Source: Macrostomum lignano
Lineage: Eukaryota
NCBI GenBank assembly: GCA_002269645.1
Contig: NIVC01001503.1
Coordinates: 1 to 64,000, forward strand
Direction: 5' to 3'
Length of the DNA stretch: 64,000 nucleotides
Shown: positions 1 to 64,000 of the stretch, piece after piece
Layout: each line of letters opens with the position of its first letter
Position numbering within the stretch: the first letter of the stretch is position 1
Program-made: the position numbers and the translations under genes
Notes under the pieces: model-generated
Seen by the model: the letters and a program-made list of their open reading frames with translations, nothing else
Told to the model about the DNA's origin: nothing
Database searches by the model: none

Positions 1-145
1 TTAGCTGGGGTAATTGAGGTGTGTGGCGACCCCCCAGTACTTGGACTGAACAGCCGTACGCAGCCTTCAGATGCGCCGCGCATTAGCTGCGGCTGAACTG
101 TCGGTTGCTCTTCTGCCTATCAGAGCAAGGCTTAAGTGTGATTAT
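1..145 (+). mobile_element. 3' part of tRNA/CORE-type SINE (truncated by window edge)
   Basis: ttagctggggtaattgagg...ggactgaacagccgtacgcagccttcagatgcgccgcgc matches the 3' half of the full copy at 14782-15085. Confidence 0.85.
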
Positions 146-879
146 GGCCTTCAAATCACAGTAATGTTTTACAAAGCGATGAAAAACATGTACAAGTCGT
201 TTTTTGATTCGCAGAAGATTTATAATACGAAGCTCCCCCCACGGGGCAATTGAGTACTAACTCAAGAGCTGACAAAGCTAGCGGAATTTTACTTCTCAAA
301 AATGAATAATTCCCAAAACCTACACCGAGTTTATGCTTTAATCGTGTTAGAAGTAGACTTACGAAGCTAAATATTGCACTATATTGATAATTGTCAGTTC
401 TATTAACAACTTTATCTAGATAAGTAATGAATTTATGTACAATAAATCGCTTGGGAAAGAAGCTAGGCAATTCATGAAATTTAAGACTGGCATGCAATAA
501 GAAAGAGTTTAACGTGATTACCAAACCCACCGCTATCTAATATTTATGGAAGATATTTTTTCTGGAAAAAAAAACTTGCTCCATCAGCAAAAAATCAAAA
601 TAGGCGTAGAGAAAACCAAGTTGTAACTATACAATCAAAGAATTAGGGAAGCTTCTATCCAGGTGAGAGAAATGCAAAAACCGATACTTTAGTAGTAGTA
701 GCTATGCTAAAAGTGGAGGATTTCACTTTTTTGTGAGTCAAATAATGAATAGTGTACTTTAAACAGTTGTTTTTTATCTTGAAGGTTGTCAGGCCAACGA
801 TTTTGAGTACCTGTGTTACATAGCTTGTTTTACTTAGCGTTGAAATCTAAGAAATCCTGGTTGTATGCGACTGGGATTT

Positions 880-1445
880 ACTATGGATAAAGGGAAATCC
901 CTGTTGCTATGCGACTGGTGGTATTTACTGTAGCTAAGGGGAATCCCGGTTGCTGTTTGACTGAGATTTACTGTAGCTAAAGGGAATCCCAGTTTCTATG
1001 TGACTGGGATTTACTGTAGCTAAAGGGGAATCCCTGTTGCTATGTGACTGGAGTTTACTGTAGCTAAAGGGGAATCCCGGTTGCTATGTGACTAGGATTT
1101 ACTGTAGCTAAAGGGGAATCCCTGTTGCTATGTGACTGGGGTTTACTGTAGCTAAAGGGGAATCCCTGTTGCTATGTGACTGGGGTTTACTGTAGCTAAA
1201 GGGGAATCCCGGTTGCTATGTGACTAGTGGTGTTTACTGTAGCTAAAGGGAATCCCTGTTGCTATTCTATGTGACTGGGGTTTACTGTAGCTAAAGGGGA
1301 ATCCCTGTTGCTATGTGACTGGTTTACTGTAGCTAAGGGGAATCCCTGTTGCTATGTGACTGGGTTTACTGTAGCTAAGGGGAATCCCTGTTGCTATGTG
1401 ACTGGGATTTACTGTAGCTAACGGAATCCCGGTTGCTATGTGACA
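880..1445. repeat. Minisatellite, 42-44 bp unit (gggatttactgtagctaaaggggaatccctgttgctatgtgact)
   Basis: About 13 tandem units. The unit is a dimer of related ~22-mers (ctgtagcta/ctgttgcta). It begins about 40 bp past the Sec24 stop. Confidence 0.95.
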
Positions 1446-1483
1446 AGCGATCGCGTCTCTAAAAGAATCCCATTAGTCTCGCA

Positions 1484-4400
1484 TTACCCAAGAACATGTT
1501 TCTGCAAGTACTGAAGAAATTCCAAATAGGACATGCTCGAATCTGTCCGATCCTCAATCAGATACGGCGTCAGGGCAGCCATCGAAGCAGCTGACGAGGT
1601 CAGTTTCAATTTAACCACCGAACGAGGCCGGGTCGATCGGCGCGCAGTCGGTCGGAAAAGCGCGCGCCCTCGTCGCTAGCAGTTGAGCAGCTTCAGCCGA
1701 GCCGGTGGACGGTGGCAAGACTAAGAAAATCTTTAGCCCAGCATCCAGTAGGTAGGTTCCGCCCGGCTCCATCTGGCTGGCGCTCGGATGCAGACGAGGC
1801 GGCGATGATGGAGGCTGGGAGGCTGGCTGCTTGGAATCTGTTTCCGCTGGCTGTGGCCACAGGTGCAAGGCGTATAGTGAGGGCAGCAGCTGCTGCAGCA
1901 GGGAGCACAGCGGGCTGGTTCGCAACTGAAGCCGAGAATAATGCATTTGAGACGTGAGTGGCGAGTGCAATTCGTTCTTCATGTGTTGGTTGCTAAGAGA
2001 CGGTTGCAAACGGGTTGTTTCCTAAGGAGATGGCTGCTAATGGTTGTTTTCTAAAGGTTTGGTTGCTATGAGACCGTTGCTACTGGTTTGGTTGCTAAGA
2101 AACTGTTGCTACTGGTTTGGTTGCTAAGAGATGGTTGCTAGTATGTTGGTTGCTAAGAGATGGTTGCTAAGAGACCATTACTACTAGTTTGGTTGCTAAG
2201 AGACGGGTCCACGACAATTGACTGCCACAAAATGACTGCGGACAAAATGACTGCGGAGCAATTTGACTGCCGACAATTTGACTGCCGACAAAATGACTGC
2301 GGCAATTTGACTGCCGACAAAATGACTGCGGCAATTTGACTGCCGACAAAATGACTGCGGAGCAATTTGACTGCCGACAAAATGACTGCGGAGCAATTTG
2401 ACTGCCGACAAAATGACTGCGGAGCAATTTGACTGCCGACAATTTGACTGCCGACAAAATGACTGCGGAGCAATTTGACTGCCGACAATTTGACTGCCGA
2501 CAAAATGACTGCGGAGCAATTTGACTGCCGACAAAATGACTGCGGAGCAATTTGACTGCCGACAATTTGACTGCCGACAAAATGACTGCGGAGCAATTTG
2601 ACTGCCGACAATTTGACTGCCGACAAAATGACTGCGAAGCAATTTAACTGCCGACAATTTGACTGCCGACAAAATGACTGCGGAGCAATTTGACTGCCGA
2701 CAATTTGACTGCCGACAAAATGACTGCGGAGCAATTTAACTGCCGACAAAATGACTGCGGAGCAATTTGACTGCGGACAAAATGACTGCGGACAAAATGA
2801 CTGCGGACAAAATGACTGCGGACAAAATGACTGCGGACAAAATGACTGCGGACAAAATGACTGCGGACAAAATGACTGCGGACAAAATGACTGCGGACAA
2901 AATGACTGCGGACAAAATGACTGCGGACAAAATGACTGCGGACAAAATGACTGCGGACAAAATGACTGCGGACAAAATGACTGCGGACAAAATGACTGCG
3001 GACAAAATGACTGCGGACAAAATGACTGCGGACAAAATGACTGCGGACAAAATGACTGCGGCAGTTTGACTGCCGACAAAATGACTGCCAAAAATGACTG
3101 GCGACAAAATGACTGCCAAAAATGACTGGCGACAAAATGACTGCCAAAAATGACTGGCGACAAAATGACTGCCAAAAAACACTCCAGGCTCTGACCGTAT
3201 TTATGCAAGGCTAGCAATGCTTTTTACATGAGCAAAAATGCAAGCTACATTTGGCTTTCAACAATTCGTGCATGTATATCTACTAGTAAAATTAGAAGCG
3301 TCATGTCAAAAAAGAGAAGCGAAGTCATGTCAAACATAAAAGGCGTCAAGTAAAACATAAAAGAAACTTCATCAAACATAAAAGCAGCGTAAGGTAACAC
3401 ATAGAAGAAACGTAATCTAAAATATAAAGGAAGCGTCATTTAAAAATGTTGACATCTTGGGATGCTAAGGCTTACGGCGGCAATTGCTGCGATTTCGAGG
3501 CTTACTGGGGAATTGCTAAGATGTCAAGTCTTACAACGGGGAATTGCTGAGATGTCAAGACAAATAGGATATACATTAATAATTTTCGTCTCTTGCTTGT
3601 TGGCCGCCCCGAAGGGGGCGCAGGATTGCTACCAATGTTCAAACTGATCTTTTGCATGTAGCTGTGTTTAATGAATGCTGTTTATAGAGTTTTTTTTCTC
3701 CCATGTCATATTAATCTCATACTTGAATCTTATTGATTCTTTCAGATTTTTAAAAAATGTCACATACTCGTCCTATCAGAAAAGCTTTATTAGGCCTAGT
3801 CAAAGCTAAAGTTAATGATACGCTAGCGCGCGGCTATAGCTATATAAAGAGCATTCATGGAACACAGCTTCATGTGGAGGATCCGTTTGAACATTAGTAG
3901 ATATACATGCACGAATTGTTGAAAGCCAAATGTAGCTTGCATTTTTGTTCATGTAAAAAGCATTGCTAGCCTTGCATAAATACGGTCAGAGCCTGGAGTG
4001 TTTTTTTGGCAGTCATTTTGTCCGCAGTCATTTTGTCCGCAGTCATTTTTGGCAGTCATTTTGTCCGCAGTCATTTTTGGCAGTCATTTTGTCCGCAGTC
4101 ATTTTTGGCAGTCATTTTGTCCGCAGTCATTTTGTCGGCAGTCATTTTGTCCGCAGTCATTTTGTCCGCAGTCATTTTTGGCAGTCATTTTGTCCGCAGT
4201 CATTTTGTCGGCAGTCATTTTGTCCGCAGTCATTTTGTCGGAAGTCAAATTGTCGGAAGTCAAATTTTCGGAAGTCAAATTGTCGAAAGTCAAATTGTCG
4301 GCAGTCAAATTGTCGGCAGTCAAATTGTCGGCAGTCATTTTGTCGGAAGTCAAATTGTCGGCAGTCAAATTGTCGGCAGTCAAATTGTCGGCAGTCATTT

Positions 4401-7400
4401 TGTCCGCAGTCATTTTGTCGGAAGTCAAATTGTCGGAAGTCAAATTGTCCGCAGTCACTTTGTCGGAAGTCAAATTGTCGGAAGTCAAATTGTCAGAAGT
4501 CAAATTGTCCGCAGTCATTTTGTCCGCAGTCATTTTGTCCGCAGTCATTTTGTCCGCAGTCATTTTGTCCGCAGTCATTTTGTCGGAAGTCAAATTGTCG
4601 TAGACCCCTAAGAGACAGTTGCTACTAAGTTGGTTGCTAAGAGACCGTTGCTACTGGGTCGGTTGCTAAGGAGAGCGTTACTAGTGGGTTTTGGGTAAGT
4701 TGCTACTTCAAGTACAGCAAAAGTTTCATTCGTAGGATTGCAACAAAAAATCAGATTACGGGCGCAGCCCCCCCCCACAAAAAATTTACCTCGGCCAAAG
4801 CAGCCGCTCTTTCGTCCAGCTGTCCGACACTGGGCCGGAATGCGGGCCACTTGAGCAGCGCCAGGATCAGCAGCGGCAGCAGTCGAATGTTGGGAGGCGA
4901 CCAGAGGCCACCGGCGCCGCGCTGCCCGGTGGCCCGAGCGTAGGCGGCCAGCGGATCGGCTGCGGCGTTCACCAGCGCGTCGCGAGCGTCCGACAGGCGG
5001 TTGGCGCCGGTTATGATGCGCTCGGCGCCGATTTGCGCCAGAAGGCCGATAATCTTTAATGAAAAGATTCGATTTTGATAATTCGGTTAGGTGAATCGGC
5101 TGTCAAGGATTTGGTGAATGGCTGTTTATGATTTGGTGAATTGCTGTTTACAAATTTGGTGAATGGGCTGTGTTACGATTTGGTGAATGCGCTGTTTATG
5201 ATTTGGTGAATGGGCTGTTTATGATTTGGTGAATGGCTGTTAACGATTTGGTGAATGGGCTGTTTATGATTTGGTGAATGGCTGTTAACGATTTGGTTAA
5301 TGGCTGTTTATGATTTGGTGAATGGGCTGTTTATGATTTGGTGAATGGGCTGTTTACATTTGGTGAATGGCTATTTATGATTTGGTGAATGGGCTGTTTA
5401 TGATTTGGTGAATGGGCTGTTTACATTTGGTGAATGGCTGTTTATGATTTGGTGAATGGGCTGTTTACATTTGGTGAATGGCTGTTTACGATTTGGTTAA
5501 TGGCTGTTTATGATTTGGTGAATGGCTGTTTACGATTTGGTTAATGGCTGTTTATGATTGGGTGAATGGCTGTTTATGATCCAAGTTGCTTGAAAACGGC
5601 AGTCACGCTATCACAGCAGCTTTGAACTTAAAAATATCTCACCGCCCGCTGGTCGGACCCGGCGAACACATCCTCAATCCGGGTAGCAACCGGCAGTCCC
5701 AGCGTGTGCACTCGATCCTCCGCTCGCCCTTCCGCCCAGTGTACAGCAGAGCGGCCTGGAACACCACCGGCTCGCTGGCTCCCGCGGTGCCGGCGCCATC
5801 GCCGACAGCCAGCTGGATGGCGAATCCGGCGTCCGGACTAGCGCAGGGCAGCGCCGCCAAGTCGGTGGCGCGAACGAAACAGGAGCCGTAGAAGGCGGCC
5901 ACGCTGTAGCCGTTTGAGCAGCGGACCCGGAGCACAGCCTGGAGAATTAGGGCGATTCTGGGGTGGTTCAGGGCGATTCCTAGGGTGGTTCAGGGGCGAA
6001 TCTTTGGGATGGTTCAGGGGCGATTCGGAGGGTTATTCAGGGGCGAATCTTTGGGATGGTTCAGGGGCGATTCGGAAGGTTATTCAAAGGCGATTCGGAG
6101 GGTGGGTTCAGGGGCAATTCTGAGGGTTATTCAGAGACGATTCGGAGGGTGGGTTCAGGGGCGATTCGGAGGGTTATTCAGGGACGATTCGGAGGGTTGT
6201 TCAGGGGCGATTCGGAGGGTTATTCAGGGACGATTCGGAGGGTGGTTCAGGGGCGATTCTGAGGGTTATTCAGGGGCGATTCGGAGGGTTATTCAGGGAC
6301 GATTTGGAGGGTGGTTCAGGGGCAATTCTGAGGGTTATTCAGGGCGATTCGGAGGGTTATTCAGGGACGATTCTGAGGGTGGGTTTAGGGGCAATTCTGA
6401 GGGTTATTCAGGAACGATTCCTAGGGTGGTTCAGGGCAATTCATAGGATGGTTCAGGGCGATTCATAGGATGGTTCAGGGCGATTCTTGGCCTCCAAAGC
6501 AATTCCTCAAAGCTATAACAGAGACCTCTAATCCCAGCTTGCGAGTGAGATGCCGGCCAAGATCCGCAGCCAGCCGGTCCGCATCGTCGGGCAGGCGCGG
6601 ATAGCGGTGCACCCGGCCGGAGGAGTACACGGCTATGGGCATGACCGAGGCCAGGTCAGTGTGACCGGGCCCGACGCAGAACAGATCAACAGACAGCTGG
6701 GCGCTGCAACAGTCTAACGCCAGGCGCTTGTAATAGTCAGTGGCCGGCTGGCCAGCCAAGTCGTCCGAGTCTGATCCGGCCGGACCGGACAAGGCGCCGG
6801 GTCCGACTGACGGACGGGAGGCCAGAAACAACAGTAGACGGCCGCCGCTGGACTGGGCGAGTCTGAATACAAGTAAATTGACCGATTAAATACCCGTGTA
6901 TTACTGGCAGTAGGTGGTTAACGAATATCACTGTCACAATTGATGAATGATAGCGACGAAAAGTAAAAAACTGACAGAGATTGACCTGTCCACAAGAGAC
7001 ACAAGACAGTCTACAAGAGACACAGGCCAATCTACAAGAGACACAATGATCGAGCTACAAGAGACACAAGCCAATCTACAAGAGACACAATGATCGAGCT
7101 ACAAGAGACACAAGCCAATCTACAAGAGACACAATGATCAAACTACAAGAGACACAAGCCAATCTACAAGAGACACAATGACCAAGCTACAAGAGACACA
7201 AGCCAATCTACAAGAGACACAATGATCGAGCTACAAGAGACACAAGCCAATCTACAAGAGACACAATGATCAAGCAACCAGAGACACAAGCCAATCTACA
7301 AGAGACACAATGATCAATCTACAAGAGACACAATGATCAAGCAACCAGAGACACAAGCCAATCTACAAGAGACACAATGATCGAGCTACAAGAGACACAA

Positions 7401-10400
7401 GCCAATCTACAAGAGACACAATGATCAAGCTACAAGAGACACAATGATCAAGCTACAAGAGACACAAGCCAATCTATAAGAGACACAATGACCAAGCTAC
7501 AAGAGACACAAGCCAATCTACAAGAGACACAATGATCGAGCTACAAGAGACACAAGCCAATCTACAAGAGACACAATGACCAAGCAACCAGAGACACAAG
7601 CCAATCTACAAGAGACACAATGATCAATCTACAAGAGACACAATGATCAAGCAACCAGAGACACAAGCCAATCTACAAGAGACACAATGATCAAGCAACC
7701 AGAGACACAAGCCAATCTACAAGAGACACAAGCCAATCTACAAGAGACACAATGATCGAGCTACAAGAGACACAAGCCAATCTACAAGAGACACAATGAT
7801 CGAGCTACAAGAGACACAAGCCAATCTACAAGAGACACAATGATCAAGCAACCAGAGACACAAGCCAATTTACAAGAGACACAATGATCGAGCTACAAGA
7901 GACACAAGCCAATCTACAAGAGACACAATGATCGAGCTACAAGAGACACAAGCCAATCTACAAGAGACACAATGATCGAGCTACAAGAGACACAAGCCAA
8001 TCTACAAGAGACACAATGATCGAGCTACAAGAGACACAAGCCAATCTACAAGAGACACAATGATCAAGCAACCAGAGACACAAGTCAATCTACAAGAGAC
8101 ACAATGATCAAGCAACCAGAGACACAAGCCAATCTACAAAGACACAATGATCAAGCTACAAGAGACACAAGCCAATCTACAAGAGACACAATGATCAAGC
8201 TACAAGAGACACAGGCCAATCTACAAGAGACACAATGACTAAGCAGCCAGAGACACACAGGCCAATCTTTAAGACAGACCTGTGAGCTATGGCCAAAGCC
8301 GATCCCAGACAGCAGCCGGGCACCGCAGGGAACTCCAATTCGGGCAGCGATTCCAACAATTCAACGATGGCGTCGCGACATTCGGCCACGGGTACTAGAA
8401 GACCTTCGGGCATTGGTAGGTCCGAATCGCCGTCCAGATCAGGCATGGCCAGCAGGCTGGGACGGGGTCCGTCCAGTTTGTACAGGTGCAGAACGCCATT
8501 GAAGGTGATGACGGCCAGCTGGGTGCGGGTGTCGCCTGGCAGACGGTCCAGACAGCGAAGCAGAGTCTGACTAACCGCAGTCAAGTAGGCAGTTGCCGAC
8601 TTGGCAACGGCCGGGTCTGACGACAGAACCTGGGACACGTCCAGCGCCAGGATGTAGGTTGCGGGCGGCGGCGGCCGAACAGAATACTCCTGGGTGGCGA
8701 TGAATTCCACTGTGCCGTTGCGAATCTCTGGCCGACGGCTCGGGTCGCCGTAGGTCTGCGGGGGCAATAGGTTTCCAGCGGAGCAGTTGTCTTAAAACTA
8801 CTCGGACCAAAATATGAGTTCGTACTGGTCTAGGTGATTCTCTAGAGGGGCTGGGGTCTGCAAACTTTTTTTACCTGAAGGGCCAGATAAAGAATTCAGC
8901 TCATGGCTGCGGGCCAGATGAGAGTACAAGGAGAGAATAAAATATAGACGAGAGACGAGAGAAGAGTAAGGGGAGAGAAGAGAGCTGAGAAGAGGCACAA
9001 ACATTGAGCGGGCCGGATTGCTATTGTGAAGTTTCAAAGGACCCGAGGGACAGATAAAGGGATAAAGGCTAGTTTTCTACCCATTCTAAATGTATAATGT
9101 GGCATCCCGCCGATCTCTGATTGGTGTAGAACGAGTGACAGAACTTGATCTAGGTACAATAGAACATTTATATATAAATACCGTATATGCATAAAAGCGT
9201 TGATCTTAAAGCATTTAAGCGCGTATTATTTTTTTACAAGGTTTCTGCGAAAGTAAAAGTCTGCCTTACCTGGGACATGGGATCATAAAGAAACTCTTCT
9301 GGCAAATCGTTGTCAAGAAAGCAGAGACTGCAGCGCCATCTCTGTTGGCTGGAGAAGCGCACGAAAGGATTAATATAGGCCCGGCAATCTCGGCAGCGAA
9401 CGATGACGTTGGCCTGAATGACTGCCAGGCTGCGCAGATCCTTAAACGGGTGCATTGCCAGGCCTAACGGTAGGCGAGATCGGCGCAACAACTCGGCAGT
9501 GGCCGGCACGGCGTTCATTGTGCAGGACATGACATCCGGATTGCAGTTGGCCTCAGCCGGGAACGAATGGCCCAACGGCGGCGGAGCGACCGTCTCTATG
9601 GGCTCGGAGCCGTGCGTCCGCAGCAGCTGCCGGTCGCGCAGAAGATTCACTGAGTTTTCGCGATGCTGAGCGCTTGCAGTCGACCACTGCGGCTGCTGAA
9701 GCGTCGGCGGCGAAGTCATTTGTCGAGGCATCGGTCCAACGGGCAGCGGCGGCGTCGGCGCTACGAATGGCATTGGTGCTGGCGGCGCGGGGACAAATGA
9801 AGGGGGCGAAGGTGCGGCTGCAGATATTGGATGCATCGGCGGTTCTGGAGGTCCAATAGGCCGATGGCCAGGTGCCGTTGAGCTCGATGGCATCATAGGA
9901 GGTGGCGGAGGTCCAACAGGTTGATGGCCAGGTTGCGGAGGTCCAACAGGTTGATGGCCAGGTGGCGGAGGTCCAACAGGTTGATGGCCAGGTGGCGGAG
10001 GTCCAACAGGTTGATGGCCAGGTGCCGTTGAGCTCGATGGCATCATAGAAGGTGGCAGAGGTCTAACAGGTTGATGGCTAGGTGCCGTTGAGCTCGATGG
10101 CATCATAGGAGGTGGCGGACATCCAACAGGTTGATAGCCAGGTGCCGCTGAGCTCGATGGCATCATAGAAGGTGGCAGAGGTCTAACAGGTTGATGGCTA
10201 GGTGCCGTTGAGCTCGATGGCATCATAGGAGGTGGCGGACATCCAACAGGTTGATAGCCAGGTGCCGCTGAGCTCGATGGCATCATAGGAGGTGGCGGAC
10301 ATCCAACAGGTTGATAGTCAGGTGCCGTTGAGCTCGATGGCATCATAGGAGGTGGCAGAGGTCCAATAGGTTGATAGCCAGGTGCTGCTGAGCTCGATGG

Positions 10401-10922
10401 CATCATTGAGGACTGTGGACCTACATATCGATGGTCAGGTGTTGCTGAGCTACCAATTCTCATCTGGTGTACCTGAGACGTCAAGTTTGCAGCTGCTGTC
10501 TGAGTTGAAGGCACTTCAAATGATGAAACTTGAGGTGGTTGTCTCAACTGAGAAGGGTGTGGAGCTGACACTGAGGAAGATGTTGATGGACAAGGCATTG
10601 AACTTTTTGGCAAATGACTTTGCAGAGGCAATGGAGGTGCAGCCATACCTGCTTGTGCAGATGAGGAATTCAGACCATGCAAGTTCATCTGATTGGGCTG
10701 ATTAGACAACATAGACCTCACAGGTGTTGGATGCAATAAAGAGCCATGAGGAAGTTGTAATGGAGGTGTAGAGGCAAAAATAGGCCTTGTAGGGTTAGCT
10801 GATGTTTGACTTGGCTGAATTTTAGGCATAGTTTCAATAGGCATAAATGATCTAGCTGGCTGAGCTTGAGCAGATGACAATTGAAGGCTCCCATTGGGTC
10901 TTGTTGGTTGCTTTGGCTGCAT
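1484..10922 (-). CDS. SEC24: COPII coat subunit Sec24A/B-like, 6 exons, with apparent frameshifts
   Basis: Exons (minus): 10922-9270, 8755-8280, 6862-6526, 5938-5643, 5053-4790, 1925-1484, all with GT-AG boundaries. Motifs: zinc finger CRDCRAYINPF...WRCSLC, RPPPPATYILALDVS, LRVRCSNG, LLPLLILALLK, C-terminal LIEDRTDSSMSYLEFLQYLQKHVLG*. There is a 1-bp loss at ~5714 and further frame change(s) at ~1610-1740. Confidence 0.92.
2020..2204. repeat. Minisatellite, ~29 bp unit (ggttgctaagagaccgttgctactggttt), resuming at 4608-4700 after the foldback insertion
   Basis: The same unit lies on both sides of the 2205-4607 element, in Sec24 intron 5. Confidence 0.85.
2205..4607. mobile_element. Non-autonomous foldback-type DNA transposon (long TIRs made of 14-15 bp tandem repeats, 9-bp TSD)
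   Basis: Termini gggtccacgacaatt / aattgtcgtagaccc are inverted. TSD ctaagagac at 2196-2204 and 4608-4616. Arms are built of gacaaaatgactgcg / gacaatttgactgcc units. The inner unique inverted repeat (3179-3285 vs 3895-4003) has one mismatch. The ~610 bp spacer has no convincing ORF. Confidence 0.88.
5090..5580. repeat. Minisatellite, 22-23 bp unit (gatttggtgaatgggctgtttat), fills Sec24 intron 4
   Basis: About 22 tandem units between the exon edges at 5053 and 5643. Confidence 0.95.
5945..6485. repeat. Minisatellite, ~23 bp unit (tcaggggcgattcggagggttat), fills Sec24 intron 3
   Basis: Tandem units span nearly the whole 5939-6525 intron. The overlapping ORFs are repeat artefacts. Confidence 0.95.
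6995..8255. repeat. Minisatellite, alternating 21 and 23 bp units (44 bp dimer; ctacaagagacacaagccaat / ctacaagagacacaatgatcgag), Sec24 intron 2
   Basis: About 1.26 kb of tandem units ending about 25 bp from the exon edge at 8280. Confidence 0.95.
8852..9052 (+). mobile_element. hAT-type MITE, partial copy (Sec24 intron 1)
   Basis: It starts tggggtctgcaaacttttt and contains gagcgggccggattgctattgtgaagtttcaaaggacccgaggg, shared with the copies at 15512 and 50657. Confidence 0.75.
9880..10420 (-). repeat. Coding tandem repeat in Sec24 exon 1 (60 bp/20 aa PPPMMPSSSTAPGHQPVGCP and 30 bp/10 aa PPPGHQPVGP)
   Basis: Near-identical 60-bp and 30-bp periods are in frame in the Pro-rich N-terminus. Confidence 0.9.
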
Positions 10923-13893
10923 TCCTCTTATATCTATAGTCTAGATTATATGAATAGCTTTCTGAAAAGTGAATTTATGTTTTTAATCTCGAGTATAAGT
11001 TGTTTCTTTAATCTATGATATGAACAATTATTATTTCATAATTTAAAACCATTTATACTTGTGCTATATAATTTGATATATTTGCACTAGCATAGGCCTA
11101 GGTTTCCCTGTTAGAATTTTTGCTCAAAATGCATAGACGAAAATTAGGATTTTAATATTTATAGTCCCTAATTAAAAGGGATGGCAATAAACATATTGGT
11201 TATTATAATTTTGAGCTACTTTACTATGTAAGGGCCTATCACACAATGCCATAATTGGTGTAATGTAGACTAAAGTACTATAAAACCTTGGTGAAATGCA
11301 ATATATTAGAAAGGCAATAAACATAAAAATGTCAGTTTTTATCAAACTAAATTGCTAGTATAATGCAACATGCCATGCTACAACCTAGCACCCTAGTGCA
11401 ATAATCTTTAGCATGATATGACAAGTGACTAATTAAGTATATGAATAATTTATATAATACTAATCAATTTATCTATCTATGAAAAAGAGGATATAAAAAT
11501 TATTTTCAACAAGAGTGATATTCACATTCACTTCAGTTTGTATTATAATTTTTTCTATAAAATATACCATGTTTATCATAAAATAAATTTTTTTGCTTTA
11601 AATCTTAGATTAACCCAACCGATCAAATCAAAGGAGTTGTAAGAACCTTTCAGTTGAATAGTTTCGAGGTCCAAAAGGGTCTGTCAACTTAGCCTAGGCT
11701 CATAAAGTGGAGCCCGACACCCAAGAAACATATGTACATTGTACACAAATGATACGCTATTCTGCTCACAGTGACACCAGAAAGCTGGACTTGAGAAAAA
11801 AATTACAAAAATTGAACCTGGGATAAAAGAGAACAATCAAGGGGACAATTAGGGACTCCACCTGATAAGCTTAAGTTTACATGATGAATGATAGTAATCA
11901 TTGTTCTTAGAAATTATACTTTTTAAACTAGAAAATATCTTTAGCAGCAACACGTAAATTAGGCTGAAAAAAGTATTCACCAAACATTTTTTAAATACAT
12001 CAAGATTTTTTAGATTTTTTATTTAGTGATGTACAAACAAATAAAATATTTTGTTTTAGCCAACAATTTAAATTATAAAACCGTTGGAAATTTTTTCCAC
12101 CTTAGGCCCCCCCCTCTACTACACTAGTGAAGGCCTAGTGAAGTGGGCTGATTGGCAAATCCAGGGGCCATAGTCCTCTCAGCTAGGATCGAAATAAATC
12201 GCCACATTTTTTCTTGTTCTGACGACTTTTGACCTAATTATACTACTTTTAGTCGCTTTTCGAATGTTGTACTAAGTCCAAGGGCCTATATACTATATTT
12301 GTTGCTTAGGCCGTAGGGCCTATTCTACTATACTAGGTGGGCCTAATTGTTTGCATCATAATTGTTTTGAAATTTTTTTTTAAATTTGATTTTTTATGCA
12401 TATTGGCAAGTTATAAAACCTTTATTTAAATATATAGCATTTAGTAAATTAAATTGACAACTTTTAAACTAGCCAAGGCTAAAGATTTAAGTTATTATTA
12501 TTAAGTCTAAGACTAATTTAACTAATAAAATTTAGTTAATATTAGTTATTTAGTCAGGTAAAATTAATTAAAAGATTTTGATATTATAATTGAGACAAAA
12601 TTGGCTAGGCCTAGGCCTATTAAAATTTCTTAATCCCATCAAATAAGATTGCTAAAAATAATATAATATTTTGTCTTTAGTTTTATAATTTAAGGCTAAC
12701 TTAATTTAGTTTAGTAACTGCAATTAGTTATAATTTAGTTTGGTTTAAAATAGGGTTTAAAAAACTTTTTATCTGTAGTGTAAGGCAAAATAAAGAACCT
12801 AATATTTGATTGATAATTGCAAGCTAGTGTAAGAAAAAGAAAGAGAAGAGACATAAGAAATAGGTAAGAAAGGAAAAACATAACAAGGTAAAAAGTGAGA
12901 AGACTAGGGCCTTAATAAGAGAAAAAAGACGCAAAAAGGAAAGAAAATAGAAAAAAGAGAAAAAAAGCAAAACAAAGAAAGTGTAGATTAGAGAACAAAG
13001 AGCTAAGAAGAAAGGCAAATCTTGAATAAGCCTGATTGCCATTGTAACATTTCAAAGGACTTAAAGGCTGGATAGAATGGCTTTGTAAGCTGCATATGGC
13101 CTATAGGCCATGGCTTTATAAGCTGCATATGGCCTATAGGCTAGAGTCTGCTGACCCTTGGACTTGGTCTATGTTGGCATGGCCTAATGATGATTTCCTA
13201 TTTAATATTCATTTAACCTTTAATGTCTTTTTTGCTCTTTATAATAAAGCTTTCAGTTTTTATATGATAAATTGGTTTCTTTGTCTAATCCTAAAAGAAT
13301 AAAAAAGAGGATGAAAGTACTACAAGAGAATACAATACAATATTTAGGTAGTTAAATAGATATTTAAGGTATTAAATATTTAGATATAAAATATTTAGTA
13401 AAATATTTAGATTTATCAATATAGGTAGGCCTAATGATATATAGTATATACATTTGGCAAAAATTCAATCAAAATTGCTTAAGAATTGCAATCTCTAGAG
13501 CATTATAGACAAGTAAACATACAAACAAATATTAGAGATTTAGTATAACTTTAGTATAACTTTGTTAGTTATTTTAGAAGTCCCATCATAATACTTCTAT
13601 TGGTTTATTAGGCACTTGATAAGACAAGTTATTTCTATTCATGGTTGACAAAGTAACAAGTGTTATATCTTAAATCTTAGGTGAATGTTTTTTATATCAC
13701 AATTGTGTGTCTCTAGAGTTGACAATTTATTTTTAAAAAAATAAAGAGACAAACTTATGGCCATGGAATCTATATATGTAATGTTTGTTTTCCATGGATA
13801 TAATTCTGAGATGTCCTTGTAACTGTAGTTGGCATAATATCCCACTGCAGCTTGTTGCCATATGCTATACAAACACAAATTTCAGGACTCAGA
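10481..13893. other. AT-rich, CpG-depleted domain between divergent Sec24 and NF-YB (probable bidirectional promoter region)
   Basis: About 15 CpG in 3.4 kb by eye. I saw none in 10481-10989 or ~12932-13893. Flanking exons are CpG-dense. Confidence 0.8.
12755..13140 (+). mobile_element. Heavily GC-eroded copy of the hAT-type MITE
   Basis: cttgaataagcctgattgccattgtaacatttcaaaggacttaaaggctgga aligns to cttgagcgggccggattgctattgtgaagtttcaaaggacccgagggccgga of the other copies, mostly by G>A/C>T changes. Confidence 0.7.
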
Positions 13894-14422
13894 CGAGCAC
13901 TCTGGCTCCGGGTTTGGGGCAACGCCAGGCGCGACAGCCAACGCCGGAGGAGGCAGTCTGGACGATGGCCGACCGATTGGCCGGTGCTCGCCAATCCGGG
14001 ACCAGGACCGCTTCCTGCCCATTGCCAACATATCGAAGATTATGAAGCGAACAATACCGGAGACTGGCAAAATCACTAAAGAGGCGAAAGAGTGCGTGCA
14101 AGAGTGTGTGTCCGAGTTTATCTCCTTTGTCACGTCCGAAGCGTCGGACAGATGCCAGGAGGAGAAGCGGAAGACAATGAACGGCGAGGACATCCTGACG
14201 GCGATGCAGGCTGTCGGCCTAGACAGTTACATTGAGCCGCTGAAAGTCTACCTGATGAAGTATCGGGAGGCCAATAAATTGGAGGCGGCCAACGAACGGG
14301 CCGCCAATCCGCAGGGCGGCGGCGGCACCGGAGCAGCGGGCGGAGCCAGCGGCGGTGGCGGTGACGACGGCGCTGTGGGTGGAGGCGGAGCCGGCGGCAC
14401 CGTGTTTGTCTCTTTCAACTGA
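13862..14422 (+). CDS. NFYB: Nuclear transcription factor Y subunit beta (histone fold)
   Basis: [17 protein letters not shown]...[43 protein letters not shown]. The true start is uncertain (acceptor-like tttcag ends at 13885). AATAAA at 14501. Confidence 0.95.
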
Positions 14423-14781
14423 CAGATGCAGGCAGCCTTCCTGTTCCCTCCCTTGCTCCTCCTTAATGTTTCTGCCAATTGTCAAAAGCACCTTTATTAC
14501 AATAAAAATACTACAAAAATCGGGTGGGCCGCTCAGCAGATTTGCTTACATGCTACTACTGTCAGTTCAGTAGAAAGCTAAATAGAACCTTATTTAATTT
14601 ACGAAATACTTCAGCACCGGAACCTATTTGACCCTATTACCCGCCAGCTGAACCCTGCGACCGCCTTTTGCCACACAAAATTTCTGCCCCGCCGCTAATG
14701 TACATGAGATTCAGCCAATGTACACTTTCCTTAATTGCTACTCAGGCAATAGTAATAAAGAATCTGTTTTTTCCCAAAGGA

Positions 14782-15085
14782 GGGGTTGTAGCTTAGTTAG
14801 AGCGTCGGACTCACGACTGATAGATAGGTCGGGGGTTCGATTCTCGACCCACTCGGAACAATTTGTATCCTTGAGCAAGACACTTAACTCTGCATTGCTT
14901 CAGTTCACCCAGCTGTAAAATGGGTGCCAGCATTAGCTGGGGTAATTGAGGCTGTGTGGCGACCCCCCAGTCCTTGGACTGAACAGCCGTACGCAGCCTT
15001 CAGATGCGCCGCGCAATAGCTGCGGCTGAGCTGTTTATTGCACATCTGCACATTGGGGCAGGTGTAATCAATTATTATTAATTTT
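14782..15085 (+). mobile_element. Full-length tRNA-derived CORE-type SINE
   Basis: A-box-like tagcttagttagag and B-box ggttcgattct. The CORE-like segment ccttgagcaagacacttaactc...cagttcacccagctgtaaaatggg resembles the MIR core. It ends in an att-rich tail. Confidence 0.85.
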
Positions 15086-15511
15086 ATTACAATTAATATT
15101 TTACCAAGCAAATACGCCTAAGTGGCCCATCTAGTTATGTGGTGGTTATTAATAGGAAGGATGAAATGATAAATAATATTTCTGGTTAGTAGTATATGAG
15201 ATGTTTTGCATAAGATTCTTAGGATCTTAACAGAAACCATCCCAGAGTCAGAAGAAAGCATAAATGAAAGGCACTTCTAGGTTTTTGGGCTAGCTGGTGA
15301 TGTACAAAGGAAATTCGTCAGACTTAAGTGCTTGACATTTTCATAGTTGAATTGAAACTATTTAATTTAATTTGTTTTATAAAATTCTGAGCTGCTACCT
15401 GCTAGTGAATTCTAATTAGTGTTTACCCTGCTACTTCCACTGACTTGCTATGCACACTCATTAGTACATATGTACACTCTAATAATCACGCTAAACTCCA
15501 TTCGTTTAATT

Positions 15512-15705
15512 TAGAGGTCGGCAAACTTTTTTACCTCAAGGCCAGAGAGAGGAAAGGAGAAGGAATGGAAGATGAGAGGGGAGAGATAGCATGAGAGAAG
15601 AGATAAGAGGAAAGAGAGAGCTGAGAAGAGACAGAAACCTTGAGCGGGCCGGATCGCTATTGTGAAGTTTCAAAGGACTCGAGGGTCGAAGTTTGCCGAC
15701 CTGCT
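15512..15705 (+). mobile_element. hAT-type MITE, short internally deleted copy
   Basis: Inverted ends aggtcggcaaact / agtttgccgacct. The internal sequence is shared with the other copies. No clear TSD. Confidence 0.75.
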
Positions 15706-16136
15706 TTAAACTAAAACTGTTGTCCTTCATGATAAACCTGAATACGAGAAGCCCCCTGTCCCTCCAGATGTTTTGCATTTCTTGATTACCACCATTATTA
15801 CTGCCCTAAGCGATTTTTAAACACAAATAATATAATCCTTTCTCCTTCGTGTTGTTCTTTTGTTTGACTGTAATTTATAGTGTTTGATAGTAAAAATTGT
15901 TGTATTTACGTATGATATTGATAGCTTATTATATAATTAATTGTTATTTGTCTGTTTGCACCAATAGTTGCACTATAATATGTTATATATAATTTATAAT
16001 ATAATAATTATTCATATCAACTTGCGCTCTGGACGAATACTCTTCTAGCGCGCTGTGTACAGTGGCTAAATGTGACGCTTATTATTATTTTATTTGTCTA
16101 TTTAACAAGGAGTAACATTGCTAGCAACAGCAATGT

Positions 16137-16645
16137 CTCATCATTAGCCAGGCTAGCTCTGGTTTAGCCTCAGCCAGCTGCCATCATTAGCCAGGCAGCT
16201 CTGGTTTAGCCTCAGCCAGCTGGCATCATTAGCCAGGCTAGCTCTGGTTTAGCCTCAGCCAGCTGGCATCATTAGCCAGGCTGGCTCTGGTTTAGCCTCA
16301 GCCAGCTGGCATCATTAGCCAGGCTGGCTCTGGTTTAGCCTCAGCCAGCCGGCATCATTAGCCAGGCTGGCTCTGGTAGCCTCAGCCAGCTGGCTATGCC
16401 AGGCTGGCTCTGGTTTAGTCTCAGCCAGCTGGCATCATTAGCCAGGCTGGCTCTGGTTTAGCCTCAGCCAGCTGGCATCATTAGCCAGGCTGGCTCTGGT
16501 TTAGCCTCAGCCAGCTGGCATCATTAGCCAGGCTGGCTCTGGTTTAGCCTCAGCCAGCTGGCATCATTAGCCAGGCTTGCTCTGGTTTAGCCTCAGCCAG
16601 CTGGCATCATTAGCCAGGCTGGCTCTGGTTTAGCCTCAGCCAGCC
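16137..16645. repeat. Minisatellite, 43 bp unit (gcatcattagccaggctggctctggtttagcctcagccagctg)
   Basis: About 12 units. The unit is a 20+23 dimer, each half beginning ttagcc. It ends about 45 bp before the AG at 16691-16692. Confidence 0.95.
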
Positions 16646-16704
16646 CCAGTATGTTTGGCATCGAATCGTGACTACTCTTTGCCTGCTTGCAGACTCTTTG
16701 AGCG

Positions 16705-19210
16705 ATGCCGAACTACTGCCAGTGCCCGCCAGATCATTCCGGCCTCTGGGCCTCCGTGTACGTCGCTGGGGTGCCGTATTCGAAGTCCGCCCGCTCCCGT
16801 GTTCAAATTTTTTTCTCGGCCGCCGGCCGAATCATGTCCGTTCGAGTTTGCGCTCCGAGAAAGGATAATTTTGGGGGGTGAGTGCAACTGTCCAATTCGG
16901 GCTGGTATTGTAAAGTCCTGAAGTTATTCATGAGACTTCTCCGATTAGACACCAGTGAAGATTTCATTTCTTAGCGATCTGTGTGATATAATCCCATCAT
17001 AACCATTTATGGAAAGTTTATCTCATCATAACTAACGATTTATGGGGTGGGGATTTTATCCCGTAATAACGAACCATTTATGGGGATTTTATCCCATCAT
17101 AACAACATTTATGGGGAGTTTATCCCATCATAAATAACCATATATGGGGAGTGTATCCCATCAAATGAATATTTTCTACTTCCGCTTTCTTCGCCCTGCC
17201 TCTGCATTCTCTCGCGTCGCCACCCTGCACCGCAGGACCGGCTTCGCTTTCGTTGACTTCGCCTGTGCGCACGGCGCCTACGCCGCTGTGCTGCGATTTA
17301 ATGGCAGCGAATTTCACGGCTGCCGCCTCTCAGTCCAGCTGGCTGAGAGCGGCCTCCGCAACCAGCTGCAGCCGGCGCCATGGTCTCTGGCTGGCGGCGC
17401 TGTCAATGGGCGCCAGAAGGAGTCCAGCATCTATCTGGTGAATGCCCGCGCCCTGAGTCGACAGCACCTATTTACAGAGGTGCTCAAACTGGTTAAGCCG
17501 CTGGGCAAGATCGGACAGATTAAGATTAATTGGAATCCTGTCCGAGAGTTGTGGAATGCCTTCGTCTATTCGCCTGGTGAGCGCCGCTGGTGTTTGATGT
17601 TCGATTCTTGACTTGTCTGGCATTTTCTGCTTTTAGATTTCTTTGAAGGAAATTGGATTTTTCAGCAACCTCTTCAATGATCATCGGGAATTTAGCACCC
17701 TGCTTGTACAGAAAAGAGTGACACTATCTAAAGTTGAGTTTATAAAAATGAGCAGTAACTGAGGCGCAAGATCCAGACGGTTGTATTTATAAGACATTAA
17801 CTAGGGCGGGGGGGTTTAAGTGCAAGATAAGGAGGGGCAGAGTGCGCGACTAAGGAAAGATGCGAGATTCAAGAGCCAATCAGAAGGCAACGAGGGACAG
17901 AGATAAGAATAACAAGATTAGACTGGCCAGAGAGGGAGAAAAGACAAAGTAAACAGAGACAAGTGCAGATAAACTAAAAAATGACAAAGATTCAGAAAAT
18001 CGCGACACCCCTGTTACTTGTACAGTCAGGAATGTCAAATTCGGGCCATAGACAGATTCCTAGGTCCCAATTTATGCCCGTATTTACTGTTAGAAGGGCC
18101 ATAGGTTTGCTGATTTTTATGCAAACTTATATAATAATAATAATAATTGATTACACCTGCCCCAACAGGAAGATTTGCAACCAACAGCTCAGCCGCGGCT
18201 GTTACGCATCTGAAGGCTGCGTACGGCTGTTCAGTCCAAGGACTGGGGGGTCGCCACACACCCTCAATTATCCCAGCTAATGCTGGAACCAATTTTACAG
18301 CTGGTTGAACTGAAGCAATGCAGAGTTAAGTGTCTTGCTCAAGGACACAAATTGTTTCGGGTGGTTTGAGAATCGAACCCAGACCTTTCAGTTGATATTT
18401 TAGTATCGATACAATATATAAGACAATATACGAGTACTTGGTGTTTTGGAAGTCGCATGCTTTCTGTATCTGTAGCATAAAACATTTATTGCTTAAATCC
18501 AAAAGTAAGCCGCTTTGAGAATACCTCCTACCCCCAGACAAGTTTAAACAGACTTAACCAGAAAAAAGAGTTTTGTGGATTCCCAGAATCGACTGAGCTA
18601 AGGTTGTCCTTCCCGATCTGCAGATCCCAGCTTCGCCGAGCGCGCCGTCTCCAAGCTGAAGGGCGTCCGAATCTTGGACTCTGAGGTGGAAATTGGCGCC
18701 TTCAGGCAGGCCGAGTCGCGCCCAGTGAAAACCGGTCGCGGCGGCGGCGGCGGAGCTGGCGGAAAGCCCGACGCCATGTCGCAGCCGCTGTGCGAGCTAT
18801 CCGAAGCTGAGCTGCTTCATCAGCGCCGGTTGGCAGTTGAGGCTGGCACCGGCTTCGCTGCCGATAATCCGCTCCTGTCGAACAGTCGGGCAAGCCAACG
18901 GCTCAAGCGCGTTGTTGACCGCCTAGCAGAGCTGCTCTGCCTGGTCCCGTTCCAGGCCAGTCGGCTGCTGCTGCTGCCAGACACTGAGCCGCCGCAGCTC
19001 ACTTTGATGAAGGCCTCGAAGTCCAAGACAATGACAACTGGTGCGTCGGCAACTTCAGCGTCAACGGTGCCAAAGTCTAGAGACGCATCATCGGCGATCG
19101 AGGAGACCAGCGAGCTGGAGATCAATTACCGGCTGATGTGCTCTGGGGAGCAGTTTGCTCGCTCATCCGACCTGCTGGCCGCCCAGTGCGCCGCCGAGGA
19201 CTGGCAGTGA
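16705..19210 (+). CDS. RNA-binding protein with two RRM-like domains, 3 exons
   Basis: Exons 16705-16877, 17236-17576, 18624-19210 join in frame via GT-AG. RNP2-like VYVAGVP and RNP1 TGFAFVDF. A second RRM-like unit runs SIYLVN...AERAVSKLKGVRILDSEVEI. Confidence 0.75.
16990..17165. repeat. Degenerate minisatellite, ~29-34 bp unit with internal dyad (tttatcccatcataa...tttatgggga)
   Basis: About 5-6 units in intron 1 of the RRM gene. Confidence 0.75.
18125..18392 (-). mobile_element. CORE-type SINE copy (5' slightly truncated)
   Basis: Reverse complement of the 14782 copy, from the tail (taataataa) to the B box (gaatcgaaccc). Confidence 0.85.
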
Positions 19211-21593
19211 AAGTGTTACACTGACCTTGGTAAGAAGTTCCAATTCACTGCTTAGAAGATTCGCAGAGAGAGTAGGCCTTTTGTTGTATAATAACCAATT
19301 ACTTATTTTAAGTAGTATGGTTTTATTAAAATTGCATGCGTTGCATTTTTCCGTTCCCAGTTTTTATTGTCGTTTCTCTACTGCAAAATCAGACCTGCCA
19401 AGCCTCTCTATCCGGTCCTCGGGTCCTTTAAAACTTCACAATAGTTTAGATTAGCAAACCATAACCCGGCTTGCGAAACCTAAGATCCCTTGCGAGAACA
19501 GGACCTGTTTAAGTGCAGTTGGAACTTTTATAGTGCTCCCAGTGATAAACTTAAACAGGAAATCAGGAAAACAGGACAACAGGAAAGATAGAGAGGTATG
19601 GAAATTCTTGCAAACTTCGCCAAAGACATGACACAAGCCGGAATACGATTGTCCTGAGGCTTCACATTCGTACTGCAAAGATCAGCTTGAATAGTCTGTT
19701 TGCGCACGAGACTTTAACGCCCGTTCGTCAGGAAATTTTTTTATTCATTATCTTATTGCATTCGTTTAAAATGATATTATACAGTGTAAAATTCAGCACC
19801 CTCTTGGGGAGAGCATTTAATAATTAATAATCATTATAATCCTCACTCAGCTCTATTCTATCCTCTGTCATCTTCTCTGTCATCTATTCCCTCTCCTTTC
19901 TGGCAATAATACTAATACTATTGTATATTGTAATTAGTAAATAAAAATCGCATTTAATGTCAAGTTTTCTATTGTTCAAATAAATAAGCTCAACGAGCTG
20001 CGCGCATTTTCGACAAGCAACTATTAAAATATCATTTATAGCATATCCGATTTGATTTTATTTTGATATACACAAACTTATTTATTCACTTCTAATTTGA
20101 TTGAGAGGTAGATGAAGAGAGCTCTCAAAACTGCGCGAAGTACTTTTGTGTACAGAAGAAAAGAAAGCAGAGTTGTTAGCTTTTTATGCACACGATCAAT
20201 TTAAAGTAGAATGGCCCTATTCATGGGAGCAAGATCATGATTACAATAGGAGCGAGCCAGGCCTCACTGCGTGGGCCATTGAATCATTCTTTTTCGCTTT
20301 CGACAGTGCGACTGACTGGTTCGAAGGTACGCCAGTGCAAACGAAAGATTTATACGAGCGGGGCGCAAGGCAAGCTCAGAGAAAGGTGGACGAGAATTAA
20401 CAAGCATTTTTGAGAACTGAAGAATAGCCTGTCTAATGGAGAGCCTGGGCTTAGGGCTCAAATTGTTATTACAAGCAAGTGTACACATACTTTTGGTGCT
20501 GTAATACTTTGAAAACATTCACAAATAGTATCGTACGTGCATAGGCATTGCTGCAGATTAGCAAACAGATTTTTCAACTGTTTCAAATGAGCAAGGGCAT
20601 ATATGTGACTCAATATAACCAATATAAGAGCCGTACGCTCGTAGCAGGACTCAAAATCAACATGTAAAGCGTTGAACAAAAGTCAACAAACGACAAGCTT
20701 TGAGTATAAAAAAGCCATTAGACTTTATCAACTACGGACAGGTTTCCTCAGATTATACTTACAAAAATTGTTTGTCTTCATATTTATATCCATTTTCGTA
20801 GCGAAACAAGGATATAAATACGGGTAAAACTTACTGTACACTTGATTTAGTGTGCGAGTTACTTTAAAGTCGACCAGATATTTTATTCTGAACTATAGCA
20901 AGTTCTCGGGCCATCTTAGCGGGCCCTCAGCATCAGATGAAAGTCAAACCAGGGTTTTAGTCATTGACTGTCCCTGATTTTGCTTCACACGGAAAGAAAA
21001 CTGGCATGGCTAACAGTTCATGTGCAGCTATGAGATATAGTTGCTCGTGCGAGAAGATACGTACATGTAATATGGTCTGAGAAATGCTACATTAGACATA
21101 TGGAGGGAGACACTTCCACGCAAAATGGACCTCGACTTCTGCTGCTGATCCAAGGTTTGCTGCTGCAGTCAGGTGAAGGTCTGCTGTATCCGTGCAAAGT
21201 CGCTTTTTGAATGCTGGCCCTCAGAACTCTACGGCCCTATACGAGTATAGCAAGTCAGAAAGCTTTTCGTATTGTCTATGGCCTAACCCATTCTGTAGGC
21301 ATTTAACTTTGGATGTCTGTTTCCTGCAACTTTGTAGCTAGTTAGCTAGCCAGCTAGGCCAGATAAATTCTACAACGCTTTTAATTGGTCGAGCCATTTA
21401 TTTGGCCCGGTCAGATAAATTAACCATAGACTAAAAGACCGGGACCTAAAGGGGGATAAATTCTGAAAGCTGCTGAGCTTCTAGATGTCTAAAAATCGAT
21501 TCGGCCTCCAAATTTCGGGGTCGTGTCCACTTCCATACATCCAAGCGGTGTTTCCAGGCCGGTCAGAGTTGGGGGCAACAGCTTATCCTGGGG

Positions 21594-22906
21594 TCAAACT
21601 CGCCAGTAATCCGGAGCCGGTTGTGGCGGACTCCTACTACCCAGTGTGACATCGGCGTTGTACCGACTGCGCACCGCTGGAGGTCCGGCTGCGCCGCTAC
21701 TGAATCCGTTCTGGTAGTGTGGTTGCTGCTGCGGTTGGTACTGCAGATGCCGCGACAGCTTGGGGTGGTGATGGTGGTACATCTTAGTGTCCGAATAAGT
21801 GTATGTGTGCATACTCTTGGCGCCGTTGACAGCGACTGATCTGGACGATTGCGGAGTCGTCGTGTTGACTGTTAGCGCCGATGTCGCGGCCGAAGCAGAT
21901 GAGCGTGAGCGCGACACCGAGTGCCGACTCGAGGATTTGATGCCAAACAACCGCCTCAGCGAGAAACGCTTGGATCCGCCGCTTCCTTGCGCAGGCGCGG
22001 ACGCGGTTGTTGCCGCGGCTGGCAGCTGCTGACGATGCTGGAGCCCATCGCCGGTGACCAGCGGGCGAGTGTGCACCGCCCGGTGCAGCACAGCCGATGG
22101 CTGCAGACTGCGGCGCTGGTCGTGGCCTTCATGAGGATGATCGAAGTCAGAAGTTGAACGCGATGGAGGCGGCGGCAGCGGCTGCCCTCTGCCTGGCCAA
22201 GGACCGCGGGGCGCCATGGTGAAAATCACCCGACCGCCGCCCGTATTCAGCTGTGTGGAGCGGAGAGTTGTGACCATCATTTAGTCAGGCTGGTGTTCCA
22301 ATCGGCTTCAGCATGATTCAGTTTCTACGAGTATCAGATACATGTACCATGTTCTTGAACTTTAGACACTCCTGAAGTCCAGAGCCACCATCCTGAAGTG
22401 TAGGGCTACCCTCTGGAAGTTATATAGAGTCAACCTATGGAAGTGTAGAGCTACCCTCTGGAAGTATAGAGCTACGTACCCTCTGGAAGTGTAGAGCTAC
22501 TCTCTGGAAGTGTACAGCTACCCTCTGGAAGTGTACAGCTACCCTCTGGAAGTGTAGAGCTACCCTCTGGAAGCGTAGAGCTACCCTCTGGAATCGTAGA
22601 GCTACCCTCTGGAATCGTAGAGCTACCCTCTGGAAGAATCTCACTCACCTCAAATTCGCTGTCTGCATCGCCCTGAGCAGCGCTATTGCCGAAGCGCAAT
22701 CGACCTTCGCCATCTCTACGATCGGCGCCGTCAGCCGCCGCCACCGCTGCCTCGTCTTCCTCCGGCAGCAGCCAGTTGCTGCCCCATCCGGCGCCAGCTG
22801 CGCGGGCTTTCGGCGCCGCCAGCGTAACGTCGTCAAATCGACGCTCGTCGGCCGAATTGGTTGGCGGAAACGGCGAGCACCAGCGCCTGTCGTTGGCTGC
22901 CGACAT
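21594..22906 (-). CDS. Uncharacterised low-complexity protein, 2 predicted coding exons
   Basis: Exons 22906-22649 (ATG just after a cag acceptor; donor GAG|GTGAGT) and 22250-21594 (acceptor cacag) join in phase 0. Codon style is GC-rich like the neighbouring genes. No family recognised. Confidence 0.55.
22390..22636. repeat. Minisatellite, 21 bp unit (gtagagctaccctctggaagt), intronic
   Basis: About 11 units ending about 12 bp from the donor at 22648. Confidence 0.9.
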
Positions 22907-23542
22907 TTTCTGAAGTTCTCTCGGCAAACCAGATGCCTTTTGTGAGCTTCACCTTATCCGCTAATAGATTGTGCTTCTTTTATGCTGAAGTCTGTTTTGA
23001 TTCTCTTAACGCCTCCTGCTTTTAGCAATGAATAATAAGTTTTCAAACTCTTCTCTTCACTTTTTAATGGCTTCGCTGCATTTTAGCCAAGTCGAAGGCC
23101 AAGATCGAATGGGATTGGCCCAGCCTGACCTCAGTCAGCTATTCTCGAAGCTGAAAAATATTTGTCTCTTACTTTCTGCGAAATCTAAAAAAGCCCCGAC
23201 AACAGAGTAGAAGTTTCGCCACAATCAGCTCAGGAAAGAAAAAAATTCGTGGGGTAACTAGTGTAGGTAATCCACCCACCTACCCACCCACCCACCTGCC
23301 CTGCTTGACACAGCCTGCCCGCGGGACAAAAAAAACCACAATCCAAGCCGCGCGCACAGAGACCACAGAGAGACAACATCATGGCTTTCTGGAGTAATAC
23401 ACGAGATGGAAAAGCAAAAGACTGAACAAAATAATACAGGCAACGCCCGCGAGCTGAGCACAAAATTTTGTTAACCAGCATCTCATCTGTGGCTGAGTGC
23501 ATTGCCCGGCGATTGCAGAATGAAGTGCAGAGGCAGCCTCAA

Positions 23543-23579
<37 letters not shown>

Positions 23580-24198
23580 TTAGTTTACCATTTTTTATTC
23601 TAGTTTCAAGTTGTCCAATCCGACATGCCATCTTCGAGTGTAAGCTGCTCAGTGTACTCTGCAACGCCAAGCCACGCTAATTCTCTACTTTGCAATGAAC
23701 TGAAAAGGGCCGACTCTTGAGAGCGGGGTTATCATTTCGATTGAAGTTGCCCGGAGTAGAAGTACGAACTCTCGTTCATGGCTCTTGGTGACCTCCGTTT
23801 GTATTTTCTTCTGTAGCAGAGTGAGCTACAGCATAGTGACTTGTCGCTGGCATATCGCTTTTAAGCAGTTTTTGCTCTATTAGGGGCGTATTGGATTGCC
23901 GAAAGTACTGGGTCGCTTTCAAATCAGATGCAGACAGGTACTCGTATTACTGTACGATAGCTATTGTGCATGCAATTCGATTTTCAATTTTACGCCATCA
24001 ATTAAAATATTACGCACTTGGTTTGGTAGTATCTAAATCAGTAGTAGTTAAAGCGTTTTTACATATATTTTTTTCTCGAAGCTACATGTATAAGGCTTCA
24101 TAATTTGAACTCTTCATTAGCTAAAGTATTAAGCTTGCTTACAGACGCAAAATGAAGCTTGGTACAATAAATTCATAGAGGATGTCTTGGGAGCTGAT

Positions 24199-24335
24199 GT
24201 ATGTTGTTGTGTGTCTAACTCAGCAACCTCAGTGTTCAACAATATGTGGTGTATGTTGTTGTGTGTCTAACTCAGCAACCTCAGTGTTCAACAATATGTG
24301 GTGTATGTTGCTGTGTGTCTAACTCAGCAACCTCA
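24199..24335. repeat. Short tandem repeat, 52 bp unit, ~2.6 copies
   Basis: atgttg(t/c)tgtgtgtctaactcagcaacctca recurs at 24201, 24253 and 24305. Confidence 0.9.
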
Positions 24336-25596
24336 AACAGTTCTGAACAATCTATGGTCCTGCGTCTCAGCAAACTCAAAAGATTTCATAGTGTACTTTT
24401 ACCAAGCTCAGCAATCGCAAGTAGTTCCCGGTGTAAGTTACAGTAACCAAATTCTGTAAAGCTGACCCCTAAAATCCAATAACCAAAAGTTGAACAAAAA
24501 AACGTATATTTTTAGAAACAGGTTGCGCCATTACTCATGGAACTTGCCTGGCGGGCAGCTTCACAAACTGTGTTCTCCCAATTTAGAACAGCAATTTTTT
24601 GTCAGTTCTAAAAATATTACTGACCGAATAGATAGGTAGCTATATATTTTCTGTAGTGTTTTCTGCAAATTGTATATAACCGTTTCATAAATCGACATAC
24701 TTGACAATCTCCAGGCACCCTAGCTGTACAGTGCATGTACATTGAGCTGCATATCAGAGTCGAGAAGCAAGTTATGATAAGTAAATCGAAACAAAATACC
24801 AGCTAGAGTGTAGCGATCTTTCAATTTTTTAAAAGTACCTGCGCAAGTCGTTATCGCGCTCTGTCTTTTATTCAATCTTGCAATGCTTGCAAACTTTGAG
24901 AAATACCTGTGTGTACAGCGAACTGTGGAACATTCTTGCAGTAGCTGAAATTGCAACCGCATTTGTCATTACTTTTACTCGAAATAAGTAACGTGTTTTT
25001 TACGTGTACGAAGCAATGCTATATGTACATAAACTTATGTACGAGATACATTGTATGCGCTGGCCTTACGAAACTATATGCTTATTTACACAAAAATTGA
25101 AAGCAGCGATAGTGACTGGACAGCAGTGAGACTTGATTTGGTCCAGGGTGTGGGTACATAAGTTTCAACGAAAATTTACTAAACAATGGAGCGACACACT
25201 AGTATAAAGTATTTACAAACAGTTTTTAATATTAAAATAGAGGGAGAAAAATCCATTATTGGTCGTTCGATACCATACACAAAATGCATTTCCCTTGAAA
25301 TCACTTTGAGTATTGGCTTGGAAGTCCAGGAAGACAATATTATACAGTATGTTGGTGCAGGTAAAAAAGTTACATAGCGGCACCTTGTCACAGAAAGCAA
25401 CGGCTATACGAGCGTAGAAGGATCGGCACTGCCTCCTAGCCTTTTGTCTTTTAGCTGTCCTGATCAGCACAAAAACTGCATACACTGTATAACATAGAAA
25501 AACACTGTTTGCGGATGGCTCAATGCGGCTAGTCAGGTACAGGACATTAAACTAACTAAAAATCTGTCTTGTCAGGCTGCAGGCGCATCGCCAAAG

Positions 25597-26088
25597 TCAA
25601 TTCTCATTGTCGGCTGCATCGGGGGCTGCGCCGGACATCCGCCTGAGACTGTTAACAATTGAGTGGAGCCAGGAGGACTCTCGAACGATGGTGAAATCTG
25701 CGCTGCTTCGTCGCCTGGCGCTCTGGGCCAGGTTGGTCTGTGGGTGAGGAGAGTCGGGCAAACCTTGAAATATGAGCTTCCTGGTCAGCTTCATCTATGC
25801 TTATTTTTCGTCTTGCCAAACTTATCAATCGGTTCGAAATTCACCTTTTGAATTGGAGTCTTCATCTCGTAGTAGTCGTCGCCGAACTGCTTGAGCATAG
25901 TTCCAATCGATCTGTTATGGTTGAGCATCTCAAGCGTAGGCACGGATTGACTGCGCGGCCGGTGATGCTGATTCCACAGATTTTCAACCTGGACTGCCAG
26001 CGGTCGGTAGCCCCGCCTGATCGCTAGTGGTGGCCTCGACAGCTGCAGAGCCTGCCGCTGCTGCTGCTGCTGCTGCTGTTGCTGCTGT

Positions 26089-26123
<35 letters not shown>

Positions 26124-26627
26124 CTCCTCGTTTACTGCACATTTGAAAAAAGTGAGCACTTTTGAAGTTATGACACTTACAGTTACAGTTACAGTTCGTT
26201 TGACAAAAGGGGTTGTAGCCTAGTAGTCAGAGTGTCAGACTCAAGACTGAAAGGTTGGGGATTCGATTCTCGACCTTACTCGGAACAATTCGGAACAACA
26301 CTTAGCCCCAGTCCATGGACTGAACAGTCGTACGCAGCCTTCAGATGCGCCGCGCAATAGCTGCGGCTGAGCTGTCGGTTGCACTTCTGGCCCGATTGGG
26401 GCAGGAGTAGACAGTCAATTATTGCAAGCATTATTATTTTATTACTGACATAAAAACTATGCAGCAAATTTTGTTACCAGAGCACTGTGTCTTGGATTAT
26501 TCGGTGCAGCTATTTATATCTTCTAAACAGAATTTCTGTAGCAAAAATCACAGACCAGTAGTTAGGTCAAGCTTCAAAAATATACCTGGTATCGACAGAA
26601 CTCACCTTTACTCCGAAGCGTCACCAT
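25597..26627 (-). CDS. Small uncharacterised polyQ protein (~170 aa), 3 predicted exons
   Basis: Exons 26627-26606 (MVTLRSK, donor GTGAGT), 26134-25845 (polyQ...KTPIQK, donor GTGAAT) and 25794-25597 join in phase with GT-AG. The second intron is 50 bp. Confidence 0.6.
26209..26425 (+). mobile_element. SINE copy with the CORE segment deleted
   Basis: The head ggggttgtagcctagtagtcagag and the 3' half are present. The central segment is replaced by a short duplication of tcggaacaa. Confidence 0.8.
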
Positions 26628-27609
26628 GCTTTCCAAGTCTGACTCGACGTAAAACCTGGCCGCGTGGGTCTCTGGGTTCTCACTTTTGCCTGACATTTTC
26701 TCTTGCTCAATTTTACTCTAAGCTGGATTTTAATGTCACTAAGTGAAATAAAATTTATGGTGGGTTGCAAAATTTGCAAGCTAATTAGTCGCTAGTTGTT
26801 TCAATACAACAGTCGAACTGAGCTCTGCTATCTCATGCAGATCAGCCAGCTTTATAGTGTTGCAGACTCGAGTCAGATAAGTTTGCCACGCATGCACAGG
26901 GCCTATTATTGGCACTGACGCACTATTAACGCTACTTTGAAACCATGCATGCACCCAGCATGCAACCCCTTTTCTCGGACTCCTTTTCCTGCTACTTGAG
27001 CCAATGGAGTTGGTCGGGAAAGACAGCACGTGAGGGAAACGATATTTGGCAGTGAATAATAATAGCCTTGCATATTAGCTATATTTATTTTAACACCTTA
27101 GTAGAAAACAAATTGTACATTGCATCATCTCTTCGGCTAAAATAAACTGCACTGGGTCAATCCGCTTCCTTTTTCCTGTTATCTTATTTGCTCACATGAT
27201 CTCCCTTTGAGTTTCATGTTCTGAAATCGGGGCCCTTGTAGTGACATCATTTGCCCACCAAATATCGAACCATTTTAACCAGTTCAAACCAGCTGAGCTG
27301 AAAATCGACGTAAGTTATTTGGAGTTATTAGTTGAAACATTTTAAACAGGGATGCCAATCAAAAAGGGGAGGCCCCGTACCAGGTCGCTTTTTTGGGAGA
27401 GGAATTACATCAGGACCCCCTTACAGACAATTTGATCTTATACTTAAAACGGCGTTTCCCTTATTCGACGAGAAACGTCGAATAATCTGCCACGTTCATC
27501 TGCCACGGCGATCTGTTCCCCAATACTAGCCAGGTCCGCAGAGTCCCAGCGGACTGTCCTCCGTTCGATAATTTGGAGCCCTTTTACCCGATCAACGGCT
27601 TTGGTTTCA

Positions 27610-27935
27610 GGTGGTAGTCAAGACTGTCCTGCTGTACAACTCCGCGGGGCGATACACTTTGACTGACGCATTCAAACAAAGACTCGTAAGACAACGACGA
27701 GTGAGTCACCATAGCGCGCTACTCATTCGCCGCACTGACTTGGCCTAGCTACGACTCCAGTTGGCAGGCCACATCATCCGCGCCAGGTCGTACTGTGACG
27801 CTACGGATTCTGGTAGGGGACGCTGGTTTTCACACCTGCCATTTGTGTCCTTGGAGTTTATAGGAAAGTTTATTGCCCATTAATAAAGACTATAATTCGT
27901 CCGACAGTTTCGGTTTAAAAAAAAATTGAAAAGAA
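27610..27935 (+). mobile_element. 3' fragment of an RTE-like non-LTR retrotransposon (decayed)
   Basis: Translation VKTVLLYNSAGRYTLTDAFKQRL...*LRLQLAGHIIR resembles the post-RT region of RTE LINEs (xVLLY..xWTL; RLxxAGHxxR). It is followed by aataaa and a short A run. Confidence 0.5.
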
Positions 27936-28036
27936 CTAAAATGAAATTTATTTTTGAAAATGCTCTGGTTTTTTAGAAAAAGAAAATACTCATTTCCTGT
28001 TATTAAGAAATTCAAACACGCAGGATAAGACGCATT

Positions 28037-29263
28037 TCAGGTGGTGGACAACACTGACATAGGTCGTCGGCTGGATCCTTCTGGAGCGTCCTGCTGAAGT
28101 GATGACAAGTCCACAATTCTATACGGGATCTTCGCTAACTCCAGCATGGGATCCTTTGGATAGTGCGCAAACTGGGCCGGTGGCGGAATTGGCTGCTCGA
28201 AGCCCTCCAGCTTGGTGTAACCTTTCGTCATGGTTTCGCGCCACTTCCTCCAGGGAACGATGATGTCCTCCGGCTCCTTCTTCAGAATCAGAGGATTGGA
28301 CTTGTCGGCCGGGTAGAATATCAATGATTGGCAGGCGTTGCAGTTAGGCGGTACTAATGCCGATGTCGGTATATCGTCAATCGTTTCGAGCACCGACGGT
28401 CGCTCCTCCTGTTTGTCGTCGATGTGGATGCAACGACTGCCCAGTGGTTGGCTGCAGTCGAACTTTAAATCGATGTTGTAGCGCCACTGCATAGAGCTGA
28501 GAACGTACACTTTGTCCAACTGTGGCCGGAACTGTGAGTAACGCGTATAGTAGCCGTCCTTGGGATTCTTGTCGCCGCGTTCGATGGCCAGCAGCCAGAC
28601 CTTGAAGCTCTGACGCCTGGACACCTCGGTCAGCGGGAAAATTTGACCGCCAGATTCGACTCCCCAGTGCATTGTCGGGTAAAAGTAGTCGGAAAATTTC
28701 AGCTCCGTGAACTGACGCTTTGTCACCTGACCGGCTTTTATGTCGATCATTGACTGTCGATGCGAGTAGAACGGCCACTGAGATCCGTTGCTGTCATTAA
28801 CCATCGTGTGCAGGCCGGATTTCAATGGTTGAAACTCCCAGCTGTAGTGACCACCCCTGTCGAATTTGTTCACCAAGGTGATATCGTCACACGCCTGCGC
28901 CAAGCCGATGGTCCAGTCGTGTCCTGCGATTGCATTGTCGAATGAGATTCCAACGCGACATTTAAAGTGCTCGCCGCGCCACTGCATCAGATGTCGCTTC
29001 TCCGATATGCGCGTCAGCTCACCGTCCTGCGGTCCACAATAGTATGGCTTGACGTAATGGACATTGATGTGCTGGTCTGGCTGGAAGCGGGGCGTCAGAC
29101 TGGTTGTCCCGGAGTTCGCGTGGCTCTCACGCATTTGAAGCACGTCATCGTCTAATTCCTGGTTGTCTAGGACATCTTTGGTGATGCGGCAGTCCTCCTT
29201 GTCATCCCATTCCTCAGGAGGCACGTGTCCGTTGCGATTGTGCAGTTCATTCTCTCCCATCAT
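28037..29263 (-). CDS. FAM78: FAM78-family protein, single exon
   Basis: 408-aa ORF with WTIGLAQAC, SWEF, VNDSNGSQWPFY, DYFYPTMHW, RQSFKVWLLA and PTSALVPPNCNACQSL, paralleling the FAM78A/B motifs as recalled. Confidence 0.8.
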   Translation of the reverse strand: MMGENELHNRNGHVPPEEWDDKEDCRITKDVLDNQELDDDVLQMRESHANSGTTSLTPRFQPDQHINVHYVKPYYCGPQDGELTRISEKRHLMQWRGEHFKCRVGISFDNAIAGHDWTIGLAQACDDITLVNKFDRGGHYSWEFQPLKSGLHTMVNDSNGSQWPFYSHRQSMIDIKAGQVTKRQFTELKFSDYFYPTMHWGVESGGQIFPLTEVSRRQSFKVWLLAIERGDKNPKDGYYTRYSQFRPQLDKVYVLSSMQWRYNIDLKFDCSQPLGSRCIHIDDKQEERPSVLETIDDIPTSALVPPNCNACQSLIFYPADKSNPLILKKEPEDIIVPWRKWRETMTKGYTKLEGFEQPIPPPAQFAHYPKDPMLELAKIPYRIVDLSSLQQDAPEGSSRRPMSVLSTT

Positions 29264-29984
29264 CAATGGTTTGGAGCAACGTCAAGTTGGAATAAATTTT
29301 CCAGTGTATATATTAACACCACCTCAGATTCAATACGGTATTCACCCCAAGAAGAAGATGATAAGATTTGGGAGCTCTATCAGTTTATTTACCTACCATA
29401 GACTATGCACTATGCGCTATATGCGCTGGGCACTGATAAATTTCAACTCAAATTTTCATTCATATAGCGGTTTCAACTTTGAACCAGATGTTTTTTTAGA
29501 ATCATGCTGATGGTATGATAATGCATCGGTAATCAGCTTGAATTGTATAACTATTTCTCTTTTTACTAGTAGCTACGAGATACTCGTATATTTCATCTAT
29601 GTGCAACCCGATGAAATTATACACAGCAAAATGCTCGTTATAGATTGTACACTTACATTACATTTATTGATCAGGGGGAGTAGAGTAAATGAAACACGGA
29701 TATTGTGTTTCGGCTACAAATAGTTTCGCATGCAGTCAAAATAATTTTATAACGTATAAAGACGGTGATGCGCAAACGTGGCGCGCAAACTGGCCAAGTT
29801 TGCGATTTGTATATTTGAGCTGGTTCTATTTCTATATCGAAGAAAATGCGACGACGTACATAAATTATGGACCGAGTGCAAACCAAAATGTGCATTTATG
29901 CTACATATAGGTGAATAAAACTCATTCAGAGAAAATAAATTATGTTATTGCAAGGCAACTCACCAACTTTACGCTATTATTAAT

Positions 29985-31295
29985 TGTGGGTTGGTCAAAA
30001 TGTTCTGCAACCCACTCTTCTGTAGCCGTTTTGGCGTAACCAAATAATCTGAAATGCTTCACACCGAAGGCTTACTTTGCTGTTTACTTGTTTCGTGTAA
30101 GGAATTTCGTTCAAATTCATGAATTAGTTTCAGTTACGACTGGACTCCGACCATATCCTGCTTTCAACTTCTGCATGGAACCTTCAAAAGACAACATTCG
30201 CTTTTAATGTTTTGTTGTGCAGTAAATTTATATGCGCATGCAGCTGGATCGAAGATCTGTGGTTTACTGCAGCTGCACCCGCGTCTTTGGACACCGTTGC
30301 GCGCCAATTTGCCAATTTTCTAACTCGATTGTTTGAGCGTCCAAAACGAGAGCCGGTCTCGGTGAAGGACATCCGTGACCGACGGGTCAGTGGCCCTCGC
30401 AGAAGCCACTGTGCGCAAGGATCGAAGCGTAAAGCAAAGATTCCTTGCATACGAGCTCGGTACGTGCGAGCTATGGTAGCGCTCACAACATCATGCAAGA
30501 GGATGCAGCTTAGCTGCACCAAGACCTGCACATGTTGGATGGCCGCGCATCTGCTCCCAGCGGAGCAGCGAGCTGAGCCTGTGCCGCGCATCTGCGACTG
30601 TGGCTGCAGATGTTCGAACCCCAACGGCCGCAGAAGGCTGTCTGACGTCGTGACAGGCGACGAATGTAGAACTTCTTCACGATGGAGTGTAAGCAGTCCA
30701 ACATGGTCTGTCTGATCGAAGATGGGCCTATAAGGCCTGAGGTCGTGAAGAGCGGTTTCAGAAACAGGAAGAGGATGTTCACAATTTGATTCCCTCAACT
30801 CCTAAGTGTGGTGCATCACGGTGGACATCCTTCAAGGGCAGCACTGTGACTACCAAGCATTAACCGAAATAATGCTATACATGTATGCTGCCGGTTGTGC
30901 TGCAAGAGCGGCGGGTGCTGCTGCACCACGACAATTCGGCATTGCACACTGCTACTGCAACTCAGGCATTTCTGGAGCAGCAGGTGGTTCAGCTGCTGCC
31001 CCACTCACCTTACTCACCAGAACTCGCACTCTGCGACTTCTGGATGCTTTCGAAGCTGCGGTCAGTAATTTCTGGGAGGCCATGACAGGGAGACACCTGG
31101 CTCGAACGGTCAAGCAGAACTTAAGAGGACGCCCACATCAAAAGTACCTCAGTTGCTTCCAGGCGGGATGGATACCAATGCAGCGATGCATGTATATAGA
31201 AACTGAGGAGAATTCGGAGGAATTTGTGCACCACTTTTTTCCTGGACATTTTAATAAAGCCAGTTGCAGAACTTTTTGATCTGCATTCCTCCTAC
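29985..31295 (+). mobile_element. Decayed mariner element (frameshifted transposase)
   Basis: Fragments LSCTKTCTCWMAAHLL (WVPHxL-like) and VLLHHDNSALHT...PHSPYSPELALCDFW. Inverted end cores gtcaaaatgttctgcaac (29994-30011) and gttgcagaactttttgat (31263-31280) match at 16/18. Length is ~1.3 kb. Confidence 0.8.
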
Positions 31296-32169
31296 TCGTT
31301 AGCTTACTCCATTCGACTTATATGTACCTGACTTAGCTGCAGGAGTCCGATGCGCTTGGAATCTCACCCGGCCACTGGTTGATCCTGGTTGATCCAATAG
31401 TAGTCGTGAAAAGAGATGCTGGGAGTTGGTTGGGGGCCAGCTACATGTACATGTATTACCCAACTACATGTAATTACGCGATAGACTGCCAAGAGATGAC
31501 ACACAACCCTATTTGACATTTTCATTTTAGAGACACCTTATTATTATAACGCACAGGTATGCATTTCGGGATAAGAATTAATACCTAGGGAGAACTAGGG
31601 ATCTCAACGATATTTAAGTTGTCCTTTTTAGTGCCCGGATGTGCTGCCGTCAGTTCAACAAACCGCATGTCCTAGGGGTGCTTTGAACACTTTTGGGAAC
31701 GATCGTATACCCCTTTGGGTGGACTTGTGTGTCAGCGTGGGAAAAGGTTCTCCAGAACACCTGCACCAAAAAGATGACATAAGTTATTAAAAATTCGAGT
31801 GAAAATATATTTATTATGAAACAATTAATAAAATTTCACTCGAAAAATTGAAAAACTATTCATATAGCCTGTCTATAGAGTTATAAATCTTTATAGTTCC
31901 GGTTTTAATGCAAAAACGATTTGAGATCAACTCGTTTAATTTTGGTTGGACAGGTTTTATAAAATTTCTGCGCGGCCGCCGCGGCCTGTACGAGTGACAA
32001 TAGACGAATGAAGGAATTACAACTTCCACGAAAAGTAAAATGGATATTCGAAAAAAATATTGTTAGTCGCTATAATTAGATACTGTCCGCCGTCACTTAG
32101 GCCCCTATGTTTTAATAAAGTATTAGACCATGGCTGGCTATAGTATAAGGTAAAGCTCACGTCTGTCGT

Positions 32170-35100
32170 CTAGGCTACCAGTCTAACAGTCTTGGAGTTA
32201 GCCCCTAGTTGTGCCCATAGCTAGTAGGCCCAGAGCTTAGTTATCTTATCAGTATCTTGGTTTGAAGATAAGATTTTAATCTGCATGTTCTTTATATAAA
32301 CATTGAATCATATAGATAAGATAGGGACCATTCTTATTAATTACATAAGAGGCGGCATAGGCCCTAGAAATAGTAAAAGAGATCAAACATTTGATACATG
32401 AGTTTTATTATTAGAGGTCATGCTAATAAAATGCTTCGAATTATATTTGTTTATTGATTTAGATTGTATTAGGCCAAGGCTTATAAGTATATATAGGCAG
32501 GCCTAGGCCCTAGGCCTAACTTATGATATAAGCTAAGTTTTATATCAAATAAAAAATATAGATCAAAATCTAGTCTAGTGTAAGCCTAGGGCTGTTCCAT
32601 AGTCCAGATCATGCTGGGTGCATGCCCATTCTCTAAAATATGCTGATATTGCGACAATAAATGACCTTTTTTATATTGCATAATAGAACCAACCTTATTA
32701 GCAGATAATTTGGTTGATTTTTGTGCTTTTTTTCCACAATACTATTTATAACATGAAATTGATACATGCAAAGATTTGTTTAAATGCTTTTTACAAGCTT
32801 AAAAACTATAAAGCTAGAAATTTAGGCCTATGCTTAAAATTAACTTTTTTCATTTTTTCTACTTCATAATAACTCTTACACATGATTCTATAAAGTGCAT
32901 ACTAGGTGTGTATGCATACTTTTTTCTTAGGAATGATGCATGCCCAAATTTTTGGGTGTATACTACATGATCCAGGGTGTTGGGACTGCTTAGCTAAAGT
33001 AAGATAAAAAGGTAGATGTAGGTGGTAGGCCTATATAGACCCTATCTATTACTATTTAGTATTGCCCCATCTTGATTGAGTTGCTTTTTCACCTTAATTT
33101 GTGCACTAATCAAAGTCATTTGCTATCTAATAATGTCAATTATAATTTCAAGAAAATTAATATAGGCTCTAGAACTTTTATATAGTGTTTAAAATTAAAT
33201 ATTCTTATATAAATTTTATTGCTGAAGTTAAAAGACTTGATACCTATTTTAGATTTATTAGCAATTTCTCTTATAATAGAATAGACTAGAGTAACCAAAT
33301 TTCTAGTTTAGTTATATATATATATATTATATATATATAACATATTATAAAAGCTTTAGGATTGATTTTACTAAATTTGATTAATAACAAAATTATATAA
33401 GTACTACTAAACTACTTTGGATCATAGTATATACCCAAAAATATAGGTGTACATTGGTCTTAGACATCAAAAGTTTGGAGTGCATATCTGGCATGCACTC
33501 AATGCAATAATGTGAAAGAGTTTATATTAAGTGAAAAATTTCATAAATTCATTTTAAGCATAATTTCAAGCTTTTAAAACTTTTTTTGATATGCATCACA
33601 TTTATTTGTAATTTGTAATTTTTGTTTTGGCATACACCTAGCATGATCTGAATTATAGTATTAGTAGTATAGCTAAGTATCTAGCTAAGATTAATATTTT
33701 AGTCATTATCTAAAGCTTATATTACCTAGTTTTATCTGGAATATAGCTATTTTGTCTATTGTCAGTTTGTAATGTTTGTTTGCTAGTAGATAACTGACAG
33801 TTCAATAATAGTGGTACTTATATTAATAATACCACTGGTAGCATTAACTACTTAATTTGGGAAATTTGCAATAGGTTTTATCCTATTCATTATGAATTTT
33901 ATAAATAAACTAAATATATATCAAAGTAAATACATAGTATACTAAAACAAAAAACAAAAGTTCTTTTTGTTTTAGTAAATCTTGTGATTAAAAAAAATTT
34001 TTTTATATTGTATTGACTATTTGTAGGTTTCTAAAGTATAATCAAGACTATAGACTTTATTCATATGGTAGTAAAACTATTATATAAGAAGCTTGTAGCC
34101 TAAAGAAAGGTATTATTATTGCATATGACAAAGTACTTTTCATAGTCTATAGTCTTTTAAGTTATTTTATTTGCATTAGCAAGAAAAAATGGCTTAAGCT
34201 CCTACCACAGTATATTTAAAATACTTTAAATGTTTAATAGGTTTTATTTCTCAAGGTCAAATCTTATGACAAACATTTTAGCTGGAGCCTATTAATTTCC
34301 TAGTGAATTGGTACAAAACTATACTCATTATTAGTAGAGGCTGGAAAATATCACATTTTTTAGATTTTTAAGACTTAAGAGCTATGCTTTTGAGATAATC
34401 AAGATTCAATAAAGTTTGACATTAAGCCTTATTAGCATCTAGTAAGCCTATTTACACTAGTTTATCTATTAGTGCTAATATTGTTATTTGTTATGTACAA
34501 AAATAATAATAGAAAGAAAAACAATTATTATATAATATTAAGCTTGTTAGTAACTTGATGTATATCCAATATAAATCTGATAATATCATAGTTACCAATT
34601 ATCACATAGTCATAAATCTTGACTTTTTTGATATCTCAAAAACAAGATCAAGATAGAGAAAAGTGCCAAAATCTTGATGATCAAGATAGAGATTGAGATA
34701 TTGTCTAATTGCAACTCATTAGATAGATCACATTCTTTTCTTTAAAATGACATCTTATTTGTACAAATTGCTCTTTTAGTTTTGTTTAGGCTGGCTGTTT
34801 TTCCTAATGCTTGGCAATGAAACTAGATATTTTGATTAAGTTTAGAGCTAATATATCTTGATAAAACAATTATACTCAAAGCATACTTTATGAAAAAAAA
34901 CTTAAAGACTTTGAAATACCTTAATAAAAGCAAAATAATTTTAAAAAATTAAATATATTTAATTTTATTCTATTTGATATCTGGTAATAAGTTTATTATT
35001 TATAGTATAGGTTTTGTAATTTTCTTACCTTAACTAAATTGTTTTTCCCTTTTTGATCTAATTCCCTATTAGAATATTTAACTAAAGGTTAGACAAAAAG

Positions 35101-35853
35101 AAATCATATAATAATTTTTAAGTCAAGATTTATCAAGACAAATGTTTGCATAAAAAATAGAACTTTATAATTATAATATTATAAACATTAATCTTATCTA
35201 TCTACTAGTCAGATGTGCAATCAGCAGTTTAGCCATAGCTAATGCATAATATATCTAAAGGCTGCATATGGCTGTTCAGTCCAAGGACGGGGAGGGGGGG
35301 TTGCCACACACTATCAATTACCCCAGCTAATGCTGGAATCCATTTTATAGCTAGGTAAACTGAAGCAATGCAGAGCTAGGTGTTTTGCTCAAGGACACAA
35401 ATTGTTCCAGTGGGATCAGAAATCGAACCCTAACCTTCAAGTTGTGAGTCCAATGCTCTAACCAATAGGCTACAATCTATTTATTTACATTTTAATAACT
35501 AAAAAAATCGCAGCTATGACTACAGAAATCTTTGAGAAAAGCCATAGCCATAACAACAGTTGTTTTCCACAGGCATATTCATAGCTCCTAGTTGCCATAG
35601 TCATAATTTTAGTGAAATTTAAATTTTATATTTCTATGAGTACAATATTCAATCTATGTACTTGAGAATTTATATTTTGTCTGTAGGTATTTCCTAAGTA
35701 TTCTGTTCATATTCTAAACTTCCTACCTTGCTGCTGATTTATTATTTAAGCTATATTTTTAACCTCACTGCTATGCCAATTATGGATTGGTTTAATCCTG
35801 TCTCTTTGTCAACCATTCTCATATGTTTGTTTCTAACACCTGCTACCTTTAAT
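32170..35853. other. AT-rich, essentially CpG-free domain between divergent FAM78 and hnRNP K
   Basis: No CpG seen by eye in ~32655-35286, and only a handful elsewhere. It contains eroded inverted repeats and an eroded SINE. Confidence 0.8.
35205..35478 (-). mobile_element. CORE-type SINE copy, transition-eroded
   Basis: It aligns to the other copies with changes such as gcgtacgg>gcatatgg, tacagctgggtgaa>tatagctaggtaaa and ccgacgct>ccaatgct. Confidence 0.85.
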
Positions 35854-36857
35854 CGTCACTAATTTTGTTGACAACAGTCTTCTCTTTGTAGTCTTCTTTG
35901 CGAGCAATCTTTGCAGATTTTACTGCAACTGACTTCCATAGTTTTTCCATCATTTTCACTTCTCTGCTCCCTTTGTGAACTGCATATCTGGCGATTGCTT
36001 CTAATCTACCTGTTTTTATTGCCGCAAATACACGCTCGTAGTTCACAGTATCTCTCCCACTATTTATGAATTGCAGCTGTGCATTGCGACCGGGCTCCCC
36101 CGCCGTCCCCCCTGCTCTGTAGCCAGCCAACCTCCGCCAGCTAGTCAGCCTATCACCGCTTAAGAGTCCCCCCAAGGATTCCCCTCAACCCCCTGGGCAA
36201 TAGCGAACAACCTCTGGTAATCGAGAGAAGAGTTCAAAGCAGGAGAGACACCGTTGAGTCAAAATACTTTTGAGCAGCATTTTATGGAAGCTGTCAAGTT
36301 CGGTGAGGCTTTTTTATATTTCAATTGTCAATTCCTCTGCGTTAAAAATGTATAAATATTCGCTAGAGGGCTGTGGGCACCCCGGCGCGACATCATTCCA
36401 CAACTCAGCGCTGAGGCCATGCTGCCCATTCCGCCAACTCCCTGAGCATGAGCACATTCAAGCACGCCGATGCTTTACGCAGTACACACGCTTACACAGC
36501 GACCCTTACTTACTTTTCTAATCTTGAGATGTACACCCTCTGTGCCTTGGGGGTTGGCCCTCGTGGCTGTTGAATCCTCTGGAAAAATTTTGTGCGCGTT
36601 TCAGACGCTTTTATCGCTGAGCTGCTTTGCCCCCTAATTGCAGCATTTTAAGGTTATTGCAGGTTATCTCAACTCAGCGGTAAAGCGTCTGGCTCCTCGA
36701 CCCGGGAAATTTATAAATCACGCATGCAAGGACGAGGGCCGACCCCAAGGCGCAGAGGGTGTACATGTCGGGGGCGCTGTACACCCTGTGTGCATGCTCA
36801 GTGATCAGCGTGCTGAAAGGGCCTGACATGACTGCTTGTTCTTTAATTAATAATTCA

Positions 36858-37140
36858 AAAATTGATTACACCTGCCCCGATTGGGCCAGATGTGCAACTA
36901 ACAACTCAAACGCGGCTAGTACCGCGGCTGTTCATTCCAAAGACTTTAAGGTCACCACACCACCACACACCTCAATTACCCCAGCTAATGCTGGCGCCCA
37001 TTTTACAGCTGGGTGAACTGAAGCAATGCAGAGTTGAATGTCTTGCTCAAGGACACAAATTGTTTCAGTGGGAATCGGGAATCGAACCCTCGACGTTCAA
37101 GTCGTGAGTCCGACGCTCTAACCACTAGGCCACCACAACC
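36858..37140 (-). mobile_element. CORE-type SINE copy whose 5' end runs into a minisatellite
   Basis: Reverse complement of the full SINE. It ends ...ctctaaccactaggccaccacaacc. Confidence 0.85.
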
Positions 37141-37493
37141 CCCTACTAGGCCACAACCCTCCTACTATACCACAGCCCTCCTACTAGGCCACAACCCTCC
37201 TACTATACCACAGCCCTCCTACTAGGCCACAACCCCCTACTAGGCCACAAACCCCTACTAGGCCACAACCCCTACTAGGCCACAACCCCCTACTAGGCCA
37301 CAACCCTCCTACTATACCACAGCCCTCCTACTAGGCCACAACCCCCTACTAGGCCACAAACCCCTACTAGGCCACAACCCCCTACTAGGCCACAACCCCC
37401 TACTAGGCCACAAACCCCTACTAGGCCACAACCCCCTTACTAGGCCACAACCCCCTACTAGGCCACAACCCCCTACTAGGCCACAACCCCCTA

Positions 37494-38803
37494 CGAGGGT
37501 CACTCAGAAAGTTCTTAGCCTGAACACGAAAACAGCAACAAATGAACTAAAAAACGACTACAAGTGCTCAAAATACTCTCCACCGGCATTGATACAGGCT
37601 TGCATCCTGTGAAACCAGCTGTCGAAGCAATGCCGCCAATCCTCATCCCGGAGCTCCTCGATGATGTTTTTGAACTCATTCACAGCTTCTTCCGGTGAAG
37701 AAAAGACCTGGCCCTTCAGAATCTCCTTGCACTTCGGAAACAGAAAAAAGTCGCACGGTGCCAGGTCTGGACTGTAAGCAGGGTGAGTCATCAGCTGGAC
37801 CCCACAGTCAGCCAGAAACTCCAGAGTTTGAGCCGCCGTGTGCGCGCTGGCGTTGTCGTGGTGCAGAAGCACCCCACGCATTCCGCACCTTGGGCGCCTC
37901 TGGCTCACAGCAGAAAAGACCTTGGGCAGGCAAACCGTTGTGTACCAGTCAGCGGTGACTGTCTGGCGATCTTCAAGTGAAACGGAAGCCACATGCCCAG
38001 TGCGCATGAAGAAACAGGCCACCATCTGCTTGCCGACACTCCGGCTGCGTCGAAACTTTGTGGGGCTGTCCTCGTCTCCAAAGGTCCACATGGCTGACTG
38101 GCGCTTGCTTTCGGGGTCGTATTGATAAATCCAGGTCTCATCGCCCGTGAGGATGTCCCAGATACGCCGGCTGGTCCCGGATTCGAATTTCTGCAGCATG
38201 AATCGGCACCAAGCCACCCTGGTGTCCTTCTGCACGTCCGACAGCTGATGGGGGATCCACCGGGAAGCCAGCTTCCGCACTCCAAGGTGTTCGTGCATAA
38301 TGGCGTGCACACTCCCCGATCCAATACCGATCTCCTGCTGGATCTGCTGGTAGGTCACTCGCCGGTCAGCGGCAATCATGCTGGACACAGCGCAGATATT
38401 TTCTGAAGTCACTGCGTCACAGGGTCTCCCGGATCGATGTTCATCTTCGAGGCTTTCTCGACCTCGGCGAAACTCAGCGAACCAGTTTTTGACGGTTGCG
38501 TATGAAGGACATACATGGGTGAAAACGTTCTGTAAAGTTTGATACGATTCGGTCGGCGACTTGCCTTGCTTGAAGTGCAGGTACATCATTGCTCTGAAGT
38601 CGCGATTTTCCAGCTTCATTGTTGAATTGAAGAACTCAGGGGGTGAACTGACTTTAACTCGCTGCAGTGGACTCAAAAGTGGCTGCTTCTGTTTGAAATT
38701 TTTGCTGCGATACTTTTAAAAGTTGGTCTTTACCATAGACAAATTTCATGCTTCTACGTCTCGTGGATCCTACTCAGGCTAAAGACTTTCTGAGTGACCC
38801 TCG
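37494..38803 (-). mobile_element. Full-length mariner transposon (1310 bp)
   Basis: 30-bp TIRs cgagggtcactcagaaagttcttagcctga (28/30 identical). TA duplication at 37492-37493 and 38804-38805. Intact transposase. Confidence 0.97.
37558..38619 (-). CDS. Mariner transposase, 353 aa, D,D34D
   Basis: N-terminal HTH region, WIPHQL, TGDETW, HHDNA, and YSPDLAPCD with 34 residues between the 2nd and 3rd catalytic D. No stops or frameshifts. Confidence 0.95.
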   Translation of the reverse strand: MKLENRDFRAMMYLHFKQGKSPTESYQTLQNVFTHVCPSYATVKNWFAEFRRGRESLEDEHRSGRPCDAVTSENICAVSSMIAADRRVTYQQIQQEIGIGSGSVHAIMHEHLGVRKLASRWIPHQLSDVQKDTRVAWCRFMLQKFESGTSRRIWDILTGDETWIYQYDPESKRQSAMWTFGDEDSPTKFRRSRSVGKQMVACFFMRTGHVASVSLEDRQTVTADWYTTVCLPKVFSAVSQRRPRCGMRGVLLHHDNASAHTAAQTLEFLADCGVQLMTHPAYSPDLAPCDFFLFPKCKEILKGQVFSSPEEAVNEFKNIIEELRDEDWRHCFDSWFHRMQACINAGGEYFEHL

Positions 38804-39125
38804 TACTAGGCCACAAACCCCTACTAGGCCACAACCCCCTTACTAGGCCACAACCCCCTTACTAGACCACAGCCCTCCTACTAGGCCACAACCCTCCTAC
38901 TATACCACAGCCCTCCTACTAGGCCACAACCCTCCTACTATACCACAGCCCTCCTACTAGGCCACAAACCCCTACTAGGCCACAACCCCCTTACTAGGCC
39001 ACAACCCCCTACTAGGCCACAACTCCCTACTACTCGTACGCCTTGCCCAGGCTAAATACAATAATTGTATTAGAAATTTGCCTCCCGTCACCGCAGCGGA
39101 ACTGAAGCGCGAACAGCCCGACCAC

Positions 39126-42100
39126 ATGGATCACACAAATGAGCCACCAAGCAAACGACAATACGCCGGAAGCGGAGCGCGCAACGAAATGCGCTTTTTA
39201 ATCCCGTCTAAGGTAAATCACGTGATCAATACGCACTGATCTATTAGTGTAGAATAATTCATGTGCTCACTGTCTCATTCTGATTGCAGATGGCTGGCGT
39301 TATCATTGGCAAAGGCGGAGCCAACATCAAGCGTTTACGCGAAGAGGTGAGCACATCGAATACTTTGCCATGTATATATTTTTAAATTAATGTTTAGTCA
39401 GCAGTTTGCTATTAATATCACGCTTGTTTTATTTTCTATACTTAATAATACTATAGTACCATTATTGTTTTACTAATTTCGTATTGAAAAGTCTACAAAT
39501 ATGCTAGTCGTACATTGTGCACGAATTCATTTTATAATACTGACAGTAATAGAACTATATTATTAACAGCTAGATCAAATATCCAAAGTTACCAGTCGAA
39601 AACTTACAAAATCCAAAAAGTACGTAGAGAACCCGCTGTACAGATCCCACCCCCACTCTACTCTCTTTTCCCTTTCCAGTTCTCTGCCAAAGTGTCCGTA
39701 CCCGATTCCAATGGCCCCGAACGGTACTGATGAAGTCGCTGATAATTTCCCTGTTATTGTTGCGTAATATTTGTATGTTTTTCAAACTGACGCGTTCCTG
39801 AAAATTTGCTTTTTTAATCTTCCTGATAAGGCTGTTTATTTTCAATCCACATCATTCGTACTTTTTAATTGTCTTTTCAATAAAACCATTACTAATCCAC
39901 AGTGCTTCGGATCTAGATTGGCATTTGACTGTCAGTGTCTCGGATCTAGATTGGCATTTGACTGTCAGTGTCTCGGATGTAGATTGGCATTTGACTGTCA
40001 GTGTCTCGGATCTAGATTGGCATTTGACTGTCAGTGTCTCGGATGTAGATTGGCATTTGACTGTCAGTGTCTCGGATCTAGATTGGCATTTGACTGTCAG
40101 TGTCTCGGATCTAGATTGGCATTTGACTGTCAGTGTCTCGGATCTAGATTGGCATTTGACTGTCAGTGTCTTGGATGTAGATTGGCATTTGACTGTCAGT
40201 GTCTCGGATGTAGATTGGCATTTGACTGTCAGTGTCTCGGATGTAGATTGGTATTTGACTGTCAGTGTCTCGGATGTAGATTGGCATTTGAGTGTCAGTG
40301 TCTCGGATCTAGATTGGCATTTGAGTGTCAGTGTCTCGGATCTAGATTGGCATTTGACTGTCAGTGTCTCTGATTTAGATTGCCATTTGACTGTCAGTGT
40401 CTTGGATGTAGATTGGCATTTGACTGTCAGTGTCTCGGATCTAGATTGGCATTTGACTGTCTGTGTCTCTGATGTAGATTGGCATTTGACTGTCAGTGTC
40501 TCGGATGTAGATTGGCATTTGACTGTCAGTGTCTCGGATGTAGATTGGTATTTGACTGTCAGTGTCTCGGATGTAGATTGGCATTTGACTGTCAGTGTCT
40601 CGGATGTAGATTGGCATTTGACTGTCAGTGTCTCGGATGTAGATTGGTATTTGACTGTCAGTGTCTCGGATGTAGATTGGCATTTGACTGTCAGTGTCTC
40701 TGATGTAGATTGGCATTTGACTGTCAGTGTCTCTGATGTAGATTGGCATTTGACTGTCAGTGTCTTGGATGTAGATTGGCATTTGAGTGTCAGTGTCTCG
40801 GATCTAGATTGGCATTTGACTGTCAGTGTCTCGGATGTAGATTGGCATTTGACTGTCAGTGTCTCTGATGTAGATTGGCATTTGACTGTCAGTGTCTTGG
40901 ATGTAGATTGGCATTTGAGTGTCAGTGTCTCGGATCTAGATTGGCATTTGACTGTCTGTGTCTCTGATGTAGATTGGCATTTGACTGTCAGTGTCTCGGA
41001 TCTAGATTGGCATTTGACTGTCAGTGTCTCGGATGTAGATTGGCATTTGACTGTCAGTGTCTCGGATCTAGATTGGCATTTGACTGTCAGTGTCTCAGAT
41101 CTAGATTGGCATTTGACTGTCAGTGTCTCTGATGTAGATTGGCATTTGACTGTCAGTGTCTCAGATCTAGATTGGCATTTGACTGTCAGTGTCTCTGATG
41201 TAGATTGGCATTTGACTGTCAGTGTCTCAGATCTAGATTGGCATTTGACTGTCAGTGTCTCAGATCTAGATTGGCATTTGACTGTCAGTGTCTCGGATCT
41301 AGATTGGCATTTGACTGTCAGTGTCTCGGATCTAGATTGCCATTTGAGTGTCAGTGTCTCGGATCTAGATTAGCATTTGACTGTCTCGGATCTAGATTGG
41401 CATTTGACTGTCAGTGTCTCGGATGTAGATTGGCATTTGACTGTCAGTGTCTCGGATCTAGATTGGCATTTGACTGTCAGTGTATCTTTTAGAGGAACCT
41501 AACATTTAGTATGTAGTAAATAAAAAGCTGCTTGTATGTTACTGTATTGTTGTTAGGCATGCTTTAAATAACCATTGACACATCTCATTACTAACAGTAA
41601 TTTAGATGGAATGACAGGTTTCTGATTAGTGTAAAGCTTTTGAAACCGAATTCAAGAATTTATGTTGCGTTATTGGTTGAGAGAAAGTTTCTGATGAAAT
41701 CTTAATGGTCAGTTTTTCATCGGTTTGATTTGTTAATATCTGTTCTTGCTATTCTATTAACAGTTGAATTGCAAGGTTCCTCCAACACTCGGAACCTTCG
41801 CATTGGCACTCTGTCAAACAGATGACTTATTTTAATAGAGACGTGAAATAGAAATATTAACCACTTCTCTTTCACGTCACCTACATTCTTACGTCACGTT
41901 TCTTATTTCACGTCACGTCATTCTTACCTGCTGCATTTCTGAGCAGCATATGATGCTAGTATGGGTAGAAATACTACTATTTGAGATGGTAAATAAGCCA
42001 TGTTCTAGTAGAATTACAGTCGTGTCTGACTCAAGTTAGTTTGTGAACTGATTTGAATAGACTAAATGAGATTATTATCTCTATGTTCTTCATCCCCCAA

Positions 42101-44097
42101 GAGTTTAAATATTCCCCAGATTTCACTTTTGCCTATTTTTGTGCAAGATATTTCAGTCTCCAAATTCACAACCCCAAGTTTCACAGTCCCAAATTTCACA
42201 ACTTTAAATGATATTTCTAATTGGGGTTGCAAAAGTTTTGGGGTTTGGGGCAAATCAGGTTTGAGAATTAAAAAAATTAGGAGTCTACAAAAGCATCGTC
42301 TTATCATACTACTTGTTCAACGACTCGTACTACTTACACTCTGTATAATTTTTTGGAAGTCCAGAAGGTCAAAAAGTTGTCAATGAAGCGCTAAAACAAA
42401 CAAATAATTCTGTTCCTCTGATGTATCTTCTGCTTTCGAATATCTAAGTGCCCGTTTTTTATTATTTAAAAACCCGCCATCCAACCCCGCAGAGTTCTGT
42501 GCTTGGAGGGCGAGCAGCCGATGCTGGAATCCCTGCTAGCCGACGTGCTCAACACTATGGTTGTCGAGGGCAACAGCGGCCGCGGCGACCGGGACGGCCT
42601 GGGCACCCAGCAGGGCGCGGTGACCAACACCGGGGATGTGGACCTGCGCCTGCTGGTGCACCAGTCACAGGCCGGCTGCATCATCGGCAAAGGCGGCAGC
42701 AAGATCAAGGAGCTGCGCGAGGAGTCCAAGCTGCGCGCCTTAAAAGTGTATTCGGTTGCTTGTCCAGTGTCCACCGATCGCGTCATTCAGATGATCGGCG
42801 CCCCGGCCGAGCTTCTTGGCGCCGTCCGCATGGTGTCCGAGCTGCTGGAATCGGCGCCGCCTAAAGGCCAAATTGCCGGCTACGATGCGCGCAATTTCGA
42901 CGAATTCGGCGCCGAACAGTACGGCGGCTGGCCCGGCTCCGGCCGCTGGGGCGTCGGCCGGCAAGACCACTCCGTGGCCGCCAGCGCCGTCGGCATGCCC
43001 CCTGGCCCGCCCGGCTATCCGCCTGGCGGCGCTTTGGCCGCCGCGGCCGCCGCTGCTCACATGCGCGGAGGCGTGGCTCCGCCGCCGCCGCAGGCTCGCG
43101 GACTCGGCCCGCCAGTTGGTGTACCCATGGCCGCTGGCGGCGCCGCCGGCGGGATGCCGTACGGTGCTCCGCGCGCTCCACGCGTGCCAGCCGGTCCGGA
43201 GGTGACCCAGCAGGTGTCAATCCCGGACTCACTGACCGGCTCCATCATGGGCCGGGGCGGCCAGCGCATTAAGCAGATCAGGATGGAATCTGGCGCCGAT
43301 ATTAAAATTGATCGGGGCGACCCCGGTCAGGATCGCATTATTACTATTAGGGGCACCCAGGAGCAGATACAGAATGCGCAGTACCTGCTGCAGATGTGGT
43401 GAGTATAGTTTGCATATTTGTTTATGTTACACTCGCGATTCCTTCCCAGGTTTTGATCTGCCAGTTGGCCCTCAGTGTGGAAGACCAGTGATTGTTGCCC
43501 AGACATTTTTTATAACATTATACTCCTCATAGTTTGACACTTTTGGACAACTCTCTCGGTCTTCCGTATTGATTGCCTTCGTTCGACATTTTACTCATAT
43601 TGACTTGTGTGCGCGAGCTCAGTGTCTTTTTATGTGATTCCCCCACACCACATCTGAGTCATTGTGCATGTGTAGACCGCTCTACCCCCACACCCAGTCC
43701 ATCTGAAGACTGCTCTATCCCACACCCAGTCCATCTGAAAACCGCTCTATCCCACACTCTAGTCCATCTAAAGACCGCTCTATCCCACACCTTAGTCCAT
43801 CTGAACACCGCTCTATCCCACACCCTAGTCCATCTGAAGACCGCTCTATCCCACACCCAGTCCATCTGAAGACCGCTCTATCCCACACCATAGTCCATCT
43901 GAAGACTGCTCTATCCCACACCCTAGTCCATCTGTAGACCGCTACCCTAGTCCATCTGAAGACCGCTCTACCCCACACCCTAGTCCATCTGAAGACTGCT
44001 CTATCCCACAGCTTGTTATTTTAGTCAAGCAAATAACCTGAACAAAGTTCCCCCTCGTTAACATTTCAGCGTGAAGAAGTACTCAGGACAGTACTAA
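39126..44097 (+). CDS. HNRNPK: Heterogeneous nuclear ribonucleoprotein K (3 KH domains), 5 exons
   Basis: Exons 39126-39212, 39290-39346, 39680-39723, 42493-43398, 44070-44097 join in frame. KH1 EMRFLIPSK|MAGVIIGKGGANIKRLREE|FSAKVSVPDSNGPER; KH2 AGCIIGKGGSKIKELRE; KH3 GSIMGRGGQRIKQIR...IQNAQYLLQMCVKKYSGQY*. The start codon is tentative. Confidence 0.93.
39907..41483. repeat. Minisatellite, 33 bp unit (gatctagattggcatttgactgtcagtgtctcg), hnRNP K intron 3
   Basis: About 47 units. The 482-aa ORF is the stop-free repeat frame. Confidence 0.97.
43675..44010. repeat. Minisatellite, 33 bp unit (ctagtccatctgaagaccgctctatcccacacc), hnRNP K intron 4
   Basis: About 10 units ending about 60 bp before the acceptor at 44069. 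Confidence 0.93.
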
Positions 44098-44639
44098 TAA
44101 TAATCGGCGCTAGCGCTAATGAAGAAGAACTATCTAAATTCGCCAGCAGCTTCGAAAATGCTTAGCAAACGGATTTGAACAGGTTTTTTTGTATTCAAGT
44201 TAGACTGGACTGTAATAATTCTAAAATAGCGATCAGTATCAAGTGTTTCTAGTGCAAACCGCGGGCTTGTTTTGTTATTATTAATAAATATGCCTAAGGC
44301 CCTTCACCCCCGGGCTTTAAGGCATGCATTTGTCACCTCTTTTCCCATCTATAAATTGGCCTGCTTGTTTTTTATTCTGTTCGCAGGTTGGCTCCGGTGC
44401 GACGGTGTGTGTGTTTGAGGGTAAATTAATAATTAATTAGCTAATGAAAGTAAGTGGATTCGATGCGATGCGGTGAAATTCGGGTCGCTGAATTTAATTG
44501 TCCATCTTTGAGAAAAAGGCACAGCTTTTTGTGTTACTGAATCGATCTCTATTGTGTTGCAGTCTTCTTTCTTTCAACCTGACTAGCTTAGTGCAGTCAT
44601 TTTGCATAGAACTGAGCCTAGAGCCTCATCCAGTATTAC

Positions 44640-45060
44640 CTTCATCAGGATAGTGGCGCCTGTAGGTGGCCTTCATCAGGATAGTGGCGCCTGTAGGTGG
44701 CCTTTATTAGGATAGTGGCGCCTGTAGGTGGCCTTTATTAGGATAGTGGCGCCTGTAGGTGGCCTTTATTAGGATAGTGGCGCCTGTAGGTGGCCTTCAT
44801 CAGGATAGTGGCGCCTGTAGGTGGCCTTTATCAGGATAGTGGCGCCTGTAGGTGGCCTTTATTAGGATAGTGGCGCCTGTAGGTGGCCTTCATCAGGATA
44901 GTGGTGCCTGTAGATTGCCTTTATCAGTATAGTGGCGTCTCTAGATGACATCTATCAGGATAGTGGCGCTTGTAAGTGACATCTTTCAGGATAGCGGCGC
45001 TTGTAAGTGACATCTATCAGGATAGTGGCACCTGTAAGTGACGTTTATCAGGATAGTGGG
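44640..45060. repeat. Minisatellite, 31 bp unit (ttcatcaggatagtggcgcctgtaggtggcc)
   Basis: About 13 units between hnRNP K and APC13, decaying toward the right. Confidence 0.93.
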
Positions 45061-45285
45061 CAGTGGCGCCCGTAAAAAGCATTTATGGGTATTACAAAAA
45101 CGTAATTTAGCAAGATACTGGCGCCTATTGAATGGCTTTATCAAGACAGTCACCTATAAAATGGCCATCATGTCAATAGTGGCAAGCTAATGCTGTATTA
45201 GTGCGCATCAAACAGACAAAAAACTTAGTTTCAGTGTCAATGTTAGAAACAACAGACCCTGGTGTATTTAAATTACTCAACCTTC

Positions 45286-45540
45286 ATGGCCGATCATCAA
45301 TCAGTCCGGCCGGAGGGCCGCATGATCGACCTGGTCGATGCTGATTGGCTGGACGATCGGCTGCCCCGCGAGTCCGTGCCCGTGCTGCCTAGCGAGCTGC
45401 CGGATTTGGATCCGGACTCGCAGGACGAGCAGGAGGCGGCCGACGATAACAAGTGGACAGAGCTGCAGCTGATGCGCATTAGGCGGATTGCCGAGCAGCA
45501 GGTTCGCGGCCATACTGCCGGGCCTGCGCCGCCAAGCTAG
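45286..45540 (+). CDS. ANAPC13: Anaphase-promoting complex subunit 13
   Basis: RPEGRMIDLVDADWLDDRLPRESVPVLPSELPDL...DNKWTELQL parallels APC13 (DGRILDLIDDAW..D.LP.E.V..P..ELP...KWTDL.L) as recalled. 84 aa. Confidence 0.85.
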   Translation: MADHQSVRPEGRMIDLVDADWLDDRLPRESVPVLPSELPDLDPDSQDEQEAADDNKWTELQLMRIRRIAEQQVRGHTAGPAPPS

Positions 45541-45591
45541 AGTCCTTTCGCTTCATTCCGACTCTGTCTAGTGCTTTTGCTAAACTTTATC

Positions 45592-46437
45592 TCATCAGGC
45601 CACTCCCCCCGCTAGCAGTTAGTGACTGCAATATCATCAGGCCACTCCCCCCACTAGCAGTTAGTGACTGCAATATCATCAGGCCACTCCCTCCGCTAGC
45701 AGTTAGTGACTGCAATATCATCAGGCCACTCCCTCCGCTAGCAGTTAGTGACTGCAATATCATCAGGCCACTCCCCCCGCTAGCAGTTAGTGACTGCAAT
45801 ATCATCAGGCCACTCCCTCCGCTAGCAGTTAGTGACTGCAATATCATCAGGCCACTCCCCCCGCTAGCAGTTAGTGACTGCAATATCATCAGGCCACTCC
45901 CCCCGCTAGCAGTTAGTGACTGCAATATCATCAGGCCACTCCCCCCGCTAGCAGTTAGTGACTGCAATATCATCAGGCCACTCCCCCCGCTAGCAGTTAG
46001 TGACTGCAATATCATCAGGCCACTCCCCCCGCTAGCAGTTAGTGACTGCAATATCATCAGGCCACTCCCCCCGCTAGCAGTTAGTGACTGCAATATCATC
46101 AGGCCACTCCCTCCGCTAGCAGTTAGTGACTGCAATATCATCAGGCCACTCCCCCCGCTAGCAGTTAGTGACTGCAATATCATCAGGCCACTCCCCCCGC
46201 TAGCAGTTAGTGACTGCAATATCATCAGGCCACTCCCCCCGCTAGCAGTTAGTGACTGCAATATCATCAGGCCACTCCCTCCGCTAGCAGTTAGTGACTG
46301 CAATATCATCAGGCCACTCCCCCCGCTAGCAGTTAGTGACTGCAATATCATCAGGCCACTCCCCCCGCTAGCAGTTAGTGACTGCAATATCATCAGGCCA
46401 CTCCCCCCGCTAGCAGTTAGTGACTGCAATATCATAA
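45592..46437. repeat. Minisatellite, 42 bp unit (atcatcaggccactccccccgctagcagttagtgactgcaat)
   Basis: About 20 near-identical units starting about 50 bp after the APC13 stop. Confidence 0.97.
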
Positions 46438-46904
46438 AGTTATGGTGCGAATACACGAATTCTCTGGCCCTGACGCAAACAGTTAAGACCCCAAAACCGA
46501 AAGCAATCAAAGTACGTATTTGATTCCTTGAATTCATTCGTTTTTCTGTATTTTCGTGCTTGTCGCTTATGATGAAATGCTGCCAAATTTAATTACCAAA
46601 TACAAAATATTACTTCTTATGACTTCATAATTTGTAAGTAGACGAGAAGTGGCCGGTTGTAGATTGTTGATGCCGAAGGCTAATAGTTGCCGCGCTGTCG
46701 GATAAGTGGCCGAAATTTGGAAATTGGCCACTTGTCCGAACGCCTGCACGCGTTGGCGTGCAGACGGAAACAACTTGGTATTGTTTGCATTAGGCTGCTT
46801 GGGTCGGCTCGGCAGTCAGTTGTCGTAGACACGGAGAGACCCGATTGGAGGGCCAACAGATTGACTCGTGTTCTAAAATGAATTAAAATGCTTCGATTCC
46901 CATT

Positions 46905-47490
46905 GGATTCAGTATCCTCACCCAAGTCTCACCCACTAGATTCGGTATCCTTACCCAAGTCTCACCCACTAGATTCGGTATCCTTACCCAAGTCTCACCC
47001 ATTGTATTCAGTATCCTTACCCAAGTCTCACCCACTAGATTCGGTATCCTTACCCAAGTCTCACCCATTGGATTTAGTATCCTTACCCAAGTCTCACCCA
47101 CTAGATTCGGTATCCTTACCCAAGTCTCACCCACTAGATTCGGTATCCTTACCCAAGTCTCACCCATTGGATTTAGTATCCTTACCCAAGTCTCACCCAC
47201 TAGATTCGGTATCCTTACCCAAGTCTCACCCACTAGATTCGGTATCCTTACCCAAGTCTCACCCATTGTATTCAGTATCCTTACCCAAGTCTCACCCACT
47301 AGATTCGGTATCCTTACCCAAGTCTCACAAATTGGATTCAGTATCCTTACCCAAATCTTACCCACTAGATTCAGTATCCTTACCCAAATCTTACCCACTA
47401 GATTCAGTATCCTTACCCAAATCTTACCCACTAGATTCAGTATCCTTACCCAAGCCTCACAAACTAGATTCAGTATCCTTACCCAAATTT
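46905..47490. repeat. Minisatellite, 33 bp unit (cccaagtctcacccactagattcggtatcctta)
   Basis: About 17 units. Confidence 0.95.
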
Positions 47491-48339
47491 CATCCATTTG
47501 ATTTAGAATACTATTGAATTCTGACTTTATCAAGTGGCTACTAGCAGTAGGTTATAACGAAATTAACTACGAAAACATTTTATTGCTTTGAATACTATTA
47601 TTTCTTTAGTACTTAAGGTCGGCTGAAAAGCCTGATGTTAGCTTTTTCCTACTCACCCGTAGGAATTGCCGTTCTATCGCCTACAAAAAATAACACATTT
47701 GTTCACCCATGAGGTCCTATTCAATTAGGAGTTTTTTATATCTTATGAGGATATGGTGACTGCTTTGAAAACTATTACATAGTCACCTTTGTTTTTTAAG
47801 CTGACAGTCAGCATTAGCGTGTTTCCTGTATGCTCATCCTGTTTGTATTATTACCGAGGCGAAGGGATCGCAACGGTACTGGATGAAGATCTCTGCTTCT
47901 CTCCTTGTCCGAAGCGCAGGTGCAATTTCGAGCAGGAAAATAAGCCAGTAGGCAATCGACTCTTTCTGGTTTGCTAATCTTGACATCCTCTCTCGGGTGC
48001 TTCTTCCTTTTGCTAATTGCCCCCCTCCTGACCTGCTATTTCAAAAGTTGCTCGCCCTGCAAACGCAAGGGTGAGGTTCTCAGTGCTAGCGGGGCTGAGG
48101 AGGAAAAACAAGGCGGAGGTGAGCTGATGCGTCCCTATAATTTTAACCAGCTCCGGTTCTCAAGTTTGAAATTATTCTACCCTTTCCTTGTTCTCGAGAA
48201 AATTAGTTCGTCTTCGACACTTGTGTTTTGCGTATGTCAGTCGCTGTCTGAAAGTGTCATAAAAATAAACAAGTTTTAGAGTTGGCTGACTCAAATTCTT
48301 GTTAGTACCTTCAGGCTATTTTGCGAACTGATTTCTGAT

Positions 48340-48488
48340 TTTACAGCTGAGTGAACTGAAGCAATTCAAAGTTAAGAGGACAAGTGGTTAATTGGCTCAA
48401 GGATAAATTGTTTCGATTTGAGTCCGGAATCGAACCCCCAACCTTTCAGTCGTCAGTCTGACGTTCTAACCACTAGGCTACGACCCCA
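48340..48488 (-). mobile_element. 5' half of CORE-type SINE
   Basis: ttttacagctgagtgaactgaagcaa...gaatcgaaccc...ctaaccactaggctacgacccc. Confidence 0.75.
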
Positions 48489-50656
48489 CTAGTACTGGCT
48501 AGTATTGAAAACTAAAAGGGAAAGAAGACTGAAATGAAGCTGAAACAATCTCCTTTTATCTACGAAATCTTGTGGCGCAAGCATCCACTATTAGTTATTA
48601 ATTATCGCATTGGCTTTGATGCATACAGCCGCAGTCATCTATCCATCCCCCTCTGCTGATGGCTGCACACTGCAGAGCGGCTTCAATCGGCCAACTGTCA
48701 GGGCTTCCTAGGAAAAGAGCAGCCCTTTGCTTTTGCCATTAGCTAATTTCATGCATATCTACTATAAGGATTCTGTGCTGCTGATGACGGCTTTCGCAGT
48801 TTTCTGGTCCAAGTATAGCGCCGAATTTCTATTTGCATTCTTTGCTCGCTCGGGGATTGCAGTCCCGATCCTTGAATTATGGCGGCCCACCCGTTTCGGA
48901 CCCCGACGGATGGAGCTAAATCCAGGCCCGCTGGCGGATTTCGGCGCGTCAGTGCCGTAGCGCCTCACTGACTGCATGGCCAATGAGCTTAGTTGAGCAG
49001 CGGCAGCTCTTGAGCAGCGCTAATCCATTTCGACACTTGACCGAGTTTCCAAACCAAACTAGAGAGAAGCCGCTGAGCTGTTGTCAGCCACTTGTTCGCC
49101 GAATTGCTTCGTGTTTTCTGCGGCCAGCAAAAATCCTATCCCAAATTTATGTTCGGTGATGTCGAGCACCTTCTCGGTCTACTTCAGATCTAACGCTGTT
49201 ATAAAAACTGCATTAGTACTCCAAGTGCCTCTCGGGGGGAAGACGGTGATTTGAGAGATTGACCAAGACCCGAAGTGGAAGCTGCTGATGGTCTTAACGA
49301 GGCCTATATATGACCGAATTCCCGATTGGTTCAGTGTGGACAAGGGGCAGTCGGCCAAGTGAATCCAATCTTCCTCCATTCTCAGTGTGGATCACTGCTA
49401 TGGTCAAGATATCAACAGTTCGAGACTGCGCGTGCCTTGAATGTGAAGCCACTGGATCTAATCTAGGCCCTCAAGCTCCCAGGCGACTGTAGTATCTTAG
49501 GAAAATAACCTGGCGTCCTTTAGTATCACCACCTAATTTTAAACTAACATTTCGTCATTAAAGGTTCTTCATAACCATGCAGTTCCTTGGTATCATTATC
49601 GGTTTGTGTCCCCTTGCCGTCACTTTCTGATTCTTAGATTGCTTTTGGCTTTTCGCTTTGGCTTTGGATTTGGATTTTGGCTTCAAGCAGGGAATCCAAC
49701 CTTGGGACTTGTGCGTAGTGCCTGGCGACCCGCAAGGTGCAAAGTATGCACACCGCCTTGCCATGAGAAAGTCGGAGTAGATGTACACATGTGAGCAGAG
49801 GCCAATATAGCATGAGCATAGCGAATAGTTTCTTCGCTGACTGTCGTCCAAAGTTGCTCGTCATTAATATTGGCGCACTTAACTAACTCAATAGATGCAC
49901 TTTTTTATTTACTTCTGACTTTATCAACTCTATCAATAAACTCGTCTGAAGATCTGAACTGCTCATAACTAACCCCAGAAAAGTGCGAAATGAATAACAA
50001 AACAATTAATGGGCTTCCAAATACAAAACCAGACTAAATGAATAGATTGTCTCGCCGCCTGATTTTTCCGGTATACCGGCCAACCCCTGTGTTCATAAAT
50101 TTGAATTTAGCGCCCAGCCATCCGTTGTTGGCATGGTTACGGGTCATGCCTGTCCATTGAAGCGTATAGCCATAGTTGAGAAGTCTCTTTTTACCGGAAA
50201 TGCTTTATCGCCCGTTTCATTGGGTGGCCGCTCCCGGGCGCCCGCGGCCGGCCATTCCTGGCCAGATGTAGAGAGCAATAGTATAGGCCGTCGCCATCCA
50301 TCACAGCTGTCACTAAATGCGTCTGCACTGGTCAGGGTCGCCTAAGTCCGAAGCTGGCCTGGCCACCGGGATTGGGCGGGTCGCCAGGAAGCTGCCCGAG
50401 TTGGAATGAATGGCGATGTCACCTATTGCACCCCGGGGCGTCTGGCCGCAATCTGGGTTTTCGGCCGGGGTTGCATGGCGCCGCATTGGAGGGGGGAGCT
50501 ATAATTGATGCCAACTCGAGGCCAACCGGTGTGTCCTTTGGTGTATCCTTTTTCAACTCGCGTATGCGCTGCGACCGACACTCCGGTCCCTAGGTACAGC
50601 AACAAAAATAAAAGTGCAACAATGACTACTATTCAATTCCAGTTTTCCATCTAAGC

Positions 50657-51222
50657 CAGGGCTCGGCAAACTCCCCGGCCCGTGAAGCCTCTCAATCCGG
50701 CCCTCGGGACCTTTAAATCTTTGCAGTAGCAATCCGGCCCTCGGGTCCTTTGAAACTTCGCAATAGCAATCCGGCCCTCGGGTCCTTTGAAACTTCGCAA
50801 TAGCAATCCGGCCCTCGGGTCCTTTGAAACTTCGCAATAGCAATCCGGCCCTCGGGTCCTTTGAAACTTCGCAATAGCAATCCGGCCCTCGGGTCCTTTG
50901 AAACTTCGCAATAGCAATCCGGCCCTCGGGTCCTTTGAAACTTCGCAATAGCAATCCGGCCCGCTCAAGGTTTGAGCCTCTTCTTATGCAGTTCTTTCTC
51001 TCTCTCACCTCTCCTCTCTGCCCGTCTCTCCTCTCCGTCTCTCTCCTCTCTTCGCTCTCTCTCCTCTTTCCCCTCTGTCCTTTCTCTACTCTCCGATTTT
51101 CTCTCATCTCACCTCTCATATTTTATCATTTCTACTTTCCTCTCTCATTTCCTTTCCATGGCGCGCAGCCATGAGCTGTGTTTTCTATCTGGCCCTTGAG
51201 GCAAAAAGTTTGCAGACCCCTG
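50657..51222 (-). mobile_element. Complete hAT-type MITE with 8-bp TSD and an internal 37-bp tandem amplification
   Basis: TIRs cagggctcggcaaact / agtttgcagacccctg. TSD atctaagc at 50649-50656 and 51223-51230. About 7 copies of gcaatccggccctcgggtcctttgaaacttcgcaata at ~50690-50960. Confidence 0.9.
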
Positions 51223-53027
51223 ATCTAAGCTGTAACAATCGCCTAGAGAAATACCGAAATTTAGATCCTAGAAATCGTCAGATTTAGTGCAGAAGGATAT
51301 TGGATATCAAAATATAATTAAAGAATTATGAATCTCAGTCTACTTGTAAATATTCCACAGTACAGAGTAAGCTCAGTTTCTGGCAGCTCGCAAGCGAAAG
51401 CATTTATTCAAAAGCTGAATCGAAGCGTGCAGGTCAGGCTAAGAGAGAAAAAAAGAAATAAATTAATGCTGATAGAATTTTAACGCGAGTTCTCCTATCG
51501 CGCAGCAGACTCCCGAAGAACTGCTGCTGCAGCCAGCCGCTGCACTGGGAGTTCCCGATCCACTGCAGCCAGCCATAGGATTTGAGCCCCGGCAATGCTG
51601 CCAGAGTTAATTATACAGGATTAGCCGGGGCCCGGGACCGCACGCGACCGCGCTGCCGCAAAGGCAGCAGAATTGTGCGCCGCGACTCTGATGGGACCGC
51701 TGCGGGCTTTCGCCTGTGGTCGGGCCGATCCTAGGGAAAAATCTCACAGTGCCGCTTCACTCTGCCTCTTCCTCACCCTTCTCTCCAGCAGTTTCATCTC
51801 CCTGGAGACGTCATTTTTGCAGATTTTGTTATTTTCCATTGCATTTGTGTTCGGTGTGCTTAATAAGAGTGGAGAGCTCGCCAGTGGCCGCTGTCTATAA
51901 GGCCGCGTTGGGAAAAGTTGAGGAAATTTTTTTGTATCAAAGAATTGTTTTGTTGATTAAAACATTTTTTGTCAGAAATGAGCTCTATGAGCCAGGCGAA
52001 TACAGACAGACTGGCTGTAGCATTTGTTCCACTTCAGTATACCAGCGCTGAATACTGCATGCATTAAAATCCAACTAAAGTGCTCAGCTGACTGACTGGC
52101 TGACTGACGCTTGAGTCCGAGCTTTTGTCTTAGCCAACTCGGTGCCTGCATAACTGCTAATCCGGTAATCCCCAATGGACAACTGTCTATTAAGTAGGGA
52201 GAGAGGAGAGAGACGGAGACGCGTGCCACACATTAGACTGGCAGGCCAAATCCAATGCATATCAACCATGATTATCCTCGCTGGGAGTTACTATTATTAT
52301 ATTATAATTATATCCGTCGCTATTGAATATGATCCGCTAGCTGCAGCACTCTGCCCCAACTGAAACTGCGGCGGCCGCGATGGAGTTAGCAGCAGTGCTC
52401 GGGCCTCTGCTGCTCTATCAGAATCGATTACGGGCAATCTGTCTAACTGTCGCGTCATCGCGGCTATTAGCGAGAACGGGCACCAGCAGCCAGTGCAAGC
52501 ATGCAGCTAGAGCTGCTGCTAGTATACTATATCACGCATGACATTCGCGTCAAGCAAAACAAACTGCGATGGCATGTGATTTGTTACAGGCCGTAGAGTC
52601 CTGTTCCGCGTCAAGTTAGATTGAGGGCGAGTACGTTATTGCGGATACGAGCTACTGGTGTGGGTAACTTGGAAGCGGGCTGGAACCACTCCTAAAACTG
52701 GGCAGGAAGTGACTGACTGGCAGCATGGGTGTCTCAACGCGGACGAGTGTGGGAGTGATTTATTGCTGCAGAGAGTCTCAATGCTACTTAAATTTTCGGG
52801 CCAGCAAATGGAGACGTGACTGCGGAACACTTTGCGAAGCATCCGGCCTTGAAGAAGAAGACCCAGCAGTGAAAACTGCCCTGCCTTCCCTACAGATTGC
52901 TCAGGCCAAGCCATTTTCATATCGCTCTTTTCATATCCTCTCCAGGCGATTTTAATAACTGTGAAAGCCCCTGAACTTTAACTCGTATCAAATGCTTTTC
53001 GTTTATGCTTTACGAGTTGTAATGTAC

Positions 53028-53452
53028 ATTGGGTCAGAGCTGCTCCGAGTGACTCTGCGGTGGGTACAGTGTGGGTCAGAGCTGCTCCGAGTGACTCTGC
53101 GGTGGGTACAGTGTGGGTCAGAGCTGCTCCGAGTGACTCTGCGGTGGGTACAGTGTGGGTCGGAGCTGCTCCAAGTGACTCTGCGGTGGGTACAGTGTGG
53201 GTCGGAGCTGCTCCGAGTGACCCTGCGGTGGGTACAGTGTGGGTCAGAGCTGCTCCGAGTGACCCTGCGGTGGGTACAGTGTGGGTCGGAGCTGCTCCGA
53301 GTGACCCTGCGGTGGGTACAGTGTGGGTCAGAGCTGCTCCGAGTGACCCTGCGGTGGGTACAGTGTGAGTCAGAGCTGCTCCGAGTGACTCTCTGGTTGG
53401 TACAGTGTGGGTCAGAGCTGCTCCGAGTGACTCTGCGGTGGGTACAGTGGGT
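53028..53452. repeat. Minisatellite, 42 bp unit (tgtgggtcagagctgctccgagtgactctgcggtgggtacag)
   Basis: About 10 units. Confidence 0.95.
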
Positions 53453-53814
53453 GTAGAAGTGCATTCGAATAAATTGAAACTATAGGCAGCATTTTCAGTT
53501 TCATCCCAACTGCTCGCGACAGAACCAAGTTCCTCTGGCCGGTGATAAAATTCGAAGATAAAGAGGCCTTCAAGAAGGAGCCTGTGATTTGTGGCTAAAA
53601 ATACGCCGAACTGAAATTGAAACAGCGCTACACCTTCATCGGGCTTTGTGGACCCCCCAATCCCTGATTTTCCGTGGCGGGCAACAGCTGCAAGATTTCC
53701 GGCCATCACCTTGGGACGTGGGTCGTTCCGAATCCTAGAGGGAATATTTCCCTTTTCTCTCTTGGCTATTATTAGGTAATTTTGCGCCTAACCGTTTGGG
53801 GTACGTTTCCCATT

Positions 53815-54890
53815 GCAGATCTGACACAGCTGACCCTGAAATGCTGTTTGTGACATTACAGATCTGACACAGCCACTCTGAAATGCTGTCTGAGGCATTA
53901 CAGATCTGACACAGTTCACTCTGAAATGCTGTCTGAGGCATTACAGATCTGACACAGTTCACTCTGAAATGCTGTCTGAGACATTGCAGATCTGACACAG
54001 CTGACCCTGATCTCCTGTCTGTGACATTGCAGATCTGACACAGCTGACCCTGATCTCCTGTCTGTGACATTGCAGATCTGACACAGCTGACCCTGATCTC
54101 CTGTCTGAGAAATTACAGATCTGACACAGCTGACCCTGAACTCCTGTCTGAGAAATTACAGATCTGACACAGCTGACCCTGAACTCCTGTCTGTGACATT
54201 ACAGATCTGACACAGCTGACCCTGATCTCCTGTCTGTGACATTACAGATCTGACACAGCTGACCCTGATCTCCTGTCTGAGGCATTACAGATCTGACACA
54301 GTTCACTCTGAAATGCTGTCTGAGACATTGCAGATCTGACACAGCTGACCCTGATCTCCTTTCTGAGAAATTACAGATCTGACACAGCTGACCCTGATCT
54401 CCTGTCTGTGACATTGCAGATCTGACACAGCTGACCCTGATCTCCTGTCTGTGACATTGCAGATCTGACACAGCTGACCCTGATCTCCTGTCTGAGAAAT
54501 TACAGATCTGACACAGCTGACCCTGAACTCCTGTCTGAGAAATTACAGATCTGACACAGCTGACCCTGAACTCCTGTCTGTGACATTACAGATCTGACAC
54601 AGCTGACCCTGATCTCCTGTCTGTGACATTACAGATCTGACACAGCTGACCCTGATCTCCTGTCTGTGACATTACAGATCTGACACAGCTGACCCTGATC
54701 TCCTGTCTGTGACATTACAGATCTGACACAGTTTACTCTGAAATGCTGTCTGTGACATTACAGATCTGACACAGCTGACCCTGATCTCCTGTCTGTGACA
54801 TTACAGATCTGACACAGCTAACCCTGATCTCCTGTCTGTGACATTACAGATCTGACACAGCTGACCCTGATCTCCTGTCTGAGAAATTAC
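53815..54890. repeat. Minisatellite, 43 bp unit (cagatctgacacagctgaccctgatctcctgtctgtgacatta) with interleaved variants
   Basis: About 25 units. Two variant types recur in blocks. Confidence 0.95.
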
Positions 54891-55464
54891 ATAGCTCACG
54901 CAGATGACACCTGAGTTTCATTCACATTGACAAAAGCGTAAAAGGTGCGCTCACGAGCGTGCATTGAAATGGCATCTTTTCTGTTCCTTTTTTCTCTCTC
55001 AGTCTGAGCAACCCTATTATAGACGGAATGGCGGGTCCCGAGCATGCCTCCGCCGCATATCTATGACTGAATTCGGTGGATCGAGTCTATAAGAGTGAGG
55101 GAGATCCGGAACCAAGTGCTTAGGAACACGCTCGCACACTCATGCGTGTAATTAGAGTCGGGAGAGAGAGAAGGGGAGATGCAGTCCGAATAATGCAGCA
55201 ATGCAGAGCAATGAATTGAGACGAAGGTGAGACCGAGAGGCTCAACCCCTGGGGCGGGGGGATTCCGTTTCCCCGTGGCCGTCCAGGCCGAGCGGAAAAA
55301 ACAATTAGCGAGCCCGGGGGCCGAGAAGAAAGAAAAATTGTGTCGAAACGCGAGCATGAAAAGTGGAAATCTTGCATCTCGATGGAGGCGCAGATTGGTT
55401 TAGGTGACTGACTGACGGGCAAGTAAGCGCAAACTGCGTTCGTGCGCAAGTTTAGAATGCGGCG

Positions 55465-55520
55465 CAGTCAGTCAGTCAGTCAGTCAGTCAGTCAGTCAGT
55501 CAGTCAGTCAGTCAGTCAGT
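55465..55520. repeat. (CAGT)n microsatellite
   Basis: About 14 perfect units. Confidence 0.95.
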
Positions 55521-57654
55521 AGCGTGTTCCCTGTGGCCTACAGCACACACTGCGACCGCCACCTCTGCTGGAATGACGGCCGCAGTGAGGGGGTGGGGTC
55601 GAAAAGAATGATGGACCTGGAATGGCGCCCTGTCCCCTCTCCCCATTCGCTTCTCCCTGGCTTTCTGCTGATCCCCCACCCTTCACTCTCTTCTCTCTAT
55701 ATTGCTCTCTGCGGAAGGCTGAACCAGTCAGGGATTGGGCCGCTGAAAAGGGGGGGGCGCAGAGGGGAAGCCCCGGCTGGTTGCTGGGGCGGACCGCGGG
55801 GTCTCCCCTTCTCCTACCGACCGTTGGGATTAGTACACGCAGAGGGGCGGGACTGCGTGCAGCCGTGTGTGTGTGTGTGTGACCGCATGTGCAGCTGAGA
55901 GAGGTGGATAAAAAGCTGATCCAGTCCTGCCTCGAGGAGCCGCGCCGATCAGACCCTCCTCTGCAGCTACCCCAAGGCTCCGCCCACAGGTTCTGCGCCC
56001 CTGAACGCACGGAGAGGCCGCAGAAACCCCCGTTTCAGCATTCCCGCGTTCTCCTGTCGGGCCGTCTAGCGCAACACTGCGCGCCGGAATTCAGCGCCTT
56101 GGCTATTTTTCTCTCCAACTCTTCTTTTATTCTTATTTCATTCAGGCGCAGCTTTTTACCGCATCATCCCTCTCTCTCCCCCTCTCTCTTCACTTCTTAA
56201 GTGCCGTTCGAGGGGCCGCCGACCTCTGCAAAAATCAGATCCCCGCTTCACCTCGCCTGTGGTTCTCCGCAGCAGCATCTAAAGAGGCTCTTCACGCCTT
56301 GCACACGCGGGCCGCTGGCTAGCTAACAGGCACAGACCTCCGATCTCCGTCCCGCATGCCGCTGCTGCACTAAGTGTCCGCTGCCGCTGCGATCCTTGAA
56401 GTTGCCGCTGTCTTGAAGAAGACAAGGAGAGAGAGAGAGAGAGAGAGAGAACGAGAAAGCAGAGTAAAAGGAAGCAACATCCGAGTCTGGGCCGCCACCC
56501 TGATGAGGCTGCTAGAATGCATTGCTGGTGAGTTTAACTGCTCCGCATATTTAATTGCCACGTTTTTGTGCGCCAAACTTTCCTTCGTGCTCCTAGTTGG
56601 GGTTATTTAAGGTCACGGGCTCCGTTCTAGGCGCGCGAATCGGATACTCGCACATCTGAATATGGGTGTGCAATGCAGCGGATTGACAGAACAGACAGCG
56701 GCCGCTGGCCACAAAAGGAGATCAATGCATCCAGGGCCAAAATGCTCTCTCTGTCTCTGTCTCTTGCGTCTCAGTGGATTTGATCGCTAAGCTGCAAGTG
56801 TTCCTGACGCCGCAGACATCAATTGCGGCCACATTCATCTGAGACTCGTGCTTGAAGATTCGCCACAGATTTGCGCCCGTGATGTACAACCCACAAGGCG
56901 CAGAAAGTGTCAGGAATGTGCATAGGTGACGGATAGACAAGTCGGGGCCGCTGTGCACTCTCAGGGGTACTCAGGGCTTAGCGGAATTAACATAACTGCT
57001 TGCTTCCTCCGACAGCGTTGCTGCTCTAGCTGCCCCCCCCTCAGGTTGCTGTCCTTCATTCAGCAGGATAAAAATAGTAAATAAGAGCTGAGGGTGCGCA
57101 GCCAGTTGCCATTAGCTTGGCTGATCGAATATGCAGCCAGATGCATGCGCACCGGGCAGCCGGCGCACCCGACTGGCCCCCAGGAGGGCCGCAGGGAGCT
57201 CAATCAAATAGGCAGGCAGCTGCGTAAAAGCAGAAAGGGGGCGGAGAGGACCGCGAGACCCGCCCCGCACTTTTTGCTTGCTGCTCAAGCTTTCGCGCCC
57301 ACCCCCCTCCCTCAAACCCACCGGCGCCGGTTGACTAGCAATTTTCATGCGAAAATTGCCTGCTTGCCTGCCGGGGCACCCATGGGGCCAGCGGCGGGGC
57401 GTTGCTTGTGCTAGTTAGACTGACATACAGGCAGAGAGACAGACAAATAAATGACAGGGGAAATTGGAAATAACAGTATGCGGTCAATCAAACAATCAGT
57501 ATGGGAGCTGATTGTAAAAAAATCGATTTTTGAGCACAAGGTACATGATCAAAATATTGAGTTCACTTTCTCTAGTATTATTCAGCAATTCACTTGGCTT
57601 TGTCTTCCTCATCTCATGCCATTCAAGTCGACTTAAACACAACCAGTCACCGAA

Positions 57655-58258
57655 ACACGGCACGAAGACACGAAACAGACATCAGGCATATCAAAAAGAC
57701 ACAAAAACAGACATCAGATATATCTAAAGACACGAAACCAGACATCAGATGTATCTAGAGACACGAAACCAGACATCAGGCATATCATAAAGACACGAAG
57801 CCAGACATCAGACATATCTAAAGACACGAAACCAGACATCAGGCAGATCTAAAGACACGAAACCAGACATCAGATATATCTAAAGACACGAAACCAGACA
57901 TCAGATGTATCTAGAGACACGAAACCAGACATCAGGCATATCATAAAGACACGAAGCCAGACATCAGACATATCTAAAGACACGAAACCAGACATCAGGC
58001 ATATCTAAAGACACGAAACCAGACATCAGGCAGATCTAAAGACACGAAACCAGACATCAGATATATCTAGAGACACAAAACCAGACATCAGACATATCTA
58101 AAGACACGAAAACAGACATCAGACATATCATAAAGACACGAAGCCAGACATCAGGCAGATCTAAAGACACGAAACCAGACATCAGGCAGATCTAAAGACA
58201 CGAAACCAGACATCAGGCAGATCTAAAGACACGAAACCAGACATCAGACATATCTAAA
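57655..58258. repeat. Minisatellite, 31-32 bp unit (aaagacacgaaaccagacatcaggcagatct)
   Basis: About 19 units, ending about 375 bp upstream of the nAChR ATG. Confidence 0.93.
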
Positions 58259-58634
58259 GGCTCAACAAAGCGACGGAAGTCTACAGTAATCTCACAAGGC
58301 GCTCCTCTCCTAGCGTAAGGATCCGGCATCAGCTGCAGAATCAATTCACTCCCCTGGCTACGTCCTGTCGGTGGTAAATCTCCCCCCCCCCACTATCGAG
58401 CAGATGGGGCGCGAAAGCGACACCCAGATGCTGTTTAAGCTGCAGGCGGCACTAACTAACATCGATTGCTGCTGTTTCCTTGAAAGGCGAGCTTCTATTA
58501 CAGACTGGTTAGGTCTCTCTCTCTCTCAGTCTCAGTCTCAGTTTCACAAAGCAGAGTTCGCTGCGAATGCTCCATCGCTCTTTGACCCACCGATTAATCC
58601 TCAATCCCAACTAATATCGATTGGCGCAAGCTCG

Positions 58635-61600
58635 ATGGCCTCCCGCCTCCTGCCCGCAGCTCTCCTCCTGCTGTGCCAGTGGGCGCCGAGGCAGCCAATT
58701 CTAACAGCCGTGTCGGCGCTCGGCCAGCCGCAGATGAAAATGGCGGAGAAGAACCTCATCAAGCAGCTGTTGCAGCACTACGACAAGAAGAGCCGGCCGG
58801 TGATTGACGCCGACCCGCCCTACGGCACGCCTAAAATTGAGCGACGCAAGGAAAAGCACGCAAACTCGTCGACTATACCGATCCAGCAGGTCACGGTTGA
58901 GTTCGGACTCAGGCTGGTACAGATTCTCGATCTGGATGAGATGGAGCAGGTTCTCACCACTAGCATGATATCGCTTTATGTGAGTGCTCGCTACATTCTG
59001 CTTTCAAATTTAGCTCGTTGCATGTTATTCAGGTCTCACACCTATAGCCTACTTATACTTTCCTCTTTACTGTCCTGTCTCGTCTCTTCCTCTTAGTTAT
59101 CTACTCTCCCTCTCATCGCTCTACTCTCCTCTCTGAATTTTCTACTCTCCAATCCCAATTCTTTACCCCTTTCTCTGAATTGTCTACTCTTCCCTCTGAA
59201 TTGTCTACTCTCCCTCTGAATTGTCTACTCTCCCCTCTGAATTGTCTGCTTTCCCTTCAGAATTGTCTACTCTCCCTCAGAATTGTCTACTCTCCCCTCT
59301 GAATTGTCTACTCTCCCTTCAGAATTGTCTACTCTCCCCTCTCATCGTTCTACTCCCCCTTTTGAACTCTTTACTCTACCTTCTATTCATTCTCCTCTCC
59401 TCTTTTCTGAGTTTCAATCGAAGCCTCACTTTCCGGTTCATTGTTTTACAGCCTCGTAGAAATTGGCAGCTCCTGTTTCAGCTTTCAATTTTGCCAAAAA
59501 AAGGAAATTGGAGCAGCACAGCACAGACCAGCCTCTTAATTAATCAAATTAAAACTGCGCAACTCGCCTCTGATTAAAACAAATCAGGCGACCAGATAGA
59601 TGATTCCTTTCCCATTGAATTTAATCGCATCTTTTATTAAGCTTCAGTGCGAATTGAACTGGCTTGCTTGGACTCAAATTTTGTCTCCAGGCGGCAGGGC
59701 TCAATTTATTAAGGGTAGTTTGCTAAAAAAAGATTGAAAATCGACTGGCTATAGGGTTACCTGTTAGCTGCCGAGGATGAGGCAAAACGGCTCAGATTCC
59801 TTCAGTTCCCCTTTTCACCGGGGCTCTTATGATACTCCTCAGCTAGGGTTAGGGTGAGGGTTAGGGTGAGGGTTAGGGTGAGGGTTAGGGTGAGGGTTAG
59901 GGTGAGGGTTAGGGTGAGGGTTAGGGTGAGGGTTAGGGTGAGGGTTAGGGTGAGGGTTAGGGTGAGGGCTAGGGTGAGGGTTGGGGTGAGGGCTAGGGTG
60001 AGGGTTAGGGTGAGGGTTAGGGTGAGGGTTAGGGTGAGGGTTAGGGTGAGGGTTAGGGTGAGGGCTGAAAAAAACAAGTAGGGAAAGCAGCTGACAGAAA
60101 GTGCGGAAAAGTGACGACAAGGCAAAAGATTCTTGCGATCAGTACTTCATCTTTATCTTATCAAGAAGCGAGGCTCTGCTCTCTTCTATCGCATCTCTGA
60201 ACAACCGCTGATGCAATTGTCAGTTTGCTATAAATTTGTAATAGACCTGACAGACAGGCCCGCTGTAGTTATTTTTGACGAACAGTGCGCGGTTCTGCAT
60301 GCTGGCAAATTTCAAATTGCTTTCATCAATTCTGTCAGCAGCTCTTGCTGTGCCTGCTCTCAATAGTGCAATGCCTCATGGCCTATTGCTCTAACTGATT
60401 GCTCACTGTATCTTTATGCATACTCTGAGCTTAATGACTAGTTGAAATGAGCTCACAGCATACACAGCAGCCAGGTATAAGGGAGATACATGCCTTTTTA
60501 CTCATCCCTAACTCCAAAGCATCCTGACACAATGCTAAGCGGTTTACGCGCCACACCAGCTACAGCCATACGTGCATCCGCATGCGCGGCAGCATGGAGT
60601 CAGGAAGCAAAAGCTCAGTTCACAAACAACTGCTCTTTCCTCTAGAAGAGAGGCTTCTACAGAGGCGGGTTGTTTGTTGCAGCAAAAAAGCTGCCAGAAA
60701 TACATTGAGAGAGCGCGGGAGACGGTTGATCAAGTTCAAGTTGAATGCTTCCCCCCTTAATGCAGTGCGGCTTTTGTGTGTCAGCGGGACCTGCTGTGCG
60801 ACAGAAAGAGAGACGGACGGACGGACAGACAGGGCGTGATCGGTAATTTGGGAGGATGAAGGCTCCCGGCAACACTGCTTGCACCATTGAACGCTCGTAT
60901 AAGGGGGGGGGGTAAAATGAATGAATGCGAGAGAGACTGCAGTTGGAAACTAATAAGGAAAACTGGATTTTGTGGAGACTTCGCTACAAAAAAAATAAGT
61001 AACTTCACTGCCGCTGCCAGAACTTCATGCATGCCCAGTACAGGCCGAGGGGACTCCGTTTTAAGAAGCCAATTCTGAGTCCCTACCTATCCCCGAACAG
61101 GGGGGTGCAGTAATCCAAATCCACTCGCTCTCTGCTCTGCGCTACCAATCTGGTCTTAGCTGAACATTTTAATAATAGTTTTATGCCCCCCAGCCAACGC
61201 TCTAATATCGTAATCAAGATCCTAGCGGCTGTATTAAAAATACAGAAGAAGTTGCTGCAATTCGGGAAGCCGATAGGGGAGAGAGAGGGGGGAGAGAGGG
61301 AGGTTCAGAGAACGCTCGAACAGGCAGGCACTCCGAAGCCTGCATACGCAGTCAACTGTGCGTTGCCGGTTCGTGTTTACACGACTATGACCAGGGCCTT
61401 TTTTCTTACTTCTCTCGCTCCCACCTGGTCTGTGGGATCTCTCTGCTGCAAAATACACACAGGCAGCGCACACCTGACAGATTCTGGGGCCAGCTGATAT
61501 CTTCATCATCTATCTAAGCTGCGGCGGCGCCGGAGTCTGGCCATGGGGGAGGGGCGGTACCAGTAGGAAGAGCCGAGGCTTCGGTGTAGATCAGGAAACA

Positions 61601-63128
61601 AACTGATGAAGAATGAGAGTCTGCATTGGCCAAGTGGTTGGGTTAAGAAGTGGGTGGTTTTTTCTAAATCTAAATCCTCAAGTAAAGCTTGCTGGCAGGT
61701 CTGGGCGTGCAGGTCTTGTCCCAACCTCATTTCTATCACTTTTGGCATTATTGGAGGCCCATAAGCCTCGGCAGTTGCAGATGTCCGCCCCGAGGAATAA
61801 TCAATTGGGAAAAGTGAGGGGATAGCGGTTGACAAGGGAGCCGGGGAGGGCTTGAGGAAATAAAGGAAAGTTGGACGGGAGCAAGAGAGAGAGGCAGACG
61901 GCGCCGGAGAAACACGCCGCTGGGGGCGCGAAATCATCATCCCTTGTGAGAGGAAAATTTTTCCCTACTTTTTCCCCGCATCCCACCCCCCCCCTCGATA
62001 CACAGATGGAGACAGATAGATAGAGAGATGTAGACAGGCTTGACGTGGTGCCCAACACGCATAAAAGCGGGGTGTCGCCCTAGCGGAGACTCCCGCTGCG
62101 GCGGGCCATTTGGTCCTAATGAAGTCATAATTGGATTTCCGTTCGCTGTTCGTCGAGTGCCGCCATTGGGGCGCGAGAGAGAGAGAGAGAGAGTGAGAGT
62201 GAGAGGCGAGGACGGGTTCCAAGAGAAGAATGGAGCCGAGAGAGGGAAGGCGAAGGAAATGAATGAAGGCGTGATGGGGGGGCGTCCTGCCGGACCCGGT
62301 GGCGCCCACGGGGACTGTGTTGGGGCTGGCTGGGCGACACTGTCAGGCCACAATGTCGGAGGGTTCGGGTTAGAGGAGGGAGTCCCGCGTGCAGCTGCTG
62401 CTGCACTCTCGGCGTGCCCCCCCGGCCCTCGGCTGCTGCTGCCGCCCCGCTTTTTTGGCATCTTTCTTCCTCTCCGGCCACCGCTTGCATGCCTGTGGGC
62501 GCCTTGGCTGCTGGCAGGCGGCGATCGAGCTCGCTCGCTTACTGTCCCCCACTCTGCTCTCTCTTTCACACCCTGCACCGCTGACCGACTGCCCCCAGTG
62601 CGCTGGATCTCACAGTTGGCTGGCGGGAACTACCGCGAACTGTCCTGAGCTGAGCATCTCTATCTCTCGCCTTCACCCGCGTGATGGGTGAAGCATAATA
62701 CCCCCCCCCCCTTAGTAATTGTGCCACGGATCTGAAGTCGGAACAAGTGCAAAGATGGCTGTTTTTTCTCTCTCTAGTAGGCGTCTGGTCTGGACAGCGG
62801 ACTTCCGCGCAGCATCTTTTTGATGCATTAATCCCTTCATCAGACACTGTGTCATTATGCATGCATTCGGATTCGGACAGTCCCATCTCGGACAGAACTT
62901 CTTGGGAGCAATAGTTCCACACTGACACTTGGAAGCCGATAATGCAGGCTTATCCCAAACAAAATTTAGTTGCTAGAATTTCTATCTAAACCCGCAATCT
63001 CCTATTCCTAATCCGCAGGAGTGGACCGACTACCATCTGCGCTGGGAGCCCGAAGACGAGGATGGCATCATGTTTGTACACATACCCACCAAGGACATCT
63101 GGCTACCCGACATTGCGCTATACAACTA
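58635..63128 (+). CDS. Cys-loop ligand-gated ion channel, nicotinic acetylcholine receptor-like subunit (first two coding exons; gene continues beyond the window)
   Basis: Exon 58635-58979: signal peptide, EKNLIKQLLQHYDKKSRPV, VTVEFGLRLVQILDLDEMEQVLTT, donor GTGAGT. Exon 63019-63128 (110 bp): EWTDYHLRWEP...DIWLPDIALYN, donor GTAAGT. Confidence 0.92.
59130..59340. repeat. Minisatellite, 20-22 bp unit (ctgaattgtctactctcccct), nAChR intron
   Basis: About 9 units in a pyrimidine-rich tract. Confidence 0.85.
59845..60064 (+). repeat. Interstitial telomere-like tract, alternating TTAGGG/TGAGGG (12-bp unit)
   Basis: About 18 copies of gggttagggtga with a few variants. Confidence 0.95.
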
Positions 63129-63599
63129 GTAAGTGACCGCTGACTGGGAGGCTCTGGGGCCAGCGATGGCGCTTTCAGTATCCCTATTGAGAACTGCATG
63201 AGCTGCTCTCCGCGTGTGAATCATTAATGAGCCGGGAGTAGCTATGCGGCTTGAAAATATGACCTCAGCATCCTCCCCCACTCGCCACAAGCCAGCGGAG
63301 TTAGCGGGAGAGATACGTAGAAGATAGGCAAATGGAGCAGTACAGATACTCGTAGTTGGCTGATTCTCATGCATTTATTCAGCATTGTGGTTGGCTTACA
63401 CACCAGGCTGTGTTGTACGACTGCGCGCTGGGCAGCGCAGGATTTTGTTGGCTGTTTTGCCGGGTTTGGTGGCAGCCTTGGAAGAGCAGAAGCCAGCGTT
63501 GCTGTCTGAGCAATGTCTTGAAGAGCAGTCAGATGGAGGAAAACTTGATGACGATTCTGCTTTATTCAGCGATTCATGACAAAGTTGGAAACTGCTTTG

Positions 63600-63700
63600 C
63601 GGCATCATGAAGATGGGAGAGTCTGTGCCAGTGAATGAGAGCTGCGGCATCATGAGGATGGGAGAGTCTGTGTCAGTGAATGAGAGCTGCGGCATCATTC
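63600..63700. repeat. Short tandem repeat, 45 bp unit, ~2.2 copies
   Basis: gcggcatcatga(a/g)gatgggagagtctgtg(c/t)cagtgaatgagagct repeated. Confidence 0.8.
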
Positions 63701-63955
63701 AGAGGCAGTGATGAGTCCAGTTTGGGGAGATGAGAGTCAGCGGCAGTGATGAGTCCAGTTTATACCCAGCTGAAGCAGACAGATATCTCAGCACAGCTGT
63801 CCCAATATCAGCTGAACGTCAGCAATAATAGACAGATTTTTATCAGCCATCTCTCCTGTCTCGGGCATAGCTGGGGCAAGAAGCTGTCCCCAGTGCTGCC
63901 CAGCCCGGAGCTGTCGTGTCTGTCATGCACGCGTCTTCAGGAAATTTGGCGGTCT

Positions 63956-63958
<3 letters not shown>

Positions 63959-64000
<42 letters not shown>
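63959..64000. repeat. (AG)n microsatellite running off the window
   Basis: Perfect AG dinucleotide run. Confidence 0.95.

Follow-up and report, generated by a model that had tools for sequence, protein, structure and literature searches.

Arrays seeded by mobile elements, in which SINE or MITE heads or internal TE segments are amplified in place, form one described class of tandem repeat. Hierarchical satellites form another, and the bovine satellite based on a 23-bp unit is an example of them. Tandem repeats of Drosophila melanogaster reach density maxima at 11, 12, 21-24 and 30-36 bp, and the 11-, 12- and 23-bp classes consist mostly of three highly similar repeat types with one 11-bp motif (PMC3152781). 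The C. elegans PATC DNA is derived from Helitron minisatellites of 35 bp, a unit that is no multiple of the helical repeat; its 10-bp signal is internal A/T phasing that evolves by mutation within one TE family (bioRxiv 10.64898/2026.08.08.743475). The genome of Macrostomum lignano has been annotated as 13.1% tandem repeats.

The window analysed here, bases 1-64000 of M. lignano contig NIVC01001503.1, contains about 26 independent, ordinary minisatellite arrays, which TRF places on 13,950 bp (21.8%) of the 64 kb. The arrays have 2-63 head-to-tail copies at 79-98% identity, include higher-order variants, show strand-asymmetric composition in several cases and lie mostly in introns and intergenic DNA (Sec24, an RRM protein gene, a 304-aa gene, an hnRNP K-like gene and a nicotinic-receptor-like gene). 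In these respects, and in copy number and unit length that vary between duplicated loci, they resemble classical VNTR-type minisatellites with 10-100-bp units. Their density is unusually high for that class, and their units lack the shared core motif of human hypervariable minisatellites. Holding this many arrays is usual for the M. lignano genome, which is rich in tandem repeats.

The original prediction listed 18 unit lengths, all falling in bins at multiples of about 10.5-11 bp. TRF recovered every one at essentially the same period, and added the two-copy 33-mer to the in-phase arrays:

853..1444, 44-bp minisatellite, 13.5 copies, whose unit consists of diverged 20- and 24-bp halves (TRF, autocorrelation at shift 20)
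5090..5580, 22-bp minisatellite, 21.9 copies, with a 67-bp higher-order unit, in a Sec24 intron (TRF)
5950..6486, 23-bp minisatellite with a 47-bp higher-order unit (TRF)
6992..8268, 44-bp minisatellite, 29 copies, with a unit that is clearly dimeric, 21+23 (TRF, P = 0.005 and P = 0.002)
13077..13141, two-copy 33-bp tandem duplication, absent from the earlier list (TRF)
16139..16644, 43-bp minisatellite, 11.9 copies, palindrome-rich, fold z = -3.9 (TRF)
17001..17163, ~33-bp array, 4.9 copies (TRF)
22374..22636, 21-bp minisatellite, 12 copies, within the annotated range of the 304-aa gene (21594-22906, minus strand) (TRF)
24198..24335, 52-bp array, 2.7 copies (TRF)
39900..41483, largest array of the window, a 33-bp minisatellite of 48 copies inside an hnRNP K-like gene intron (TRF)
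43667..44010, 33-bp minisatellite, 10.8 copies (TRF)
44639..45059, 31-bp minisatellite, 13.6 copies (TRF)
45592..46435, 42-bp minisatellite, 20 copies, 98% identity (TRF)
46899..47486, 33-bp minisatellite, 17.8 copies (TRF)
53030..53449, 42-bp minisatellite, 10 copies (TRF)
53811..54914, 43-bp minisatellite, 25.7 copies (TRF)
57665..58259, 31-bp minisatellite, 19 copies (TRF)
59084..59406, 21-bp minisatellite, 12 copies, within the first intron of the nicotinic-receptor-like gene (TRF)
63598..63698, 45-bp array, 2.2 copies (TRF)

The array at 22374 probably lies in an intron, given the span of its gene relative to the product length. The 57665 unit carries AGACA three times at a spacing of 12+7+12, a recurrence without significance against shuffles.

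That 18 of 18 arrays fall in bins hinges on the omission of 11 other TRF arrays: two of 15 bp, three of 29 bp, and those of 18/19 bp, 37 bp and 12 bp, the coding 30/60-bp repeat and the two-copy 33-mer. Among these the two-copy 33-mer would fit a ~10.6-bp pattern. The off-phase and coding arrays and the mobile elements beside them are:

1985..2203, 29-bp array (sub-period 14+15) that forms the outer arm of an inverted pair, its partner being 4608-4683 (TRF)
2212..3172, 15-bp array, 63 copies, inverted partner of 4008-4600 in a foldback-like structure (TRF)
3467..3559, 29-bp array, 3 copies, unrelated to the other 29-mers (TRF)
4008..4683, 15-bp array (4008-4600) and 29-bp array (4608-4683), which repeat 2212-3172 and 1985-2203 in inverted orientation
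9847..10406, minus strand, coding 30/60-bp repeat in Sec24 exon 1, encoding 10/20-aa Pro-rich repeats; absent from the earlier list
36963..37130, minus strand, tRNA-derived SINE copy whose 5' head seeds the 18-bp array
37132..39032, 18/19-bp array in an intron of the hnRNP K-like gene, one array split by mariner into halves 37132-37498 and 38798-39032
37558-38676, minus strand, mariner transposase ORF inserted inside the 18/19-bp array
50693..50962, 37-bp array, 7.3 copies; its unit belongs to a dispersed repeat with further copies at 8946-9055 and 15576-15688
59845..60064, 12-bp telomere-like array, (AGGGTTAGGGTG)n, 18 copies, absent from the earlier list (TRF)

Further SINE copies lie at 1-117, 14796-15087, 18131-18394, 26209-26409, 35210-35470 and 48338-48487. 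The 15-, 18-19- and 37-bp exceptions had been set aside as derived from transposons or SINEs. This holds for the 18/19-bp array, an amplification of the 5' head of a tRNA-derived SINE, and for the 37-bp unit inside the dispersed repeat; for the 15/29-bp foldback structure it is no more than plausible. Excluding TE-derived arrays is nevertheless unjustified under the helical-phase hypothesis itself, because a slippage or retention mechanism should ignore the origin of the seed sequence.

The 18/19- and 37-bp arrays resemble TE-seeded arrays elsewhere, and together with the foldback formed by the 15/29-bp arrays they agree with the idea that a few minisatellite families of fixed unit length, carried by mobile elements, produced the bins. 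A common core of about 25 nt in the units at 6992 (44 bp) and 39900 (33 bp) (z = 7) points the same way. It is the sole related pair of 300, so the claim that the units are unrelated in sequence stands for the other 299 and fails for this one. Since the units are otherwise unrelated, shared ancestry is not the cause of the length bins. The likeness to TE-seeded arrays is limited to the off-phase arrays: no in-phase array has a TE source, a dispersed copy or a shared flank within the window. The scanned ORFs encode no Helitron or other TE protein domain apart from the one mariner, and the translated array ORFs are absent from the protein collection. We therefore consider mobile-element families very improbable as the origin of the bins.

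Clustering of unit lengths was assessed with the Rayleigh statistic on period modulo q, scanned over q = 6-16 against a null of uniform or jittered periods. All TRF rows gave R = 0.42 (n = 29) with a scan-wide P of 0.07-0.10, or P = 0.01-0.016 at fixed q = 10.5-11. The de-duplicated non-coding arrays gave R = 0.55 (n = 25, best q 10.6, scan-wide P about 0.007), and adding 8 short arrays lowered this to R = 0.46 (n = 33, P = 0.02). Thus the predicted placement at ~10.5-11-bp multiples is retained as a modest clustering (R = 0.42-0.55) whose scan-wide P moves between 0.007 and 0.10 with the inclusion rule. R is nearly flat (0.51-0.55) across q = 10.0-11.0, so the data cannot tell 10.0, 10.5 and 11 apart. 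Binomial P values ranged from 0.02 to 9e-6 with the chosen q and tolerance and should not be trusted. Overall, clustering near multiples of about 10.6 bp in the window exceeds chance at a suggestive level (P about 0.01), a value to be read with the fact that the window was selected by a pattern-seeking reader.

We favour, with a probability of roughly 0.58, the reading that the lengths near 21-23, 31-33 and 42-45 bp are small-sample clustering that appears sharper than it is, because off-phase arrays were set aside after the fact, because two 44-mers are really dimers of ~21-22 bp and because at least one pair of arrays is related. The clustering is not yet evidence for a helix-phase mechanism. 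Running counter to a small-sample reading, the arrays with periods of at least 20 bp (n = 22) gave R = 0.65 with P about 0.0008, and none of these 22 lies at 24-28, 34-36, 38-41 or 46-51 bp; the units are unrelated, and sub-repeats account for at most two or three arrays.

Length bins of this kind could also arise without any role of the helix if micro-duplications of ~10-12 bp diverged and blocks of 2, 3 or 4 were re-amplified as units, which predicts lengths near 21-24, 31-36 and 42-48 bp. The D. melanogaster ACCAGTACGGG family (PMC3152781) follows this pattern and shares with the window length classes near 11, 22-24 and 30-36 bp. As in hierarchical satellites, the 44-bp units at 6992 and, weakly, at 853 (20+24) are dimers of ~21-23-bp units. 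TRF also finds sub-periods of 22-24 bp in the 42- and 43-mers at 53030 and 53811 (54-58% match). Among short arrays (score < 100) whose period is at least 10 bp, 26 of 32 fall at 10-13 bp, an excess that is partly a product of the TRF score threshold. In contrast to Drosophila, where one sequence family dominates, the families in the window are unrelated and most units lack a sub-repeat. Submodules of ~11 or 22 bp had been proposed for several units; they are borne out at 6992 (P = 0.002-0.005) and weakly at 853, but not for the others collectively. With the 6992 array left out, self-similarity of the in-phase units at shifts of L/n is not raised (Fisher P = 0.50), and no 31-33-bp unit has a significant 11-bp sub-repeat. 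Hierarchical amplification is thus quite unlikely as the general cause.

The remaining explanation is a genome-wide preference for unit lengths that correspond to whole numbers of DNA helical turns (about 10.5 bp each). Such a bias could act at birth, with staggered nicks or breaks on the exposed nucleosomal face giving duplications of n turns, or at expansion and retention, where the bends of n-turn units would sum in phase and set the rotational position of the nucleosome. The Rayleigh peak at 10.6 bp falls in the physically meaningful range of 10-11 (P 0.0008-0.02 by inclusion rule), although the flat R singles out no specific helical value. The lack of sequence kinship among units also fits, as does the position of many arrays in introns of expressed-looking genes (compare the helical-period DNA of C. 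elegans, bioRxiv 10.64898/2026.08.08.743475). The window shares with PATC DNA its intronic minisatellites and a proposed link between minisatellite and helical repeat, but its units are unrelated, young and without internal phasing, and the claimed signal is the unit length itself.

Indirect tests, each of low power, gave no positive sign of a helix-based cause, which is at present neither supported nor refuted. At the ~10.6-bp harmonic the power of in-phase units is not elevated (W, WW and AA/TT Fisher P = 0.23, 0.17 and 0.82), and the ~33-bp unit at 17001 is the sole one with strong internal A/T periodicity, at ~10.7 bp (P = 0.002). No 5-7-mers were common to the units beyond shuffled controls, which argues against one protein binding them on the same face. 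Strong hairpins were found in 3 of 20 units tested, among them the 44-bp unit at 853 (fold z = -5.9); the 15-bp array at 2212 has z = -5.0. No quantisation was visible in 22 non-array homeolog indels of at least 8 bp (span 8-71 bp). Arrays with off-phase units (15, 18, 29 and 37 bp) also do well in this window, and some reach at least 60 copies. The comparison with unrelated M. lignano DNA covered about 15 kb, in which the one non-homologous segment reached (L004 14148-20537) carries arrays of 39 (38.5), 31 and 13 bp and a purine-rich array of 19/27/34 bp. The 38.5-39-bp array extends over 1.3 kb and speaks against the helix; this tiny sample holds two clean minisatellites, one in phase and one off-phase. 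We regard a helical preference as unlikely.

The homeologous contigs bear on the same question. Comparable arrays (window 1-39 kb) are older than the divergence of these contigs, and the unit lengths of orthologous arrays have drifted by 1-4 bp. The unit at 5090 is 22 bp in all homeologs. At 853 and 5950 the window has 44 and 23 bp and homeolog L006 has 43 and 22 bp. The 16139 array has 43/41/43 bp among homeologs, the 41-bp unit being that of NIVC01002907.1, and at 24198 the 52 bp of the window correspond to 55 bp (107-bp higher-order unit) in L007. Most changes stay within 2 bp of a bin, as a helical preference would have it, but the shifts from 43 to 41 and from 52 to 55 bp do not fit it. 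The ~33-bp array at 17001 has variants of 29, 31, 33, 37 and 38 bp in homeologs, and one of them, the off-phase 37-bp variant, has grown to 6 copies that are 96% identical; off-phase units are therefore not visibly barred from expanding.

On the favoured small-sample reading, the arrays would go back to local tandem duplications on which slippage or unequal exchange then acted, with a minority probably seeded by mobile-element sequence (the SINE head, the dispersed-repeat segment and the foldback structure). The 18/19-bp array is unbroken, without mariner, in homeologs L007 and L009. The 33-mer at 13077 is single-copy in L001, L005 and L006, which indicates recent birth or loss. Both the copy number of the arrays and, through small indels, their unit length continue to change, and even the coding 30/60-bp repeat of Sec24 has a different copy number in L006.

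TRF identified 29 arrays in the window that score 100 or more and have periods of 12–60 bp, each with at least two head-to-tail units of 10–100 bp, the definition of a minisatellite. The period of an array was taken as the smallest one whose score reached 70% of that of the top TRF row. All 18 unit lengths of the original prediction were reproduced. Together the arrays occupy 21.8% of the window; in the published annotation, tandem repeats account for 13.1% of the M. lignano genome (PMC5730564). The genome is known to be rich in such repeats, and the arrays of the window are ordinary minisatellites that are for the most part unrelated to one another. Those that were outside the predicted list, or had been set aside from it, are:

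15 bp, two arrays inverted relative to each other
29 bp, three arrays, including one inverted pair
18/19 bp
37 bp
33-mer, two copies
30/60 bp, coding repeat in Sec24
59845–60064, interstitial telomere-like array (AGGGTTAGGGTG)n, 12 bp, 18 copies with 97% identity, in intron 1 of a nicotinic-receptor-like gene

Unit lengths had been proposed to be quantised at multiples of the helical repeat. Clustering was assessed by a Rayleigh statistic (R) on the period modulo a candidate quantum q, which was scanned from 6 to 16. The full 29 rows gave R = 0.42, with P = 0.07–0.10 when scanned and P = 0.01–0.016 at a fixed q of 10.5–11. When inverted pairs and the array split by a mariner element were collapsed and the coding repeat was removed, the resulting 25 arrays peaked at q = 10.6, with R = 0.55 (P ~0.007). 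P rose to 0.02 when eight short arrays were included, and R rose to 0.65 (P = 0.0008) when only periods of 20 bp or more were kept. Over q = 10.0–11.0 the value of R stays flat, the bootstrap interval on q is very wide, and binomial P values swing from 0.02 to 1e-5 with the choice of q and tolerance. Clustering near multiples of ~10.6 bp is seen at roughly P = 0.01 with all arrays counted, but P ranges from 0.0008 to 0.10 by inclusion rule, in one window. Given the inclusion-dependent Rayleigh P, the flat R and the tunable binomials, the clustering appears real but moderate, and it comes from a window chosen for its interesting appearance. Two-copy "births", sought by low-threshold TRF in the window, are nearly all duplications of 10–16 bp, and the long ones are too few to test. 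A quantum of 21.5 bp was dropped, as it leaves seven 31–33-bp arrays unaccounted for. A match of unit lengths to small-RNA sizes (21–23 and 31–33 nt) was also dropped, being numerology with no plausible mechanism.

The units are, as predicted, largely unrelated in sequence. Among 300 pairwise comparisons, made in every rotation and on both strands, only the pair 6992_44 and 39900_33 (arrays are named by start and period) stands out (z = 7), with GCCAATCTACA..GAGACAC in common, and no 5–7-mers are common to more window arrays than in shuffled units. The claim that several units are built from ~11- or ~22-bp sub-modules holds for 6992_44, a 21+23 dimer (P = 0.002–0.005), and weakly for 853_44 (20+24); in all other units there is no excess of self-similarity at L/n (Fisher P = 0.50). 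Hierarchical amplification of ~11-bp-based units could be the source of such length classes. In D. melanogaster, where tandem-repeat density has maxima at 11, 12, 21–24 and 30–36 bp, three near-alike repeat types of one 11-bp motif make up 71–95% of the 11-, 12- and 23-bp classes, which provides a precedent for this explanation (PMC3152781). In the window the precedent suits only those two arrays, and the remaining units collectively do not decompose into diverged ~11- or ~22-bp sub-repeats.

The original prediction also attributed the exceptional 15-, 18–19- and 37-bp lengths to transposon or SINE sequence. The mobile and foldback-like features concerned are:

37558–38676, minus strand, mariner with a Mos1-like transposase (372-codon ORF), interrupting the 18/19-bp array
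1985–4683, nested inverted structure consisting of 29-bp array, 15-bp array, ~0.8-kb centre, inverted 15-bp array and inverted 29-bp array
1–117, 14796–15087, 18131–18394, 26209–26409, 35210–35470, 36963–37130 and 48338–48487, seven copies of a ~260-bp tRNA-derived SINE with visible A and B boxes

This attribution was borne out for two of the lengths: the 18/19-bp array starts exactly at the 5' head of the SINE, the head being the repeated unit, and the 37-bp unit is part of a dispersed repeat. The 15- and 29-bp arrays together form the nested inverted (foldback) structure, for which a TE origin is plausible; it resembles a foldback element, sits in a Sec24 intron and is kept in all homeologs. 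None of the in-phase arrays (unit length near a multiple of ~10.6 bp) has a unit homologous to a dispersed element within the window. When the ten longest ORFs were searched against Pfam, together with ~5,600 aa from other ORFs outside the arrays, the domains recovered were limited to Sec24, NF-YB-like, KH, mariner and Neur_chan_LBD; none came from a Helitron or another TE protein that could account for the arrays. Since the units are unrelated and the scanned ORFs contain no Helitron domain, the arrays do not appear to derive from a Helitron or a single TE minisatellite family. ARAGORN and Rfam called none of the seven SINE copies a tRNA, and Rfam and tRNA scans of the window found nothing.

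The mariner element was considered as the creator of the 18/19-bp array and rejected. It is present in this contig only, and two homeologs carry the array unbroken and without mariner (L007 673–1206 and L009 599–1486); it was therefore inserted into a pre-existing array, recently and in this copy alone. In a collection of 5.8 billion proteins, the best match to its transposase is only 65% identical, and no homologs were returned among M. lignano proteins.

Comparison with the homeologs, of which NIVC01002907.1 is ~97.5% and NIVC01001371.1 ~97% identical to the locus, showed that copy number and unit vary between the duplicated loci, as in minisatellites. The 18-bp array measures 602, 534 and 888 bp, and the 43-bp array has 11.9, 12.9 and 5.9 copies. 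Orthologous unit lengths are 43/41/43, 44/44/43, 23/23/22 and 52/55/52, and the 33-bp array at 17001 includes 29-, 31-, 33-, 37- and 38-bp variants across homeologs, one 37-bp variant having expanded to six copies with 96% identity. Among indels of 8 bp or more that distinguish the homeologs outside the arrays (n = 22, 8–71 bp), no quantisation is visible. A third contig with the locus, NIVC01000399.1, matches window positions 1–18038, and only those, at 99.87% identity. At 18038, inside the RRM gene, it changes abruptly to unrelated array-rich DNA; the segments compared are L004 14148–20537 and L002 1–2888. The change reflects a chimeric assembly or else a genuine rearrangement. This contig is also without the FAM78 gene.

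The tests that bear on a helical mechanism all have low power. In-phase units exhibit no excess spectral power at the ~10.6-bp harmonic (Fisher P = 0.23 for W, 0.17 for WW and 0.82 for AA/TT). Individually, only 17001_33 and 44639_31 fall below 0.05 for internal phasing, and only 17001_33 is strongly phased; as a group, the units lack a PATC-like internal ~10-bp A/T dinucleotide periodicity. Strong hairpin potential (z < -3.8) was observed in three of 20 units tested (853_44, 16139_43 and 2212_15). The independent M. lignano sample amounts to ~15 kb of unrelated DNA, the rest being homeologous copies. Within it, the 6.4 kb of non-homologous DNA at L004 14148–20537 include arrays of 38.5–39 bp (1.3 kb long), 31 bp (1.7 kb long) and 13 bp, as well as a purine-rich one of 19/27/34 bp, and a further 8.5 kb contain no arrays. 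A helical mechanism is without independent support here, yet it is not refuted. We give a probability of roughly 0.2 to the reading that unrelated M. lignano minisatellites are born or expand preferentially at whole helical turns (~21, 32, 43 and 53 bp) by a geometric, sequence-independent process, possibly one that involves nucleosome-bound DNA of transcribed introns. A genuine genome-wide rule of unit length is likewise improbable.

If the clustering were genome-wide, unit length rather than internal sequence would follow the helical repeat across unrelated families, which would point to a mutational process that depends on chromatin or repair geometry. We know of no earlier case in which minisatellite unit length follows the helical repeat across unrelated families, and no report on minisatellite periods in M. 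lignano was found in the literature. Under a genome-wide rule, M. lignano would be a natural study system, as transgenesis tools are available and tandem repeats account for 13% of its genome. A 2026 preprint on C. elegans shows 35-bp Helitron minisatellites acquiring, by mutation, a 10-bp A/T periodicity within their sequence (bioRxiv 10.64898/2026.08.08.743475). That case involves a single TE family in which phasing is internal and the units do not span a whole number of helical repeats, whereas in the window the claimed signal is unit length itself. If the clustering is not genome-wide, the window is a well-documented case of dense, fast-evolving minisatellites in flatworm introns, with examples such as a mariner landing within an array and a SINE head becoming one.

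Gene models place many of the arrays in introns. The genes that host or neighbour them, together with other single-exon genes of the window, are:

9234–10922, minus strand, Sec24 exon 1, a long ORF 100% identical to M. lignano protein PAA54433.1
9847–10406, minus strand, coding 30/60-bp repeat (10/20 aa, Pro-rich) in Sec24 exon 1
1985–8268, arrays inside the longer Sec24 gene model
13886–14422, NF-YB-like gene, single-exon
16139, array just upstream of the RRM protein gene
17001, array inside the RRM protein gene as annotated (~16705–19210)
22374, array in a 304-aa gene
28040–29266, minus strand, FAM78A/B homolog, single-exon, 408 aa, no Pfam match
37132–41483, arrays in an hnRNP K-like gene that starts at 36284
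59084–63698, arrays in the nicotinic-receptor-like gene

The Sec24 repeat is a coding tandem repeat, its period being a multiple of 3 within a conserved ORF, and its 60-mer copy number differs between homeologs (7.9 vs 9.9, the homeolog being L006 10517–11256). The Sec24 paralog P0002 was placed on no contig. Ten ATG-initiated ORFs from 45–64 kb matched no annotated protein, and the nicotinic-receptor exon, used as a query, matched only a UniProt entry of M. lignano that is linked to no contig, and one Paragonimus sequence. No called genes were found beyond the window within 10 kb of its reachable edges. The FAM78A/B homolog has no paralogs that we could find in M. lignano, but it has relatives in Schistosoma, Lingula, bryozoans, bivalves and fish.

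An AT-rich block at 32000–36000 has a GC content of 0.29 vs ~0.47 elsewhere, and it is the least conserved region between homeologs (~94% identity, with unaligned gaps). A (CTG)24.7 run at 26052–26125 lies within the span of an annotated 173-aa gene (~25597–26696, minus strand), and the minus-strand frame 25794–26219 reads ~24 glutamines.

Follow-up and report, generated by a model that had tools for sequence, protein, structure and literature searches.

CpG-poor spacer blocks in Macrostomum lignano: AT-rich equilibrium and probably methylation-driven CpG loss

A block of Macrostomum lignano contig NIVC01001503.1, located at positions 10481-13893 of the window (the whole 64,000-nucleotide stretch that was analysed), contains 15 CpG dinucleotides where 81.2 are expected from its base composition (observed/expected ratio, o/e, 0.18), in agreement with the earlier note, which had counted about 15 in 3.4 kb. 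At the window-wide CpG o/e of 0.76, 61.7 would be expected (Poisson P ~1e-12). GpC is enriched in the same block (o/e 1.55), and the deficit is therefore specific to CpG. The block, referred to here as desert 1, recurs in each of the four assembled locus copies, and is therefore not an assembly artefact. The sole comparable desert in the window is found at 32652-35288 (desert 2); in the two deserts, CpG o/e is 0.02-0.18 versus a GpC o/e of 1.55-1.86. We propose, with about an even chance of being right, that the deserts are old, unconstrained spacer at an AT-rich mutational equilibrium, in which CpG loss is regionally accelerated and probably driven by methylation. Desert 1 would then consist of the promoter/outron region and, in Sec24, the synonymous positions of the part that encodes the disordered N-terminus, both old and unconstrained and relaxed to the AT-rich mutational equilibrium of the genome (GC ~0.25-0.30), where the rate of C>T/G>A decay at CpGs, measured against that at other sites, would exceed that of neighbouring DNA several-fold. 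Germline cytosine methylation restricted to such blocks would be the most likely cause of this CpG-specific acceleration, with a probable contribution from the faster deamination of AT-rich DNA, which melts easily. The flanks would be GC- and CpG-rich for other reasons: they would consist of coding DNA that uses GC-ending codons, of repeats that are young, or of DNA that homogenisation keeps alike in the three to four copies of the locus. The features discussed first are as follows.

10481-13893: CpG-poor block 1 (desert 1), 3413 bp, GC 0.311
10923..11599: left spacer arm, GC 0.26, 2 CpG against 11.3 expected (o/e 0.18)
11600..12330: central CpG-retaining block, GC 0.36, 12 CpG against 23.4 expected (o/e 0.51)
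12331..13885: right spacer arm, on the side of the NF-YB outron, GC 0.27, 1 CpG against 27.4 expected (o/e 0.04)
13886..14422, plus strand: NF-YB coding exon, 178 aa, CpG o/e 1.08, GC3 0.71
32652..35288: desert 2, 2.6 kb, GC 0.25, CpGs only at two end positions (o/e 0.02)

Both deserts lie between head-to-head genes, as had been pointed out earlier and as the gene annotation confirms: desert 1 between Sec24 (minus strand) and NF-YB (plus strand), and desert 2 between a 408-aa gene (minus strand, CDS start 29263) and hnRNP K (plus strand, CDS start 36284). Twelve of the 15 residual CpGs of desert 1 are found in 11600-12330, where about ten had been noticed near the centre, and those of the arms are at 10990, 11138 and 12930. 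In other unique, AT-rich non-coding stretches of the window (GC 0.40-0.43) the CpG o/e is 0.76-0.91, and that such DNA is CpG-normal counts for the proposed acceleration. The TG+CA o/e is 0.97-1.16 in the non-coding arms of desert 1 and 1.05 in desert 2; the absence of a TpG/CpA excess from the arms, unlike in vertebrate bulk DNA, counts against methylation-driven decay. Other CpG-poor kilobase bins of the window (7-8 kb, 40-41.5 kb and 53.8-54.9 kb) are minisatellites with a CpG-less unit. An Rfam scan of the desert and the whole window and a tRNA scan gave no matches.

The depletion enters the coding sequence of Sec24, in the following two parts of exon 1.

10481..10922, minus strand: first 147 codons of Sec24, N-terminal disordered region, 0 CpG, GC3 0.29, GC12 0.53
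9843..10480, minus strand: remaining low-GC3 part of Sec24 exon 1, codons 148-360, GC3 0.28-0.35 in 40-codon windows

The Sec24 ATG is at 10922 on the minus strand, and the ORF runs unbroken into the remaining exon 1. The first part has no CpG against 20.2 expected; simulations with the amino acids of codons 1-147 and codon usage taken from the other local exons give an expectation of 34.1±4.1, the lowest of 5000 being 20, which upholds the earlier description of the first ~440 bp of the ORF as CpG-free. Its TG+CA o/e is 1.62. Three of the four gene copies have annotated proteins (PAA54433, PAA83876 and PAA68793) that include this CpG-free part, so that the depletion does reach into the coding sequence. 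The rest of the same exon is indeed CpG-dense, with 62 CpG in 9270-9900, and the CpGs of 9843..10480 are located in a young 30/60-bp tandem repeat (9847-10406) whose units are 87-97% identical. The earlier note had described a gradient that crosses the functional boundary. The crossing is real, but its shape is that of two steps: CpGs return at 10479, and GC3, which stays at 0.25-0.35 through codon 360 (~9843), then jumps to 0.53-0.80.

Desert 2 is at compositional equilibrium, since its polarised substitutions are balanced (15 S>W and 18 W>S) and give an equilibrium GC (GC*) of 0.29 versus a current GC of 0.26; polarisation refers to desert 2, as the haplotypes of desert 1 fall into just two groups, and an outgroup look-up by exact NF-YB protein returned M. 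lignano contigs only. The GC3 of Sec24 codons 1-360 (0.25-0.35) has the same value as GC*, which supports the equilibrium. An equilibrium is also consistent with age as the only cause, in which the same modest CpG decay acts everywhere and the deserts differ only in being the oldest of the unconstrained, non-repetitive DNA, while the rest is young or under selection; young tandem repeats fill introns and other spacers, and young insertions within the deserts still carry CpG. We consider this unlikely. The polarised changes include two CpG gains, and given these gains a near-zero count needs fast ongoing loss; furthermore, unique AT-rich DNA nearby has a CpG o/e of 0.8-0.9. The o/e of 0.02 in desert 2 is below the equilibrium of ~0.15-0.2 estimated from SINE-derived rates, which counts against the accelerated decay that we favour. 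In unpolarised haplotype tests of CpG, gains of CpG from the abundant TpG/CpA dinucleotides act as a confounder, and such tests are not used as evidence of hypermutability. Desert 2 has no sequence homology to the desert that lies upstream of the hnRNP K paralogue.

Two resident repeats show transition-type erosion, and in one of them the acceleration is specific to CpG. The repeats and related sites are the following.

12758..13075, plus strand: eroded TIR (MITE-like) repeat copy with a GA-rich middle, recognised by aligning it with three further copies
12834..12841: empty target site AGAGAAGA, filled in haplotype B (L001/L003)
13077..13141, plus strand: 33-bp tandem duplication, a single copy in haplotype B
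35206..35475, plus strand: tRNA-derived SINE-like copy at the edge of desert 2, 14 of 15 consensus CpGs lost

The MITE that the earlier note had described as eroded is a decayed member of a TIR family, with C>T/G>A changes in non-CpG contexts as well: in its well-aligned 3' part, 4 of 7 CG, 4 of 11 CC, 4 of 10 CT and 2 of 8 CA sites are changed. All its consensus CpGs are lost. Better-preserved copies are found at 8855-9049, 15513-15688 and 50920-51221 (minus strand); these three copies outside the deserts are ~80% identical to each other and keep their CpGs, so that CpGs are not hypermutable outside the deserts. The TIR-like ends of the decayed copy (GGGGTCTGCAAACTT and AAGTTTCAAAGGACCC) were seen by alignment to these three copies, with no recognisable target-site duplication, and an inverted-repeat scan gave no TIR for this copy, which was recognised only by alignment to its family; as a hAT element it is at most a candidate. 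In haplotype B, a 711-bp TIR element with 16 CpG and no coding capacity is inserted at 12841, with ~100-bp TIRs and an 8-bp target-site duplication (AGAGAAAA/AGAGAAGA). Only this L001/L003 element combines the features of a hAT-type MITE (TIRs, an 8-bp target-site duplication and no coding capacity), with TIR termini (GGCAATC...) that are atypical for hAT. The L008 insertions carry ~30 CpG, and the retention of CpG by these young insertions counts for the proposed explanation. A protein search with the mariner transposase of the window gave a best match of only 65% identity and no M. lignano copies.

In the SINE-like copy of 35206-35475, mutations are found at 17 of 30 CpG sites (all transitions), 24 of 113 other G/C sites and 10 of 119 A/T sites, as compared with 14 of 114, 30 of 420 and 19 of 448, respectively, in six copies outside the deserts. 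For CpG versus A/T sites, the odds ratio reaches 14.3 in this desert copy, as against 3.2 in the six others (p=0.015), while the excess at its non-CpG G/C sites is not significant. The A/T sites of the desert copy have diverged twice as far as those of the others, which favours age alone; against the A/T-site clock, however, its CpG decay is 4.5-fold higher, and MITE-like copies ~20% diverged outside the deserts keep their CpGs. These tests use single desert copies and a consensus from non-desert copies, and subfamily structure or a greater age of the desert copies could contribute to the differences.

Heavy C>T/G>A mutation of two copies that derive from transposons, in non-CpG contexts too, could also point to a directed repeat defence, by RIP-like or deaminase-driven editing of transposon copies. 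We regard such a defence as highly improbable. To the best of our knowledge, no RIP-like pathway exists in animals. The same composition is found in non-repetitive spacer and at synonymous sites of a single-copy gene, the changes of the SINE-like copy are strand-symmetric, and other members of the families remain intact, as do the young insertions within the deserts. The deserts resemble fungal RIP blocks in being AT-rich with transposon copies riddled with C>T/G>A, but unique DNA and coding sequence are affected with no dependence on duplicates, and CpG is preferred over CpA (in the SINE-like copy, CG 54% > CA 22% > CC 16% > CT 6%). RIP indices are mostly negative: only one of seven 500-bp bins across 10501-14000 combines TpA/ApT >=0.89, (CpA+TpG)/(ApC+GpT) <=1.03 and a composite index >0, values that RIP would give across the block.

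The deserts coincide with the deepest haplotype divergence and are the most haplotype-diverged, insertion-prone parts of the locus. Differences between the window and L001 are confined to 10900-13884, the 6.5 kb and 1.1 kb on either side being free of them; densely spaced differences from L008 at 32510-34877 correspond to desert 2, and copy relationships shift along the locus as in a recombinant mosaic. All three patterns argue for a cold spot of gene conversion, where GC-biased conversion or homogenisation among the three to four copies of the locus (a hidden polyploid) would keep genic DNA GC- and CpG-rich, and the deserts would escape and relax to the AT-rich equilibrium. As the explanation of the deserts this is doubtful, albeit worth serious consideration; it is compatible with a methylation-type explanation, and both may act together. 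Alone, it leaves unexplained a CpG-specific deficit with enriched GpC. CpG-normal blocks at 15-17.5 kb and 31-32.5 kb are likewise unconverted, and zero-divergence tracts could in part be artefacts of assembly consensus polishing. Moreover, the Sec24 5' coding part is homogenised (one haplotype difference in 442 bp), yet CpG-free with a GC3 of 0.29; since it shares the composition of the desert and not its high haplotype divergence, it counts against our preferred explanation as well. Inter-copy divergence in the CpG-poor DNA is 2.4-4.8%, versus 2-3.5% in other non-homogenised non-coding blocks. The description of the flanks as hypermutated in the earlier note is accordingly too strong, as substitutions are balanced and divergence matches that of other unconverted blocks; only the decay of CpG is demonstrably accelerated.

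M. lignano retains DNMT1 and DNMT3 and has low global 5mC (PMC11292947, PMC9246332), and the genomic pattern of 5mC in free-living flatworms is stated as unknown (PMC9246332). We tentatively suggest, as a possibility that may well prove wrong, that germline methylation in a free-living flatworm is confined mainly or wholly to one compartment, of which the deserts are the footprint. Methylation by DNMT1/DNMT3 would then be placed on spacer DNA a few kilobases long and upstream of genes and would spill into the first kilobase of some coding regions, while gene bodies would be unmethylated. If true, this mosaic would reverse the canonical gene-body methylation pattern of invertebrates. As in decay by 5mC deamination, known from vertebrate bulk DNA and the methylated compartments of mosaic invertebrates, the deficit is CpG-specific with GpC intact and losses are CpG>TpG/CpA transitions in an organism with both enzymes; as in mosaic invertebrates, depleted and non-depleted compartments adjoin. 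Unlike in those systems, depletion affects a few kilobases of intergenic/5' spacer instead of gene bodies (most invertebrates) or the whole genome (vertebrates), is more extreme (o/e 0.02-0.18), comes with no TpG/CpA excess in the non-coding arms, and has methylation only as a probable cause. CpG decay is reportedly faster in AT-rich DNA (Fryxell & Zuckerkandl 2000; Fryxell & Moon 2005), and deamination is said to produce compositional domains resembling isochores. The deserts would resemble such domains in their AT-rich equilibrium (GC* ~0.29), in the association of CpG loss with AT-richness and in a within-gene shift regardless of function, but differ in their scale (kilobases versus hundreds of kilobases) and in a boundary of less than 10 bp at the NF-YB acceptor. 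As sharp-edged, near-zero-CpG kilobase blocks in a CpG-replete genome, they are named loci for direct testing of germline methylation.

The NF-YB gene model begins right at a TTTCAG acceptor (AG at 13884-13885), and the exon start is in frame with the ATG that terminates the M. lignano spliced leader (SL; sequence from PMC8629364). NF-YB is SL trans-spliced; the desert edge there is therefore an outron/exon junction, not a promoter edge, and the NF-YB TSS is hidden. RAMPAGE data exist for M. lignano (PMC5730564). The first CpG past desert 1 is at 13894, 8 bp beyond the acceptor. Such an abrupt change of composition, within 10 bp, counts against a regional mutational regime, and selection on the mature mRNA fits better.

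The earlier note had read desert 1 as an inverse CpG island, with a small protected core promoter inside a hypermutated flank. In the form weighed here, the core promoter would be bidirectional, and its flanks would be kept CpG-free or be hypermutated through promoter activity. The concentration of 12 of 15 CpGs in the central block, which also has a CCAAT-type box (CTGATTGGC, 12148-12156) and may have a promoter role, the position of both window deserts between divergent genes, and the location of all three deserts seen upstream of at least one gene are consistent with this reading, which we nevertheless consider decidedly unlikely. The central block, with 12 CpG in the window copy and 15 in haplotype B, contains the most haplotype-diverged bin (11800-12199, 6.6%), and 4 of its 16 CpG dinucleotides differ between haplotypes by transitions; compared with the arms, it is not more conserved. 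The central block gave no repeat matches elsewhere and no Rfam match. Instances of a GGCCTA/TAGGCC motif carry 4 haplotype differences versus 3.3 expected, no sign of constraint. As a 0.7-kb CpG-retaining block in CpG-poor DNA between divergent housekeeping genes the central block resembles vertebrate CpG islands, but at 731 bp, GC 0.358 and o/e 0.51 it falls short of the CpG-island thresholds (>=200 bp, GC >=0.5, o/e >=0.6), and its CpG-poor background extends only ~1-1.5 kb per side, with a CpG-normal genome beyond. These results do not support a protected core, and desert 2 has no core whatever. The 2.96-kb spacing between the Sec24 CDS and the NF-YB acceptor exceeds the usual definition of a bidirectional promoter, with TSSs less than ~1 kb apart and a shared element. 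The proposed link of deserts to divergent gene pairs is not supported by the independent locus L011, where a tandem intergenic spacer has a comparable desert and a 6-kb divergent spacer has none. Five experimentally used M. lignano promoter fragments all contain CpGs, which, as the published fragments from the supplement end at ~400 nt, shows only that upstream DNA is not all CpG-free; the desert blocks lie in the upstream regions that are used as promoters in M. lignano transgenesis.

Between Sec24 and NF-YB, the block at 10481-13893 (desert 1) contains 15 CpGs against 81 expected (observed/expected ratio, o/e, 0.18) at a GC content of 0.31, while GpC is not depleted (o/e 1.55), in agreement with the CpG depletion described in the earlier note. 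Its CpGs are distributed as follows:

CpG counts in desert 1
10481-10922, Sec24 codons 1-147: 0 observed, 20 expected
10923-11599, segment: 2 observed, 11 expected
11600-12330, central block: 12 observed, 23 expected
12331-13885, segment: 1 observed, 27 expected

The three CpGs left outside the central block are at 10990, 11138 and 12930, and those of the central block range from 11620 to 12312. The first CpG after desert 1 lies 8 bp into the NF-YB exon. The sole comparable block in the window, 32652-35288 (desert 2), is 2.6 kb long, has CpGs at its two end positions only and lies between the 408-aa gene and hnRNP K.

Gene calls
Sec24, ATG at 10922, minus strand
NF-YB, 13886-14422, plus strand
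RRM gene, 16705-19210, plus strand
304-aa gene, 21594-22906, minus strand
173-aa gene, 25597-26696, minus strand
408-aa gene, 28037-29263, minus strand
hnRNP K, 36284 to 44097, plus strand

The first base of the NF-YB model directly follows a TTTCAG acceptor (AG at 13884-13885), and the model lacks an ATG. In M. lignano, the spliced leader is CGGTCTCTTACTGCGAAGACTCAATTTATTGCATG, whose last three bases are ATG (PMC8629364), and the NF-YB exon is in frame with this ATG, which apparently supplies the start codon. NF-YB is therefore very probably spliced-leader trans-spliced, which would make the sequence on its left outron or promoter.

The depletion extends into Sec24, whose ORF in the window is 100% identical to Macrostomum lignano proteins. 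When amino acids were fixed and codons sampled from local usage in 5000 draws, codons 1-147 were expected to contain 34±4 CpGs (lowest draw 20); they contain none, with NCA and NCT codons in place of NCG and NCC. This CpG-free part, also reported previously, is included in three of the four annotated gene copies, and its GC at codon positions 1 and 2 (0.53) is well above that at position 3 (GC3, 0.29), marking it as genuine coding sequence. The GC3 comparison proposed in the earlier note gave 0.25-0.35 over codons 1-360 and 0.53-0.80 beyond, so the AT-rich regime spans the whole disordered N-terminus, ~1.08 kb. The Sec24 CpGs at 9847-10406 sit in a young 30/60-bp tandem repeat.

AT-richness is insufficient to explain the deserts, because other AT-rich DNA keeps its CpGs. 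Four non-coding spacers with a GC content of 0.40-0.43 retain them:

CpG o/e of non-coding spacers
19211-21593: 0.79
22907-25596: 0.76
26697-28036: 0.91
29264-32439: 0.90

Single 500-bp window bins at GC 0.35-0.37 hold 12-21 CpGs each, and CpGs also occur in fragments taken from five M. lignano promoters in experimental use (supplement of PMC5730564). The remaining CpG-poor bins of the window are minisatellites. Minisatellites with periods of 15-67 bp pack introns and spacers (63 TRF rows in 64 kb; 853-8268, 16139-16644, 39900-41483, 45592-46435, 53811-54914 and elsewhere), and several yield long spurious ORFs and CpG-free stretches.

The locus is present on four contigs. Against the sister copy L001 (with L003, haplotype B in desert 1), differences are confined to 10900-13884 (98 in 2860 aligned bases, 3.4%), with none in 6.5 kb to the left and 1.1 kb to the right; against another sister copy, L008, dense differences occupy 32510-34877, that is, desert 2. 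CpG-normal blocks at 15-17.5 kb and 31-32.5 kb also diverge by 2-3.5% in some comparisons, and the deeper pair of window and L010 differs by 4-5% outside desert 2 and by at most 8% inside. Thus, the deserts were never homogenised, yet they are not clearly hypermutated; the zero-divergence tracts may result from gene conversion or assembly polishing. Polarisation with three haplotypes yielded 15 S>W (0.0120 per site) and 18 W>S changes (0.0050 per site) in desert 2, which gives a GC* of 0.29, whereas the present GC is 0.257. Desert 2 is at equilibrium rather than under ongoing erosion, and the earlier description of a hypermutated flank is not borne out by the GC* or by the divergence of CpG-normal blocks. 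Since polarised CpG changes comprise two gains and one loss while the standing count is near zero, CpG loss must be fast. The deserts are also insertion-polymorphic, with a 711-bp element at 12841 in L001/L003 (NIVC01002907.1/NIVC01001371.1), and with insertions totalling ~900 bp and ~30 CpGs in L008, in desert 2 of NIVC01001371.1. Across window positions 1-39000, comparison with NIVC01002907.1, NIVC01001371.1 and NIVC01000399.1 reveals a mosaic of multi-kilobase zero-difference tracts alternating with 2-8% tracts, and relationships among the four assembled copies shift along the locus. This pattern stems either from gene conversion/recombination among homeologues or alleles, or from assembly consensus polishing.

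Resident repeats serve as clocks, each test comparing one desert copy with a consensus derived from non-desert copies. The element at ~12758-13075, previously called an eroded hAT MITE, is only putatively hAT and aligns to a TIR repeat family, whose copies outside the deserts (8855-9049, 15513-15688 and 50920-51221) share ~80% mutual identity and retain CpGs (GAGCGGGCCGGATTGC...CCCGAGGG), where the desert 1 copy has GAATAAGCCTGATTGCC...CTTAAAGG. Its cytosines carry transitions at CG 4/7, CC 4/11, CT 4/10 and CA 2/8, so that the reported erosion even in GG/GA contexts holds. The polymorphic 711-bp element, a non-coding TIR element (L001, about 7394-8102) with an 8-bp TSD (AGAGAAAA/AGAGAAGA), sits within this older copy and still has 16 CpGs. 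A tRNA-derived SINE-like family has seven copies in the 64-kb window (35206-35475, 14786-15048, 18208-18394, 36963-37133, 1-119, 48338-48481 and 26307-26389), none of which ARAGORN calls as a tRNA.

Mutated/compared sites in SINE-like copies
Desert 2 edge (35206-35475): CpG 17/30 (all transitions), other G/C 24/113, A/T 10/119
Six other copies: CpG 14/114, other G/C 30/420, A/T 19/448

Of 15 CpG dinucleotides, 14 are gone from the desert-edge copy, whose CpG versus A/T odds ratio is 14.3, compared with 3.2 in the other copies (p=0.015); its surplus of mutations at other G/C sites does not reach significance. The changes are strand-symmetric, in the context order CG > CA > CC > CT.

The proposed link to divergent genes fits the window, where the first 44 kb contain just two divergent spacers, both with deserts, and the tandem and convergent spacers have none, but not L011 (NIVC01000415.1), the one independent locus compared, with an hnRNP K paralogue: its desert-like zone (5950-8607) occupies a tandem spacer and ends 1.4 kb before the paralogue on the upstream side, and no desert is present in its divergent spacer of 6 kb. 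Together, deserts occupy 2/3 divergent spacers and 1/7 others, which is not significant, and 3/3 lie upstream of a gene. A CpG desert precedes the coding start of each hnRNP K paralogue (64% protein identity) by 1-4 kb, with no detectable sequence similarity between L011 5950-8607 and window 32652-35288.

As previously noted, residual CpGs of desert 1 are central (12/15 in 11600-12330), but protection of this core is not supported: no other bin diverges as much between haplotypes (6.6%), and 4/16 of its CpGs vary by transitions. It does not qualify as a CpG island (GC 0.36, o/e 0.51) and has no match to repeats or in Rfam. It contains a CCAAT-type box (12148-12156); it may act as a promoter, but nothing so far supports this. 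Occurrences of the palindrome TAGGCCTA cluster strongly within the three deserts or at their edges (window 11093, 12606, 12612, 13426, 32511, 32823, 33026, also 3791; L011 5740, 5967, 6303, 22830), and their unrelated flanks indicate independent instances, not repeat copies. GGCCTA/TAGGCC generally occurs 19 times in desert 1 (~0.3 expected) and is conserved between haplotypes no better than background (4 differences, 3.3 expected).

Old, unconstrained DNA at AT-rich mutational equilibrium, in which CpG transitions are regionally accelerated, fits the data. Both DNMT1 and DNMT3 are retained in M. lignano, whose 5mC is low (PMC11292947, PMC9246332); localised germline methylation would therefore be the most economical cause. 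Lack of gene conversion may contribute. According to Fryxell & Moon (2005), cited in PMC5327563, CpG deamination is reportedly faster in AT-rich DNA, and this may contribute as well. The very sharp boundary at the NF-YB acceptor would be explained if mature mRNA is selected for GC-ending codons. No account of such CpG-free blocks in M. lignano was found in the literature searched.

The spacer left of desert 2 holds a mariner-type transposase C-terminus remnant (HHDNSALHTA...PYSPELALCDF, 30885-31085). A mariner-type element at 37133-39032, flanked by 18-19-bp tandem arrays, is missing from the two sister contigs, so its insertion into an hnRNP K intron is young; its intact 353-aa transposase ORF (37558-38619, minus strand) is only 65% identical to the best database protein.

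What the first reader, a model, noticed from the sequence alone, without database searches (positions are those of the whole stretch)
32170..35853. Multi-kb CpG-free domain with RIP-like C>T/G>A erosion in an animal genome
Seen: no CpG over about 2.6 kb (32655-35286) by eye, although roughly 40 would be expected at ~25% GC, and neighbouring DNA is CpG-rich. The SINE at 35205-35478 differs from its sister copies mostly by transitions toward AT. These hit CpG (gcgtacgg>gcatatgg, gtcgtg>gttgtg) and also CpA/TpG (tacagctgggtgaa>tatagctaggtaaa; tctgaagg>tctaaagg). Known: CpA>TpA hypermutation is the hallmark of fungal RIP, and invertebrate CpG loss normally sits in gene bodies. Inference: a localised cytosine-deamination process (dense CpG plus non-CpG germline methylation, or a deaminase) acts on a bounded domain upstream of two divergent genes (FAM78 and hnRNP K).
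Basis: partly seen in the sequence, partly recalled or inferred. Interest (0 to 1): 0.85.

Follow-up and report, generated by a model that had tools for sequence, protein, structure and literature searches.

The report
Old CpG-decayed AT-rich transposon block
The CpG-free stretch is real, but it is one of many AT-rich blocks of old short transposon copies in this flatworm genome whose CpGs decayed to TpG/CpA, as methylated cytosines do, and it is not a fungal-RIP-like or locus-specific hypermutation domain.

Summary
Window 32652-35288 is a 2636-bp run with 0 CpG against 41 expected, at 25% GC. The whole block 32170-35853 has 6 CpG against 72 expected.

The RIP-like, locus-specific reading is mostly not supported.
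- CpA/TpG are not depleted: the RIP index (CpA+TpG)/(ApC+GpT) is 1.20.
- About 30% of the block is recognisable old high-copy short repeats. Two families are AT-rich in their consensus, and their copies elsewhere show the same CpG>TpG/CpA decay.
- The CpG-free state is shared by three duplicated copies of the locus, so it predates the duplication.
- Young MITEs inserted into the sister copies keep CpG at about the expected frequency.
- Recent polarised substitutions are not AT-biased.
- In 120 kb of other genome sequence, about 10% of 500-bp windows are CpG-free, and 3 of 12 ten-kb pieces hold an AT-rich CpG-free run of at least 1 kb.

A regional effect is real. The in-block SINE lost 14 of 15 CpGs, whereas equally diverged copies in GC-normal DNA lost about 43%. 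CpG retention in family A does not track copy age.

The genome (Macrostomum lignano Mlig_3_7, by assembly statistics) encodes DNMT1, DNMT3 and DNMT2 and gave no APOBEC_N match. The best reading is a footprint of regional germline CpG methylation on AT-rich transposon blocks. Methylation itself was not measured. Interest is modest.

The parts
32170..35853 (.). AT-rich, CpG-poor non-coding block (27.9% GC, 6 CpG against 72 expected)
   Evidence: Only one ORF of 60 aa or more (35849-36184) touches its right edge, by 5 bases. No Rfam match lies inside it.
32653..35287 (.). Core run with no CpG (0 against 41 expected; GpC o/e 1.83; CpA 1.09; TpG 1.03; TpA 1.04)
32618..32945 (.). Copy of short interspersed repeat family A (at least 1294 candidate copies in the genome, about 80% identical to this copy). 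It keeps 1 of 14 ancestral CpG sites: 4 TG, 5 CA, 2 TA, 2 other.
33418..33562 (.). Partial family-A-related segment, inverted relative to 32829-32974 (73% identity)
34335..34709 (.). Copy of short interspersed repeat family B (at least 484 candidate copies; consensus 23% GC). All 6 ancestral CpG sites have decayed.
35205..35478 (-). Decayed SINE-like copy (44% GC against a 55.5% consensus). It keeps 1 of 15 CpGs; non-CpG divergence is 10.8%. The strand is inferred from the tRNA-like B-box segment and was not confirmed by ARAGORN, which found no tRNA in a sister copy.
36925..37136 (-). Sister SINE copy of the same subfamily in GC-rich DNA, used as control. It keeps 7 of 9 CpGs at 9.1% non-CpG divergence.
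11001..13900 (.). Second AT-rich, CpG-poor block of the same kind in the window (CpG o/e 0.24, GpC o/e 1.55). It contains a repeat of about 210 bp with at least 1135 candidate copies.
33399..33400 (.). Empty site in the window where the sister copy on contig C1371 carries a young 284-bp MITE (8-bp TSD AGTACTAC, terminal inverted repeats, 12 CpG, 46% GC)
33842..33843 (.). Empty site where the C1371 copy carries a young 395-bp MITE (8-bp TSD ATTAACTA, terminal inverted repeats, 17 CpG, 38% GC)
32370..32371 (.). Empty site where the C2907 copy carries a 304-bp MITE (terminal inverted repeats, 9 CpG)

Best explanation
The block is ordinary host DNA of the flatworm Macrostomum lignano. It is an old, non-coding, AT-rich stretch built at least partly from ancient short non-autonomous transposon copies, and it is one member of a genome-wide class of such blocks.

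Its CpGs were lost one by one through CpG>TpG/CpA transitions. That is the signature of spontaneous deamination of 5-methylcytosine. The loss ran at roughly 12 times the background per-base rate, whereas neighbouring GC-normal DNA loses CpG at only about 1.3 to 4 times background. The inferred mechanism is long-term germline CpG methylation by DNMT1/DNMT3, targeted to these AT-rich transposon blocks and not to gene bodies. A milder general excess of C>T, about two-fold in all contexts, accompanies it in the same compartment.

Most of the AT-richness was inherited from transposons that were already AT-rich, and was not created in place.

Shown here: the CpG-free run, the TpG/CpA products at ancestral CpG sites, the independence of decay from copy age, the three-copy conservation, the genome-wide occurrence, and the presence of DNMT1/3.

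Inferred: that methylation is the cause, and that it is regional in the germline.
For: (1) CpG-specific loss. The block has 0 of 41 expected CpG while CpA and TpG stand at o/e 1.09 and 1.03.

(2) Products at ancestral CpG sites. Family A has at least 14 sites that are a CG/TG/CA mixture across 11 copies. Family B has 6 such sites. The in-block SINE lost 14 of 15.

(3) A regional effect, not an age effect.
- Family A copies at 3.4-3.5% non-CpG divergence keep 0-1 of 14 CpGs, while copies at 7.2-7.9% keep 5-7 of 14. Heterogeneity gives chi2 p=4e-5.
- The in-block SINE keeps 1/9 against 7/9 for its sister copy at similar non-CpG change, 16 against 20 substitutions.
- The CpG decay ratio is 11.8x in the block, 1.3-4.4x in other old copies and 1.9x in pooled young copies.

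(4) Genome-wide class.
- In 120 kb of other contigs, windows below 30% GC have CpG o/e 0.14-0.34 and GpC o/e 1.7-1.9, as here.
- The o/e histogram has a spike at 0-0.1, with 23 of 240 windows.
- AT-rich CpG-free runs of at least 1 kb occur in 3 of 12 ten-kb pieces (L046, L049, L050). L046 holds about 3.1 kb with a single CpG.
- Other such blocks also contain old high-copy repeats.

(5) The state is ancient. The shared sequence is CpG-free in all three duplicated copies, on C1503, C1371 and C2907.

(6) The enzymes are present. DNMT1 matches PDB DNMT1 at E=2e-64, DNMT3 matches DNMT3A at E=5e-19, and DNMT2-like exons are also found, each in three copies. Reviews state that M. lignano keeps DNMT1 and DNMT3 and has low 5mC (PMC9246332, PMC11292947). 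[quoted passage not shown] Low bulk 5mC would fit a methylated compartment that has almost no CpG left; this last point is inference.
Against: No methylation data were available, so methylation of this block is inferred only from its mutational footprint.

TpG/CpA are barely above expectation (1.03-1.09), whereas vertebrate-type CpG decay usually leaves a clearer excess.

The regional effect on the SINE rests on one in-block copy. Family A rests on 11 copies, two of which (L056, L057) look like duplicates.

Flank CpG o/e separates CpG-retaining from decayed family A copies only modestly, about 0.45 against 0.21 (my sums over the per-copy flank counts).

The young MITEs in the sister copies keep their CpGs. 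This is compatible with slow decay but gives no positive evidence that methylation is still active.

The roughly two-fold non-CpG C>T excess is not explained by CpG methylation alone.

About 70% of the block could not be assigned to a repeat family.
Confidence: 0.62

Rival explanations
1. Pure age effect. CpG hypermutability is or was uniform across the genome, for example through a past era of global methylation. The AT-rich blocks are then simply the oldest DNA, and GC-normal DNA consists of younger transposons, satellites and constrained exons.
For: Families A and B are old; their copies are 74-83% identical to the in-block copy. Young SINEs keep 395/435 CpGs and young MITEs keep theirs. 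The state predates the locus duplication. Recent substitutions show no AT bias.
Against: CpG retention in family A does not follow non-CpG divergence: 0/14 at 3.4% against 7/14 at 7.9%. Two SINE copies of the same subfamily with similar non-CpG change differ at 1/9 against 7/9 CpG kept.
Confidence: 0.15
2. Methylation-independent effect of AT-rich DNA. Easier strand opening raises spontaneous cytosine deamination in all contexts, giving a self-reinforcing drift to AT (the Fryxell-Zuckerkandl type feedback, recalled from memory). CpG loss would then be a by-product.
For: Non-CpG C>T per C/G site is about twice as high in CpG-decayed family A copies (84/694) as in CpG-retaining copies (14/255), p=0.002, and this holds in CpA, CpC and CpT contexts alike.
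Against: A two-fold general rise cannot produce a roughly 12-fold CpG-specific rate and a zero-CpG run. The in-block SINE has no more non-CpG C>T than its sister copy, 8 against 7. Recent substitutions imply an equilibrium GC near 40%, not continued decline. This explanation more likely adds to the main one than replaces it.
Confidence: 0.1
3. A RIP-like process, or an AID/APOBEC-type deaminase, hypermutates C>T at CpG and CpA within a bounded domain upstream of the FAM78-like and KH-domain (hnRNP K-like) genes.
For: The in-block SINE has 14 non-CpG C>T changes, 7 of them at CpA, relative to the young consensus. TpA/ApT is 1.09 in the block against 0.84 for the window. The block consists partly of multi-copy repeats.
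Against: (CpA+TpG)/(ApC+GpT) is 1.20, so CpA is not depleted. With a same-subfamily control, non-CpG C>T is 8 against 7, and only 3 of the 8 are at CpA. Thousands of young, near-identical SINEs and the young MITEs inside the block are untouched. The block type is genome-wide. No APOBEC_N domain was found at E<=0.01. Recent substitutions are not AT-biased.
Confidence: 0.05
4. Foreign insert, contamination or misassembly.
For: There is an abrupt GC drop from about 50% to 25%.
Against: The block is present, collinear with its flanks, on three contigs of the assembly. It contains host repeat families with hundreds to thousands of copies and a host SINE.
Confidence: 0.01

Closest known systems
Mosaic DNA methylation of invertebrate genomes, with CpG-depleted (germline-methylated) and CpG-normal compartments (described in PMC11292947 and PMC9246332)
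   Same: The CpG o/e distribution is bimodal. CpG-specific decay to TpG/CpA is seen. DNMT1 and DNMT3 are present.
   Different: The depleted compartment here is AT-rich non-coding transposon DNA, not gene bodies. The exons in this window have CpG o/e 0.72-1.04. Methylation itself was not measured.
CpG decay of methylated transposon copies (as for Alu and L1 in mammals; from general knowledge)
   Same: Ancestral CpG sites in a repeat family appear as CG/TG/CA mixtures among copies. The decay rate is about 12 times the background.
   Different: Only a subset of copies or regions is affected. Most SINE copies in GC-normal DNA decay at only about 2 times background.
Fungal RIP and the AT-rich, transposon-derived isochores it creates (for example Neurospora and Leptosphaeria; from general knowledge)
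   Same: AT-rich blocks made of degenerate repeats alternate with GC-normal, gene-bearing DNA. There is an excess of C>T transitions.
   Different: There is no CpA>TpA signature (index 1.20). Young repeats are spared. The repeat families were already AT-rich in their consensus. The loss is CpG-centred.
GC-content-dependent cytosine deamination feedback proposed for isochore evolution (Fryxell and Zuckerkandl; recalled from memory, not checked here)
   Same: Faster CpG decay and a higher general C>T rate are seen in AT-rich surroundings.
   Different: This is a modifier of the rate, not a targeting mechanism. It does not explain the sharp kilobase-scale blocks.

Membership tests
RIP (repeat-induced point mutation) | C>T mutation concentrated at CpA, giving (CpA+TpG)/(ApC+GpT) below about 1.03 together with high TpA/ApT | tested here: not met
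   The index is 1.20 in the core and 1.27 in the whole block. CpA o/e is 1.09 and TpG 1.03. Only TpA/ApT is high, at 1.09.
RIP (repeat-induced point mutation) | Acts quickly on duplicated sequences, so young multi-copy repeats are mutated | tested here: not met
   29 young SINE copies keep 395/435 CpGs with no C>T excess. Young MITEs inside the sister copies of the block have CpG at about the expected frequency. These elements are under 400 bp, so a length threshold could exempt them.
RIP (repeat-induced point mutation) | Transitions greatly outnumber transversions | tested here: inconclusive
   The in-block SINE lineage has 18 transitions against 6 transversions. Polarised W- and C1371-branch substitutions in the block give 20 transitions against 13 transversions.
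RIP (repeat-induced point mutation) | A RID-type cytosine methyltransferase homologue | not tested
   The PF00145 matches in the genome resolve to DNMT1-, DNMT3- and DNMT2-like exons. No specific search for RID was made.
5mC-deamination-driven CpG depletion (germline-methylated compartment) | CpG-specific depletion with GpC unaffected | tested here: met
   CpG o/e is 0.00 and GpC o/e 1.83 in the core. The same pattern holds in AT-rich windows of other contigs.
5mC-deamination-driven CpG depletion (germline-methylated compartment) | Ancestral CpG sites replaced by TpG or CpA independently in different copies | tested here: met
   Family A has 14 such sites and family B has 6, each a TG/CA mixture across copies. 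The in-block SINE lost 14 of 15 CpGs, and all 8 CpG-site changes scored against the same-subfamily sister were transitions.
5mC-deamination-driven CpG depletion (germline-methylated compartment) | Maintenance and de novo CpG methyltransferases encoded in the genome | tested here: met
   DNMT1 matches at E=2e-64 and DNMT3 at E=5e-19 against PDB, each in three genomic copies. Reviews agree (PMC9246332, PMC11292947).
5mC-deamination-driven CpG depletion (germline-methylated compartment) | 5mC actually present on the compartment in germline DNA | not testable with these tools
   No bisulfite or nanopore data were available. The Wasik et al. 2015 paper is not held in the library.
Canonical invertebrate gene-body methylation | CpG depletion located in the bodies of broadly expressed genes | tested here: not met
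   Exons of the Sec24-, NF-YB-, KH-domain- and FAM78-like genes have CpG o/e 0.72-1.04. The depleted block has no ORF of 60 aa or more inside it. Introns and transcript structure were not examined.
AID/APOBEC deaminase editing | An AID/APOBEC-family deaminase encoded in the genome | tested here: not met
   PF08210 (APOBEC_N) has no match at E<=0.01 in the six-frame genome search. Other deaminase clades were not searched.

The most novel reading that the evidence does not exclude
Macrostomum lignano may direct dense germline cytosine methylation, at CpG and possibly at non-CpG sites, specifically to kilobase-scale AT-rich MITE clusters and not to gene bodies. This would raise C>T in every context there. 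It would be an animal counterpart of plant or fungal repeat-targeted methylation that produces AT-rich, CpG-free islands. It would also explain why bulk 5mC is low in this species, because the targets have already lost their CpGs.
Probability: 0.15. Interest if true: 0.6.

Novelty: new member of a known kind. Interest (0 to 1): 0.3.

Why it matters
[quoted passage not shown] The mutational footprint here makes a concrete prediction that can be tested cheaply. If M. lignano methylates its germline DNA, the historical targets are AT-rich transposon blocks, roughly a tenth of sampled windows, and not gene bodies. That would depart from the usual invertebrate pattern. For the scan itself, the result shows that this candidate is not an animal RIP and not a locus-specific hypermutation domain.

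Tried and rejected
(1) C399 as a third copy of the block. Contig C399 is 99.8-99.9% identical to window 1-16.5 kb, but the piece fetched at the projected position (C399:219000-228999) does not match the window. The third copy turned out to be on C1371.

(2) Naive polarisation of substitutions with C2907 as outgroup. The tree changes along the block: over 34250-34750 the window equals C2907 (0-1 differences per 250 bases) while C1371 differs. I excluded 33950-34800 and recounted.

(3) Comparing the in-block SINE only with the young consensus suggested a CpA-biased C>T excess, 7 of 14. With a same-subfamily sister copy as control the excess disappears.

(4) Larger random genome samples, and a set of decayed SINE copies with their flanks, could not be fetched.

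(5) ARAGORN found no tRNA in a sister SINE copy. Rfam found nothing credible in 31000-37500.

(6) Wasik et al. 2015, the only bisulfite data set cited for this species, is not in the held library.
Full report
**Observation.** The CpG-free stretch exists as described. The longest gap between CpGs in the window runs from 32652 to 35288. It is 2636 bp at 25.1% GC, with 41 CpG expected and none seen. The block 32170-35853 has 6 CpG against 72 expected. The chance probability is about 1e-18, or about 2e-14 if the window's mean o/e is used. The flanks have CpG o/e 0.98 on the left and 0.67 on the right. The block has no ORF of 60 aa or more inside it and no Rfam match.

**Source genome.** The assembly G000 has 764,410,778 bp in 5269 contigs. 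The Macrostomum lignano DV1 assembly Mlig_3_7 is reported as 764,424,962 bp in 5270 scaffolds (PMC5730564). The difference of 14,184 bp and one scaffold would fit the separately assembled mitochondrial genome. The assignment therefore rests on assembly statistics. The paper also reports heavy redundancy from extra chromosomes, which explains the duplicated copies used below.

**Dinucleotide signature.** The depletion is specific to CpG. In the core, CpA o/e is 1.09, TpG 1.03, TpA 1.04 and GpC 1.83. The classical RIP index (CpA+TpG)/(ApC+GpT) is 1.20, which is above the value of about 1.03 taken to indicate RIP. Only TpA/ApT, at 1.09, is raised. A second block at 11001-13900 has the same profile, with CpG o/e 0.24 and GpC o/e 1.55.

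**What the block is made of.** Genome searches with the two halves of the block found three collinear copies of the locus: the window on C1503, C1371:266902-270826 and C2907:38176-41067. They also found two interspersed repeat families inside it.
- Family A (window 32618-32945) has at least 1294 candidate copies, about 80% identical to this one. A partial inverted relative lies at 33418-33562.
- Family B (34335-34709) has at least 484 candidates at 74-82% identity.
- With the SINE at 35205-35478, recognised repeats make up about 30% of the block.

Consensus sequences from ten other copies of each family are themselves AT-rich: 30% GC for A and 23% for B. Much of the AT-richness was therefore inherited and not produced in place.

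**CpG decay in the repeat families.**
- Family A has at least 14 positions where the copies show a mixture of CG, TG and CA, which is the expected outcome of independent CpG transitions after insertion.
- Family B has 6 such positions.
- The in-block family A copy keeps 1 of 14 (4 TG, 5 CA, 2 TA). Seven of the ten copies from elsewhere keep 0-1, and three keep 5-7.
- Every family B copy keeps 0-1 of 6.

Retention in family A does not follow age. Copies at 3.4-3.5% non-CpG divergence keep 0-1 of 14, while copies at 7.2-7.9% keep 5-7. Heterogeneity gives chi2 p=4e-5. CpG mutability therefore differs between places in the genome.

**The SINE.** A consensus from 27 young copies is 272 bp, 55.5% GC, with 15 CpG. 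The in-block copy keeps 1 of 15 CpGs at 10.8% non-CpG divergence. Copies with 5.9-12.2% divergence in GC-normal DNA keep 4/7, 7/9, 2/7 and 7/12. Pooled, that is 20/35, Fisher p=0.001.

However, this copy belongs to an older subfamily shared with the copy at 36925-37136. With that sister as control:
- The in-block lineage has 8 CpG transitions against 1 in the sister.
- Non-CpG C>T is 8 against 7, and only 3 of the 8 are at CpA.
- AT>GC changes are 3 against 7.

The CpG decay rate relative to the per-base background is about 12-fold in the block, 1.3-4.4-fold in the other old copies and 1.9-fold in the pooled young copies.

**A milder general C>T excess.** In family A, the CpG-decayed copies have about twice as many non-CpG C>T changes per C/G site as the retaining copies: 84/694 against 14/255, p=0.002. 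This holds in the CpA, CpC and CpT contexts, at 0.146, 0.099 and 0.107 against 0.097, 0.033 and 0.022. It is not the CpA specificity of RIP. It could reflect faster deamination in AT-rich DNA, non-CpG methylation, or ancestral CpG sites that were not recognised.

**Age and current activity.** The sequence shared by the three copies of the locus is CpG-free in all of them, so the loss predates the duplication. The sister copies carry young MITEs with 8-bp target-site duplications and terminal inverted repeats:
- 284 bp with 12 CpG, in C1371 at window position 33399;
- 395 bp with 17 CpG, in C1371 at 33842;
- 304 bp with 9 CpG, in C2907 at 32370.

These keep CpG at about the expected frequency. 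After removing a segment where the tree among the copies differs, polarised substitutions on the two closest copies give GC>AT 10 against AT>GC 16 over 2608 sites at 29% GC. That implies an equilibrium GC near 40% and no ongoing erosion, although the numbers are small.

**Genome-wide occurrence.** Twelve 10-kb pieces from other contigs were examined (120 kb in all; ten at arbitrary positions, two fetched on C399 while looking for a paralogue).
- Windows below 30% GC have CpG o/e 0.14-0.34 and GpC o/e 1.7-1.9.
- The CpG o/e histogram has a separate spike at 0-0.1, with 23 of 240 windows.
- About 13% of windows are below 0.2.
- AT-rich CpG-free runs of at least 1 kb occur in 3 of the 12 pieces. 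One (L046) holds about 3.1 kb with a single CpG, the same scale as the finding.
- Two further AT-rich blocks that were tested also contain old high-copy repeats.

Some GC-normal CpG-free windows are satellites whose repeat unit lacks CpG, for example 53811-54914.

**Enzymes.** The genome has exons matching DNMT1 (PDB DNMT1, E=2e-64), DNMT3 (DNMT3A, E=5e-19) and DNMT2, each in three copies. It has no APOBEC_N match. Reviews state that M. lignano retains DNMT1 and DNMT3 with low 5mC levels (PMC9246332, PMC11292947), and PMC9246332 adds that methylation patterns are unknown in free-living flatworms.

**Interpretation.** The best-supported reading is a mutational footprint of long-term, regionally targeted germline CpG methylation on AT-rich transposon blocks. 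It is a member of the known mosaic-methylation and transposon CpG-decay phenomenon. It is unusual in that exons here are not CpG-depleted, at o/e 0.72-1.04. Methylation itself is inferred, not shown. RIP, a deaminase, a locus-specific domain, foreign DNA and misassembly are each contradicted by at least one direct test. A pure age effect, and a methylation-independent effect of AT-rich DNA, remain as weaker rivals or contributors.

**Verdict.** Novelty: a new member of a known kind. Interest: 0.3.

Noticed in passing
window 32825-32838 and 33028-33041; also the block at 11001-13900, L050:5248-6820 and L049:7386-9497: The palindrome TAGGCCTA is strongly enriched in AT-rich CpG-poor blocks. There are 2 sites in the core, 4 in the 11-14 kb block and 2 each in two blocks from other contigs, where about 0.05 per block is expected. 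AGGCCT is under-represented in GC-normal DNA, at 18 against 34 expected. GGCC is 3.4 times its first-order Markov expectation in the pooled blocks. The cause is unknown; it could be a repeat terminus, a binding site or a decay-resistant motif.
   Followed up: partly
window 31100-36670 against L055 (C1371:265800-272300) and L043 (C2907:35000-44999): The relationship among the three copies of the locus switches along the block. Over 34250-34750 the window is nearly identical to C2907 (0-1 differences per 250 bases) while C1371 differs by 12-14. Elsewhere the window is closest to C1371. In the 11-14 kb block C1371 is as distant as C2907 (92-93%), while C399 is 100% identical. This suggests gene conversion or recombination among duplicated chromosomes, or chimeric contigs.
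   Followed up: partly
L055 (C1371) at window-equivalent positions 33399 and 33842; L043 (C2907) at 32370: Three young MITE insertions with terminal inverted repeats are present in only one copy of the locus. The two in C1371 have clear 8-bp target-site duplications. The AT-rich block acts as a landing site for such elements.
   Followed up: yes
window 37558-38715 (- strand): An uninterrupted 385-aa mariner/Mos1-type transposase reading frame (HTH_48, Transposase_1 and DDE_3 matches) lies 1.7 kb to the right of the block.
   Followed up: partly
window 53811-54914: The second-longest CpG-free run in the window (1095 bp, 47% GC, 59 CpG expected) is a 43-bp satellite of about 26 units whose unit has no CpG. 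Its cause therefore differs from that of the AT-rich block.
   Followed up: yes
window 2153-4650, 37133-37498, 39800-41370, 45483-46523, 46882-47517, 52965-53456: The window is dense in tandem-repeat arrays that give long spurious ORFs. This is consistent with the high simple- and tandem-repeat content reported for this genome.
   Followed up: no
family A copies L059 and L061: Individual decayed copies show lopsided products at ancestral CpG sites, for example 10 CA against 3 TG in L059 and 8 TG against 5 CA in L061. This hints at strand-biased deamination or repair.
   Followed up: no
The KH-domain exon (42470-43402), the Sec24 zinc-finger exon (9234-10940) and the NF-YB histone-fold exon (13838-14422) were confirmed by Pfam.
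   Followed up: partly
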